Positions 1 to 46,482 are shown, counted from the first letter of the stretch. The stretch is DNA of 46,482 nt from Candidatus Nomurabacteria bacterium (GCA_026395965.1 JAPLXS010000006.1:184683-231164), one strand, 5' to 3'. The notes: generated by a model not told the origin, from the letters alone. A program made the numbers and translations.

Positions 1-507
1 TCCCTCCTGATTCCAATTAATAATATCTCCTTCTTTTAACACCTGATTTGATACGCCGACTGAAGCCAATTTTCCATTTATATAGTAAATCCAATATTTC
101 CCTGGTATCCCCTTTATCCCATTTATCTCTGTTATAAAACTTCCCAAACTCGCATTGTCTATATATTTAAAACTGAATGAATTATTAATTCCACTTTCAT
201 TTTCTATCTGTTTCATTGCTTCAAAAACAGAAGTATTTTCTTTTATTTCAGTATTATATTTATTGTCTGAAACTATTAGTGAAACTTTTATAGTTTTAGT
301 CTCTAGGGTATAACTTTTACTTTTTTTAATTGATTCATTATTTATTAATACTTCTTTTTCTGTTTCTATTTTTACTTCATTATGATTTTGCTGGTTTGTA
401 ACAAAAATAGGTAATTCTTTTTGTCGATAAAATACAAATAATATATATATTATTGTAAATAATATTAATCCAATTAATAAATATTGTTTTTTTGTTTTTT
501 TGTTCAT
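1..507 (-). CDS. DUF4430 / transcobalamin-like C-terminal domain protein with N-terminal membrane anchor (3'-partial)
   Basis: Not in ORF track. ATG at 507, MNKKTKKQYLLIGLILF..., frame open to window edge ending KYWIYYINGKLASVGVSNQVLKEGDIINWNQEG, a typical DUF4430 C-terminus; lies downstream of a Cbl riboswitch. Confidence 0.8.
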   Translation of the reverse strand, partial: MNKKTKKQYLLIGLILFTIIYILFVFYRQKELPIFVTNQQNHNEVKIETEKEVLINNESIKKSKSYTLETKTIKVSLIVSDNKYNTEIKENTSVFEAMKQIENESGINNSFSFKYIDNASLGSFITEINGIKGIPGKYWIYYINGKLASVGVSNQVLKEGDIINWNQEG

Positions 508-626
508 CCCGTTAGAGATAGTCCCTCTATTGTCGGGACGTATCTTATTAATTATAATTTATTCATATTTACTTTATTTAAAGTTTTTATTTTTACCTTA
601 AAATTGCGTACACGTCTCTAACGGGA
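507..626. mobile_element. MITE-like element with 12-bp terminal inverted repeats and 4-bp direct repeat
   Basis: TCCCGTTAGAGA (507-518) ... TCTCTAACGGGA (615-626), flanked by TTCA at 503-506 and 627-630. Confidence 0.65.
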
Positions 627-652
627 TTCATCTTTTTTTTATTAAAACCATA

Positions 653-686
653 ATAAAAAGCCCATGCGTGAGCAAGGGCTTTTTAT
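653..686 (-). terminator. Intrinsic terminator, likely riboswitch expression platform
   Basis: Minus strand ATAAAAAGCCC-loop-GGGCTTTTTAT between the riboswitch and the DUF4430 gene. Confidence 0.6.
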
Positions 687-709
687 CTAAAAATATTGAA
701 AGATATTAA

Positions 710-815
710 TCTCCTGCTCGGGAACACCATTATATTAAGACCGGACTTGTCTCCCTTGGGAGCATCACCGTTGCGGCACAGTAGAGGAATCTAACCTCAT
801 TTCCAAATATATTGG
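710..815 (-). ncRNA. Cobalamin riboswitch (compact, class II/variant-like)
   Basis: Minus strand GGAAATGAGGTTAGATTCCTCTACTGTGCCGCAACGGTGAT...AAGTCCGG matches the Cbl core pattern GGAA-GGT..ATTCC-CTG..C.GCAAC.GT.A...AGTC.G; B12 gene context. Confidence 0.85.
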
Positions 816-835
816 GTAAAATTTTAAAAATACAA

Positions 836-1357
836 CTAACCTACGAGCACAACTTTTTCTACAACAACAACTTTCTTTTCTGCTTTGACTGCCCATCTCT
901 CTATAGCTGGTGAGAGCACTATAGCAAAAGAAACATTTCCTAGCAAATGAAGAACTGTAAATGGAATCTGCCCAACCAACGAGACTATAAATGACTGATG
1001 AAAAAATAATGGTCCAATAGTAAGCCCTGTCATTGCATCGTAGAGTATTGTGGCCACTACTGCATAACTAGCATAACTCTTCCAACCAGAGTGGTTTTTA
1101 AAATAATAATTAGCACCTAATCCCATTATTCCGTATGACAAAGCTGTAATGAGTGTCCAGATACCTATTCCTGATGTTACAGAATCATATAGTATGATAC
1201 TAAAGAAACCAAAGACAAATGACATCAATCCCCCATATACCTTACCAAAAGGCATTACAACGCTCATAATAGGCTCTATATTGGGAGCACGAAAAGGTAT
1301 GAGCCTAAAGGCAAAGACAGTAAAAAAAGCTATTGTATATTTAGACCAGTTTTTCAT
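836..1357 (-). CDS. ECF-type S-component, probably cobalamin uptake (CbrT/BtuM-like)
   Basis: 173 aa, about 6 TM segments, PNIEP motif after TM1; between class II RNR and Cbl riboswitch. Confidence 0.7.
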   Translation of the reverse strand: MKNWSKYTIAFFTVFAFRLIPFRAPNIEPIMSVVMPFGKVYGGLMSFVFGFFSIILYDSVTSGIGIWTLITALSYGIMGLGANYYFKNHSGWKSYASYAVVATILYDAMTGLTIGPLFFHQSFIVSLVGQIPFTVLHLLGNVSFAIVLSPAIERWAVKAEKKVVVVEKVVLVG

Positions 1358-1511
1358 TCTTAATTCTTAATTCTTAATTCTTAATTCTTAATTCTTAATT
1401 CTTAATTCTTAATTCTTAATTCTTAATTCTTAATTCTTAATTCTTAATTCTTCTTAATTCTTAATTCTTAATTCTTAATTCTTAATTCTTAATTCTTAAT
1501 TCTTAATTCTT
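1357..1511. repeat. Heptanucleotide tandem repeat (TTCTTAA)n
   Basis: 13 units (1357-1447) + TTC + 8 units (1451-1506) + TTCTT; fills the whole intergenic space. Confidence 0.97.
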
Positions 1512-3851
1512 TTAGACTATATCACAAACTCCAGAAACGCAAGCGAGTTCTCTTTTTACTTCAGTTTCATCTTTTATTTCATAAGTAACAATTTTAGAAA
1601 AATCAAAGTCTGGCATCTTGCTAACTAGTTCGTTGTATGTTTTTTCATCTATTGCCTCATAAGGAGCAAGTTGGTAAACATGGTTTGTACGTGGTAGGAA
1701 TGAAAGTCCTCCAACAATATCCCAGTTTTGATACAACCAGTGCGCTACTTGAATCCATTCATTTTCTCCAACTGAAATAGTTACAGATGGATTGTGTTCA
1801 GTATAATTTACTTTTACTACTTTCCAGTGTTCAAGTTGATCAAGAGCAGATATGTCATCTTTACATATGGCATCTGCTGGTGCTTTCATTGGAAATTCTA
1901 AAACAAAAGTATTTGCATCATCATGAGTCTGACCAACTTCAGGATTATAAGGTACTCCTTGGTCTTTCATCATTTTAAAAAGTGAATCAGTTGCTGAAAT
2001 ACGAACACGGCGAATATAGTAAGGTGCATGTCGTGGATGCATACCAGATGAACAGTCTACTGTTTGAGAAACCGTTCCAGAAGGTTTAACAGCTGTAATA
2101 CAAGTAGATTCATTTACACCAAAACGCTTAGCATATATTTTATTTACACGAATAGATTCAAGTCGAAGTTTGGTTAGCATTTGTGGATCACGTGAAAGTT
2201 TTGAATCCCATTGTCCGGTAACAGAAACACCAAGCAATCTTTCGTCCTCACAGTTATTGCGCCACTCTTTAGACAAATAACCAAACTTTGTAAGAGTAGA
2301 TTGGTATGTTCCAAGAATTGTAGCAACACGAATCTTTCTCATTAGATCTTCTTCTGTATCCTCAGCACGAGCTACTACTTCAGATAAGTTACAAAACTGT
2401 CTTGAACGAAGAATAATTTCTCCACAAGGATTTGTTCCCATTTCTCCAATATAATCTTTCGAAACTTCAACACGGCGTTTAGGAAGTGAAGTATATAGAG
2501 AACCACGATTGAATATTCCTCTTTCTCCTGAACCTGATTCCATAAGAGAAATCCATTCTTTTAGAAATTCTGTTTCTGTTGGTTTTGTATTGTACACAGC
2601 TGAGTTATTTGCAAGCATACGTTGCCCTTCATTAACCCAAAATTGTCCATTTTTGGAATCACGCATATCTTGATCGTCTAAATCAGATAGTGAGATAAGA
2701 GCACTTCGACGTACTCCGCCAGAAACTACACATTCGCCAATCTTACATATGATATCGTGGGCGTCTATATTACGAAGATGTCTTCCTTGTCTGCGTAAAA
2801 TGCGATCACGTGTAAAACCAAGAAGATTTATAAGTGGTTGTGGACCTGAACTTTTGCCTCCCATTATTTTAAGACGTGCTCCAGCTGGACGAAGCAAAGA
2901 AAAATCAAAATCTACATCATTTCCATCAAACCAAGTCTTCATACCAAAAACAAAAGCATCTGCCCAACCCTCTTTATTGTCGGGAACTACGTATGTAGAT
3001 ATTTTTTTACTTGATTGAATTTTAATCTGAGGCAATGATTGTATGTTTTTACTTTCAACAGAAAACCCTACTCCTGTACCACACATTGAAATATAAATAA
3101 TATCTCCAAAATCTTGAAATGTAGATGGTGCTACGAACGAACAGTTGTATGCGCATACATTTGTCTTCTCAGCTGCTGCTCCAGCAAACTGTAGTAATCT
3201 CATTGATGGCATTGCTTCTTGGTTTAGAATTGCTTCTCTGACTTCTGTATATTCAGACTCTTTGAGGGCGTTACCAATATTACCTCTCATAAAGTTTATA
3301 TATCTGTCTACTGTTTCAATCCATGTCTCACGTCTTCCCTCTTCTTCTATCCACTTTGCATAGGTACGATAATACACGAATTCAGAAAGAGGATTTCTAA
3401 AATATTTTTTACTCTCGTCTGTTAACTTTTTTACTCTCTCTGGAACTGAAACTCCGTGAGCACGAAGACGAGCTCTTTCTTGTCTGTAAAGAATGTAGTT
3501 TTTAGATGTTTGAATATAATCACAAAGCATCAGTTGTTTTTCTACCGTATCCTGAAGGATCTCAACTGTTGGTGTAAAATCCTTGTTATCCTTGGATATT
3601 TTAGAAATTTCAGACTCCACCTTTTTAGTAACTTCTACTGCTTCATCTTGTGAGCCTTCACCTCCTGCAAGCATAGCTTTATTAATAGCATTAGTAATTT
3701 TTCCAGCATCAAAAGGAACAATTGTTCCATCTCTTTTCTGAACGCCCTTAATAAAATTATTCTTAATAACTTTTAGTATGTTTTTTTTCACTGATTTTTT
3801 TTCTTTATCTACTATTATCTTTTTACTTGGCACTTTCTTTTTTGAAGACAT
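1512..3851 (-). CDS. nrdJ: Class II (adenosylcobalamin-dependent) ribonucleotide reductase with N-terminal ATP cone
   Basis: ATP cone (VQKRDG..FD..KI), RTYAKW..RRETW, NPCGE active site, VKPSGT, C-terminal CVSGVC redox tail; no nrdB nearby. Confidence 0.9.
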   Translation of the reverse strand: MSSKKKVPSKKIIVDKEKKSVKKNILKVIKNNFIKGVQKRDGTIVPFDAGKITNAINKAMLAGGEGSQDEAVEVTKKVESEISKISKDNKDFTPTVEILQDTVEKQLMLCDYIQTSKNYILYRQERARLRAHGVSVPERVKKLTDESKKYFRNPLSEFVYYRTYAKWIEEEGRRETWIETVDRYINFMRGNIGNALKESEYTEVREAILNQEAMPSMRLLQFAGAAAEKTNVCAYNCSFVAPSTFQDFGDIIYISMCGTGVGFSVESKNIQSLPQIKIQSSKKISTYVVPDNKEGWADAFVFGMKTWFDGNDVDFDFSLLRPAGARLKIMGGKSSGPQPLINLLGFTRDRILRRQGRHLRNIDAHDIICKIGECVVSGGVRRSALISLSDLDDQDMRDSKNGQFWVNEGQRMLANNSAVYNTKPTETEFLKEWISLMESGSGERGIFNRGSLYTSLPKRRVEVSKDYIGEMGTNPCGEIILRSRQFCNLSEVVARAEDTEEDLMRKIRVATILGTYQSTLTKFGYLSKEWRNNCEDERLLGVSVTGQWDSKLSRDPQMLTKLRLESIRVNKIYAKRFGVNESTCITAVKPSGTVSQTVDCSSGMHPRHAPYYIRRVRISATDSLFKMMKDQGVPYNPEVGQTHDDANTFVLEFPMKAPADAICKDDISALDQLEHWKVVKVNYTEHNPSVTISVGENEWIQVAHWLYQNWDIVGGLSFLPRTNHVYQLAPYEAIDEKTYNELVSKMPDFDFSKIVTYEIKDETEVKRELACVSGVCDIV

Positions 3852-4139
3852 ATTTTTTTAATTTAATTAATAATGTTGCCTAGTTCTATACTTGGACGCT
3901 TATTATACCCTTGCTTGAAGTTCAACCGCAAGCAAATTTATAACAAAATTAACACTATGTAAAAATATAAGAAATCCGTCAACCCTTACACACAAAATCC
4001 TCAAAAAGTGCCCTTAGAGTACTACCAATTAAGGATATTTTTTATTCTAAAAAAGAACAGTTACTTTATATTTAAAAAACTTAAAAAATAATATTTTTAT
4101 GGCTTTTTTTTGTACTAAAAAAATGTATAATACTCACAT

Positions 4140-5066
4140 ATGCAAATAGGAACAATAATAATCACAGTTTTAGGTCTTTGTCTTTTTGAAATTATCTCAA
4201 GTATAGACAATGCAGTTATAAATGCTGAGGTTTTAAGCACAATGAGCAAGCGTGCTCAAAAATGGTTTATGCTTTGGGGTTTCTTTTTTGCCGTTTTTAT
4301 CATTAGAGGACTTTTACCATGGGTTATAATTTGGGCTACAATGCCAGAACTTGGACCGATTGGTTCTTTTACGGCTGCATTTTCAAATGATCCAAGCGTA
4401 CATACTGCCATCGAAAAATCTGCTCCTATTTTACTTCTAGGTGGTGGTGTATTTTTAATGTTTTTATTCTTTCATTGGTTATTTCTTGAAACAAAGAATT
4501 TCGGATTACGCCATGAAAAATTCTTCTATAAAAATGGTGTTTGGTTTTTTGCAGTTGTGTCTATATTACTAGCAACTATTGTTTGGTATTCACTAAAAAT
4601 AAACCCAATGCTTGCATTCTCTGCTGTTATTGGTTCAACTGCATTTTTTATAACTCATGGATTCAAAGAAAATGCTGAAAAAGGTGAACAGAAGCTACTA
4701 AACAAAGAAAATAAAATGAGTGATATTAGTAAAATTCTTTATCTTGAAATAATAGATGCTACTTTCTCTATAGACGGAGTTCTTGGTGCTTTTGCTTTTA
4801 CACTTTCTGTTCCTCTTATTATATTAGGAAATGGACTTGGTGCATTTATTTTACGTAAACTTACCATAGGAAATATTGATAGGATTAAAAAATATTCATA
4901 TTTAAAAAATGGAGCTATGTATTCTATCTTTATCCTAGGAGTAGTAATGCTTGTAGATGCTTTTGGAATGAAGATCCCTTCTTATGTATCTCCTCTTCTT
5001 ACCTTTATTATAATTGGTTATTTTGTTATAAAATCATTAAATAAAAACAAAGAGGTTGTAATTTAA
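4140..5066 (+). CDS. DUF475 / TerC-superfamily membrane protein
   Basis: E..SSIDNAVINA and YLEIIDATFSIDGVLGAFA motifs, multi-TM. Confidence 0.8.
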   Translation: MQIGTIIITVLGLCLFEIISSIDNAVINAEVLSTMSKRAQKWFMLWGFFFAVFIIRGLLPWVIIWATMPELGPIGSFTAAFSNDPSVHTAIEKSAPILLLGGGVFLMFLFFHWLFLETKNFGLRHEKFFYKNGVWFFAVVSILLATIVWYSLKINPMLAFSAVIGSTAFFITHGFKENAEKGEQKLLNKENKMSDISKILYLEIIDATFSIDGVLGAFAFTLSVPLIILGNGLGAFILRKLTIGNIDRIKKYSYLKNGAMYSIFILGVVMLVDAFGMKIPSYVSPLLTFIIIGYFVIKSLNKNKEVVI

Positions 5067-5104
5067 ACAACTAATTTCATAACCCCAAAATATCAATAGA
5101 TATT

Positions 5105-6889
5105 CTATATTACCTCTTCATCTTTATTAAATCCTCCTGCTTGTAAGTTCCAAAGTTTTTTATAAACACCAGAATCTATGTTTATGAGTTCTTCGTGGGT
5201 ATCATCTTCTATTATTTTTCCATCCTCAATAACAATTATTCTATCCATTTCTTTGATAGTTGAAAGACGATGAGCAATAACTATTGTTGTTTTATTTTTT
5301 ATTAGATTATGAAGTGCGTCCTGAATAAGAACCTCTGATTCTGAATCAAGGGCTGATGTTGCCTCATCTAGAACCAATATTGGTGCATTTCTTAGTATGG
5401 CACGAGCTATTGCTACACGTTGACGCTCTCCACCGGAAAGCTTGGTTCCCCGTTCTCCAACATAAGTATTATAACCGTTTGGTAACTTATCTATAAATTT
5501 ATCACAGTGAGCCAAATGAGCTGCATTTTTGACCTCATCATCAGTAGCATCTCTTCTACCATAACGTATGTTTTCCATCAATGAACGATGAAACAAAACT
5601 GGATCTTGTGGAACAAAGGCAATTTGCTCACGTAGGTTTTTCTGAGAGATAGAACTAATATCTATTCCATCTATTAATATTTTTCCTGATGTCGTGTTAA
5701 ACAACCTCATAAGAAGATTCACAAATGTTGATTTACCTGCACCAGACGAACCTACTATAGCTATTTTTTGACCAGCTGTAATTTTAATAGAAAAATTATC
5801 AAATATTTTTGTTTTATTTTTGTCATAAACATAAACAACATTGTCGAACACCACTTCTCCTTTTACATTCATTAGAGTGTTTATTGTGTTGTCTTCTACC
5901 CCATATGGCATATCTAAAACTAGTGCCATTTCTTGAGCATCAGCAAAACCATCATAGAAAGTTCTAACTATACTAGCAAAACTCCAAAGATTTTCTGTTA
6001 AGCGACCTAAATAATTTTGAATAAGGACCAAAAGCGGTAATGTAACCATTCCCAATTTCCAGTCCCCTATTGCCATCCAAAAAACAATAAATTCCATAAT
6101 TATAAAATAAAAACTTTGAATAGATCCTAGTCCTTCCCATAAATACCAATTAAAAACTGTTGCTACTTTTTGCTTTTCAATCACACTACCCACACGCTTC
6201 ACCTCGTAATCATGCCCGGCAAAAAGTTGAATAGAGGAATGATTACTTATAGAATCAGCCAATGCTCCGGTTGTTTTTGTATCAGCAGAAGCAGCAATAA
6301 TATCGTATTTAAGTTTAAATCTTGTATAAACTAATGCTGTTACCATAAACACCAAACAAAAAGCGGTTAAAACATATGAGTATTTAGGGACCAATGTATA
6401 AATTGCAATGATTGTTCCTATTGATCTTACTAAAAGTGGAAGTCCATCATTTACTAACCTGTCCATCAATCTTTCAAAAGACTTGGCGTATTTATTTATT
6501 TTCTGGGTAAGTGAACCTCCAAAATTATTTGCAAAGAAGGCATTTGAATGTCCGATCATTTTAGTAAATGCCTGCTCTCGTAGTTTTGCCATGACGCTAG
6601 ATTGAAAATACGAATTTGTAAAACCTACAGTTCTCCTAAGAATCCAACGAATAAACCCAAGTATAAATATCATTATAATAATATTTTGGGCATTCGAGAC
6701 TAAGTTAAAATTGTTTGTATTTAAAATATTCCAAAGTTTTAAAAATTGAAGTGGTATATAGATATCCAAACCCGCAGAAAATATAGAACCAAATATAATA
6801 ACAAAAAACGCAATTTTAAAATTACGCATAACTTGCCAAAAATATTTGATAACAAGTGCTTTATGCAGATTTGAATAATCTTTTTCCAT
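5105..6889 (-). CDS. ABC exporter, fused permease/ATP-binding
   Basis: N-terminal TMD; Walker A GSSGAGKS, LSGGERQR signature, LVLDEATSALD, IAHRLST. Confidence 0.92.
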   Translation of the reverse strand: MEKDYSNLHKALVIKYFWQVMRNFKIAFFVIIFGSIFSAGLDIYIPLQFLKLWNILNTNNFNLVSNAQNIIIMIFILGFIRWILRRTVGFTNSYFQSSVMAKLREQAFTKMIGHSNAFFANNFGGSLTQKINKYAKSFERLMDRLVNDGLPLLVRSIGTIIAIYTLVPKYSYVLTAFCLVFMVTALVYTRFKLKYDIIAASADTKTTGALADSISNHSSIQLFAGHDYEVKRVGSVIEKQKVATVFNWYLWEGLGSIQSFYFIIMEFIVFWMAIGDWKLGMVTLPLLVLIQNYLGRLTENLWSFASIVRTFYDGFADAQEMALVLDMPYGVEDNTINTLMNVKGEVVFDNVVYVYDKNKTKIFDNFSIKITAGQKIAIVGSSGAGKSTFVNLLMRLFNTTSGKILIDGIDISSISQKNLREQIAFVPQDPVLFHRSLMENIRYGRRDATDDEVKNAAHLAHCDKFIDKLPNGYNTYVGERGTKLSGGERQRVAIARAILRNAPILVLDEATSALDSESEVLIQDALHNLIKNKTTIVIAHRLSTIKEMDRIIVIEDGKIIEDDTHEELINIDSGVYKKLWNLQAGGFNKDEEVI

Positions 6890-7060
6890 GACGTTAAAAA
6901 TAAGAAATATTTAAATTTCTTTATATAAACTTATAATTATCTCAATACTACTTTTCTAAATTTACACATTAAAGACAAAGAATATTTTGAAACACTAAAA
7001 ATAAACAAAGGGTTTTAAACTTTTTTTATTATAACATATAAGTGAATAATTTCAAATATA

Positions 7061-9001
7061 TTATTTTTTGTTGAGTTTTACTCCACGAACCAAAGCTCCC
7101 AATAAAATACTGAGTTTCATTGTAGCTACACCTACAACCTTGTCTGCTCCCCCGTAATAGATATGCAACAATTTACCTTTAACTGCCATTCCACAAGGAA
7201 AAACTACATTGTTTACAATTCCAATTTTTTCATATTCTTCTACTGGTTCAAAAATAGAATCAGAAGAACGAGCTATTACAATAGCTGGATCTTTCAAATC
7301 AAGCAATACAACTCCCATTCTGTAAGTATTATTACTCTTTGAAACTCCATGATAAAGCAACAACCATCCATATTTTGTTTTTATTGGTGGGGCAGAAATT
7401 CCAACTTTCAAACTATCCCATGTATTCATGCGTGGTCCCATAATACGAACACATTTTTTAACTGTCTCCTTTTCAAAATCAAGTGATTTTAAATAGTCTC
7501 CACATATTTCATTCCCTACTCTATGAATAACAAAATAGCCATCTTTTAATTTTTCAGGAAAAATACAAGTATCTTTATCATCTAGTCCTGGAGGCGTGAT
7601 AAGAATAGGTTTGCTCCAGTTCCATTTATGAGCAATAAAATCTGAAACGGAAATAGAGGAAGCTGCAACCCTTGGTGGTCCGATACTATCATAAGCTGTA
7701 TAACACATATAAATTTTTTGCTCTATTTGAACAATACGAGGGTCTTCACATCCAGAATTTCCATTAGGTATCTTTTTAATCTCAAAATCTTCTCTTGGTA
7801 CATATATAGGGTCTGGAAATCTCTCGTCTATTATAAAACCATCAAGGCTCGAAGCATATCCTATATATGAAGTATTATCATTAGAAAGAGTTCTATATAA
7901 AATATGAACTTTGTTGTCTAAGTATATAGCTGCTGGGTTAAAAGTTGCAGTTGATTCCCATCCGTTTTCACCTTTCGGGCTTATTATTGGATTTGATAGT
8001 CCCCTTTTAAAACTATAGTCAACAGCAGTTTCTATATACATACTTGATATCAAATCACTCAAGGAAACATGTGCTAGACATGTAGTAGTATCGGCTGCTC
8101 CATAATAAATACTGAGCTTGTCTTTTTCAACTAGAGCACCGGTAGGAAAAACAACATTTGAAATATAACCTGATAATTCATATGATTCCTCTGGTGCCAA
8201 TATAGGCTCTTTTGTTCTACCTATTATTTTTGATGGATCACTAGAATCAAGCAATAATGCTTCTATGCCAAAAACACGGTCTGCTCCGTCAGGTGATGGG
8301 AAATAATTTTGAATATGAGAATATATAAGCAACCAACCATATTTAGTTTTAATAGGAGGACAACCTATCTCTAAATGGTCGTATTCATTGCGACGAAAAT
8401 CTACAGTATGTTGATCTATATTATTTTCCCATTCTTCCCAAAAAGATTTATCCCACAATTGTTCTATTTTATCAAATTGAGCAATAGATACTTTTGCTGG
8501 TGGTTTGTCTGTATAAGCAGAAAAAATAACTGTTATCTTTCCATTTATTCTTTCAGGAAAAAGTGTCATAGCTTTTGCATTAAAAGGAGTTACAAGATGG
8601 CGCTCATCAACCTTTTTTAAATCTTTGGAAACAGCAACCGCTACTTTTATATTATCAGATGAAAAAGGAAAACCTGAAAGTGCTGTATAAAATATATAAT
8701 ATTTTCCTTCAAAATGAGTTACTCTTGGGTCTTCACATCCATGCATATCAAATAATTCTTCTGGTTCAAGAAAAGGTGCTCGGTCTGTAAAATGAACACC
8801 ATCTTTACTCTTACCAAAACCAATAATTGAAGTTTGTTTCTGTGTTACTATTTTATCTACAGCAGAAATAGCTCGATAAAAACCATATATTGTTTTACCT
8901 TTTTTAACAGGACACATATTGAATGCTGCAAACCCTTCCCAGTAATGATCTTTATTGGGAGTAAGTATAGGGTTATCTTCAAATCTTTTTACTACATACA
9001 T
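7061..9001 (-). CDS. GH130-family glycosidase/mannoside phosphorylase with two tandem domains
   Basis: Two copies of NPI...FN...GCEDPR...YTA...PPIKT.YGWL..Y...NVVFP...YYG.AD. Confidence 0.85.
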   Translation of the reverse strand: MYVVKRFEDNPILTPNKDHYWEGFAAFNMCPVKKGKTIYGFYRAISAVDKIVTQKQTSIIGFGKSKDGVHFTDRAPFLEPEELFDMHGCEDPRVTHFEGKYYIFYTALSGFPFSSDNIKVAVAVSKDLKKVDERHLVTPFNAKAMTLFPERINGKITVIFSAYTDKPPAKVSIAQFDKIEQLWDKSFWEEWENNIDQHTVDFRRNEYDHLEIGCPPIKTKYGWLLIYSHIQNYFPSPDGADRVFGIEALLLDSSDPSKIIGRTKEPILAPEESYELSGYISNVVFPTGALVEKDKLSIYYGAADTTTCLAHVSLSDLISSMYIETAVDYSFKRGLSNPIISPKGENGWESTATFNPAAIYLDNKVHILYRTLSNDNTSYIGYASSLDGFIIDERFPDPIYVPREDFEIKKIPNGNSGCEDPRIVQIEQKIYMCYTAYDSIGPPRVAASSISVSDFIAHKWNWSKPILITPPGLDDKDTCIFPEKLKDGYFVIHRVGNEICGDYLKSLDFEKETVKKCVRIMGPRMNTWDSLKVGISAPPIKTKYGWLLLYHGVSKSNNTYRMGVVLLDLKDPAIVIARSSDSIFEPVEEYEKIGIVNNVVFPCGMAVKGKLLHIYYGGADKVVGVATMKLSILLGALVRGVKLNKK

Positions 9002-9005
9002 ATTT

Positions 9006-10214
9006 TTATTTTTTCTTACTTTTTACTAATTTTATATCTACATCTTTCTTAAGGTCATCAATCAATTCTTTCAGGTTTATAGAGGCAACACAGACAAATT
9101 TATCTGCTCCTCCATAGTATACAAATAATTCTCCGTTTTTAACAACTGCTCCGCAAGAATAAATAACCCCCCATTTATGTCCATTGTTTTCATAATCTTC
9201 TTCTGGTTCAAGGATAGGATTTTTTGATCTATATATAACTTTTGTTGGGTCATTTAAATCAAGTAATAGTGCACCTAGCCTGTATCTATCTGGGTTTTTA
9301 TGATCCATAGCATGATACAAAATAAGCCAACCATCTTTTGTTTTTATTGGTGATGGTCCGATTCCACGGAACCAACTATCCCAACCACGACTGTGGTCAA
9401 TAGGCCTGGTATTGTTACTCTTTATAAATGTCTTTCCATCAAGCTCATCTAAGCTATCAAAACAACTAATTAAAATATTTGGATAAACACTATGGATTAT
9501 TGCAAATTTACCATTTATACGTTCTGGAAAAAGAACCCAGTTTTTATTTATCTCTCCAACAGGAGAAATCATAACTGCTTTTTTCCAATTCCATTTTTTC
9601 TTTTTAAAATTAGAAAGTGAAATAGATGTTAATGCTAAACGAACTGAACCCCATCCGTCAAAAGCTGTAAATATCATATAGATGGTATCTTCAATAAGTA
9701 CCACTCTTGGGTCCTCACAACCTCCACTCCACCCACCACCAGATAGGTAGTCTATTTTGGGACCAGATTCAGTATAATTAAAAAATCTTTTATAGATATG
9801 ATATGTTGGTCTACCTTCAATATTTAACCCATCATTTGAAAAAGCATATCCCAATACAGATGAGTCATCCTCCCCTACTGCTCTATATATAATATGAACT
9901 TTTCCATCATATTCAAAAGCTGTTGGATTAAATGTGGCTTTTGATTCCCATGAATACAAACTAGGTTCTATTATTGGATTATGTTGAACTTTTTTTAATT
10001 TAATATTTTTTTCTTTTAAAACTTTATTTGCTTTAGGGATAATTTTAATTTTGAGAATTTTTTTTGTACTTTTTATTTTTTTAAAAGTTAAAACTTTTTT
10101 TATCTTTTCTACAATTCCTTTTGATTTTTTTATTTTTACAGGAATAATATCAACAATTTTAGATTTATTTTTTAAACTAGGTTCTTTTATTATTTTATTT
10201 TTTGATATTTTCAT
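9006..10214 (-). CDS. GH130-family glycosidase/phosphorylase with Lys-rich N-terminal extension
   Basis: NPII..WES.ATFNP, GCEDPR, NKNWVLFP, PIKT.DGWL.LYH, YYGGAD. Confidence 0.85.
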   Translation of the reverse strand: MKISKNKIIKEPSLKNKSKIVDIIPVKIKKSKGIVEKIKKVLTFKKIKSTKKILKIKIIPKANKVLKEKNIKLKKVQHNPIIEPSLYSWESKATFNPTAFEYDGKVHIIYRAVGEDDSSVLGYAFSNDGLNIEGRPTYHIYKRFFNYTESGPKIDYLSGGGWSGGCEDPRVVLIEDTIYMIFTAFDGWGSVRLALTSISLSNFKKKKWNWKKAVMISPVGEINKNWVLFPERINGKFAIIHSVYPNILISCFDSLDELDGKTFIKSNNTRPIDHSRGWDSWFRGIGPSPIKTKDGWLILYHAMDHKNPDRYRLGALLLDLNDPTKVIYRSKNPILEPEEDYENNGHKWGVIYSCGAVVKNGELFVYYGGADKFVCVASINLKELIDDLKKDVDIKLVKSKKK

Positions 10215-10219
10215 AAAAA

Positions 10220-10573
10220 CTAGACTCTACCGTATTTATCTTCATATCTAGTTATATCTTCTTCATCAAATTCTCCTAGTGCTATCTCGAGTATTTCCAT
10301 ACCATTATCTCCGGCTTTCATTGTGTGTTTTGTTTCAACAGGGACAAATTGCTCGCTTCCTATTTCAACATCATATCTTTCATTTCCTATTTGAAACATA
10401 CCACTCCCACCAACAACACGCCAAAACTCTTCTCTTTTCTTGTGGCTTTGCAAACTAAGTTGTTCATTTGGTTTTACTGAAATTATTTTTACAGTAGAGA
10501 GAGTATTGTGTGTAAATCTACGAAAAAAACCCCATGGTCTTTCTTCTTGGTAAATTTTAAGATTATCATTCAT
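10220..10573 (-). CDS. Mannose-6-phosphate isomerase type II C-terminal cupin domain protein
   Basis: ERPWG, LSLQSH..REEFW, E.DI.RYEDKYGR; start moved to ATG 10573, 7 nt after TATACT. Confidence 0.85.
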   Translation of the reverse strand: MNDNLKIYQEERPWGFFRRFTHNTLSTVKIISVKPNEQLSLQSHKKREEFWRVVGGSGMFQIGNERYDVEIGSEQFVPVETKHTMKAGDNGMEILEIALGEFDEEDITRYEDKYGRV

Positions 10574-10669
10574 TATTTTGAGTATAACACACATTTATAA
10601 TTTTATATGTCAACAATTAATTTATAAGCCCCATAATTTATTATGCGGGTCATTAATTTTAATTAAAAA

Positions 10670-11449
10670 CTATAAACCTATCCAGTTTTTAATTATTTCT
10701 TTTGATTCTATTGGTCCAGAAACTTTTATACTTTCTATCCCAGCTTCATATACTGAATAATCATTTCCTCCTGGAAAGATAGCATCGCCCATAAAAATCA
10801 TATCCTCTTTGGTCATTTCAAGTTTATTAAGCAATCTAATGAGACCCTTTGCTTTATCAAAACCCTTTGGAAGTATATCTAGGGATGTTGTACCACCTAT
10901 TATAATACTTACATCTGGTAGTTCTGACTCTAATAATCTTTTGATCTCTTGTCGTTTTACTTGCTCTGGGTCCCATAGTTTTTTTAATTCTATTGGAGCA
11001 TGTTGCCCAAGGGCCGACATTGTAATCTGAGTGAGACGATCTTCTATAACCATATCTCCTTCTACCACACTACCTATATCATAATTGCTTGAGGATATTA
11101 TATTATTTAGTGACTTTATAACATCGTTTTTTACCCCTTCAGGAAATTCTTTAATATCTGTCATTATCCAATCCTTGGATTTTTCATCATATTGGTATCG
11201 CTGACTTCCACTAGTGGAAAGTAATATTAGGTTTTTATATACAATAAATTCATCATTATCAGATATTTTTAAAAAAGGTAGGAATTGTTTTTTAAATTGT
11301 TCAAATGAACCACCAGTAATAATAACAACTATTTTTTCTTTAGCCAAAAGACATATCAATTCTGACATATCACCCTCTAAATGCTGTTTGCTCTCAGCTA
11401 AAGTTCCGTCGAGGTCAAAAGCTATAATTTTTTTATTTATTTTAATCAT
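10670..11449 (-). CDS. HAD-IIB phosphomannomutase (eukaryotic PMM-like)
   Basis: FDLDGT, TGG, IEDR, GG.TS.D, DKA, GD..FPGGNDY motifs. Confidence 0.82.
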   Translation of the reverse strand: MIKINKKIIAFDLDGTLAESKQHLEGDMSELICLLAKEKIVVIITGGSFEQFKKQFLPFLKISDNDEFIVYKNLILLSTSGSQRYQYDEKSKDWIMTDIKEFPEGVKNDVIKSLNNIISSSNYDIGSVVEGDMVIEDRLTQITMSALGQHAPIELKKLWDPEQVKRQEIKRLLESELPDVSIIIGGTTSLDILPKGFDKAKGLIRLLNKLEMTKEDMIFMGDAIFPGGNDYSVYEAGIESIKVSGPIESKEIIKNWIGL

Positions 11450-12086
11450 TTTTTATTTGAATTTTAAAAGTCCAATAAAATATCAATAAAAAAGAAAAAA
11501 TAAGACCTGTGTAAAAATAAAATCCGTTGTAAGCAGATGAGTCAGTCAAAATTTTCCATATACTTATAACCAGTGATTTATTATTTACAAATACATCCCA
11601 ACTATTAAAGCGCAAGAATCTACCTAGGTAAACACCAAAACTAACAAGCATTATAACAAAACCTATTATAATAGATGTAACTTTATTTGAATATTTATTT
11701 TTTATAATTTGCTCAATTTGAAACAAAGAATAAAAAAAGAATATCAACCCAATAAGCGCTGAACTAAAAATAAGCAATATATCAAATATGAGAGGAATAG
11801 ACCGAGTAGAACCAAGATGAATAAAATCAGTAATTATATATGGTGCATTAGGAATAAATAAAAGCCATAGAAATAAGCCGAAAAAGAGTATTATTTTATT
11901 AAATTTTTCCTTTTTTGAATACAACAACAAAAGAGAACTTATAACAAAAGGTATAAATGCAAGAAATATATTCCACAAAATAAAAATTAAGGATACTTTA
12001 CCCCAAAAAATAACTCTTAAAATGTTGAGAATAATTACAAATAAAACAATGGGAATAATTGATTTTGGAATTTTAATATTAAACAT
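11442..12086 (-). CDS. DUF1361 membrane protein
   Basis: WNIFLA.IP, WLLF.PNAPYIITD..HL, GVYLGRFLRFNSWD. Confidence 0.8.
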   Translation of the reverse strand: MFNIKIPKSIIPIVLFVIILNILRVIFWGKVSLIFILWNIFLAFIPFVISSLLLLYSKKEKFNKIILFFGLFLWLLFIPNAPYIITDFIHLGSTRSIPLIFDILLIFSSALIGLIFFFYSLFQIEQIIKNKYSNKVTSIIIGFVIMLVSFGVYLGRFLRFNSWDVFVNNKSLVISIWKILTDSSAYNGFYFYTGLIFSFLLIFYWTFKIQIKND

Positions 12087-12090
12087 AAGT

Positions 12091-12573
12091 CTACTTTTTT
12101 GTTTTTATTTTTTGGGAATAATTTTTTATTAATTCAGAAGAACTTCTAACTTTGCCACCCTTACCTACATTAAATACCATTTCTATCCCCAATTTATTAC
12201 AAAGCTGGAATTCTGGTATATTGTCTGCAAACCTATCTCCTCCATTTGCAAAAATATTGGGTTTAATTTTTTTGATTTCTTCACATACACTCATGTCTTT
12301 GGTGTTTTTACTGTGACCAGATATAACTACTTTATCTACGCAACTAAGTGCTTCTATTATTTCGCGTCTTTCTTTTTCTGGCATAAATTCTGAGCCTTTT
12401 TTAAGATGAATCCAGTTATCATTGTTTATAACAACAACTAAAATATCACCGAGTTTTTTTGATTCTTGCATATAGCGAACATGGCCTATATGAATTGGGT
12501 CAAATCCCCCGCTGATCATAACTATCTTTTTATTTTTCTTAATAGTTTTTGTATTTTTTATAACTTTTTTCAT
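12091..12573 (-). CDS. Cytidylyltransferase-family protein (TagD/RfaE/RibL-like)
   Basis: SGGFDPIHIGH (HIGH) motif, C-terminal RSSS; likely start MKKVIK at 12573. Confidence 0.82.
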   Translation of the reverse strand: MKKVIKNTKTIKKNKKIVMISGGFDPIHIGHVRYMQESKKLGDILVVVINNDNWIHLKKGSEFMPEKERREIIEALSCVDKVVISGHSKNTKDMSVCEEIKKIKPNIFANGGDRFADNIPEFQLCNKLGIEMVFNVGKGGKVRSSSELIKNYSQKIKTKK

Positions 12574-12649
12574 ATTATATATGTATATGATACTTCTTAA
12601 ATCAAATAAGTACAATAAGAAAAAATGAGGTATAAAATATCAAAATATT

Positions 12650-13777
12650 CTATTTCTTTTTCAAATTTATTAAAACAATCTCACTTTGTGTTCCGATTCT
12701 TTGTGGTGGACCCCAAGTTCCCACTCCACTTGAAGTAATCACAGACATTTGGTTTAAGTAATTTAATCCATAGGAAAATTCTTTAAATATCTTTCGGGCA
12801 AGCAACGGACCTGGCCATACTTGACCATTATGAACGTGACCTGACAAAACAAGATCAAAACCTGAATTTTCAACAACAGGAAGATTATTTGGAGCATGTT
12901 TAATTAAAATTTTTGGTATATCTTTTACTATATTTAAACTTTTTAAAGTACTAGCAAGCAGTGTGTTGTTTGATCCTGTTGTATAATCAACTCCCACGAT
13001 TTGTAGACCGTCTACGTCAACAATCTTATTTGAGAGAATAACAACTCCTGCCGAAGAAAGAGACGAATTAAATTCTGAAATATTACCATAGTCCTCGTGA
13101 TTTCCTGGAGCGAAATATATCCCCTTTTCTGTGTGAATATCTTTCAAAGACATTGCTATCTCTTTACTGTTAGTTTTGGGTCCATCAAAATAATCTCCTG
13201 CTATAACAACAAGCTCTGGGTTTTGTTCATTTATTTTTTTAACAAGTTTTTTGGCAAAATTAAGGTTGCGTATATTTCCAAAATGAGAGTCTGAAAACAT
13301 TAAAATATTTTTATTATTCCAACTTTCTGGTAAATTATTTATAAATACAGTGTATTTAGTAGTTCTAATTTGATATGAATTAATTAAACCATATACACTA
13401 AAACCAATAGCAATAATATATAAAAATATACCAATTATACGAAAGACCATAGGTGACCAGCCAAAAAATGAATTAATTCCAAAAATTATTAAAATAATCA
13501 CGCTAGCCAAAAATAGAAAATACAAAGTTCCTAACCAGATTGCACTTCCTTCGTAAAAAATTAACCCTATTTTTGTATAATTTAATTGAGTAAAGAGAGT
13601 CGCGGTGATAAAACTAACCGCTCCAATTGATAACAAAATTCTTAGGGTATTGATAAAACGAATATTTGTAATATTAAAAACAATTAAAATACTTTTATAA
13701 ACAACAAAATGCCCCAAGCCAATAAGAGTAAATACAGTTAGTGCAAAAAAAATAAAAGGAAATAAAATAATTTTCAT
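12650..13777 (-). CDS. Membrane-bound metallophosphoesterase (YkuE-like)
   Basis: N-terminal TMs; SDSH, GD..D, GNHE, H, GHVH motifs. Confidence 0.88.
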   Translation of the reverse strand: MKIILFPFIFFALTVFTLIGLGHFVVYKSILIVFNITNIRFINTLRILLSIGAVSFITATLFTQLNYTKIGLIFYEGSAIWLGTLYFLFLASVIILIIFGINSFFGWSPMVFRIIGIFLYIIAIGFSVYGLINSYQIRTTKYTVFINNLPESWNNKNILMFSDSHFGNIRNLNFAKKLVKKINEQNPELVVIAGDYFDGPKTNSKEIAMSLKDIHTEKGIYFAPGNHEDYGNISEFNSSLSSAGVVILSNKIVDVDGLQIVGVDYTTGSNNTLLASTLKSLNIVKDIPKILIKHAPNNLPVVENSGFDLVLSGHVHNGQVWPGPLLARKIFKEFSYGLNYLNQMSVITSSGVGTWGPPQRIGTQSEIVLINLKKK

Positions 13778-13815
13778 AATTTATATTATAACAGCTAAAA
13801 CCATGTTAGGATATC

Positions 13816-13864
13816 AAAAAATAACCTTTTGTTTATAAGATTAAAATGCTGGATGCCTATACTC
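13816..13864. repeat. Degenerate direct repeat, copy A (att-like)
   Basis: AAAAAATAACC...TTTATA...AAAATGCTGGATGCCTATACTC; matches 16002-16051. Confidence 0.6.
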
Positions 13865-13996
13865 TTATGTTTAAAAGAGATACCCAAAGATTCTTGTAAC
13901 ACTGTTGATTATTGATAAAATATTTTAAAATAAATCTCAGTCAATTTTTTTATACATTAAATTAAAAAATTAACTACTACTACTACTTAAAAATAC

Positions 13997-14680
13997 TCAT
14001 GTCTCAATATTTTTCTTGCACCTTGTTAGAACATTAGAAATGTTATCAAATAAATTAAAACAGTCATCTAAATTATTTAAATGACTAGAATCAATTAAGA
14101 AATCTAATACTCCCGAAGTAAATAATTTTTGATTGACTTCTTCCTGGGTCAAATTTTTTAGAGAATCATTATTTTCTTTATTTTCCAATATCAATATACT
14201 TTTTGATATCCTTAAAAAATATTTTTTTAAATATTTTAATTTTTCATCTTGACCAACTGATGATATAAAATATTTTTTTCTAACCATCTGAATTCTTTCT
14301 ATGGATCGTATTAACATACTTTGCTTATATTGATATGCATTAATATTTAAAAATTCATTTTTAAATATATTATTTCCAAAAATACACATCCCTTCATTCG
14401 CGAGATACTCTAATATAAACTCTCTACTATAGAATGATAGACCTTGAGATATTTCTTCTTGCGAATATGTATGAATATCAAGTTTGTTAAAGACATTTGA
14501 AAATAATTTAAAAATTTCATTCAACGTTGAATCTACTTTTTTTACAACTATTATCACATCGAGATCATCTGCTTTGTAATCATCTTTTAAGATTGAACCA
14601 TAAATCAAAACACAAACTAAATTATTTTTACACGAGATTAAAGATATATCTTTTTTCAGCGATAATAATTCTTTTCTCAT
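13997..14680 (-). CDS. Pol-beta-superfamily nucleotidyltransferase domain protein
   Basis: YGS-x9-DLDVIIVV motif and helical C-terminal domain. Confidence 0.65.
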   Translation of the reverse strand: MRKELLSLKKDISLISCKNNLVCVLIYGSILKDDYKADDLDVIIVVKKVDSTLNEIFKLFSNVFNKLDIHTYSQEEISQGLSFYSREFILEYLANEGMCIFGNNIFKNEFLNINAYQYKQSMLIRSIERIQMVRKKYFISSVGQDEKLKYLKKYFLRISKSILILENKENNDSLKNLTQEEVNQKLFTSGVLDFLIDSSHLNNLDDCFNLFDNISNVLTRCKKNIET

Positions 14681-14681
14681 T

Positions 14682-15533
14682 TTAATTATTTTTTTTAAAA
14701 AAACTAATTTCTCTTTCTAGTACTGTCATTAAATCTTTATCTCCTAAATTTGTAATATCTATAGGAGCATAAGCTGTGTCTTTTAAAATACTGGTCCTAC
14801 TCTCAAATATTTCAGATAGTCTATTTGGTATTTCTCCTTCTTTTATAATTACTCCTTCATCTTTAATTTTTTTAGCCAAAATACTCAATCCTCTAAATAT
14901 CTCATAAACAAAACTGTGCGAGATTATAACAACTTCCGTAGATAAATTTATCTTTTCTATTTTTTTACTTGTTTTAGTTACTGAAGTCAATAATCTAATC
15001 ATTGATTCAGCATATGATTCACCATATTTATTAAAATATGCTACAAGTTCTGGATGTTTATAATTTCCATTATCTTGTAACACTGGGTCACCATATTTAT
15101 AATGTACATTTTTGTCTTCTTTTTTTAATGATTCATTATAAAAAATATCAGATGCAATTTTTAACCCCTCGAAATAAGAACCCGCCTTGTAATCTTCTGG
15201 TAAAATAAATTCACCTTGCTCTGGTGCTTTTAAATTATCTTCTATATCAAATCTAATTTTTATATCCTCACATTCTAATCTTTTTTTAATTTCAATAGCT
15301 ACTAAATCTGCAGTTTCTTTTGCTCTTATTCTTGAAGAAGTAACAAGCAAAACTGCTTTTTTATTTGATTTATGCACTTTATCTACAATAGCATTCACAA
15401 CTATTTCTAAATCTTTTTTGTTTCTTTCAGAATTTTCTAGCGGGGCATCTCTCCCATACTTTTCTAAATCATCTATATCATCAAGATGACTAGCAAACAA
15501 TATTTCTTGTTTTTTTGATGGAAATTTTTCCAT
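14682..15533 (-). CDS. Divergent histidine-phosphatase-superfamily protein
   Basis: ILFASH (cf. RHG), TSS..RAKETA (cf. SP..RA.ET), GES....R, VVIISH. Confidence 0.55.
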   Translation of the reverse strand: MEKFPSKKQEILFASHLDDIDDLEKYGRDAPLENSERNKKDLEIVVNAIVDKVHKSNKKAVLLVTSSRIRAKETADLVAIEIKKRLECEDIKIRFDIEDNLKAPEQGEFILPEDYKAGSYFEGLKIASDIFYNESLKKEDKNVHYKYGDPVLQDNGNYKHPELVAYFNKYGESYAESMIRLLTSVTKTSKKIEKINLSTEVVIISHSFVYEIFRGLSILAKKIKDEGVIIKEGEIPNRLSEIFESRTSILKDTAYAPIDITNLGDKDLMTVLEREISFFKKNN

Positions 15534-15962
15534 TTAATTTTGAATTATATGTTTAAATAAAGTATCTTTATCATTTAAAATTTTAACCATCGAGCTTGGC
15601 CTTACATCAAAATTGTTAATGTCATCTAATTTAACTTCAATAAAACCCTTTGGGATATCACCTTCGAAGATATTATTTACAATATAAACAAAACAAATCT
15701 CATGTGTTTTTTTATTTGATTTACTGTATAAATTTTCCATAATAGAACATAATTTAATATCATCAACTTTTAACCCTATTTCTTCCATAACTTCTCTTTT
15801 AATTGCTTCTTCTGAATTTTCGTTTAATTTTATCTTTCCACCTATAGTAAAAATATACCCTCCGTCTTTACTTTGTTCAAACAAAAGTCCATTTTTAGTT
15901 TTTATAAAACCAGCAACTCTAATATAAAGAGTTGTATCTTGAATTGGTATTGATAGGTCCAT
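15534..15962 (-). CDS. NUDIX hydrolase
   Basis: Nudix box GGKIKLNENSEEAIKREVMEEIG. Confidence 0.88.
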   Translation of the reverse strand: MDLSIPIQDTTLYIRVAGFIKTKNGLLFEQSKDGGYIFTIGGKIKLNENSEEAIKREVMEEIGLKVDDIKLCSIMENLYSKSNKKTHEICFVYIVNNIFEGDIPKGFIEVKLDDINNFDVRPSSMVKILNDKDTLFKHIIQN

Positions 15963-16001
15963 TTTTTTATTGTATCATGATGCTAATCTTAATGGAAATG
16001 T

Positions 16002-16051
16002 AAAAAATAACCATTAATTTATATGGGTGAAAATGCTGGGTGCCTACACTC
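16002..16051. repeat. Degenerate direct repeat, copy B, containing 11 bp of the tRNA-His 3' end
   Basis: GGGTGCCTACA at 16038-16048 is identical to 19008-19018. Confidence 0.6.
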
Positions 16052-16116
16052 GTAGAACTTCGACTCTCATTTTTAAAGGATGTAGATTATCTTAACCTAA
16101 TTGATTCATAATCTAT

Positions 16117-16892
16117 TTATTTACCATGACATTTCTTATATTTTAAAATACTTCCACACGAACATTTCTCATTTCTACCAACTTTTTTGGTTTTATTTTC
16201 TTCTTCACTATATAAAACAGATATACCCATCCCCCCAATGGTTATTCCATTATTTCCTATAACCATTTTCTTTGTATAATTAGGAATAAGTGTTTTTAAT
16301 ATTTCATGAGAAATTTGTCTAACAGTAGCTAATTCAATTCCATTTAAATCTTCTATTTTTGAATCGTTTTTACTTACTTTCCAGCCCATAGTATTTTCTC
16401 TTATTAAAGAAGCGTATTTTTTATCAATAGATGGACCGATGTGAGCTCCCCATCTTGATTTGTTATCTTTAGAATTAAATATTCTCTAGTAAAACATTCT
16501 TTTTTAGAATCTTTAATAATTATTCTTTGCCAATAATCATTAAATGGAACCAATCCAAAAAAACTTGCTGGTATTTCATCTAAATATGGAGTATAACTTG
16601 AATTATCTCCTAAGGAAATACCTACAATTCCAACAAAACTTCCAATATACCCCTTACTAAAAAAATCATCATTAGTACATGAATCAAAAAACATAATCTT
16701 TTTCATGTTTAATTGAGACAATAATGAGTGTGAATTTTCTGTATCATGCAACAAAACTCTAATAACTGTAGCCATTTACTTAGCTACAAAAGTTTTACCA
16801 TCATCATATGAATCACATAAAAATTGAAGTGATTCAAGTTCTTCATATAAGTATTTCTTTAAGTTTTCTTCTGTTTGTTTTGTTTTAATCAT
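16117..16892 (-). pseudogene. Disrupted SEC-C motif-containing protein
   Basis: ATG 16892; in-frame TAA at 16776-16778 just before the 123-aa ORF; adding one G near 16449 gives NQDGGAHIGPSIDKKYASLIRENTMGW and joins the 90-aa ORF ending GRNEKCSCGSILKYKKCHGK. Confidence 0.8.
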
Positions 16893-16921
16893 TTAGAATA
16901 TGTATTCCTAAACAAACACGG

Positions 16922-17980
16922 CTATGTTTTTGAAAGTCTTCTAAGTAATCCTTTGTATTTATGTATGAATTCACTACTCGTAAATTCGGCATCTTCATAA
17001 AAAACATTACTGTCAATTCCATGTTCTGAGGTCAAGAGTAAATCTTCTCTTATTGATTTAATAAGTTTTTTGCTTACTTCGTTTCCATCAGAAATTGTTG
17101 AACCTATAGATTCTTTAGACATATAAGACTTTTCTCTTTGAATACCCAAAAATTTAACTTTTTCTATTCTCTGTATCCTACCATTATCTAAAATAATACA
17201 ATTAAATTTAACAAGAATTCTTTTGAATTTTCTTAATGTTATTTGTCTTTCACCTTTTGAAATCTTTTTGCTAAATCTTTTAACCCAAGAAGATAATTCA
17301 AATATTTCAGCATCAGCATAACGATGATATTCATCAACTAAATTATGGCTTGCTAAATCAATTGATATTCTAAATAACTCTGGTTCATCACAAGTTAGAT
17401 TGTAATGATGCTTATCTAAAAATACCAACATTGAAACTATTGATGTTCTCTTGTTCCCATTATGGAAAGCATGATTATTGGAAATTGCATACATTAATGC
17501 AGCCGAAGAGGTTTGAACTGTTGGGTATTTCAATTTTCCCTCAAATGACGTTTGAGGGTGAAATAATGCACTATCTAATAAATCGTGGTCTCTAATACCC
17601 ACTGGATAAATCGGGTCATCCTGTGTTGTTAAATCTGCTGTTAATTCTTCGTATATTGTCATAATTTCAGGTTTAGTAATATAATTCTCAATATTTACTG
17701 GTTCGCCAACAGATGAAAATTTATAATCTTTGTATATTATCTTTACCTGTTCTACTTCTTTTTGATTATTTTTAACTTGAACCTTATCTTTCTTAATGGA
17801 AGGAACAACTATGTCTTTAATAAACTTGAGGTCTTCATTTTTTACAACACTATGTTCATTTTTTAGATAATTAAATTTATGTTTTTTATCATAATAAATC
17901 CAAAGAAAAAGGAGAATCTCATCTGGGTCCACCTTGTAATTTTTAGCTATAATTTTTACTGACCTCTTGTATGCTTTCAT
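16922..17980 (-). CDS. Fic/Doc (death-on-curing) family protein with extra N- and C-terminal domains
   Basis: HAFHNGNKRT Doc-type Fic motif, GIRD..LL.SA; probable start MKAYK at 17980. Confidence 0.85.
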   Translation of the reverse strand: MKAYKRSVKIIAKNYKVDPDEILLFLWIYYDKKHKFNYLKNEHSVVKNEDLKFIKDIVVPSIKKDKVQVKNNQKEVEQVKIIYKDYKFSSVGEPVNIENYITKPEIMTIYEELTADLTTQDDPIYPVGIRDHDLLDSALFHPQTSFEGKLKYPTVQTSSAALMYAISNNHAFHNGNKRTSIVSMLVFLDKHHYNLTCDEPELFRISIDLASHNLVDEYHRYADAEIFELSSWVKRFSKKISKGERQITLRKFKRILVKFNCIILDNGRIQRIEKVKFLGIQREKSYMSKESIGSTISDGNEVSKKLIKSIREDLLLTSEHGIDSNVFYEDAEFTSSEFIHKYKGLLRRLSKT

Positions 17981-18256
17981 ATTATATTCGACAGTATACA
18001 ATTGTAATGTGATTACAGCAAATAAAAAAAGTTTCATTTACTATCTTTAGACTTTTATGCCTAAAAGAGATAAATTACCCTATCCTTATTAACACTAATG
18101 TTTAGTATAGTATCTATATATAATACGAAGCTACTTAGCCCGATAATTAATAGTGCAAATGTGACAAAAAAATATGCAGGATTTTTTTCACATTAAGTGC
18201 AATTTATTCCATTACTAATAATGGATATTTTTTATGAAATATAATTGACAGTACAA

Positions 18257-18679
18257 TTAATTAATTGGTTGTTCGGGTTGTGGTGTAGTCGAAGCAGGTG
18301 ATAATGGTTGAAGTGGTTGTGTATTTGGGTTAGGTCCATATTTATTTTCCCCAGGATTACTATCTGAAACAGTAAGTATAAAAATCCAAATAGCACCTAC
18401 AAGAGGAATTAATGATAAAAATAGCATCCATCCACTTTTACCAACATCATGAAGTCTTCTAACTGCAACAGCAATACTTGGTAAAAGTATTGCTAAATAA
18501 TAAATTGTAAACAATAAACCATAACTGTTAAATATTTTGGGTGTTCCAATCATTGAATCGAGGGTAGATACCGCAATTGAAAAAAGAAAAGTAAATAAAA
18601 CAAAATACCAGTATTCTGACCTTGTTGCTCTGCCACTAAAAATAGTATATTTCTTTAAAGCACTTATAAAATAATCCAT
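18257..18679 (-). CDS. DUF805 (YhaH/YhaI-like) membrane protein
   Basis: FSGRATRSEYW, AVAVRRLHD.GKSGW, GENKYGP.P. Confidence 0.9.
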   Translation of the reverse strand: MDYFISALKKYTIFSGRATRSEYWYFVLFTFLFSIAVSTLDSMIGTPKIFNSYGLLFTIYYLAILLPSIAVAVRRLHDVGKSGWMLFLSLIPLVGAIWIFILTVSDSNPGENKYGPNPNTQPLQPLSPASTTPQPEQPIN

Positions 18680-18822
18680 ATATTAAAATAAAATTAAGAC
18701 TTTATTAATAATTTATATTATACCACGTATAATTTTTATAAATTATACAAACATGTTCATTAACCAAAATTATTTAAAATGTAAGTATGTCGGTATATAA
18801 ACAAACCCTTGATTCGGGGGGG

Positions 18823-19005
18823 GGTTGCCTACAGGGACCGCGAGTACACTTTTTGAATCTTACAGATTCTGTACACCTTTCGCGTATTTTGAAATTAACA
18901 TTTCAAAATCCAGGCTCAAGGTTTTCAAATCTCTGACGCGACTAAAGCAGTTTAGTCGCTTAGGACCCCATATTAAAAAAGACCGCTAATGCGGCTTTTT
19001 TAATA
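18823..19005 (-). repeat. tRNA-matched structured 3' element (His copy)
   Basis: Hairpin, TGGGGTCCTA[25-nt hairpin, CTGC loop]CAGAGATTTGAA, ACCTT..AAGGTGTACAGAATCTGTAAGATTCAAA[AAGTGTACTCGCGG]TCCCTGTAGGCA. Confidence 0.85.
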
Positions 19006-19081
19006 TGGGGTGCCTACAGGGATTTGAACCCTGACTGAGAGTTCCACAAACTCTAGTGCTAACCGTTACACTATAGGCACC
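19006..19081 (-). tRNA. tRNA-His(GTG)
   Basis: Cloverleaf with G-1, anticodon arm AGAGT-TTGTGGA-ACTCT, T arm GGTTCAAATCC, encoded CCA. Confidence 0.96.
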
Positions 19082-19178
19082 ATAATTTACTCTATTTATA
19101 TATTAGAGTTATTACACATTTATACCAGAAAACTGACTATAAATCTAGGGCTAGTCTTAAGTATGATTTTATAAATAA

Positions 19179-21824
19179 TTATTCACAAGTAACCCCTTTA
19201 GGAGGAGCTATAATATTTTTTGTAGAACCAGTATTATCAATACAGAAGAATGACTGATACCCACCAACTGGAATACTTGCAGAATCATAATTATCAGAAA
19301 TTGGAATTGTAAATGACCATGCACTTGGGGTAGAGTAACAGAAACCATAATTATTTGTTATTTTTAAAACTTTATTTAACAGCTCAGAAATAGAACTAAC
19401 TGCTGTAGATGAACCTTTTGTATGACCTATTGGTGAAAATAGTGATCCAGAAACTGGGCTCATACAACTACCAATCATATTTGGTTTTTTACCGTAAACT
19501 CCTTCTGCATTATGCAAACTTGTAGCCAATTGTTTCATAGTAGATACATCATTTTTTATTTTAGTTTCATTTATTGATTTAACAAAGTCAGCAAATGGAG
19601 TTGATATTTCTGGAGTAGAAATATCATTAATTTTATTAAAATCATAATATGTTGTTTTCCATGCAAACTTTACTTGATTATCACCAATACTTTTATCTTC
19701 GAAAGATAAAATTTTTGATAGAGGAATATTTAAAACTACACTTGTTTGATAAATATTATTGTCCCCTTTCCCTACCCATACATCAAAAGACTCCACTGTG
19801 GTTGATCCAAGTATTTGATTTAATTTATCTTTATCTTCTACAGAAAGATTTAAAGTAAAATCATCGGCAATCTTATTTAGAAGCTTTTTTATCAATGGTC
19901 TTTCTGTGTTTATAGTATAGTGATATGTATCAACTCCCTTTATAACCTCTTGCCCCTTTTCTGTTATTTTTACATTGTTTATAAATTCGTCATACACGCT
20001 CATTGTTTTAGTGTCTATATATGAAGACATTCCATTTGATAAAATCTTATAAAGATTTATCTTTTTTAGTGATGCTTCCACGTCAGCTGAAAACAAAGAC
20101 GGTACCGAACTAAAATCTTTTTCATTTATTTTAATAGTTTGAGGTTCTCCGTCACTTTCTTTTATTATTTGACCTAAATCAGAAATAGTAATAAATAAAT
20201 CGGAGTTGTTATTGTTTACACCCGTAGTGATTTCTTTGCTCAATAAAGAACTTTTTACAGTTATATAATTACTAGAAAATACGCCTTTATTGTTTTGATT
20301 GATTGAGCCAAGTGTCTTTATTGAAAATGAATCTTTATCGGTTGAAGGAATAGCTTCTCCACTTATCAGGCCTGAGGAAATATTTGCAAACGACGGAGAT
20401 GATATCTCAATATTTGTTTCTGTTTTATATGATTTTAAAGATGCTAAAACTTTAGAATTATTTAATAATAAAACCTTTGGGTCTTTTTTAATAAAAGGAA
20501 TATTATTTATATTTATAAAACCACCAATGAAAGCCCATGCAATACCAGATAATATCAAAATGGACAATAACAACCATAAAATTGTTTTAAAATTTTTCTT
20601 TTTTACAACTCCATTTAATTCTTTATTTGCAGATGAAAAATCACTCTCATAAGAAGATAGCATAGCGGTCTTTGGAAGGTTATCAAATAAAAAGTTTTTT
20701 GAAGTTTCGCTAGGTACAGTAGGTGTTTCAGATTTGGGTAAATCAACACTATTTGTGGAATAAAATGGGTTTGTTGGAATTCTTGGTGCTTGATTTAAAA
20801 TAATATCGTCCCCTTCTGGTATATTCTTGGGTACATCTTGTTCTATATTTTCTTTTGGAATTTCAGTAGCTGGGTTTTGAATAATAGTATTTTCTTTTTC
20901 TCCTATAGATAATTCAGGATTTTGAACTATTACTTGGTTTAATGTTTTTTCTTCTTTAGGAGCAGTATCTTCGGATTGCATTTTTTCGATCACAGGAACT
21001 CTTCTAGGTGTCCATATTTTATTGATCTCTTTAATTGGAGACTCTATTTTAGATATCTCTGGTGCAGCAATTTCTTGTTTATATGTATCTACGGGAAATT
21101 CTTCTGGTGAAGTCTCTGGTATTATCTTAGAATTATCTGTAAGAGTATTTACAGCTTTCGCAATTTCACTCTCAGGTAATTTTGCAACAGATGGATCTGT
21201 TGCTGGTATTTCAAAATCGTAAGTTTCTACAACTTTTGGTATTTCAGCCTTAGAGTCTTCTGTTTTAGGGATATCAGCAATAGGAGTTTTAATATCTGGT
21301 ATTTCAATATCAAAAATTTCTTCTTTTGGTTTTTCAATTTTAGGAAGTTCAATATTCGTAATTTCTATTTTAGAAACATCAGCACTTGGAGTTATTGTTT
21401 TAAATGATTCAACCAATGGGGTCTCTATCTTAACAGCTTCTTCTATGGGTGTTTCCAATTTAGGGATTTCAAAAACAGCAGAATCTACTTTTGGTATTTC
21501 TACTAAAGGATTTACTATATTGTGTTTTTCAACAGTATTTTCTTCTTTTTTTACATCAAAATCAATAATATCTCCATCCATTACTGGTTCACGATATTGA
21601 TCAAGAGTTTTGTTTGTATTTTTAATATCACTATTATTGGTGATATATTTTTTAGAATCAAATATGTAAAATTCTGGTTTTAATTCAAGGTGAACACTTG
21701 AAATACCTTCATCTATATCTTCTTTGTGCCATCCTGCTTTAGTAAGTTTAGATATAATTATATCATCTGATATATTATTTTTGATTTGTTTTCTTATGTA
21801 AGAAATTAATTCAGTAGTTATCAT
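19179..21824 (-). CDS. Large single-pass membrane protein with Pro/Glu-rich linker and extracellular domain ending in a Cys-containing pilin-like module
   Basis: Repeated EIPK/ETP motifs, TM at about aa 415-437, C-terminal FCIDNTG with several Cys. Confidence 0.6.
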   Translation of the reverse strand: MITTELISYIRKQIKNNISDDIIISKLTKAGWHKEDIDEGISSVHLELKPEFYIFDSKKYITNNSDIKNTNKTLDQYREPVMDGDIIDFDVKKEENTVEKHNIVNPLVEIPKVDSAVFEIPKLETPIEEAVKIETPLVESFKTITPSADVSKIEITNIELPKIEKPKEEIFDIEIPDIKTPIADIPKTEDSKAEIPKVVETYDFEIPATDPSVAKLPESEIAKAVNTLTDNSKIIPETSPEEFPVDTYKQEIAAPEISKIESPIKEINKIWTPRRVPVIEKMQSEDTAPKEEKTLNQVIVQNPELSIGEKENTIIQNPATEIPKENIEQDVPKNIPEGDDIILNQAPRIPTNPFYSTNSVDLPKSETPTVPSETSKNFLFDNLPKTAMLSSYESDFSSANKELNGVVKKKNFKTILWLLLSILILSGIAWAFIGGFININNIPFIKKDPKVLLLNNSKVLASLKSYKTETNIEISSPSFANISSGLISGEAIPSTDKDSFSIKTLGSINQNNKGVFSSNYITVKSSLLSKEITTGVNNNNSDLFITISDLGQIIKESDGEPQTIKINEKDFSSVPSLFSADVEASLKKINLYKILSNGMSSYIDTKTMSVYDEFINNVKITEKGQEVIKGVDTYHYTINTERPLIKKLLNKIADDFTLNLSVEDKDKLNQILGSTTVESFDVWVGKGDNNIYQTSVVLNIPLSKILSFEDKSIGDNQVKFAWKTTYYDFNKINDISTPEISTPFADFVKSINETKIKNDVSTMKQLATSLHNAEGVYGKKPNMIGSCMSPVSGSLFSPIGHTKGSSTAVSSISELLNKVLKITNNYGFCYSTPSAWSFTIPISDNYDSASIPVGGYQSFFCIDNTGSTKNIIAPPKGVTCE

Positions 21825-21930
21825 ACTTTTTTATTATATCATTTTGATACATAAGCTCAAGGTATAAAAGTTGAAAATAGAAATATTATTGTGATTACGT
21901 TTCTTGAACCCGATTAAAACTTTTTAAAAA

Positions 21931-22196
21931 AGAGGACCGCGAGCACATTTCTTGGTTCTTACAGAACCTTTATAGGCTTCATATATTTTATAATTATTAA
22001 AAATAAATTATAAGAGGACCACGAGTACATATCTTGACCCCTACTGGGTCTGTACACCTTTCGTATCGTGCTTTCTTCATTACGTGCGATACACTCAAGG
22101 TTTTCAAGTCCTCTCTCGCAAAGCGCACATATGCTTTGCCCGCGCGCACAAATATATAAAATCCCAAAGTTTTAACTTCGGGATTTTATATATTTG
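21931..22196 (-). repeat. tRNA-matched structured 3' element (Leu copy, duplicated distal module)
   Basis: TGCGCGCG[hairpin]AGAGGACTTGAA, AACCTT..AAGGTGTACAGA..GGTCAAG[ATATGTACTCGTGG]TCCTCT; second CAAG[AAATGTGCTCGCGG]TCCTCT at 21931-21954. Confidence 0.85.
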
Positions 22197-22279
22197 TGCG
22201 CAGGAGAGGATTTGAACCTCCACGCCCTTGCGAGCACTGCCACCTCAAGGCAGCTTGGCTACCGTTACAACACCTGCGC
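22197..22279 (-). tRNA. tRNA-Leu(GAG)
   Basis: GCGCAGG acceptor, CTGCC-TTGAGGT-GGCAG anticodon arm, long variable arm, GGTTCAAATCC; CCA not encoded. Confidence 0.95.
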
Positions 22280-22333
22280 TTTTTTAAAATACTGCTTGAG
22301 TATAATTTATTTTTTATATTTTTTCAATAATCA

Positions 22334-22376
22334 AATAAAATACCCCTATGAGTATAACTCATAGGGGTATTTTATT
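22334..22376 (-). terminator. Intrinsic terminator after rplS
   Basis: AAAATACCCCTATGAGT-ATA-ACTCATAGGGGTATTTT inverted repeat. Confidence 0.75.
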
Positions 22377-22377
22377 T

Positions 22378-22791
22378 TTATTCTTCTGATTTAGTTTCTT
22401 CTACTACAACTTCTTTAGGTGCTTTTTTGGCAGATAGAGTTATACTCTTTAGTCTCTTCTTAACTTCCTTAACTGCTTTTGTTCTTATGAAATATAATTT
22501 ACTTCTGCGTGTCTTTGCTTTTCTTATAACTTCTATTTTATCAATATTGGGAGAATATAATGGGAAAACACGCTCTACTCCAACACTTGATGCAACTTTT
22601 CTAACTGTAAATGTTGCTCCAGATTCTGCTCCATGCTTTCGACAAAGAACTAAACCTTCAAATGCCTGTAAACGAGTTTTTCCTTTTTCTAAAATTTTAC
22701 TCCAGACACGAACAGTATCACCAGCTTTAAAATCAAGCTTTTTACGGTCTTCCTGTGAAACTGGGGTAAATTGTTTTTTCGTTATTTCCAT
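22378..22791 (-). CDS. rplS: 50S ribosomal protein L19
   Basis: [42 protein letters not shown]; start moved to MEITKK. Confidence 0.96.
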
Positions 22792-22832
22792 GGGGTTTAC
22801 TTTATCATAAATAGTCATTTTAAGCAAGAATC

Positions 22833-23630
22833 CTATTTATTATCTATATATGTCTTTATAACCTTTTTAAAATCAGCTGGTAATGGGGATTCTATTGTTT
22901 TTAACTCTCCACTTGGTAAATGGAAAGTTACTGAGTGTGCATGTAGTGCCAACCTCTTCATTCCTAGAGATAAATCCTTGGCTCCACGATATATAGGGTC
23001 GGAAACTACTGGGTGGTTTATATATCTCATATGTACTCGTATCTGATGAGTGCGACCTGTCTTAGGGTAAGCCTCTACATAAGAAAACTGGTGTTCTACA
23101 TTTTTCTTTTCTTCGGTATTTTTTGTATCTGTAAATTTATTTAAAATAATATATTCAGTAACTGCATCTCTGAGTGGTTCACGAGCACCACGACCAGCAG
23201 TAAAAGCGCGAATATCTTTTTGAGAACGACCAATCGCGACATTTATAACTCCTCTTTTACCAGTAGCAAGAGAAGCTTTAGGGTCTGAAACAAAGCCATA
23301 AACAAAGGCTCTGTAAATCTTTTTAATTTTATGACTCTGGAATTGTTCTTTCAAGAATAAAAATGTTTTTTGATTTTTAGCTATAATTAAAACTCCAGAT
23401 GTTTCTTTGTCTAAACGATGAACTATACCTGGTCTTAATATTTTTTCCTTTTTACCACCTTCCCTTTCTATCAAAAAAGGTTCTCCTACGTTTTTAAGAG
23501 TTGGGTAATTTAAAAGAATCCAGTCAGAAACTGTTTTGGTTTTTACTTTTCCGTCTGAGTGAACCATAACCCCTGCTGGCTTGTCTATGACTAAAAGATT
23601 TTTGTCTTCAAATAGAATTTTTATACTCAT
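22833..23630 (-). CDS. RluA/RluD-family RNA pseudouridine synthase
   Basis: [31 protein letters not shown]; alternative start 23636. Confidence 0.92.
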
Positions 23631-23697
23631 AAACATATCTTAGCATATAGTTGAAATATTATATATATATGCTATTATTCAATTATCCAAAAGATTT

Positions 23698-23770
23698 GCG
23701 CGATTAGCTCAGTTGGTAGAGCAACTCATTTACACTGAGAAGGTCGGGGGTTCAAGTCCCTCATCGCGCA
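23698..23770 (+). tRNA. tRNA-Val(TAC)
   Basis: GCGCGAT acceptor, AGCTCAGTTGGTAGAGC D arm, loop TTTACAC, GGTTCAAGTCC. Confidence 0.96.
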
Positions 23771-23930
23771 CAAATGAAAACAACATGCCTCGGTATGTTG
23801 TTTTCATTTGTGCGCGATGATAAAGCATAATATGCTTTATGTGAGGGACTTGAAAAACCTTGAGTATATCGCACGGAGCGAAGCGAGTACGATACGAAAG
23901 GTGTACAGAACCTGTAAGGTTCAAGTTTCT
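23771..23930 (+). repeat. tRNA-matched structured 3' element (Val copy, distal module diverged)
   Basis: Hairpin, TGCGCGAT[24-nt hairpin]GAGGGACTTGAA, AACCTTGAG..CGAAAGGTGTACAGAACCTGTAAGGTTCAAGT. Confidence 0.85.
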
Positions 23931-24025
23931 CATTTTTCACTAGAAAATTATCCGTGACCAAGTCTCTTTAAATCGTATAACCTTTGAAAAAAAATACTAT
24001 TTTGCTATACTCTCAAAAGCATCTT

Positions 24026-24193
24026 GCCCTTGTATTGCGAGATATAAAAAACCGAACATACTGTATTTGAAAATAAAATATTTGCCCTTGTAGGGTAAGA
24101 TATAAACCGAACATACCGTATTTGAAAATGAAATATTTGCCCTTGTAGGGTAAGATATAAACCGAACATACCGTATTTGAAAATGAAATATTT
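24026..24193 (+). repeat. Three tandem 55-58-bp units, each starting with the tRNA-Arg 5' end
   Basis: GCCCTTGTA..GATATAA at 24026, 24084, 24139, then the true tRNA at 24194; units 2 and 3 identical. Confidence 0.92.
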
Positions 24194-24265
24194 GCCCTTG
24201 TAGTTAAATGGATATAACTGCGGACTTCTAAGCCGTTATTGCAGGTTCGATTCCTGCCGAGGGCA
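24194..24265 (+). tRNA. tRNA-Arg(TCT)
   Basis: GCCCTTG/CGAGGGC acceptor, D loop AATGGATA, loop CTTCTAA, GCAGGTTCGATTCCTGC. Confidence 0.94.
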
Positions 24266-24530
24266 CAAACAACAAAAAACCATTATTGAAATAATGGTTT
24301 TTTGTTGTTTGTGCCCTCGAGCAAGCCAACTGCTTGGCTTGCGTGCAGGCGATTAGTAAATCGAACCGGGAGGAAATCTAAAACCTTTTCCTTGTGAGTG
24401 TACTCATGAACGAAAAAGGTGTAATGAACCTGCGAATGAGTACATTCGCCTACTGGGTAAGGTTCGATAAGCGTACTCGCGTTCCTGCCGAAACCTCTAA
24501 GTGTCTTGCGTCCAGGCGGTTATAAAATCA
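24266..24530 (+). repeat. tRNA-matched structured 3' element (Arg copy)
   Basis: TGCCCTCG[AGCAAGCCAACTGCTTGGCTTGCGT]GCAGG..AATCGAACC, AAGGTGTA, GGTTCGAT[AAGCGTACTCGCGT]TCCTGCCGA. Confidence 0.88.
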
Positions 24531-24552
24531 AAAAAAACACTTCCTTAAAGCC

Positions 24553-25149
24553 TTACTTTTTAAACTTCATAACAATCATCTTAATAAAAATTGGAATAAA
24601 AGATAAAATAATTATTGAAACAGCAATTGGGATAATGTAAATTTCTGGATCATGTATTATCCCACCTAGAAAGTAACCCAATAGCAATAACCCAGATACC
24701 CAAATAATACCCCCAAATATATTGTAAGATACAAATGAACGGTATTTCATATTTCCAATACCAGCAACAATAGGAGCAAAAGTTCTTATCATTGGAACAA
24801 AACGTGCAATTATTATGGTTGATTTGCCATATTTTTCATAAAAAAGTTCAGCATCGTATAACCTTTTTTTCTTAAAAAAGAAACCAGCATCGCGGTCAAA
24901 CAACTGTCGTCCATACTTTTTACCAGACCAATAACCAACACTGTCTCCTATAATAGCTGCAAGAATACAACCAACCAAAAGTATTTGTATATTAAAAAAA
25001 CCTTGAGAGGCAAAAATTCCTGCAGTAAAAAGAAGAGAATCACCTGGAAGAAAAAATCCAAAAAATAATCCTGTTTCAGCAAAAACAATGAGCACAATCC
25101 CTATGATTCCTACTGCTTTGATAATTAAAATTGGATCAAATATTCCCAT
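24553..25149 (-). CDS. dedA: DedA/VTT-domain membrane protein
   Basis: FAETGL..GFFLPGDSLLF.AG, GD..GY..G, ARFVP..RTFAP..AG. Confidence 0.92.
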   Translation of the reverse strand: MGIFDPILIIKAVGIIGIVLIVFAETGLFFGFFLPGDSLLFTAGIFASQGFFNIQILLVGCILAAIIGDSVGYWSGKKYGRQLFDRDAGFFFKKKRLYDAELFYEKYGKSTIIIARFVPMIRTFAPIVAGIGNMKYRSFVSYNIFGGIIWVSGLLLLGYFLGGIIHDPEIYIIPIAVSIIILSFIPIFIKMIVMKFKK

Positions 25150-25170
25150 TATTTTTATATAAATAATAAT

Positions 25171-25524
25171 CTACCTAACTTTACTTCCTGTATTTACATC
25201 TACTTCTGGAACAAGAAAAACCGGGCTTCCATCCATTCCATCAATAGCCATAAGCATGCCATTACTTTCATATCCTTTTATTTTTCTTGGTTCTAAGTTT
25301 ATTATATATAAAACTTTTTTATTTATTAAAACACTTACATCTGGATAATATAAATGAATTCCTGAAATAATTTGTCTTAGTTTTTTATCTCCATTTTCAT
25401 CTACTTCTCCAAAATCCACTTGGCAACACAAAAGCTTTTCAGTATCTGCAATAGGTTCAACCTCTCTTATAGTTCCAACTCTTATATCCATTTTATTAAA
25501 TTCTTCGTAAGTTACATATTCCAT
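25171..25524 (-). CDS. tRNA-binding OB-fold protein (Trbp111/CsaA/MetRS C-terminal-like)
   Basis: F.KMDIRVG.I, KLL...VDFG, RQIISGI, NLEPRKIKG.ESNGML. Confidence 0.88.
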   Translation of the reverse strand: MEYVTYEEFNKMDIRVGTIREVEPIADTEKLLCCQVDFGEVDENGDKKLRQIISGIHLYYPDVSVLINKKVLYIINLEPRKIKGYESNGMLMAIDGMDGSPVFLVPEVDVNTGSKVR

Positions 25525-25537
25525 ATTTTTATTTTAT

Positions 25538-25957
25538 CTAATTATTAATTTTATCTAAATACCTTTGAAGAATGAGAGCGGCAGCAGAATCATCTATTTT
25601 CTCTTCTTTCTCTTTTTTATTTTTACGGGCATTATTTTCTTTTTTTCCTTCATTACCTCTTGCAAAAATAGATGTCATGAATTCTTTTTGAAAATAAATA
25701 GGTAAATCTAGCTCTCCTTCTAGATTTCTTTTAAATTCTTCAATGCTACCCATTATTTTATTTGGCTTTCCAGACACATCAGTAGATTCACCCAAAACAA
25801 TAGCAGAAACTTCTTCTTCTCCACAAATACTATGAACAGTATCTACAAGTTCAAGATTATTGGGGATTATTTTAAAAGGAAAAGCAATTTTCCCTTCTTC
25901 ATCAGAAAGTGATAATCCTACTTTTTTTGAACCGTAATCAATTCCTAAATAACGCAT
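25538..25957 (-). CDS. ruvX: YqgF/RuvX-family nuclease
   Basis: LGIDYGSKKVGLS.SD, E.MTS, D..AAALILQRYLD. Confidence 0.9.
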   Translation of the reverse strand: MRYLGIDYGSKKVGLSLSDEEGKIAFPFKIIPNNLELVDTVHSICGEEEVSAIVLGESTDVSGKPNKIMGSIEEFKRNLEGELDLPIYFQKEFMTSIFARGNEGKKENNARKNKKEKEEKIDDSAAALILQRYLDKINN

Positions 25958-26011
25958 AATTCAATATTATCATAATTGTAAGAAAAACATATTTCTGTTA
26001 TTATTTTAATT

Positions 26012-26239
26012 ATGAAAACATTATTTAGCAACAATGTATTGGTCATTATTTTTTCTTTACTTTGGGTACTTCCTTGGAAGGGTTATGCTCTTTGGACAGC
26101 TGCTAGAACAAGAAACAAGCCATGGTTTATAGCTCTTTTATTATTAAACACTTTTGCAATTCTAGATATATTTTATATATTTTATATTGCAAAGAAAACC
26201 AAAAAGGATATAAAAAAGATTATCGGTTCTATAATTTAA
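26012..26239 (+). CDS. DUF5652-family small membrane protein
   Basis: W.LPWKG.ALW.AAR...WFIALL.LNT..IL.I.Y. Confidence 0.75.
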   Translation: MKTLFSNNVLVIIFSLLWVLPWKGYALWTAARTRNKPWFIALLLLNTFAILDIFYIFYIAKKTKKDIKKIIGSII

Positions 26240-26245
26240 ATTAGT

Positions 26246-26279
26246 AAACAAAAATAGGCCATATGGCCTATTTTTGTTT
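26246..26279. terminator. Intrinsic terminator
   Basis: AAACAAAAATAGGCCATATGGCCTATTTTTGTTT palindrome. Confidence 0.7.
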
Positions 26280-26344
26280 TTGGCCAAAGACTTGAAAAAA
26301 AGGTTAAAATGAAGTAGTGTATATAGCGTAAGTAAAAAGAGAAA

Positions 26345-26472
26345 ATACGGAGGTGTGGCTATGATATATGAACTGCTTCATATATCATCTGATTCTGATT
26401 AATGTCAGAAATAGCTATTGTGAGTGAAAGCGAACAAGCTATAAGGAAGAGCCTGGGAAGGCTCGAAGACAC
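26345..26472 (+). repeat. Interrupted copy of the tRNA-Ser 5' end in its leader
   Basis: ATACGGAGGTGTGGCT (26345-26360) equals 26500-26515; followed by hairpin ATGATATATGAA-CTGC-TTCATATATCAT and further hairpins. Confidence 0.8.
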
Positions 26473-26503
26473 ATACGTAGTAATCGAAGGTTTAATAATA
26501 TAC

Positions 26504-26590
26504 GGAGGTGTGGCTGAGAGGTTGAAGGCACCTGTCTTGAAAACAGGAGACCGTTTACGCGGTCCGTGAGTTCGAATCTCACCGCCTCCG
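26504..26590 (+). tRNA. tRNA-Ser(TGA)
   Basis: GGAGGTG acceptor, CCTGT-CTTGAAA-ACAGG, long variable arm, GTTCGAATC, G discriminator. Confidence 0.96.
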
Positions 26591-26791
26591 CAAATAAGAA
26601 AAATCCCCAATTTTGATTGGGGATTTTTCTTATTTGCGGAGGCGAAGACGTAAACTGCTTCACGTCTGAGTGAGATTCTAACAGCGGAATCATATTTTTC
26701 TAGCAAGAAAAATAGATGAGCTGGTGCCCAGACAAAACTTTTTGGCGAAAAAGTTTTAGTCGTGGGCGAAAAGTGTACTCACGGTCTCACC
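26591..26791 (+). repeat. tRNA-matched structured 3' element (Ser copy)
   Basis: CGGAGGCG[AAGACGTAAACTGCTTCACGTCTGA]GTGAGATTC, then CGAA[AAGTGTACTCACGG]TCTCACC. Confidence 0.85.
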
Positions 26792-26806
26792 ATGCAAAAA
26801 GCTGTA

Positions 26807-27412
26807 TCAGCTTTTGAAAAATTCATGATTTGAAACACTTGCTGGTGTTTCAAGAATAACTTCTGGGATCATATCTGATAAATATTTAAGTAACTCTTTT
26901 ATAGAAAAAATATTTTCTTCACATCTTTTAGATAACATTTCTATTAAACTAAATCTTACTTTTTCATCTGTATCTATATAAGGTGATGACGTTGAGGCTA
27001 TTGCATCATAATAATATTGTGCACCAGAAAGCCAAATTTCAGAAAGCCAAACTGGCATTTTATCGTATTGGAATTTAGATAATCTTAAATCACCAGGCTT
27101 ATTTATTGTTGTACTAGATAATTCTTTTAGAATGTTTATGTCTTTTTTTAATAAATATTCCTTTAATTTTAAATTTTTATCCTCCAATTCTTTTTGCCAT
27201 TGCTCTAATTCAACTCTGACTTGTATAACCCATCCAACTTCAGGAAGTAGCGAAAGTTGGCGATTTATTTTATCTTGTTCAATACTCTTTTTAGTCTCAA
27301 GAAGAGCTCTTTTTGTTAAATTAGATTGATGTATAGTAAAACCTAGGGCAATTAGAGTTGCGACTGAAGTTATAATTGTAATTAAATCTAATATATTTAT
27401 AAATCTTTCCAT
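26807..27412 (-). CDS. Hypothetical protein with N-terminal TM and coiled coil
   Basis: 201-aa ORF, hydrophobic aa 8-27, preceded by TATAAT. Confidence 0.6.
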   Translation of the reverse strand: MERFINILDLITIITSVATLIALGFTIHQSNLTKRALLETKKSIEQDKINRQLSLLPEVGWVIQVRVELEQWQKELEDKNLKLKEYLLKKDINILKELSSTTINKPGDLRLSKFQYDKMPVWLSEIWLSGAQYYYDAIASTSSPYIDTDEKVRFSLIEMLSKRCEENIFSIKELLKYLSDMIPEVILETPASVSNHEFFKS

Positions 27413-27531
27413 AATAGTTTTATTATATGTTTATTTTAATAATTTAAAAATAAGTTTATTTATTTTTTGTACTTTTATTAAAATCAAAGTATAATAATAT
27501 ATATAACATAGTTAAAGGTCAGCTTATAACA

Positions 27532-27708
27532 ATGTGGTTTTTTGGTCTCATAGCTACTTTTATTTGTTTCGTTTTCCTTATGAATTCAGATGATTTATCT
27601 GGATGGGCTATTATTTTTATTCTAATACCCTGTTTACTTATTTTTTACACAATTGGATGGAAAGCGAACAGAAAGCAATCTGTAAATAATAAAAAAGAGA
27701 TTAATTAG
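27532..27708 (+). CDS. Small two-TM hypothetical protein (58 aa)
   Basis: MWFFGLIATFICFVFLMNSDDLSGWAIIFILIPCLLIFYTIGWKANRKQSVNNKKEIN; below ORF-track cut-off; followed by a terminator. Confidence 0.5.
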   Translation: MWFFGLIATFICFVFLMNSDDLSGWAIIFILIPCLLIFYTIGWKANRKQSVNNKKEIN

Positions 27709-27755
27709 TATTATAAAAAAAAGACCCCTTTGGGTCTTTTTTTTATAATACTAAT
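27704..27755. terminator. Bidirectional terminator hairpin
   Basis: TTAGTATTATA-A-run-GACCC-TTT-GGGTC-T-run-TATAATACTAA between convergent genes. Confidence 0.75.
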
Positions 27756-27798
27756 AAGTAAACAAACTGCGGTGCTTTCTTGTAAGATCCGAATTCCC

Positions 27799-28212
27799 CT
27801 ACTCTACATTAACCACAAAACTATACATACCCATTCCACATACTCCCCTTATTGGAACACCTGTCTTGGAAATACCTAAATCGATGATTTCTTCTCCTGT
27901 TTTTTGTAGAATTTTTTGATAACCAATCGAACTTATTCTAAGAGATGAAGAACAATCATATGTTCCGTTGGTTTTTACAACAAGCTTTGTTGGAATACCT
28001 GCCTTAGCAACTGATATTCTCGGTGAATAACCACCACCTGCTTTAATTGTAATATATTGTATTCCATCTTTTATCTCTGTGTTTTGAACTTGCTCTACTA
28101 TAGTATTTGAGTTGTTTGTATTATCGCCTTCATTTCTACCACCTAGGAAAATAATTCCTATCCCAACAATAAGTCCTAACGTAATAATAATTAAAGCTGT
28201 TTTATTTTTCAT
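27799..28212 (-). CDS. Cupredoxin-domain protein
   Basis: Signal anchor, GYSP....KAG.P, YDC, C-terminal CGMGMY; copper operon. Confidence 0.82.
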   Translation of the reverse strand: MKNKTALIIITLGLIVGIGIIFLGGRNEGDNTNNSNTIVEQVQNTEIKDGIQYITIKAGGGYSPRISVAKAGIPTKLVVKTNGTYDCSSSLRISSIGYQKILQKTGEEIIDLGISKTGVPIRGVCGMGMYSFVVNVE

Positions 28213-28240
28213 ATTTTTTTATGCAAAACAAATTATTTTA

Positions 28241-28357
28241 AATTAAGCACAAAATAGTCTTTGAGAAATACATTGCGGAGGCTGTCGAGCCGAGCATAAC
28301 AAAAATTCAGTAGAATTTTATGTGCGTATTTCGAGAAGAGCTATTTTGTGCTTAATT
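28241..28357. repeat. Inverted-repeat element with 17-bp perfect termini
   Basis: AATTAAGCACAAAATAG ... CTATTTTGTGCTTAATT with nested inner stems. Confidence 0.7.
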
Positions 28358-28387
28358 GATTAATAAATAATTTGTGAGACATTTTAA

Positions 28388-29398
28388 TTATAGATTAAAC
28401 AATGGATTAATAATACCTACTCCAGCCAAACCTGCCAGAAGTGCAAACACTCCCAGCCCAACAACAACAACTCCTGCTACTTTAAAGAAAAGTGGAGCAT
28501 GTTTTGAATTAGCAAAAGATACTGAACCAAAAGAAAGAAGTGCGAGTACAGGTAGAGTTCCAAGTGCAAATGAAAACATTATCATAAATCCTGATATAAA
28601 TGAATCGCTAGATAGTGCTGCTATTTGCATTGATTGAGTAAAACCGCAAGGTAAAAAGAAAGTACCAATACCAATCAATATTGGTGCAAACATTGTATGC
28701 TCTACTTTTCTAAAAAATTTAAAAATACTACTTGGCAAAGTTATTTTATTTTTCTTAAAAATTCCCAAAAGATTTAACCCAAGTATAATCATAACAAGAG
28801 ATGCAATAAGTCCTAAAATAGCAGATAGTACAAAGTTTATCCCAATAGCTTCACCTATTAGACCCAAGACTCCTCCTAGTACCGCAAACCCAACCAATCT
28901 TCCTGCATGGAAAAGTATAAATGGTTTTTTTGCTGACTTTCCATCTTCTTGTGATATTTTTGCAGAAAGAGAAAGCACTAGTCCTCCTACGATAGCAAGA
29001 CAACTAGATAGTGATGCAATAATCCCGATAATAAAACTAGTTGTAGGCGTGGTACTACCTCCCATACCAAGATTTAAAATTCCTGATTTTTGCAAAAGGA
29101 AAAACAGTATAAGAAAAACAAGTCCAAGTAGTATAGCAATCCAAATAGTATCGTCAGGTTTTTTATCAATAATTATTTTCTCTACTGAAATAGTATAACC
29201 ATTGGTTTTTATTTTATCTGATAATATTTCTGCGATTTCAAATTTGTTTTTATCACTTTCAGTTTCTATCTCAATAGTTTCCTTTTTTAAATCAACGACA
29301 GCTTTATCTATAAGATCTTGCTCGTTTAAAACATCTTCAATAAGAATTTTACATGATGCGCAGTGTGTACCTGACACATGGTATATATATTTTTTCAT
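28388..29398 (-). CDS. HMA domain + DsbD_2/TauE-like membrane protein
   Basis: GTHCASC, SSC...GG, FH.GR, FFLPCGFTQSMQ, FALGTLP. Confidence 0.85.
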   Translation of the reverse strand: MKKYIYHVSGTHCASCKILIEDVLNEQDLIDKAVVDLKKETIEIETESDKNKFEIAEILSDKIKTNGYTISVEKIIIDKKPDDTIWIAILLGLVFLILFFLLQKSGILNLGMGGSTTPTTSFIIGIIASLSSCLAIVGGLVLSLSAKISQEDGKSAKKPFILFHAGRLVGFAVLGGVLGLIGEAIGINFVLSAILGLIASLVMIILGLNLLGIFKKNKITLPSSIFKFFRKVEHTMFAPILIGIGTFFLPCGFTQSMQIAALSSDSFISGFMIMFSFALGTLPVLALLSFGSVSFANSKHAPLFFKVAGVVVVGLGVFALLAGLAGVGIINPLFNL

Positions 29399-29399
29399 A

Positions 29400-31673
29400 T
29401 TATAATTTTTTTGTTTTTAATCGTAATGAATTTCCGACAACAGAAACACTCGAGAAAGCCATAGCTAGTCCAGCAAATATCGGGTTAAGCACTATCCCCC
29501 ATATAGGGAATAGAAGTCCTGCAGCTACTGGAATACCTATTATATTGTATATGAAAGCCCAGAAAAGGTTTTGTTTGATTCCATGCATTGTCATTTTTGA
29601 AAGTTTAATAGCTTTGACTAGTTTTGATATATCTCCGTTTAGTAGTGTTATCCCCGCTGATTCTATCGCGACATCAGTACCGGTGCCCATAGCAATACCT
29701 ACATCAGCCTGAGCGAGCGCAGGAGCGTCATTGACCCCATCTCCCGCCATAGCGACTATTCTCCCTTGTTGTTGTAATTCCTTTACCTTTTCTAATTTGT
29801 CTTTTGGTAATACATGAGCAATTACACTATCTATACCCACCAATGAGGCTATATAATCTGCCGTCTTTTTATCATCCCCTGTTACCATCACAACTTTAAT
29901 TCCAAGATTATGAAGATCTTCTACGGCTTGTTTTGATTCTTTTTTTATTTCGTCAGCCACCATCACAAAACCCATAACTTCTTTTCTTGTAGCGAGAATA
30001 ACAGGAGTTTTACCTTGTAATGTATATTTTTCTATTAGCGAGTAATTGAAATCAATATTTAAATCTTGTATAAGTTTTATATTTCCAACAAAATATTCAA
30101 TATTGTTTACTAATCCTTTTAATCCTTTTCCCTCGATGTTATAAAAGTCTGAAACATTTAAAATTTCAATTTTATTTTCTTTTGAATAATCTATTATCGC
30201 GCGAGAAATAGGATGTTCTGATTTATTTTCTAATGCTGCAATAATAGAAATAATTTTATCTTCTGTATTTTTAGAAAGATTAACAATATCCACCAACTTT
30301 GGTTTACCGACTGTTATAGTTCCCGTTTTATCAACAATCACAGTATCGACTTTATATAATTTCTCAAGTGTTGCAGCATCCTTAATAAGAATTCCTTCTT
30401 TGGCTCCTTTTCCAACTCCAACTATTATGGCAGTTGGAGTTGCTAGCCCAAGAGCACAAGGACAAGCAATAACAAGAACTCCCACAAAAGACATCAACCC
30501 ATAAGAAAGTGCTTGTGAAAACCCAAGAGAGCTAGAACCAATTACAAGCCATGACCCAAGTGATATAAATGATATAACTAAAACAATAGGTACAAATATT
30601 GCTGATATTTTATCTGCTAGGGCCTGAATAGGAGCTTTACTTCCTTGTGCTTCTTCAACCATTTTAATAATTTGAGCTAGAAGTGTTTCTGACCCAACTT
30701 TTGTTGCACTAAAAATAAAAGACCCGTTTGTATTTAGTGTTCCAGCTATAACCAAATCTCCAATTTTCTTTTCGGTTGGTACTGGCTCTCCTGTTATCAT
30801 AGATTCATCAACATAGGAATATCCTTCTGTGACAATGCCGTCAACAGGTATTTTTGTTCCTGGTTTAACAATAATTAAATCTCCATGATTTACTTCATTT
30901 ACAGATACTTCAATTTCTTTCCCATCACATATTATAAATGCTGTCTTGGCTCCCAAATTTAAAAGTTTTTCTATTGCATCTCCTGTTTTTATTTTAGAGC
31001 GAAATTCTAAATATTTACCTAATGTAATAAATGCAATCACTACAATAGTTACATCAAAATATGTACTTTCTACATTTAAAAATGGTTTTAATAGATCTTC
31101 AAAAGAAGAAACAATAAAACTATAGATAAAAGCTGCTATGGTTCCCATACCTATGAGTGTGTCCATGTTGGCCTTGCCATAACGTACAAAACGATAAAAT
31201 CCAAGTAGATAAGGTTTACCAACAACAAATAAAGTATAAGTAGCCATGACAGGAAGAAGATGGTGAAAGAATTCTTTTACTGTGTAACTCATTTCTGGGA
31301 TTTTATTATATGAAGCAAGGATATCCCATGACATAATAAAAACACTAATAAGTGCCAATGGAATAACTGATATTAATTTATTTTTCATATCTTTTAGCTC
31401 GAGTATCTTTTCTTTTTTTGATTGGTCCATATCTACAACAGACGAGCTATTCTCATCTGAGCCTGAAAAGACAAGAGAATACCCTAGCGGTTCTATTTTT
31501 TCTGAAAGTTCATTTATTTTTATTTTTGTTTCATCAAATAAAATTTTGACTCCTTCTGTTGTATAGTTTACTTCTACAAAAGAAACGCCATCAATTTTTT
31601 TGAAGGTTCTCTCTATGACTCCTGCACACGAAGCACAGTGCATTCCTTTTATTTTATATTTTTTATTTATCAT
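29400..31673 (-). CDS. copA: Copper-translocating P1B-type ATPase
   Basis: [40 protein letters not shown]. Confidence 0.95.
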
Positions 31674-31697
31674 AAATTTTAAAATATAATTAACAAA

Positions 31698-31961
31698 TTA
31701 CTTTCTCTTAAGTCCATAAACTTTTAATATCTCTTTGGTTGCTTTATCGGTTTGACCTTTTTTTATTTGATTTATAAGACAAGTCCCAATATGACTCTGC
31801 ATGAGAGCATCTTCAACAGAAGAAAGAGCTTGTTTTACCGCAGATGTCTGAGTGATAATATCTATACAATATTTATTGTCTTCAACCATAGTTTGAAGAC
31901 CACGAACTTGACCCTCTATTATCTTTAACCTACGCATTAGTTTTTGTTTTTCATTCATCAT
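31698..31961 (-). CDS. csoR: CsoR/RcnR-family metal-sensing repressor
   Basis: RRLKIIEGQVRGL..M....YCIDI, H...C; second ATG at 31958 possible. Confidence 0.9.
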   Translation of the reverse strand: MMNEKQKLMRRLKIIEGQVRGLQTMVEDNKYCIDIITQTSAVKQALSSVEDALMQSHIGTCLINQIKKGQTDKATKEILKVYGLKRK

Positions 31962-31964
31962 TTT

Positions 31965-31993
31965 ATGATATACCCCTAGGGGGTATATGTCAA
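31965..31993 (-). promoter_or_regulatory. Sigma70 promoter with overlapping CsoR operator
   Basis: Minus strand TTGACA-17 nt-TATCAT; palindrome ATATACCCC-TAG-GGGGTATAT (31968-31988) between -35 and -10. Confidence 0.88.
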
Positions 31994-32005
31994 TATTAAG
32001 TTAAA

Positions 32006-32053
32006 TTAGGGGTCCAACCCCTAACAGACCCTCTTTAGGGGTTGGACCCCTAA
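32006..32053. repeat. REP-like doublet inverted repeat
   Basis: TTAGGGGTCCAACCCCTAA-10 nt-TTAGGGGTTGGACCCCTAA; each arm is itself a hairpin. Confidence 0.7.
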
Positions 32054-32076
32054 CACATTGTGGTATAATAAATAAC

Positions 32077-32352
32077 ATGGAATCAATTTTAAGGTCGGAT
32101 ATATTTTTCTTTATTACTTCTATTTCTGTAATTATTATTACGATATTTCTTCTTGTTGCACTATTTTATTTTATAAAAATGTTAATAAATTTTTATAAAA
32201 TATCAGTAATACTTAGAAAATATACAGAGGCTACAGATAATGGACTTAGAGATATAGGAAGCCATATAAGACAGAGCCCTTTATTCACTTTTATTTTTGG
32301 TAAAGAAAAAATAAAAAAGGAGCCTGAAAGGCATTCTAAAAAATCAATTTAG
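32077..32352 (+). CDS. Hypothetical membrane-anchored protein
   Basis: 91 aa with N-terminal TM; TGGTATAAT 7 nt upstream. Confidence 0.65.
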   Translation: MESILRSDIFFFITSISVIIITIFLLVALFYFIKMLINFYKISVILRKYTEATDNGLRDIGSHIRQSPLFTFIFGKEKIKKEPERHSKKSI

Positions 32353-32411
32353 TGAATTGTTTTAAATTATTAACTTGCCCAGCTATATGCGAGGGTTAAA
32401 CATGAAAAATT

Positions 32412-32774
32412 ATGGCAAAGAAAAAAGAAAGCGGATTGGGTATAAAACAAGCATTGGGAATAGGAGCAGGAGTTGCTGCTCTTAGTGCTGCAGCTTATGT
32501 ACTATTTGGACCAGAAGGAAAAAAGAATCGTAAAATAATACGTGGTTGGTCAGTAAAAATGAAGGGTGAAATAATAGAAAAGTTTGAAAATGCAAAAGAA
32601 CTTACAGAACCAGTGTATCATCAAATAATAGATGCAGCTGAAGCCAAATATGCAAAACTTAAAAACGTAGACCAAGATGAATTGGTTAAAGTAGTATCAG
32701 AAATAAAGAAACACTGGAAATCTCTTAAAAAAGAGGCTCTTGGTAAAAAAACAAAAACTATAAAAAAGAAGTAA
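32412..32774 (+). CDS. Hypothetical protein (YtxH-like N-terminus)
   Basis: Gly/Ala-rich TM then P.GKKNR; terminator downstream. Confidence 0.65.
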   Translation: MAKKKESGLGIKQALGIGAGVAALSAAAYVLFGPEGKKNRKIIRGWSVKMKGEIIEKFENAKELTEPVYHQIIDAAEAKYAKLKNVDQDELVKVVSEIKKHWKSLKKEALGKKTKTIKKK

Positions 32775-32785
32775 TATATACATTT

Positions 32786-32815
32786 AAAAATCCCTCCTAC
32801 ATGGAGGGATTTTTT
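32786..32815 (+). terminator. Intrinsic terminator
   Basis: AAAAATCCCTCC-TACAT-GGAGGGATTTTT. Confidence 0.75.
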
Positions 32816-32833
32816 GTGTTATTATAATAATAT

Positions 32834-33979
32834 ATGAATAATCTTTACGAAAAATCAATTGAATTACACAAACAAAATGGCGGTAAATTAGAACTAAAAA
32901 GTAAGGTTCCTTTGTTAAACAAAGACGACCTGTCTTTAGCATATACTCCTGGAGTAGCTGGTGTTTGTCTTGCAATATCAGACAATAAAGACCTAGCTAG
33001 CGTTTATACGCTCAAGAAAAATACTGTTGCTATAATATCTGACGGTACCGCAATACTAGGTCTTGGCGACTTGGGTCCACTTGCTGCAATCCCTGTCATG
33101 GAGGGAAAGGCTGCAATTTTTAAAGAGTTTGGTGGAGTAGATGCATTCCCTATTTGTCTAGATACAAAAGATACTGAAGAAATTATAAAAACTATTAAAT
33201 TAATTGCTCCAGTTTTTGGAGGAATAAATCTTGAAGATATTTCTGCTCCAAGATGTTTTGAAATAGAAGAACGTTTAAGAAAAGAGTTGGACATACCTGT
33301 GATGCATGATGATCAATGGGGAGCTGCGACAGTTACTCTTGCTGCACTTATCAATTCTTTAAAAATAGTAGACGTAGATAAAAGCGAGGCTATCGTTGTC
33401 ATATCAGGAGTTGGTGCTGCTGGGGTTGCCACAGGACGCTTGCTCCACAGCTACGGAATAACTAAAACTATATTCTGTGATAGTAAGGGAATTATAACTT
33501 CAAAAAGAGAAAATCTAACCAAGGAAAAAATTGAATTACTTAATGGAAGTACAATAGAAGAAAAAGAAGGCGGATTAGAAACTGCTATTAAAAATGCAAA
33601 TGTCTTTATTGGATTATCAAAACCAAATGTTTTAAGTGTAGATATGGTAAAAAGTATGGCTCCAAAACCAATCATTTTTGCACTCGCAAACCCAAACCCA
33701 GAAATAACCCCAGAAAAAGCTTTAGAGGGTGGTGCATACGTAATAGCAACCGGACGTTCTGATTATCCAAATCAAATAAATAATTCTCTTGTATTTCCAG
33801 GAGCATTTAAGGCTATGCTAGATAATAAAATACCCCAATTTGAAAATAAAATTTTTATAACAGTAGCAGAAGCCCTCGCTCTTGTTGTAGAAAACCCTAC
33901 TCCACAAAGAGTGATTCCAAGTATGTTTGATGCTGGTGTAAAAGATGCGGTTTACAATGCAGTCTCTTCTCTTAAATAA
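32834..33979 (+). CDS. NAD(P)-dependent malic enzyme
   Basis: LSLAYTPGVA, DGTAILGLGD, VMEGK, INLEDI..P.CF, HDDQ.G, G.GAAG, ATGRSDYPNQINN. Confidence 0.93.
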   Translation: MNNLYEKSIELHKQNGGKLELKSKVPLLNKDDLSLAYTPGVAGVCLAISDNKDLASVYTLKKNTVAIISDGTAILGLGDLGPLAAIPVMEGKAAIFKEFGGVDAFPICLDTKDTEEIIKTIKLIAPVFGGINLEDISAPRCFEIEERLRKELDIPVMHDDQWGAATVTLAALINSLKIVDVDKSEAIVVISGVGAAGVATGRLLHSYGITKTIFCDSKGIITSKRENLTKEKIELLNGSTIEEKEGGLETAIKNANVFIGLSKPNVLSVDMVKSMAPKPIIFALANPNPEITPEKALEGGAYVIATGRSDYPNQINNSLVFPGAFKAMLDNKIPQFENKIFITVAEALALVVENPTPQRVIPSMFDAGVKDAVYNAVSSLK

Positions 33980-34061
33980 TCTCTTGGGTTAATGGTTCAA
34001 TATTAATCAAAATAAATGTTTTAGTCTTTCTTTATAAACAGAGTGTTGATATAATAAAAAT

Positions 34062-34538
34062 ATGGATGAAATAAAAATAGACACAATAGAATGGTCCGCT
34101 CCTGAATACTCACACAAAGAACGTAGTAACGATTGGTTTTGGTCTCTTGGACTTATCACGATTATTGCAGCTGGAATTGCTTTCTGGTTCAATAGCAATA
34201 TATTTGCAATTTTTATTTTAATATCTGGTGGTACTTTAATTATGTTTACTTTTAGGCACCCCAATGATGTAACTTACATCATTGAAACAAAAGGGCTCAC
34301 TATGGGAAAAGATCTTCATATTTGGAAAAGTATAAAAAGTTTCAATATCAAAAATATAGATACTGAACCTTATGCAAAAATACTAATAGAAACAAGTAAT
34401 TACATTTTACCAATATACACTATTCCCTTCCCAAAAGAATTGGAATCTCAAATAAAAGAAAATCTACTTAAAATAACACCTCGTTCAGAAATAGATGAAT
34501 CAAAATCAATGGTATTTATGGAAAAGTTGGGGTTCTAA
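34062..34538 (+). CDS. Conserved hypothetical two-TM protein
   Basis: W.APEY...ER..DWFW followed by two TMs. Confidence 0.65.
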   Translation: MDEIKIDTIEWSAPEYSHKERSNDWFWSLGLITIIAAGIAFWFNSNIFAIFILISGGTLIMFTFRHPNDVTYIIETKGLTMGKDLHIWKSIKSFNIKNIDTEPYAKILIETSNYILPIYTIPFPKELESQIKENLLKITPRSEIDESKSMVFMEKLGF

Positions 34539-34544
34539 TAGAAA

Positions 34545-34577
34545 TATAAAAAGCCTAGGTAAACCTAAGCTTTTTAT
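34545..34577. terminator. Bidirectional terminator, near-identical to the hairpin at 36023-36056
   Basis: ATAAAAAGCCTAGG-TAAA-CCTAAGCTTTTTAT. Confidence 0.7.
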
Positions 34578-34585
34578 TATATTTA

Positions 34586-35743
34586 TTAGAACTGACTAAT
34601 TATTTTTTCTAGAACTTTAATTCTAAATTTAATTATATTTTTAGAATTAATTGATAGATAATTATCAGTTTCTTTAAAAACTTCCCTTAGGAATGAGAGT
34701 TCTGAATATTTTTTTAAATATATTTTATACTTTTCATCTCCTTCCATATTTGATATGTTTTGATTTAATTCATTAATAGACTCTTCTATCTTTAAAAGAT
34801 GCCCATCCTCAGTTTCTTTATGGGTTGAATGAGACATATCTTCAAATTCTTTCTCAAGTTTATTAATTTTATTTTCATATTCTTTGCTAATTTTAACTTT
34901 ATAATTCTTATAGAGACTTTCATATAATTGTTCTTTATTTAGAGTTTGGTTTATTGTTTGATTTTCCAAATAAAAAGCCTGAGAAAGAGAACTCATGGTA
35001 GAGTAAAAACACTGGTCTAGATAAGCATTATATTTATCTTTACCAACCTTTAGTATAGTTTGTATTTTATTACCTAGACTAGCCTTATATTTTCCCCCAG
35101 AAAATACTGGGGATTCTTGTAATATTTTTCTTTTTTCATCAATACTTTTATTGTACCATTCGGATAGATTTTTAATTCCATTATTTTTCAAAGCATCTAA
35201 GGGAGATAATATCTCTATCAATTTATTGTTATTTTCAGATTCTTTTTTTAGGCATTCTATAACTTCTGGTTTAAGATTCAATAATTCTTCTGGGTATTTA
35301 TGTTCAGAATATTCATAAAATTTTTTAAAATCTGAATTTTCCATACCCTCTGCTAAACTCTTTGATTCCCCAGGGTAAAGTATTTTTGATTTTTCTATAT
35401 AGTTAGGATACTGTATTAATCTCATAAAAAAATCATAATTTCTATCTAATTCTAGAGATGCGTTGTCATTATCTTTATTAAAATCTTCTGTTATTTTATT
35501 TTTTAAATTTTCAACATAATTATTGTCGAAATGGTCAAAATTATATGGTATAGCATCTAAGTTAACCAAAATAGACATTTTTTCTTCAAATGTTTTCTGA
35601 GACCAATCTTCAAAAGTTTCAACATTGTTTTCTTTTACAAAAGATATTTTGTCTTCTAGTTTTACAGATAGATTATTTTCAGTTTCTTTTTTGCTAGCAG
35701 AATTATCTACTTCAGTTTTATTAAAAATGTTAAATTTTTCCAT
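34586..35743 (-). CDS. Hypothetical protein (K/E/N-rich, helical)
   Basis: 385-aa ORF, TGGTATAAT 6 nt upstream; no motif recognised. Confidence 0.6.
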   Translation of the reverse strand: MEKFNIFNKTEVDNSASKKETENNLSVKLEDKISFVKENNVETFEDWSQKTFEEKMSILVNLDAIPYNFDHFDNNYVENLKNKITEDFNKDNDNASLELDRNYDFFMRLIQYPNYIEKSKILYPGESKSLAEGMENSDFKKFYEYSEHKYPEELLNLKPEVIECLKKESENNNKLIEILSPLDALKNNGIKNLSEWYNKSIDEKRKILQESPVFSGGKYKASLGNKIQTILKVGKDKYNAYLDQCFYSTMSSLSQAFYLENQTINQTLNKEQLYESLYKNYKVKISKEYENKINKLEKEFEDMSHSTHKETEDGHLLKIEESINELNQNISNMEGDEKYKIYLKKYSELSFLREVFKETDNYLSINSKNIIKFRIKVLEKIISQF

Positions 35744-35763
35744 ATGTTTATTATACCATAGAT

Positions 35764-36056
35764 ACAGGGCCGCGAGTACATATATCGCCTATTACATAGG
35801 CAGGTACTTTTCGCTCTGGTTAACACCAGAGAACGAAAAGTCTTTCGATTTCCTCCCGGTTCGATTTACTAATCGCCTGCACGCAAGACATATAGAGGTC
35901 TCGGTAGGGTAATCTTCCTCTACGAGGACAGTATGCCTTTTCGTTCCGATTAACATCGGAAAACGAAAAGCCCTTCGATTCCTGCACGCAAGCCAAGCAA
36001 TTGGCTTGCTCGGGATCACAATATAAAAAAGCTTAGGTTTACCTAAGCTTTTTTAT
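35764..36056 (-). repeat. tRNA-matched structured 3' element (two tandem units) behind a truncated tRNA
   Basis: TGATCCCG[AGCAAGCCAATTGCTTGGCTTGCGT]GCAGGAATCGAA; 41-nt identity to 24338-24378; CGAT[ATATGTACTCGCGG]CCCTG. Confidence 0.85.
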
Positions 36057-36082
36057 CGTCCTATCCATTGAACGACGGGACC
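36057..36082 (-). pseudogene. Truncated tRNA (5' acceptor strand + D arm only), probably tRNA-Arg
   Basis: GGTCCCG-TC-GTTC-AATGGATA-GGAC-G; same D loop as tRNA-Arg(TCT); anticodon arm, T arm and 3' strand absent. Confidence 0.75.
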
Positions 36083-36204
36083 ATATTATCACGTTATAAA
36101 TCTACACCAAATAGACCATAATCGCAAGCTCATTGTGTTTTTGTATTTGTGATACACTATAAACATGTCGAAGTTTATAAACTTTAATTAAGTAATTTAT
36201 TAAA

Positions 36205-36498
36205 ATGGAAAATAATTGTTGTGAGAATAAAGAAAAAATGAATTGTGGTCATGGGGTAAATAGTTGTTGTATGAAAAAATGCCATATGATGAAAAAATTA
36301 TTGATTCTTGTTTTTATTATTATCGCTTTCTGTATGGGAACACAGTGGGGAGAAATGAGATCTTACTCTCGTGGTTCTAACTATGGAAGAGGAATGATGT
36401 GGGGTAATGGTTTTGAAGCAAGATTTGATAAAACAATAGCTCCGATAGATGAAGCAAAAGTAGAATCAAATAAAGAAGTGGTAGCACCAAAACAATAA
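36205..36498 (+). CDS. Hypothetical protein with Cys/His/Met-rich N-terminus and one TM
   Basis: NNCCE..NCGHG.NSCCMKKCH, TM, GMMWG. Confidence 0.6.
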   Translation: MENNCCENKEKMNCGHGVNSCCMKKCHMMKKLLILVFIIIAFCMGTQWGEMRSYSRGSNYGRGMMWGNGFEARFDKTIAPIDEAKVESNKEVVAPKQ

Positions 36499-36499
36499 A

Positions 36500-36541
36500 T
36501 AGATAAAAATAAAACCCCGTTTGGGGTTTTATTTTTATCTA
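36500..36541. terminator. Bidirectional terminator
   Basis: AGATAAAAATAAAACCCC-GTTT-GGGGTTTTATTTTTATCT. Confidence 0.75.
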
Positions 36542-36817
36542 TTTAACTTCTGACCAATCTTTTACCTCTTTGTATGTAGCTTCTCCACAAATAGTTTTAC
36601 CAGTAAACTGGTTTAATAGGAATGGAACGCCTCCACACATGTTTTCCCCTATGTCTAATTCTTCCATCATCTTATCGTTTTCTTTATTGTGCCAAATTTC
36701 TATTTTTTTAATATTAATACCCTCTTCGATGAGTTTGTCTACACTTTTTTCTGTGACCATACAATGTGGGCATTCTAAACCATAGAAAAACAATAAATCT
36801 TTTGTTTCTTTAGTCAT
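36539..36817 (-). CDS. Thioredoxin/glutaredoxin-like protein
   Basis: FYG.ECPHC, E.WHN, CGGVPF (cis-Pro). Confidence 0.82.
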   Translation of the reverse strand: MTKETKDLLFFYGLECPHCMVTEKSVDKLIEEGINIKKIEIWHNKENDKMMEELDIGENMCGGVPFLLNQFTGKTICGEATYKEVKDWSEVK

Positions 36818-36894
36818 AGATTAATTATACTAAAAATAAAAAGGCGTACAACCTCTGGGCTCTCTTGAGGTTGGACGTCTTTTTATTTTGGTTT

Positions 36895-37149
36895 TTATTT
36901 TGTTATCTTTGAAAGTCTAGCCTTTTTACGGGAAGCAGTATTCTTTTTTATTACTCCTCTCTTTGCAGCTTTGTCTATAACACTGTAAGCAGATGGTAAT
37001 AATTTCTTTGCTTCAACTTTGTTCTTTTCTTTAAGAAACTTTTCAATTTTCTTAACAGTTTCTTTTATGTTTTTCTTATTACGGTCATTTGTTGCTTTTT
37101 TAACAAGTGATCCCTTTAGGGCTTTCTTTGCTGATTTTGTAATTGGCAT
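36895..37149 (-). CDS. rpsT: 30S ribosomal protein S20
   Basis: PITKSAKKA, IDKAAKRGVIKKNTASRKKARL. Confidence 0.95.
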   Translation of the reverse strand: MPITKSAKKALKGSLVKKATNDRNKKNIKETVKKIEKFLKEKNKVEAKKLLPSAYSVIDKAAKRGVIKKNTASRKKARLSKITK

Positions 37150-37332
37150 ATTATATTTAATTATGAATTAATAATTACTAATTAAGAATTTATTTTTCAA
37201 TTTTAGCCGAGACACCAGCCCCTCAATGAGGAATCCCCAACCGGGAGATAATGTTGAATACAAGTATATTAACAGAAAATCTATATTATGTAAATGGGTG
37301 TAAATTTTAAATAAAAAAAGTATAATATATTT

Positions 37333-37911
37333 ATGATTGCAAGAATAGAAGGCATTATCGTCCATATGGACACAAAATTTATAGTTGTAGATGTTTCTGG
37401 TGTTGGATATAAATTATCTGTAACAGCGGACACTCTTTTATCTTCAGGTTTAGGAGACCATGCTTCATTTTGGGTACATACAGCTGTACGAGAAAACTCC
37501 ATAGATTTATATGGGTTTAAAACTATAAATGAAATGTCTTTTTTTGAATTACTCCTTGATGTTTCTGGTATTGGTCCAAGATCAGCATTATCTATACTAG
37601 CAATCGCCCCTATTGATACACTCAAGAGAGCTATAGCTATGGGAGATATGGGATATTTAAATAAAGTTTCTGGTATTGGCAAAAAAACTGCTGAAAAAAT
37701 AATTATTGAACTACGAGACAAATTGAAAGATTATAAAAACGACAACGACACCCCAGGACTACTTCGAGATGAAAGTGATATTATCGAAGCTCTAAAATCT
37801 CTAGGTTACTCTCAAAATGAGGCTCGCGAAGCAATGAAACAAGTCCCCTCTACAATAGAAGGTACAAATGCTCGCATAAAAGAAGCTCTTCGTGTTCTTA
37901 GTAGTCGTTAA
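37333..37911 (+). CDS. ruvA: Holliday junction branch migration protein RuvA
   Basis: VSGVGY, VRE...LYGF, VSGIGPRSAL, GIGKKTAEKIIIEL, AL.SLGY. Confidence 0.95.
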   Translation: MIARIEGIIVHMDTKFIVVDVSGVGYKLSVTADTLLSSGLGDHASFWVHTAVRENSIDLYGFKTINEMSFFELLLDVSGIGPRSALSILAIAPIDTLKRAIAMGDMGYLNKVSGIGKKTAEKIIIELRDKLKDYKNDNDTPGLLRDESDIIEALKSLGYSQNEAREAMKQVPSTIEGTNARIKEALRVLSSR

Positions 37912-37934
37912 TTTTAATTCTTAATTATTTTATT

Positions 37935-38867
37935 ATGCCTGAGCTTCCAGAGGTCACAACAACAGTAAATGGACTACAAAAAGTTTTACCAGGATTTAAA
38001 ATTATTTCTGTTTGGACAGACCTTGCTAAAAAGAATCAAACAATAAAACAATTCAAAGATACTATTAAAAATGATATTTTTTTTAATAATTTTAAAAAGA
38101 AAATAATTGGAGAGGAGGTATTAAATGCAAAAAGAAGTGCAAAAAATATCCTTATAAATACTACTTCTGGTCATACCATACTTATACACTTAAAGATGAC
38201 TGGCCATTTATTGTACGGTGAATATGTTTTTGATAAAAAAGAAAATAAATGGTATCCAGATAAAAATGAGCGGGCTGCTCTATTTGATCCGTACAATAGA
38301 TTTATACATGTTGTTTTTGCCTTTTCAAATGGTAAACATCTAGTTTTTTGTGATTCACGTAAGTTTGGAAAAGTAACACTAATACCAACATCTGATTTAA
38401 ACAACACTGTTCACTTAAAAAATATTGGACCTGAACCTCTTGAAAAATCTTTTAGTTTTTTAAGATTTAAAGATAGATTACTTTTGAAACCTGATTGGAA
38501 AATAAAAACTGCACTAATGGATCAATCTGTAATTGCTGGTATTGGAAATATCTATTCAGATGAGATGCTTTGGCTTTCTAGTATCCACCCAGAATCTAAA
38601 CCAAAAAGTATCCCCAATGCATCATTATTAAAACTATATGATGGAATGAAAGAAGTATTAACAAAAGGAATCGATTTTGGTGGTGACTCAATGTCTGATT
38701 ATAGAAACATACATGGTCTTCGGGGTGATTTTCAAAATCATCATAATGTATACCAAAAGAAAAATACAAAATGTGTGAAAAGGGGTTGTAAAGGTGTTAT
38801 ACTAAGAAAAGTTGTAAATGGTCGCAGTGCTCATTATTGTGATACACATCAAAAATTATTTAATTAA
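37935..38867 (+). CDS. mutM: Formamidopyrimidine-DNA glycosylase
   Basis: PELPEV, HLKMTG, D.RKFG, MDQ..IAGIGNIYSDE, C-terminal Zn finger (C4 to C3H variant). Confidence 0.93.
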   Translation: MPELPEVTTTVNGLQKVLPGFKIISVWTDLAKKNQTIKQFKDTIKNDIFFNNFKKKIIGEEVLNAKRSAKNILINTTSGHTILIHLKMTGHLLYGEYVFDKKENKWYPDKNERAALFDPYNRFIHVVFAFSNGKHLVFCDSRKFGKVTLIPTSDLNNTVHLKNIGPEPLEKSFSFLRFKDRLLLKPDWKIKTALMDQSVIAGIGNIYSDEMLWLSSIHPESKPKSIPNASLLKLYDGMKEVLTKGIDFGGDSMSDYRNIHGLRGDFQNHHNVYQKKNTKCVKRGCKGVILRKVVNGRSAHYCDTHQKLFN

Positions 38868-38879
38868 AATTAAAAAATT

Positions 38880-39092
38880 ATGACTGAAAAAAAACTTAAA
38901 GCAAAAAATAATATATATACTCGTGGTGAAATAAACTTTGGGATTGAAATTCTTATATTTGTAGTTATTATTTTTATACTTTGGATTCTAGCTGGTGGTG
39001 CAAAAAAAGAAGCTCCATCAAGCCCTATTTTAGTACCTGAAACTGTTCATATTTTACCAAAAACTAATAGTGGCTATGGTCCAAACAATTAA
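38880..39092 (+). CDS. Small single-TM hypothetical protein
   Basis: 70 aa, hydrophobic aa 19-38, 12 nt after mutM. Confidence 0.55.
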   Translation: MTEKKLKAKNNIYTRGEINFGIEILIFVVIIFILWILAGGAKKEAPSSPILVPETVHILPKTNSGYGPNN

Positions 39093-39568
39093 TGTTTTAA
39101 AATACCGAACAAAGCTATTCCGCAAGCTACAGAAACATTTAAAGACTCTTTTTTCCCATACATTGGTATTTGAGCGATAATATCGCATTTGTCTAATATT
39201 TTTTTATCTAAACCAAGAACTTCTGGCCCCATGACAATGGCAACTTTTTCTAGTTTTTTTACCTTTCTATAATCAATAGATCTTTTGTCTTGTTCGATAG
39301 CAACAATAGTATAACCATCTTTTTTAAGATTGTTTAGTAAAGTAATTAGGCTTTTTTTATATTCCCAAGGAATCCATGTTTCTGCACCAAGGGCGCTTTT
39401 TGCTATGTCTTTTTGTATTCTACCAAAGTTATCTGTGGGTCTTGGAGTATAACCTGTTAAATATATTTTTGATATTCCTACAGCATCAGCTGTTCTAAAC
39501 ATAGCTCCAATGTTTAGTGCTGATCTTATATCTGGAAGTATTAAAATAGAATTTGTTTGTTTTTTCAT
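39089..39568 (-). CDS. TrmH/SpoU-family RNA methyltransferase
   Basis: NIGAMFRTADA.G, G.E..GL, IPM.G.KESLNVSVA. Confidence 0.9.
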   Translation of the reverse strand: MKKQTNSILILPDIRSALNIGAMFRTADAVGISKIYLTGYTPRPTDNFGRIQKDIAKSALGAETWIPWEYKKSLITLLNNLKKDGYTIVAIEQDKRSIDYRKVKKLEKVAIVMGPEVLGLDKKILDKCDIIAQIPMYGKKESLNVSVACGIALFGILKH

Positions 39569-39634
39569 AATAGTTATTAAGGAAGTTTATATGATGATGG
39601 TTTTTTTATCAAGGAAGAATACGGGCACGACAGG

Positions 39635-39899
39635 CTCGGTAGGACAGGCAGTAGCCTTATTGACTACTATTAAATAAGTAGGAAACGTGAGTACACTTTT
39701 GGTCACTCTCGTGTATTAAGAAGATCTCTCGGTAGGACCGGCAGTAGCCTTATTGAATCTTACTGATTCTGTACACCCATTCGTTTCGGTTAGCACCGAA
39801 AAACGAATGGGTCTTCAATTCCTACACGTGAATGAAGCAGTTCATTCACTCAAGAGGACAATTATAAAAACCCTCAGTAAACTGGGGTTTTTATAATTG
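39635..39899 (-). repeat. tRNA-matched structured 3' element (Lys copy, distal module triplicated)
   Basis: TCCTCTTG[AGTGAATGAACTGCTTCATTCACGT]GTAGGAATTGAA, GGTGTACAGAATCAGTAAGATTCAAT[AAGGCTACTGCCGG]TCCTACCGAGAG plus two more interrupted TCCTAC copies. Confidence 0.88.
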
Positions 39900-39972
39900 T
39901 CCTCTCGGTAGGAATTGAACCTACGACCATCTCCTTAAAAGGGAGCTGCTCTACCAACTGAGCTACGAGAGG
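39900..39972 (-). tRNA. tRNA-Lys(TTT)
   Basis: CCTCTCG acceptor, AGCTCAGTTGGTAGAGC, loop CTTTTAA, GTAGGTTCAATTCCTAC. Confidence 0.95.
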
Positions 39973-40084
39973 ATGTTTGGTTTTAAACTATATTATATAT
40001 TATTCACATAGCCAGTTGGAAACGCTACAACTAGCCAACAAAAATATATTTGATTTTAAACGATAATATACCTTATCTTAGTAT

Positions 40085-40120
40085 TCAGTTGAAAACACTA
40101 CAACTGAGCTACGAGAGGAT
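40085..40120 (-). repeat. Copy of the tRNA-Lys 5' end in its leader
   Basis: CAACTGAGCTACGAGAGGAT at 40101-40120 equals 39955-39974; continues as hairpin TCAGTTG-TAGTGTTTT-CAACTGA. Confidence 0.85.
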
Positions 40121-40211
40121 ATTAAAAACTTGAACGATTTATAAAAAATACCACATTTGAGCTTTAAAATCAATATCTATCAAAAAGTTAAATAGTTATC
40201 CCCTTTTTGCC

Positions 40212-40442
40212 TTGCCTAATTTATGTTTTATTTATATAATAACAACAAGACACCTTTGAAGTAATCTTTTCTACGTTCACCCTACGAACAGGGTTTCAAA
40301 ATACGAAAAGATTTATAAATCATTTTTTAGTACATTATACTCACATCATTAAAGTGAGAAAGTTCTTTGTTTTTAAAAAGCACAAAGGCTTAGGAGCCAA
40401 CCCTTGAAATTTCGAGAGCTGACTCCTAGGCCTTTTCTTTTT
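40212..40442 (+). ncRNA. Candidate small RNA (promoter, stem-loops, terminator, no ATG-initiated ORF)
   Basis: TTGCCT-17-TATAAT (40212-40240); stems AATCTTTTC/GAAAAGATT, CTCAC/GTGAG, CTTTGT/ACAAAG; GC-rich hairpin + T-run at 40387-40442. Confidence 0.4.
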
Positions 40443-40462
40443 GTATTTTTTTAAAAAATAAA

Positions 40463-41104
40463 TTAGATCCCTTTACTAAGAGAAGAAAGAATAAATTGTT
40501 CAATCCCTACTACAAAATCACACTCCCCTCTATGTGCCTTATGATAGATAGAAAGAAGCTCTGATGATTGTCTCTTTAATTCATTTGATGAAAAAAATTT
40601 AGTACCGTTTAGTAACATGGTTTTTATTTTCCAAAAAATTATTCCAGATATTTCTTCAGAAGATACACCCAACAATACAGCATCTCTGTATAAAACCCAG
40701 GCACCTATTTTATCTCTTCGTGCATAAGCATCTGCGATACCAAAAATATTTATTTTTGGTATTTGTTTTATTTCTTTTTTACTAAAGTCTTCTATTGTAG
40801 CAGTTTTATTGTATTTTTTTGAATCAGCAGCTAGCAGCTTTTCTTCCAAAAAGACAAAGGTAGTTGAGGATTCACATAGTATTGATATATCTTTTGTATT
40901 TAGTTTTATCTCTTCATCTCTTATTATATTCTCGATTACAACTATTGGTGATCCTCCAAAAAGACTCACACTATGAGCATAATCGAAAAGTTCTTCTTTG
41001 GTTGTATTTGCATCAGATATAAAAAATGGCTGGTCATTTTTATACAGCTTTTTTAAATATATATTTTTATTTTTATAATCGTTACCAGTTAGAATATAAA
41101 TCAT
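40463..41104 (-). CDS. holA: DNA polymerase III delta subunit-like (reduced)
   Basis: MIYILTG, SLFGG..IV, NIF..ADA...RD, C-terminal E.FIL; only 213 aa. Confidence 0.6.
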   Translation of the reverse strand: MIYILTGNDYKNKNIYLKKLYKNDQPFFISDANTTKEELFDYAHSVSLFGGSPIVVIENIIRDEEIKLNTKDISILCESSTTFVFLEEKLLAADSKKYNKTATIEDFSKKEIKQIPKINIFGIADAYARRDKIGAWVLYRDAVLLGVSSEEISGIIFWKIKTMLLNGTKFFSSNELKRQSSELLSIYHKAHRGECDFVVGIEQFILSSLSKGI

Positions 41105-41592
41105 ATCCAGTTTTTAACTTTCTTTTTATACTCGCGATAAATTTCTCCGTATTTTTTTTCTAGTAGTAATTCTTCTTTTTTAAGAAAAAAGAATTTACTT
41201 ATTGTATAAGCTATTATCGTAAAAATAACACTAAATAGTGAATTTATTATAAAACTAAAACCCAATATCATTATACCGATTCCAAAATGCGTTGGACTAC
41301 GTAAGTATTTATATGGACCAAACTCAAAATCAGAACTTCCTTCTTTTTTATGAATTCTTGTTTTGTAATTAGATGAAACAGATTGTGCCCAGTATATAAT
41401 AACTGAACCAACCATCAATAAAATAAATCCAAAACTTTGGTGAAAACCCTCAGCGAATATTTTTTTATTTAAAAATGTATCAAAGTATACACCCAAAATA
41501 ATAGCTGGTAAAAACATAAAATATGAATTAGCCAAAATATAGTGGGTTGTATTCTTGTATATATTTTTTATTTTCTTTTCTTTTTGTTTCAT
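41101..41592 (-). CDS. Isoprenylcysteine carboxyl methyltransferase/PEMT-family membrane protein
   Basis: GPYKYLRSP..G, EE.LL..KYGE.Y.EYKKKV..W. Confidence 0.82.
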   Translation of the reverse strand: MKQKEKKIKNIYKNTTHYILANSYFMFLPAIILGVYFDTFLNKKIFAEGFHQSFGFILLMVGSVIIYWAQSVSSNYKTRIHKKEGSSDFEFGPYKYLRSPTHFGIGIMILGFSFIINSLFSVIFTIIAYTISKFFFLKKEELLLEKKYGEIYREYKKKVKNWI

Positions 41593-41666
41593 TTTATTTT
41601 TCAGCTTTTAACTTCATAAATAAAGGTTATATCTTATATCCTATCATTAGAAATAAGTTTATGCCA

Positions 41667-44093
41667 CTATTTTAAATCTCCCCATGTTTTACCATAAACC
41701 ACTGAAACTAAGAGAGGAACCGTATTTATACCACTACAAAACTCTTCAGGTATAGCGTCTTTCATTGCATTTTCTATTATCTTAAGAGCTTTTTCTATCT
41801 TATCTTCTTTTATTTCATAGACTAATTCATCATGGACTTGTAGAACAAGTCTGACTTCATCTGTAAAACCACAAGCCCTCAATTGTTCGTCAGCATTTTT
41901 CATTCCTATCTTTATTATATCAGCAGTAGCGGTACCCTGAATAGGAGCATTTGTTGCCATCCTTTCTGCCATTGCTCTAATAAAAGGTAGTGGGGACTTT
42001 ATTCCTGGAAAGTATCTCTTACGTCCAAATAATGTTTCGGTATATCCATTTTTCTTTGCAAATTCTTTTATACTTTCAAGGTATGCTGCAATAGTTGGAA
42101 ACTGTGCAAAATAATTATCGTAAAACACCTGCGCTTCTTTTCTGTCAGTCCCAAGATTATCTTTTAGTGCATTGACTCCCATCCCATACAAAATACCAAA
42201 ATTAATCACTTTGGCTCGACGTCTCATGTCGGCAGTAACATCTTTTTCTACAACACCAAAAACCTTCATAGCAACAGCCAAGTGAATATCGTGTCCTTCA
42301 TTGAAAGCTTTAATAAAATATGGGTCTTGTGACATTAGTGCAGCTACACGAAGCTCTATTTGAGAATAATCAAATGAAGCAAGTACATATCCTTTTGGTG
42401 CAACAAAAGCATTTCTTATATTTTTACCTCTCTCTGTTTTAATAGGAATATTTTGTAAGTTTGGATTGTTTGAAGCAAATCTACCAGTGGTTGTACCTGT
42501 CTGTATGAAATGTGCATGCAAGCGTCCGTCCTCTCCTACTTGTGCTGGTATAGTGTCTATATAAGTTGAGAGTAATTTTTGAATCTCGCGGTATTTCAAA
42601 ATTTCTCCAATGATTGGGTGTAGTTCTCTTAATTTTTCTAGCTCACTTTCACGAGTAGAGATAGCTCCTCCTGCACTTTTCTTTATTCCTTTTGTAGAAA
42701 GACCAAGTGTTGTAAAAAGGATTTCACTTATTTGTTTTGGAGAATTTATATTGAATTCAACTCCTGCCTCCTTCCAAATATTTTTTTCTAATATATCTAA
42801 ATCACTATGGTATTCTGATGATATTTTATTTAAATAAGGGACATCGACTAAAATACCTTGTTTTTCCATATTGTCGATTATAGATATAATTGGGATTTCT
42901 ATATTTTCATAAACATATGTCAATTTTTCTTTTTTTATATCATTTTCAAGGAGATTAATAGCACCTTCTAAATTGGAGCTTCCTTTATAATGAACAACCT
43001 CATCTAAATCTGGATTGGACCGTTCTGAGTTAAGCAACCAGTATGCTATTTTTGCGCAATTTATTTTGTAATTATCTTCTTCTGAAAGAGGTTTAGAAGC
43101 AACTTTTTCTGTTTTAGTTGATGAGTCTTCTTTACCATCTTCTGTATTTTTTTCAATACTATTATTTCCATCCAAAACATTTAGAAACCTATTTTGTAGA
43201 CTTTTAAATTCAAGATCTCTAAAAAATTCAGCGACATTGTTTTTATCGACTGCTTCTTTCCAATTTTTTTCTGGTAATTCAAATTTTATAGGAGCGTCTG
43301 GTCTTATAGTTGCAAGCGTTTTAGAAAAAAGTGCTTCTTCTTCTCCTTCTTTCAAAAGAGTGAGAACGCGTTCGGTTACACCACTTTCTTTTACTTCATT
43401 ACTATCTTTAGATATTGCTTTATATATATTTTCGACAGTCCCGTATTTAGAAATAAGAATAGTGGCGGTTTTTTCACCAATGCCTTTTATACCAATAATA
43501 TTATCTGACGGATCGCCACGCAATCCCTTGTAGTCTGGTAACTTGTTTGGACTAAAACCAAAACGTTCAAAAACTTTTTTCTCATTGTACAAAATAGTGT
43601 CATTGATTCCCTTTTTGAGAGTGTAAACTTGAACATGATTGTCATCTACAAGCTGAAGAGTATCCATATCTCCAGAAGCAATAATTATATCTATTTCTTT
43701 CTTTTTATCTTTTAATTGTTCTACAATAGTACCCAGCAAATCATCTGCTTCAAAACCTTCACATTCATAAAATGGAATAGAACAGGCATTAAAAAATTCA
43801 CGGGAGCGTATGAGTTGTGCTACTAGTGCATCATCGGTCTTTGCACGACCAGCTTTATAGTCTGCATATGCCTCATGTCTAAATGTCTTTTTGGGTAAAT
43901 CAAAACAAGCTATTATATAGTCTGGTTTCAAATCAGTAATAATCTTAAATAGCATAGTAGCTAGACCATATATGGCCCCTGTAGGCTCACCACGAGAGTT
44001 CATAAATTCTGGTAGAGCATGATACGCTCTGTGTATAATGGCATGAGAATCAAGCAATATTAGTCTTTTTTTGTTTATTTTTTTGCTAGCCAT
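41667..44093 (-). CDS. polA: DNA polymerase I (5'-3' exonuclease + polymerase)
   Basis: RAYHA, EADD, GD.SDNI.G..GIGEKTA, TGR.AS..PNLQNIP, DYSQIELR, R.AK..NFG..YG, VHDEL. Confidence 0.96.
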   Translation of the reverse strand: MASKKINKKRLILLDSHAIIHRAYHALPEFMNSRGEPTGAIYGLATMLFKIITDLKPDYIIACFDLPKKTFRHEAYADYKAGRAKTDDALVAQLIRSREFFNACSIPFYECEGFEADDLLGTIVEQLKDKKKEIDIIIASGDMDTLQLVDDNHVQVYTLKKGINDTILYNEKKVFERFGFSPNKLPDYKGLRGDPSDNIIGIKGIGEKTATILISKYGTVENIYKAISKDSNEVKESGVTERVLTLLKEGEEEALFSKTLATIRPDAPIKFELPEKNWKEAVDKNNVAEFFRDLEFKSLQNRFLNVLDGNNSIEKNTEDGKEDSSTKTEKVASKPLSEEDNYKINCAKIAYWLLNSERSNPDLDEVVHYKGSSNLEGAINLLENDIKKEKLTYVYENIEIPIISIIDNMEKQGILVDVPYLNKISSEYHSDLDILEKNIWKEAGVEFNINSPKQISEILFTTLGLSTKGIKKSAGGAISTRESELEKLRELHPIIGEILKYREIQKLLSTYIDTIPAQVGEDGRLHAHFIQTGTTTGRFASNNPNLQNIPIKTERGKNIRNAFVAPKGYVLASFDYSQIELRVAALMSQDPYFIKAFNEGHDIHLAVAMKVFGVVEKDVTADMRRRAKVINFGILYGMGVNALKDNLGTDRKEAQVFYDNYFAQFPTIAAYLESIKEFAKKNGYTETLFGRKRYFPGIKSPLPFIRAMAERMATNAPIQGTATADIIKIGMKNADEQLRACGFTDEVRLVLQVHDELVYEIKEDKIEKALKIIENAMKDAIPEEFCSGINTVPLLVSVVYGKTWGDLK

Positions 44094-44120
44094 ATTTTGA
44101 TTATAGCACTTTCAGAAACA

Positions 44121-44151
44121 AAAAAATGCTGCAAAATTTGCAGCATTTTTT
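44121..44151 (-). terminator. Intrinsic terminator after tsaE
   Basis: AAAAAATGCTGCAAA-A-TTTGCAGCATTTTTT. Confidence 0.7.
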
Positions 44152-44167
44152 CGGAAATATCTAAATA

Positions 44168-44596
44168 CTAAAAACTGATTCCCCTGGTATATTCATTTAT
44201 ATGAGTTAGGTTTATTTTGATAGCATCGGTTGGTATTATTTCTTTTGTTTTTTCTGGCCATTCAATAATAATTAGATTTTCTTTTTCTGAAATTATTTCT
44301 TCCCAGCCTAAACTCAGTAACTCTTTTGATTCTTCTAATCTATAAGCATCTATATGTATTAGGTTTTTAAATTTACCATTATCAATAATATATTTTTTCA
44401 TTATTACAAAAGTTGGAGAAATTATTTTTTCCTTAACACCTAAAATCTTGCAAATAGTCTGGGTTATTGTTGTTTTACCTGTACCTAAGTCGCCTTCAAA
44501 AGCGAGAACTGTCGCCTTTTTTATTTTTGCTTTTTGAGCTTTCTTTAGTATACCGGAGGCTACGGTATCTAAATCTTTTATAGTTATCTCTTTCAT
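44168..44596 (-). CDS. tsaE: tRNA threonylcarbamoyladenosine biosynthesis ATPase TsaE
   Basis: GDLGTGKTT, SPTF, HIDAYRL, IIEWPE. Confidence 0.94.
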   Translation of the reverse strand: MKEITIKDLDTVASGILKKAQKAKIKKATVLAFEGDLGTGKTTITQTICKILGVKEKIISPTFVIMKKYIIDNGKFKNLIHIDAYRLEESKELLSLGWEEIISEKENLIIIEWPEKTKEIIPTDAIKINLTHINEYTRGISF

Positions 44597-44608
44597 AAAT
44601 ATATACTA

Positions 44609-44636
44609 ACATACCCCAGCCTAAGCTGGGGTATGT
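44609..44636 (-). terminator. Terminator-like hairpin after the surface protein gene
   Basis: ACATACCCCAGC-CTAA-GCTGGGGTATGT. Confidence 0.55.
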
Positions 44637-44659
44637 GTATAAATAATGTTTTAATATTA

Positions 44660-46482
44660 TTAGTGATTTATAGGAGCGGTTGCAACATTGCGACGTCCAA
44701 ACAATGAACGAGCTAAAAGTGCTAATAGCATTATAAATATAATTAATAGCAATAAACCAACAAGACTAATTCCAGACATATTTCCGAAGAGAGCGGCAGC
44801 TCCTAGAACATTTCCATCAGTCTTTGGATTGTTTAAAACATAGGCCATAGCATTTTCTTGTGCTTGATTTGGGTTTGTGTAAACAAGAACAGCTGTTGTA
44901 ACAACCTGAGCTAAGTTTGACTCCATTGAGTTTACTTTTGCTTGTATGTAGATAACACCTTCTGCTCCAGGAACAAGATCTTCAATAGGCGTAGATAATG
45001 TATTACTATCAGCTGAATAAGTTCCACGTGATGCATTTGTAACAGTTATTCCTTTTGGAAAAAATACTTGAACCATTGGGTTTACCAATTTTGATTTACC
45101 AATATTTTTGTAATACACTACGTAATCAACAACATCTCCTGTTCCAACTGCTTGGTAACGATTTTCAATCTTAAGCATGATTGGAGATGCACTACCAACT
45201 ACTGTTGTACCTTGAACTATTATTGGTCTTACTGGTTGAGCGTTTCCAAGTGTTTCAAATATTTCAATAGCTCCGCGTGATACTCCATTTGAACCTTCAG
45301 AAACTGCTCTAAAGAAATAAATTGTTTTAGGACTTAGGTTTGTTAGGTATTCACTAAAAGAAGTATTACTACCTGTTGTGTGTGACGATGATTTCAGACC
45401 AAGATAAACATCTGTTCCATATTCAAAATATGTATTTGCATTAGCATAGTTTGAATTTGTTATAAGACCATTTACTTGTGCTCCTGTTTGAGAAATATTT
45501 GTAGCAACTGTTGTAACAACACCTGCATTGTATACTGGAACAGGTACAACAACATTGTTTACATACACAGTTACAGAACGTGTCTGTGTACCTCCATTTG
45601 TACCATATGCATTTAATGTATATGTAGTTGTGTATGTAGGCCAAACTGTTTGTGATCCTGATACAGGAACACTGTAATTAAGATTTGAAATGTTTACACT
45701 TGTACAGTTGTTTGTACTCCAGTTAAGAACTGCTGAGTTTCCGTTTGTTATTGAACTTTGGTTTGTTGAGAAGTTGTTGATTGAACAGTTTGAAACTGCG
45801 TTATCAACATACACAGTTACAGAACGTGTCTGTGTACCTCCATTTGTACCATATGCATTTAATGTATATGTAGTTGTGTATGTAGGCCAAACTGTTTGTG
45901 ATCCTGATACAGGAACACTGTAATTAAGATTTGAAATATTTACGTTTGTACAATTACTTGTACTCCAGTAAAGAGTTACTGGATTTCCGTTTGTTATTGA
46001 AGGTTGGTTTGATGAGAAATTACTGATTGAACAGTTTGAAACTGGTGTTGTATTATTTCCAACAACAAAACTAACAACTGCTGAACCTTGTGATGACCAA
46101 CCTGGTGTTATGTCGCCAATGTATAAACCTTGTGTACTTAGAATTTCAGAACCATCTTGTCCGTTTAGCAGTGGAGTTACAGTCGGATGAGTATTTCCTG
46201 TATACCAAATAACAGAACCAAATGTAAGTGTTTGGGAAGTTGGTATATTTACTGATACTGAATTTGAAGTCATACCACCTTGTGAAGAAGTAATATCTGT
46301 TGTAAATGAGTGACTAGTAGAAGAACCAGTCTGCGCATTTAATACCAAACGAGTATTGTTTGCTGTAGTAGTTCCAGTATTGTGATAATAAACACGTACA
46401 TTTATAATATCTCCTGGGTTAGCACTTATGTTTGTGCCATTCCAACATGGGTCGCCCCATCCTGCTGAAGTATTTGTATTTG
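44660..46482 (-). CDS. Large cell-surface protein (Ig/PKD-like repeats, DUF11-like domains, C-terminal TM), 5'-partial
   Basis: Frame stays open from 46348 to the window edge (..PGDIINVRVYYHNTG..); S/T/N-rich beta repeats; GDVVDYVVYYKNIG; C-terminal TM + RR. Confidence 0.8.
   Translation of the reverse strand, partial: NTNTSAGWGDPCWNGTNISANPGDIINVRVYYHNTGTTTANNTRLVLNAQTGSSTSHSFTTDITSSQGGMTSNSVSVNIPTSQTLTFGSVIWYTGNTHPTVTPLLNGQDGSEILSTQGLYIGDITPGWSSQGSAVVSFVVGNNTTPVSNCSISNFSSNQPSITNGNPVTLYWSTSNCTNVNISNLNYSVPVSGSQTVWPTYTTTYTLNAYGTNGGTQTRSVTVYVDNAVSNCSINNFSTNQSSITNGNSAVLNWSTNNCTSVNISNLNYSVPVSGSQTVWPTYTTTYTLNAYGTNGGTQTRSVTVYVNNVVVPVPVYNAGVVTTVATNISQTGAQVNGLITNSNYANANTYFEYGTDVYLGLKSSSHTTGSNTSFSEYLTNLSPKTIYFFRAVSEGSNGVSRGAIEIFETLGNAQPVRPIIVQGTTVVGSASPIMLKIENRYQAVGTGDVVDYVVYYKNIGKSKLVNPMVQVFFPKGITVTNASRGTYSADSNTLSTPIEDLVPGAEGVIYIQAKVNSMESNLAQVVTTAVLVYTNPNQAQENAMAYVLNNPKTDGNVLGAAALFGNMSGISLVGLLLLIIFIMLLALLARSLFGRRNVATAPINH
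45561..46043. repeat. Intragenic tandem duplication, 246-bp (82-aa) period
   Basis: 45561-45691 identical to 45807-45937 (131 bp); remainder of the unit diverged. Confidence 0.92.

Follow-up and report, generated by a model that had tools for sequence, protein, structure and literature searches.

In IS200/IS605 elements and their non-autonomous derivatives, the ends recognize target and cleavage sites through pairing to a guide that adjoins a hairpin, and integron attC and CTX-phage attP are folded single-stranded attachment sites. Genomic islands and prophages, as the parts of the literature used here describe them, integrate into tRNA and tmRNA genes with the help of an integrase, leaving attL and attR and a displaced 3' fragment of the tRNA (Islander, PMC4383910; PMC9897764). 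REP/REPIN-RAYT sequences and other miniature palindromic repeats are described from bacteria (sections of PMC3733652 and PMC3184786). The IS110 bridge RNA, in the sections of PMC11208160 used here, is a structured non-coding scaffold with variable segments that match the target. Replication template switching is described as creating and maintaining hairpins (PMC8794818, in part). Here we describe tRNA-matched mini-insertions behind tRNA genes, which look like tRNA-specific mobile DNA of a type not described before.

The window, which is the whole analysed stretch of 46,482 nucleotides, comes from a 0.70 Mb genome of the Patescibacteria (Nomurabacteria/Paceibacteria-like), within the candidate phyla radiation. 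An earlier note on the window had reported that every tRNA is followed by the same structured architecture. This architecture is real and reaches far beyond the window: it is found at 24 of the 37 tRNA genes in the genome and at the tmRNA gene. The word "every" holds within the window but not genome-wide.

Moving away from the tRNA, an element begins with X. Next come two segments antisense to the tRNA, the first to positions 74-66 and the second to 65-54, with a conserved 25-nt hairpin between them, then a structured module that can be exchanged, and finally a direct repeat. X is a terminator hairpin (A-tract, G+C stem, T-tract) that begins directly at the tRNA end; its stem is lengthened by pairing of the tRNA's acceptor 3' strand with the antisense copy. 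Reading of the DNA agrees with the note's description of an AT-rich hairpin running into the tRNA. The antisense copy (74/72-66 and 65-54) forms a split arm, 19-21 nt in its two halves together, and the hairpin fills the break at 65/66. We call the tRNA's own 3' end S1 and the distal direct repeat, a sense copy of about 57/60-74, S2; a 14-mer may or may not precede S2. Elements are about 150-270 bp and non-coding, with no integrase and no ORF. The copies in the window are:

18821..19005 (-): His element, behind tRNA-His 19006-19080, with a match to model R1. X 18968-19005 (terminator-like site 18995-18982); anti-acceptor 18961-18967; 25-nt hairpin 18936-18960; anti-T 18924-18935; module 18852-18923; 14-mer 18838-18851; sense copy of 60-7x 18821-18837.
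21930..22195 (-): Leu element, behind tRNA-Leu(gag) 22196-22279. X 22146-22195; anti-acceptor 22139-22145; 24-nt hairpin 22115-22138; anti-T 22103-22114; then the module; 14-mer 22019-22032 with tcctctt 22012-22018; second 14-mer 21937-21950 with tcctctt 21930-21936.
23772..23933 (+): Val element, behind tRNA-Val(tac) 23698-23771, with a weak R1 match. X 23772-23811; anti-acceptor 23812-23818; 24-nt hairpin 23819-23842; anti-T 23843-23854; module 23855-23917; no 14-mer; decayed, uninterrupted sense copy of 52-67 at 23918-23933.
24267..24495 (+): Arg element, behind tRNA-Arg(tct) 24194-24266, with an R1 match. X 24267-24310; anti-acceptor 24311-24319; 25-nt hairpin 24320-24344; anti-T 24345-24349 and 24375-24381, with 25 nt inserted between them; module 24382-24468, itself holding a nested insertion (about 24431-24459); 14-mer 24469-24482; sense copy 24483-24495 (3/13 differ).
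26592..26791 (+): Ser element, behind tRNA-Ser(tga) 26504-26591, with an R1 match. X 26592-26637; anti-acceptor 26638-26644; 25-nt hairpin 26645-26669; anti-T 26670-26681; "type C" module 26682-26770; 14-mer 26771-26784; sense tctcacc 26785-26791.
35757..36081 (-): orphan, a truncated tRNA 5' fragment (about 36056-36081) followed by X and arms. 25-nt hairpin with TTGC loop; R1 match 35964-36017 (-); a second, Arg-like partial element continues down to about 35757.
39632..39898 (-): Lys element array, behind tRNA-Lys(ttt) 39899-39972, with an R1 match. X 39858-39898; anti-acceptor 39851-39857; 25-nt hairpin 39826-39850; anti-T 39814-39825; module 39752-39813; 14-mer variant 39738-39751; sense copy 39725-39737; extra 14-mer and sense-copy units at 39685-39698 with 39678-39684 and at 39645-39658 with 39632-39644.

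ARAGORN and Rfam confirm the six tRNAs at these positions. Parts of the His, Leu, Val, Ser, and Lys elements were placed by reading the DNA together with a script. The Arg parts were read by eye; the 25-nt insertion splits anti-T, and the script misplaced the arms. The second 14-mer and tcctctt of the Leu element imply that its last module is repeated. As for mis-assembly, a Logan contig from run X1, which may be the source sample, matches 18600-24105 with zero differences, and fragments of a second sample (X2) that align to parts of the region show a few differences.

Several details of the earlier description stand, including the truncated seventh copy, the split at 65/66, and the length of the inserted hairpin (25 nt in His, Arg, Ser, Lys, and the orphan); it is 24 nt in both Leu and Val. 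The proposed bracket around the variable stem, AACCTT.../...AAGGTGTAC, is present in His, Leu, Val, and Arg, but Ser and Lys have other module types. The 14-mer (AAGYGTACTCRCGG or a variant) does abut a sense copy starting at position 60 in His, Leu, Arg, Ser, and Lys, but it is optional in the family, where it precedes 13 of 49 sense copies. The sense copy, described as being of the T arm, is there, but it is usually a scar-like repeat of 57/60-74. Val, which was thought to lack one, has ggttcaagtttctcat at 23918-23933, 14/16 identical to its positions 52-67.

A sense copy of 60-73 with at most 3 mismatches is found in 49 of 83 elements (27 perfect). The exact sense run through position 60 is mostly 15-19 nt and begins 0-6 nt upstream of 60. 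Fresh copies have a full S2, with the discriminator and, where the gene encodes it, CCA. Among 58 metagenome copies with a tRNA upstream, S2 was found in 31, 42-254 nt away, and not in 27. One suggestion was that the element is a tRNA-like mimic or decoy. Anti-acceptor, hairpin, anti-T-stem, and S2 would then form an acceptor/T minihelix, which might undergo processing or titrate proteins or toxins that bind tRNA. The full S2 of fresh copies would suit this, and 65/66, where the hairpin branches off, is also the point at which a tRNA's D/anticodon domain departs from the acceptor-T stack. But in this genome the S2 needed for a self-contained acceptor and T stem is mostly decayed (perfect in 1/17), a module of 50-190 nt replaces the T-loop, and Infernal gives element regions no tRNA score. 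We found no direct support for the mimic, which we regard as most unlikely.

The element is found in 36 of 41 related genomes and in 13 of the 17 genera of the order, and in only 1 of 150 genomes sampled elsewhere in the phylum; this outlier has the identical layout with a different module. The targets span 29 anticodon types plus tmRNA, and genomes have from 0 to 32 model matches. Module motifs lie mostly within 600 nt behind tRNA or tmRNA genes or in orphan elements; a few matches to short motifs stand alone elsewhere. No Rfam family scored above its gathering threshold (sub-threshold matches were to generic long hairpins, resembling miRNA precursors, and sRNAs), and we found no description of such tRNA-3'-end elements in the literature, in agreement with the earlier view that the family has no name.

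At the sequence level, the block from X to the module is present at some orthologous tRNA genes and absent from others, with the original flank resuming after S2. Such blocks are also seen as tandems and remnants. The 22 orthologous loci of tRNA-Gly(ccc) comprise 11 canonical filled sites, 4 with a remnant or another type, and 7 that are empty, and tandem copies are found at this tRNA in L048 and L054. The flank gtgtcaagtgttgcaatattta follows S2 in the filled locus of L060 and follows the tRNA end in the empty locus of L057, which implies that the elements are insertions and that a 15-18-nt repeat of the tRNA end forms their boundary. In this pair X belongs to the insertion and was not pre-existing, and the empty Gly loci have no terminator of their own. 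At 27 tRNA-His loci we found 10 canonical elements, 2 without the hairpin, 1 remnant, 2 with X only, and 12 with nothing. The 5' ends of tRNAs are locally duplicated too.

Modules are also swapped between elements of different tRNAs: in one genome, the His and Arg(gcg) elements have differing arms and a 63-nt module that is 100% identical. Exchange tracts end within T-loop-derived sequences. Given the empty, filled, tandem, and remnant loci, the common flank, the variable copy number, module exchange, and the tmRNA target, the earlier suggestion of a non-autonomous tRNA-targeting element has held up best. We give about an even chance that these are a new, lineage-restricted family of non-autonomous insertion elements, specific to tRNA and tmRNA 3' ends, whose arms pair with the target.

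Insertion might not require dedicated machinery. Palindromes could grow from tRNA terminators by intrastrand replication template switching, as neutral or mildly selfish by-products, and spread by ectopic gene conversion via T-loop sequence, unequal crossing-over between S1 and S2, and uptake of relatives' DNA. In 3 of 37 cases the repeat reaches into X or the flank, which unequal crossing-over or homology-based events fit equally well. The ends of the exchange tracts, the 5'-end duplications, and the unbroken complementarity from tRNA end through X to arm also agree with this scenario, as do arms that are exact 3'-strand complements and perfect without S2, which templated correction predicts; what we cite of PMC8794818 reports that template switching both creates and maintains hairpins. 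But in the Gly pair X arrives with the insertion, and the conserved 25-nt hairpin sits exactly at 65/66 between tRNA-specific flanks, with a spacing from anti-acceptor to anti-T of exactly 32 nt in 71 of 83 tRNA-element pairs. Since both flanks vary from tRNA to tRNA, microhomology cannot put the hairpin at this site. Also, the hairpin loop AACTGCTT does not vary within an entire order, suggesting that a partner binds it. We consider this scenario rather improbable.

As had been proposed, the arms track the adjacent tRNA: across tRNA-element pairs in which neither arm was allowed more than 2 mismatches, they average 0.75 mismatches over 12 variable nucleotides to their own tRNA and 6.85 to other tRNA types. 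At non-Watson-Crick tRNA pairs, the arms are the complement of the 3' strand in 49 of 56 cases and match the 5' strand in 1, so they complement the 3' strand rather than copy the 5' strand. The 9-bp hairpin varies yet stays paired, as was noted from the window: 98.6% of cells are paired, nearly all Watson-Crick, with compensatory changes at 7 of 9 pairs. None of 500 shuffles matched it on paired cells, cells changed on both sides, or covariation; 9/500 did so on pairs with changes on both sides and 32/500 on further pair types. The tRNA of L060 carries a derived A3:U70 pair, whose T is common to S2, but the arm retains G. Arms average 1.2 mismatches with a perfect S2 and 0.8 with a decayed one (p = 0.055). 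Both observations fit an arm that was carried in by the element.

In the genome of the window, arms are still perfect where S2 has decayed, so the arm-tRNA hairpin could have a cellular function instead of a role in mobility. If the element were a cis-acting RNA of the tRNA unit, X would terminate transcription, and upon read-through the antisense arm would invade the tRNA 3' half or pair with S2; it might be a switch for processing, quality control, or termination, or an RNase P or RNase III site, and spread because it is useful. Besides the persistence of matched arms, X folds better in the tRNA-sense RNA (54 vs 13 of 69, with 2 ties), its G-U pairs favor that strand (31 vs 14), arm mismatches lean the same way (G-U type, 21 vs 11), the read-through RNA of tRNA and element is predicted to form a branched helix of roughly 45 bp, and empty Gly loci lack a terminator. 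On the other hand, the element is dispensable at orthologous loci, its tandem arrays and remnants resemble selfish DNA, and a plain terminator would suffice without sequestering the tRNA. The near-exclusive Watson-Crick pairing of the hairpin also speaks against an RNA. The modules are strongly structured (mean z -3.6; 33/39 below -2), but their stems show no strand preference (G-U pairs 126/2092 on the + strand, 204/2225 on the - strand); this neutral result counts against the insertion-element reading as well. We found nothing that directly supports the processing switch suggested earlier, and a cis-acting RNA seems unlikely, if worth keeping in mind.

Another candidate is a trans-acting guide RNA, with hairpin and module as a protein scaffold and the split arm as a programmable guide to the tRNA gene (recombination, as with bridge RNA) or to the tRNA (modification or cleavage at the acceptor/T-stem junction). 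Its appeal is the constant scaffold with segments matched to 29 tRNA types, the strong structure of the modules, and the order guide-hairpin-guide, which would give a three-way junction on a contiguous target. But each guide adjoins its own target, which trans action does not need, a terminator lies just upstream, no promoter of its own is evident, modules lack a strand signal, and no Rfam family reached its gathering score. Nor did a search of this genome for a partner enzyme find a reverse transcriptase, IS110, TnpB, or Cas1 match. We consider a guide RNA very unlikely. The genome has one tyrosine recombinase, and two large serine recombinases that are located in islands. A palindromic repeat of its own, unlike the elements, flanks the lone Y1/HUH transposase gene, and this gene was not found in five element-bearing genomes.

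For the insertion elements, we infer that they would insert site-specifically after, or within, the segment of the cognate tRNA gene from T-loop to 3' end. The split arm might recognize its target by pairing with the sense strand of the gene; equivalently, folding of the arm and S copy could reproduce the target as a branched duplex, in the manner of folded single-stranded att sites. The invariant hairpin may be the handle for a putative trans-acting protein. S1 and S2 would behave like attL and attR or like a target duplication, and recombination between them could yield empty sites or tandem arrays. Once inserted, the element would provide the tRNA's intrinsic terminator, in line with the better folding of X in tRNA-sense RNA; hairpin-templated correction or selection may keep the arm matched while S2 decays. 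The missing partner enzyme counts against insertion elements, as do the absence of terminal inverted repeats and the fact that no cargo-carrying or autonomous copy, excised circle, or junction read was seen. Matched arms exist for at least 29 tRNA types; their origin is not accounted for, which we also count against insertion elements.

Among known systems, the analogy to IS110 bridge RNA extends to the structured scaffold and the variable segments that match the insertion target. In contrast to what the cited sections describe, we found no DEDD recombinase, adjacent ORF, or donor-binding loop. Matches are also longer here, and the two halves of the arm are both antisense to one strand. With no DEDD recombinase and with arms of this kind, the bridge-RNA analogy drawn earlier fails. 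IS200/IS605 ends are comparable in topology (target or cleavage site, spacer, guide, hairpin), in insertion 3' of the recognized sequence, and in a hairpin-centered and plausibly single-stranded biology. But their guide is 4 nt, whereas here it is 19-21 nt and split by a hairpin; here each element has one conserved hairpin and a direct target repeat, and the Y1 enzyme does not co-occur. As in folded attachment sites, a hairpin with extrahelical features may rebuild a duplex recombination target, with varying sequence and conserved structure; the apparent target here is a tRNA gene, with no integron integrase context and no cassette ORF.

Template switching, as far as the cited account goes, also gives perfect inverted copies of adjacent sequence and apparent compensatory change without selection, but it does not account for the direct repeat or for a hairpin and modules common to unrelated tRNA loci. 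The REP/REPIN sequences in the cited sections are likewise short, non-coding intergenic sequences that form hairpins and often resemble terminators; a modular build, restriction to particular lineages, varying copy number, and presumed mobilization in trans are further points in common. Unlike the elements here, whose conserved hairpin has target-specific flanks, REPs are not described there as matched to the adjoining gene, and the REP that belongs to this genome's RAYT-like gene (AGACGTYSRACGTCT) is a different one. Finally, tRNA islands, in the portions of the literature cited, also target the 3' part of tRNA and tmRNA genes, leave the tRNA intact, accrete in tandem at one tRNA, and have their far end marked by a displaced direct copy from the T-loop region to the tRNA end. 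The elements here differ from islands so described in being 150-270 bp without integrase or ORF, in a repeat of only 15-18 nt, in an internal inverted target copy split by a conserved hairpin, and in their presence, with matched sequences, at most isoacceptors of one genome.

The source genome (G000), at 97% completeness, spans 698,616 bp over 12 contigs, and the window corresponds to G000:C7:184683-231164. ARAGORN and Rfam identify six tRNAs in the window, and an earlier note on this DNA had described a common layout behind each of them. By reading the DNA and by locating the parts with scripts, we found this layout in all six. A hairpin with a G+C stem between an A tract and a T tract, which we will call X, begins directly at the tRNA end. 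After X come an antisense copy of the acceptor 3' strand (positions 74/72-66), a splitting hairpin (24-25 nt), an antisense copy of positions 65-54, and a structured module. (We will refer to the two tRNA-matched segments as the arms, or as anti-acceptor and anti-T.) At the far end is a sense copy of the tRNA that begins at position 60, and 5 of the 6 elements have a 14-mer of the type AAGYGTACTCRCGG just before this copy. We will call the distal sense copy S2 and the tRNA's own 3' end S1. The element behind tRNA-Val had been described as lacking the sense copy; the split copy is indeed absent, but an uninterrupted, decayed one lies at 23918-23933. The window also contains a seventh element:

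~35757-36081, seventh copy, behind a truncated tRNA fragment

The elements are 150-270 bp, which is too small for any ORF. X has the form of an intrinsic (Rho-independent) terminator, with a G+C-rich stem and, immediately after it, a run of T on the same strand as the upstream gene; a terminator scanner calls only the X of tRNA-His, since in the others it counts the T run into a longer stem, and X was otherwise read from the DNA. Mis-assembly as the source of the elements was rejected by comparison with assembled contigs from the region, leaving aside the contig joints near 23922-24348 and 24268-24468, whose sides are <30 letters.

The hairpin that splits the arms is conserved as a structure. 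In an alignment of 16 copies, 98.6% of the cells in the 9-bp stem of the 25-nt hairpin are paired, both sides have changed at 7 of the 9 pairs, and just one G-U pair was counted. None of 500 shuffles equaled the alignment in paired cells, in both-side-changed cells, or in covariation, while 9 of 500 did so when pairs changed on both sides were counted, and 32 of 500 for further pair types. By the first three measures, the pairing of the varying stems is beyond chance.

We found matched arms at 83 of the 159 distinct tRNAs in the fetched loci, which are biased towards matches to a covariance model that we built from the alignment. The arm halves are exactly 32 nt apart in 71 of the 83, and the elements represent 29 anticodon types. 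At the 12 variable arm positions, the arms have on average 0.75 mismatches to their own tRNA and 6.85 to other tRNA types, for pairs that were preselected at ≤2 mismatches per arm. When copies were instead selected by the hairpin motif, without regard to the arms, 63 of 86 had ≤3 mismatches in 19. As the earlier note had stated, the variable arm segments match the adjacent tRNA. G-U pairs give 56 informative positions at which the complement of the 3' strand is not the sequence of the tRNA's own 5' strand; the arm has the 3'-strand complement at 49 of these, the 5' strand at 1, and neither at 6. This implies that the element is not a decayed tRNA duplicate and rules out the arm as a duplicate of the tRNA's 5' half. 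Also, the arms mirror the gene sequence and not the mature tRNA: they include CCA only where it is encoded.

Although every tRNA in the window has an element, this does not hold across the genome, where 24 of 37 tRNA genes have one (Arg-tct and Gly-tcc were assessed by eye, since their anti-T segment is interrupted by an insertion). An element also follows the tmRNA gene. Most of the tRNAs that lack elements have another tRNA directly 3' or adjoin an island; the others are Ser-act, Thr-cgt, Arg-tcg, Arg-cct, Gly-gcc, Ile-gat, and Cys-gca. In the Arg, Gly-tcc, His (locus L332), and tmRNA-array copies, this segment is interrupted by a CGATTAGTAAATCG... insertion.

The covariance model matches 24 copies in the source genome, and 36 of 41 genomes (including this one) are positive, with 0-32 matches per genome. 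Besides the source genome, these are 23 of the 24 other members of its genus and 12 of 16 other genera of the order. We found the element in only 1 of 150 other genomes drawn from across the phylum, using stricter filters and 38 scored candidates per genome. In this outlier, G146, tRNA-Pro and two tRNA-Ser genes are followed by elements of the same layout whose module is G+C-rich and 140 nt long. Viral contigs had no matches to the hairpin pattern. The metagenome scan gave at least 80 loci with at least 83 hairpins, and none of the matches listed (at least 80 loci) is a cargo-bearing or autonomous copy. Among the 58 listed metagenome copies with a tRNA upstream, S2 was found in 31, at 42-254 nt past the arm, and was not found in 27; as no S2 lies more than 254 nt away in the listed copies, no autonomous or cargo version was seen. 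In a fixed register, 18 of the 58 have arms with ≤3 mismatches; many copies are shifted by 1 nt (as seen by eye in 14 cases), so this figure is too low. The original observation is confirmed, and it extends to an order-wide family.

In the relatives, many matches to the model lie within ~200 nt of a contig end (for instance, G014:C23:167, G014:C42:86, G020:C24:92, G020:C22:118, G019:C32:88, and G018:C44:90). Thus, the elements are a probable cause of breaks at tRNA genes in metagenome assemblies.

Orthologous loci with and without the element indicate what was inserted. At 22 orthologous tRNA-Gly(ccc) loci of the genus, 11 have a canonical element, 7 are empty, and 4 have remnants or another type; at the empty loci, the next gene's promoter or ORF is directly 3' of the tRNA. 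In the filled locus L060, the tRNA ends with ...tctcgtatcctgcac; next come the block that starts with X and ends with the 14-mer, a second tctcgtatcctgcac, and then aagtgtcaagtgttgcaatattta. In the empty locus L057, ...tctcgtatcccgcac is followed by aggtgtcaagtgttgcaatattta. This comparison identifies the inserted block as X through the module, bounded by S1 and S2. The loci L048 and L054 contain two tandem elements, with a full repeat at the end of each. Similarly, the 27 tRNA-His loci comprise 10 with a canonical element, 2 with an element that lacks the hairpin, 1 with a truncated remnant, 2 in which X stands alone, and 12 with nothing.

A copy of positions 60-73 with ≤3 mismatches is present in 49 of the 83 elements, and 27 of these copies are perfect. 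The exact repeat from position 60 is mostly 15-19 nt and ends at the tRNA end plus 1-4 nt, while the identity starts 0-6 nt upstream of position 60. In 3 of 37 cases, as in similar cases among the listed metagenome copies, the repeat continues into X, which is consistent with tandem duplication of whole units. Given the insertion polymorphism, the direct repeats, and the matched arms, these may well be a new family of non-autonomous insertion elements that are specific to the 3' ends of tRNA and tmRNA genes and whose arms pair with the target; of the readings considered, this one has the most support.

Other duplications of tRNA ends also occur. In the source genome, no canonical element follows tRNA-Ile(gat) (G000:C8:75992-76064, - strand, outside the window). 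Its positions ~47-74 recur 52 nt downstream as an exact 28-nt repeat, which is another kind of tRNA-end duplication. At locus L050 (G055), tRNA-Gly(ccc) has A3 opposite C70, a mismatch in the acceptor stem, with a decayed element remnant downstream; the 3' end of this tRNA may have been swapped during an integration event. The window has a 55-nt tandem repeat upstream of tRNA-Arg(tct) (24049-24203, + strand; 2.8 copies that are 98% alike) and a 73-nt one upstream of tRNA-Lys(ttt) (39955-40123; 2.3 copies). Each unit holds the first 10-18 nt of the tRNA and the promoter-like TTGAAA ... ATATTT, so the 5' ends of tRNAs are locally duplicated too. Similar repeated 5' ends are found upstream of tRNA-Met, Thr, and Asp on contig C2.

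Modules of different types are set between the same kinds of arms. The types are AAGCTTTTC...GAAAAGGTGTAC; AGACTTTTC...GAAAAGTACC; CAGCGGAATC...; those with the end ...GTGACCGAT; and the 140-nt type of G146. Compared to shuffled sequences, the modules fold stably (mean z of -3.6, with 33 of 39 below -2). In one relative (G009), the elements of tRNA-His and tRNA-Arg(gcg) have a 63-nt module in common that is 100% identical, while the hairpins show compensatory differences and each element has arms specific to its own tRNA. The exchanged tract is bounded by AATCGAA ... CGAT, which is derived from the T loop. Module motifs are mostly ≤600 nt behind tRNA or tmRNA genes or in orphan elements, with a few isolated short-motif matches elsewhere, so we rejected the idea that the modules are independent dispersed transposons.

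The hairpin loops of the elements contain small nested insertions. One of ~25-30 nt (CGAATGAGYACATTCGCCTACTGGG-like) is in a hairpin loop at window 24431-24459 (+ strand); similar insertions are in the tRNA-Tyr element of the source genome and in the hairpin loop at G000:C2:647-725. These are different hairpins in several elements.

Of 17 copies in the source genome that were selected by their hairpin, 9 have perfect arms and 3 more reflect register artefacts. The best sense copy matches perfectly in 1 of the 17; in 8 of them it is no better than chance (≥4 of 12). Where S1 and S2 differ, the arm agrees with S1 at 29 of 29 positions, in a set of arms that had been selected on S1. Because the arms match while S2 has decayed, S2 appears to be a scar, and the arm would be maintained by selection or by hairpin-templated correction. 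In a test for selection that set the decay of arms against that of sense copies in all genomes, the two have 0.171 and 0.185 mismatches per nt, respectively. Arms have a mean of 1.2 mismatches if S2 is perfect and 0.8 if it is not (p = 0.055, not significant), and the tRNA of L060 has a derived A3:U70 pair that is present in S2 and absent from the arm. This trend and the L060 arm fit an arm that was brought in by the element. Alternatively, the elements could be passive products of template switching and gene conversion. Template switching, as presented in excerpts of PMC8794818, can account for perfect arms, but it cannot account for a shared hairpin between tRNA-specific flanks, and we consider this origin rather unlikely.

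The split arm might be a true nucleic-acid guide, and each element a self-contained programmable insertion unit whose arms can be re-templated to new tRNAs. We view this as possible but doubtful. The 25-nt hairpin would bind a protein, and its flanks of 7-9 and 12 nt would pair with the target tRNA gene on its sense strand, directing a putative enzyme (possibly a housekeeping or very small one) to insert the element directly behind the paired segment. If true, this would be a new mechanism of DNA- or RNA-guided integration, unrelated to CRISPR, OMEGA, or IS110.

X folds better as tRNA-sense RNA in 54 of 69 cases, versus 13 for the other strand (2 ties), with 31 versus 14 G-U pairs, as expected for a tRNA terminator. 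The module has no strand preference, and the strand test on the 25-nt hairpin was uninformative. Arm mismatches of the G-U type number 21 on the sense strand versus 11. In the predicted read-through RNA, the 3' half of the tRNA and the arm form a branched helix of ~45 bp. It is unlikely that the element has a cis-acting RNA function, and very unlikely that it encodes a trans-acting guide RNA. That it is a tRNA mimic seems highly improbable.

To look for an enzyme behind a family of insertion elements, we searched the source genome for named families, one by one. There were no matches to PF01548 for an IS110-like (DEDD) recombinase, in a search whose control was positive in 6 of 14 genomes, and no matches to PF00078 for reverse transcriptase. 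Neither TnpB/Cas12f-like families nor Cas1 families had a match in this genome. A casposon-like origin was rejected given the absence of Cas1, and so was a tRNA-primed retroelement, as there is no reverse transcriptase and the arms mirror the gene. The recombination-type genes are a weak rve match on contig C9, one tyrosine recombinase at G000:C7:276841-277362, and two large serine recombinases. There is also a Y1/HUH gene, outside the window:

G000:C7:115154-115816 (L078:1270-1935), - strand, Y1/HUH (RAYT-like) protein of 221 aa with an HFH motif and YVNTNY

This is the only such gene in the genome (31 bits to PF01797; below the cut-off of NF047646), and the protein is present in 33 of 41 relatives. 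The proposed co-occurrence with HUH genes breaks down in G025, G028, G029, G030, and G035, which bear elements and in which Y1 was not found; G029 has 14 matches to the model along with perfect repeats. The Y1 gene is bordered on both sides by a different palindrome, AGACGTYSRACGTCT (AGACGT(CCA/TTGG)ACGTCT), which has 14 copies in the source genome, 5 of them around this gene. A RAYT gene flanked by its own REP is the usual picture, and the Y1 gene and its palindrome are a separate REP-RAYT-like pair. Together, the gene's own palindrome and the missing co-occurrence rule out Y1 as the partner of the elements.

Two stretches outside the window have displaced tRNA-end copies. At G000:C8:152927-166551, tRNA-Glu(ttc) is ~12.4 kb from exact copies of its positions 60-73, behind which element copies follow, and this stretch contains a large serine recombinase gene at 162125-162562. 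At G000:C2:28682-39800, an exact second copy of positions 60-74 is directly behind tRNA-Gln(ctg), followed by sequence like the start of the Glu stretch (CACGTG..CACGAG); the second large serine recombinase is ~10 kb on. The two stretches are probably related integrated islands.

If the elements are mobile and target-matched, they would be a natural insertion system with a tiny constant scaffold and exchangeable, target-complementary arms that works on at least 29 tRNA types and on tmRNA. Their host genomes are 0.4-1 Mb with almost no classical transposases. Two questions would then be testable: whether the target is recognized by pairing or through a folded mimic, and which enzyme acts. The elements also provide the terminators for most tRNA genes in the order, and they generate tRNA-like fragments that can confuse annotation. 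Gain and loss of elements is a fast marker of strain-level evolution in Nomurabacteria-like CPR bacteria.

No Rfam family fits the elements. Within the window, only the tRNAs and one AdoCbl riboswitch (695-830, - strand; 50.4 bits versus a gathering threshold of 50) reach the gathering threshold, and searches with E up to 1 (10 loci) or up to 0.1 (3 loci) gave only generic long-hairpin matches far below threshold. Hammerhead and other small ribozymes were rejected for lack of an Rfam match. Full-text literature searches found no description of such elements, which agrees with the earlier statement that they belong to no named family.

DDE-derived MITEs have terminal inverted repeats and a short target duplication of fixed length, whereas the ends of these elements (an A/T-rich hairpin versus ...CGAT or the 14-mer) are not inverted repeats and the repeat varies, from 15 to 19 nt and more. 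With regard to integron attC and other folded att sites, the general PF00589 search gave the single tyrosine recombinase, and we saw no cassette ORFs between copies, except for one of 173 aa. This ORF (G000:C8:53509-54030, or L006:946-1467; opposite strand; outside the window) is flanked by the tRNA-Glu(ctc) element on one side and, on the other, by a further Glu-matched element with its own copy of the tRNA 3' end before it. IS200/IS605, PATE, and REP-RAYT elements have similar subterminal hairpins at both ends and do not duplicate their target, while our elements have one conserved hairpin and, in 49 of 83, a direct target repeat of 15-18 nt. The ends of IS200/IS605 elements are alike in having a hairpin with a neighboring guide, but a Y1 enzyme that co-occurs with the elements, and the other defining features, were not found here.

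In the loops of bridge RNAs, guide segments pair with opposite target strands around a short core. In contrast, both arm halves of our elements are antisense to the sense strand, and they are contiguous across 65/66 on the same strand. The elements do resemble bridge RNA, as it appears in excerpts of PMC11208160, in combining a constant scaffold with target-matched segments, but the defining enzyme and features of IS110 were not found. The interruptions at 59/60 and 65/66 give a stagger of 6 nt, which might be likened to the overlap region of a tyrosine recombinase, but the 14-mer is optional. Integrase-borne islands encode an integrase, whereas the elements are without one and are hundreds of times smaller. 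Like these islands, the elements combine an intact tRNA with a displaced tRNA 3' fragment as a direct repeat, and both the tRNA-end repeat and the use of tmRNA are traits of such islands in excerpts of PMC4383910 and PMC9897764.
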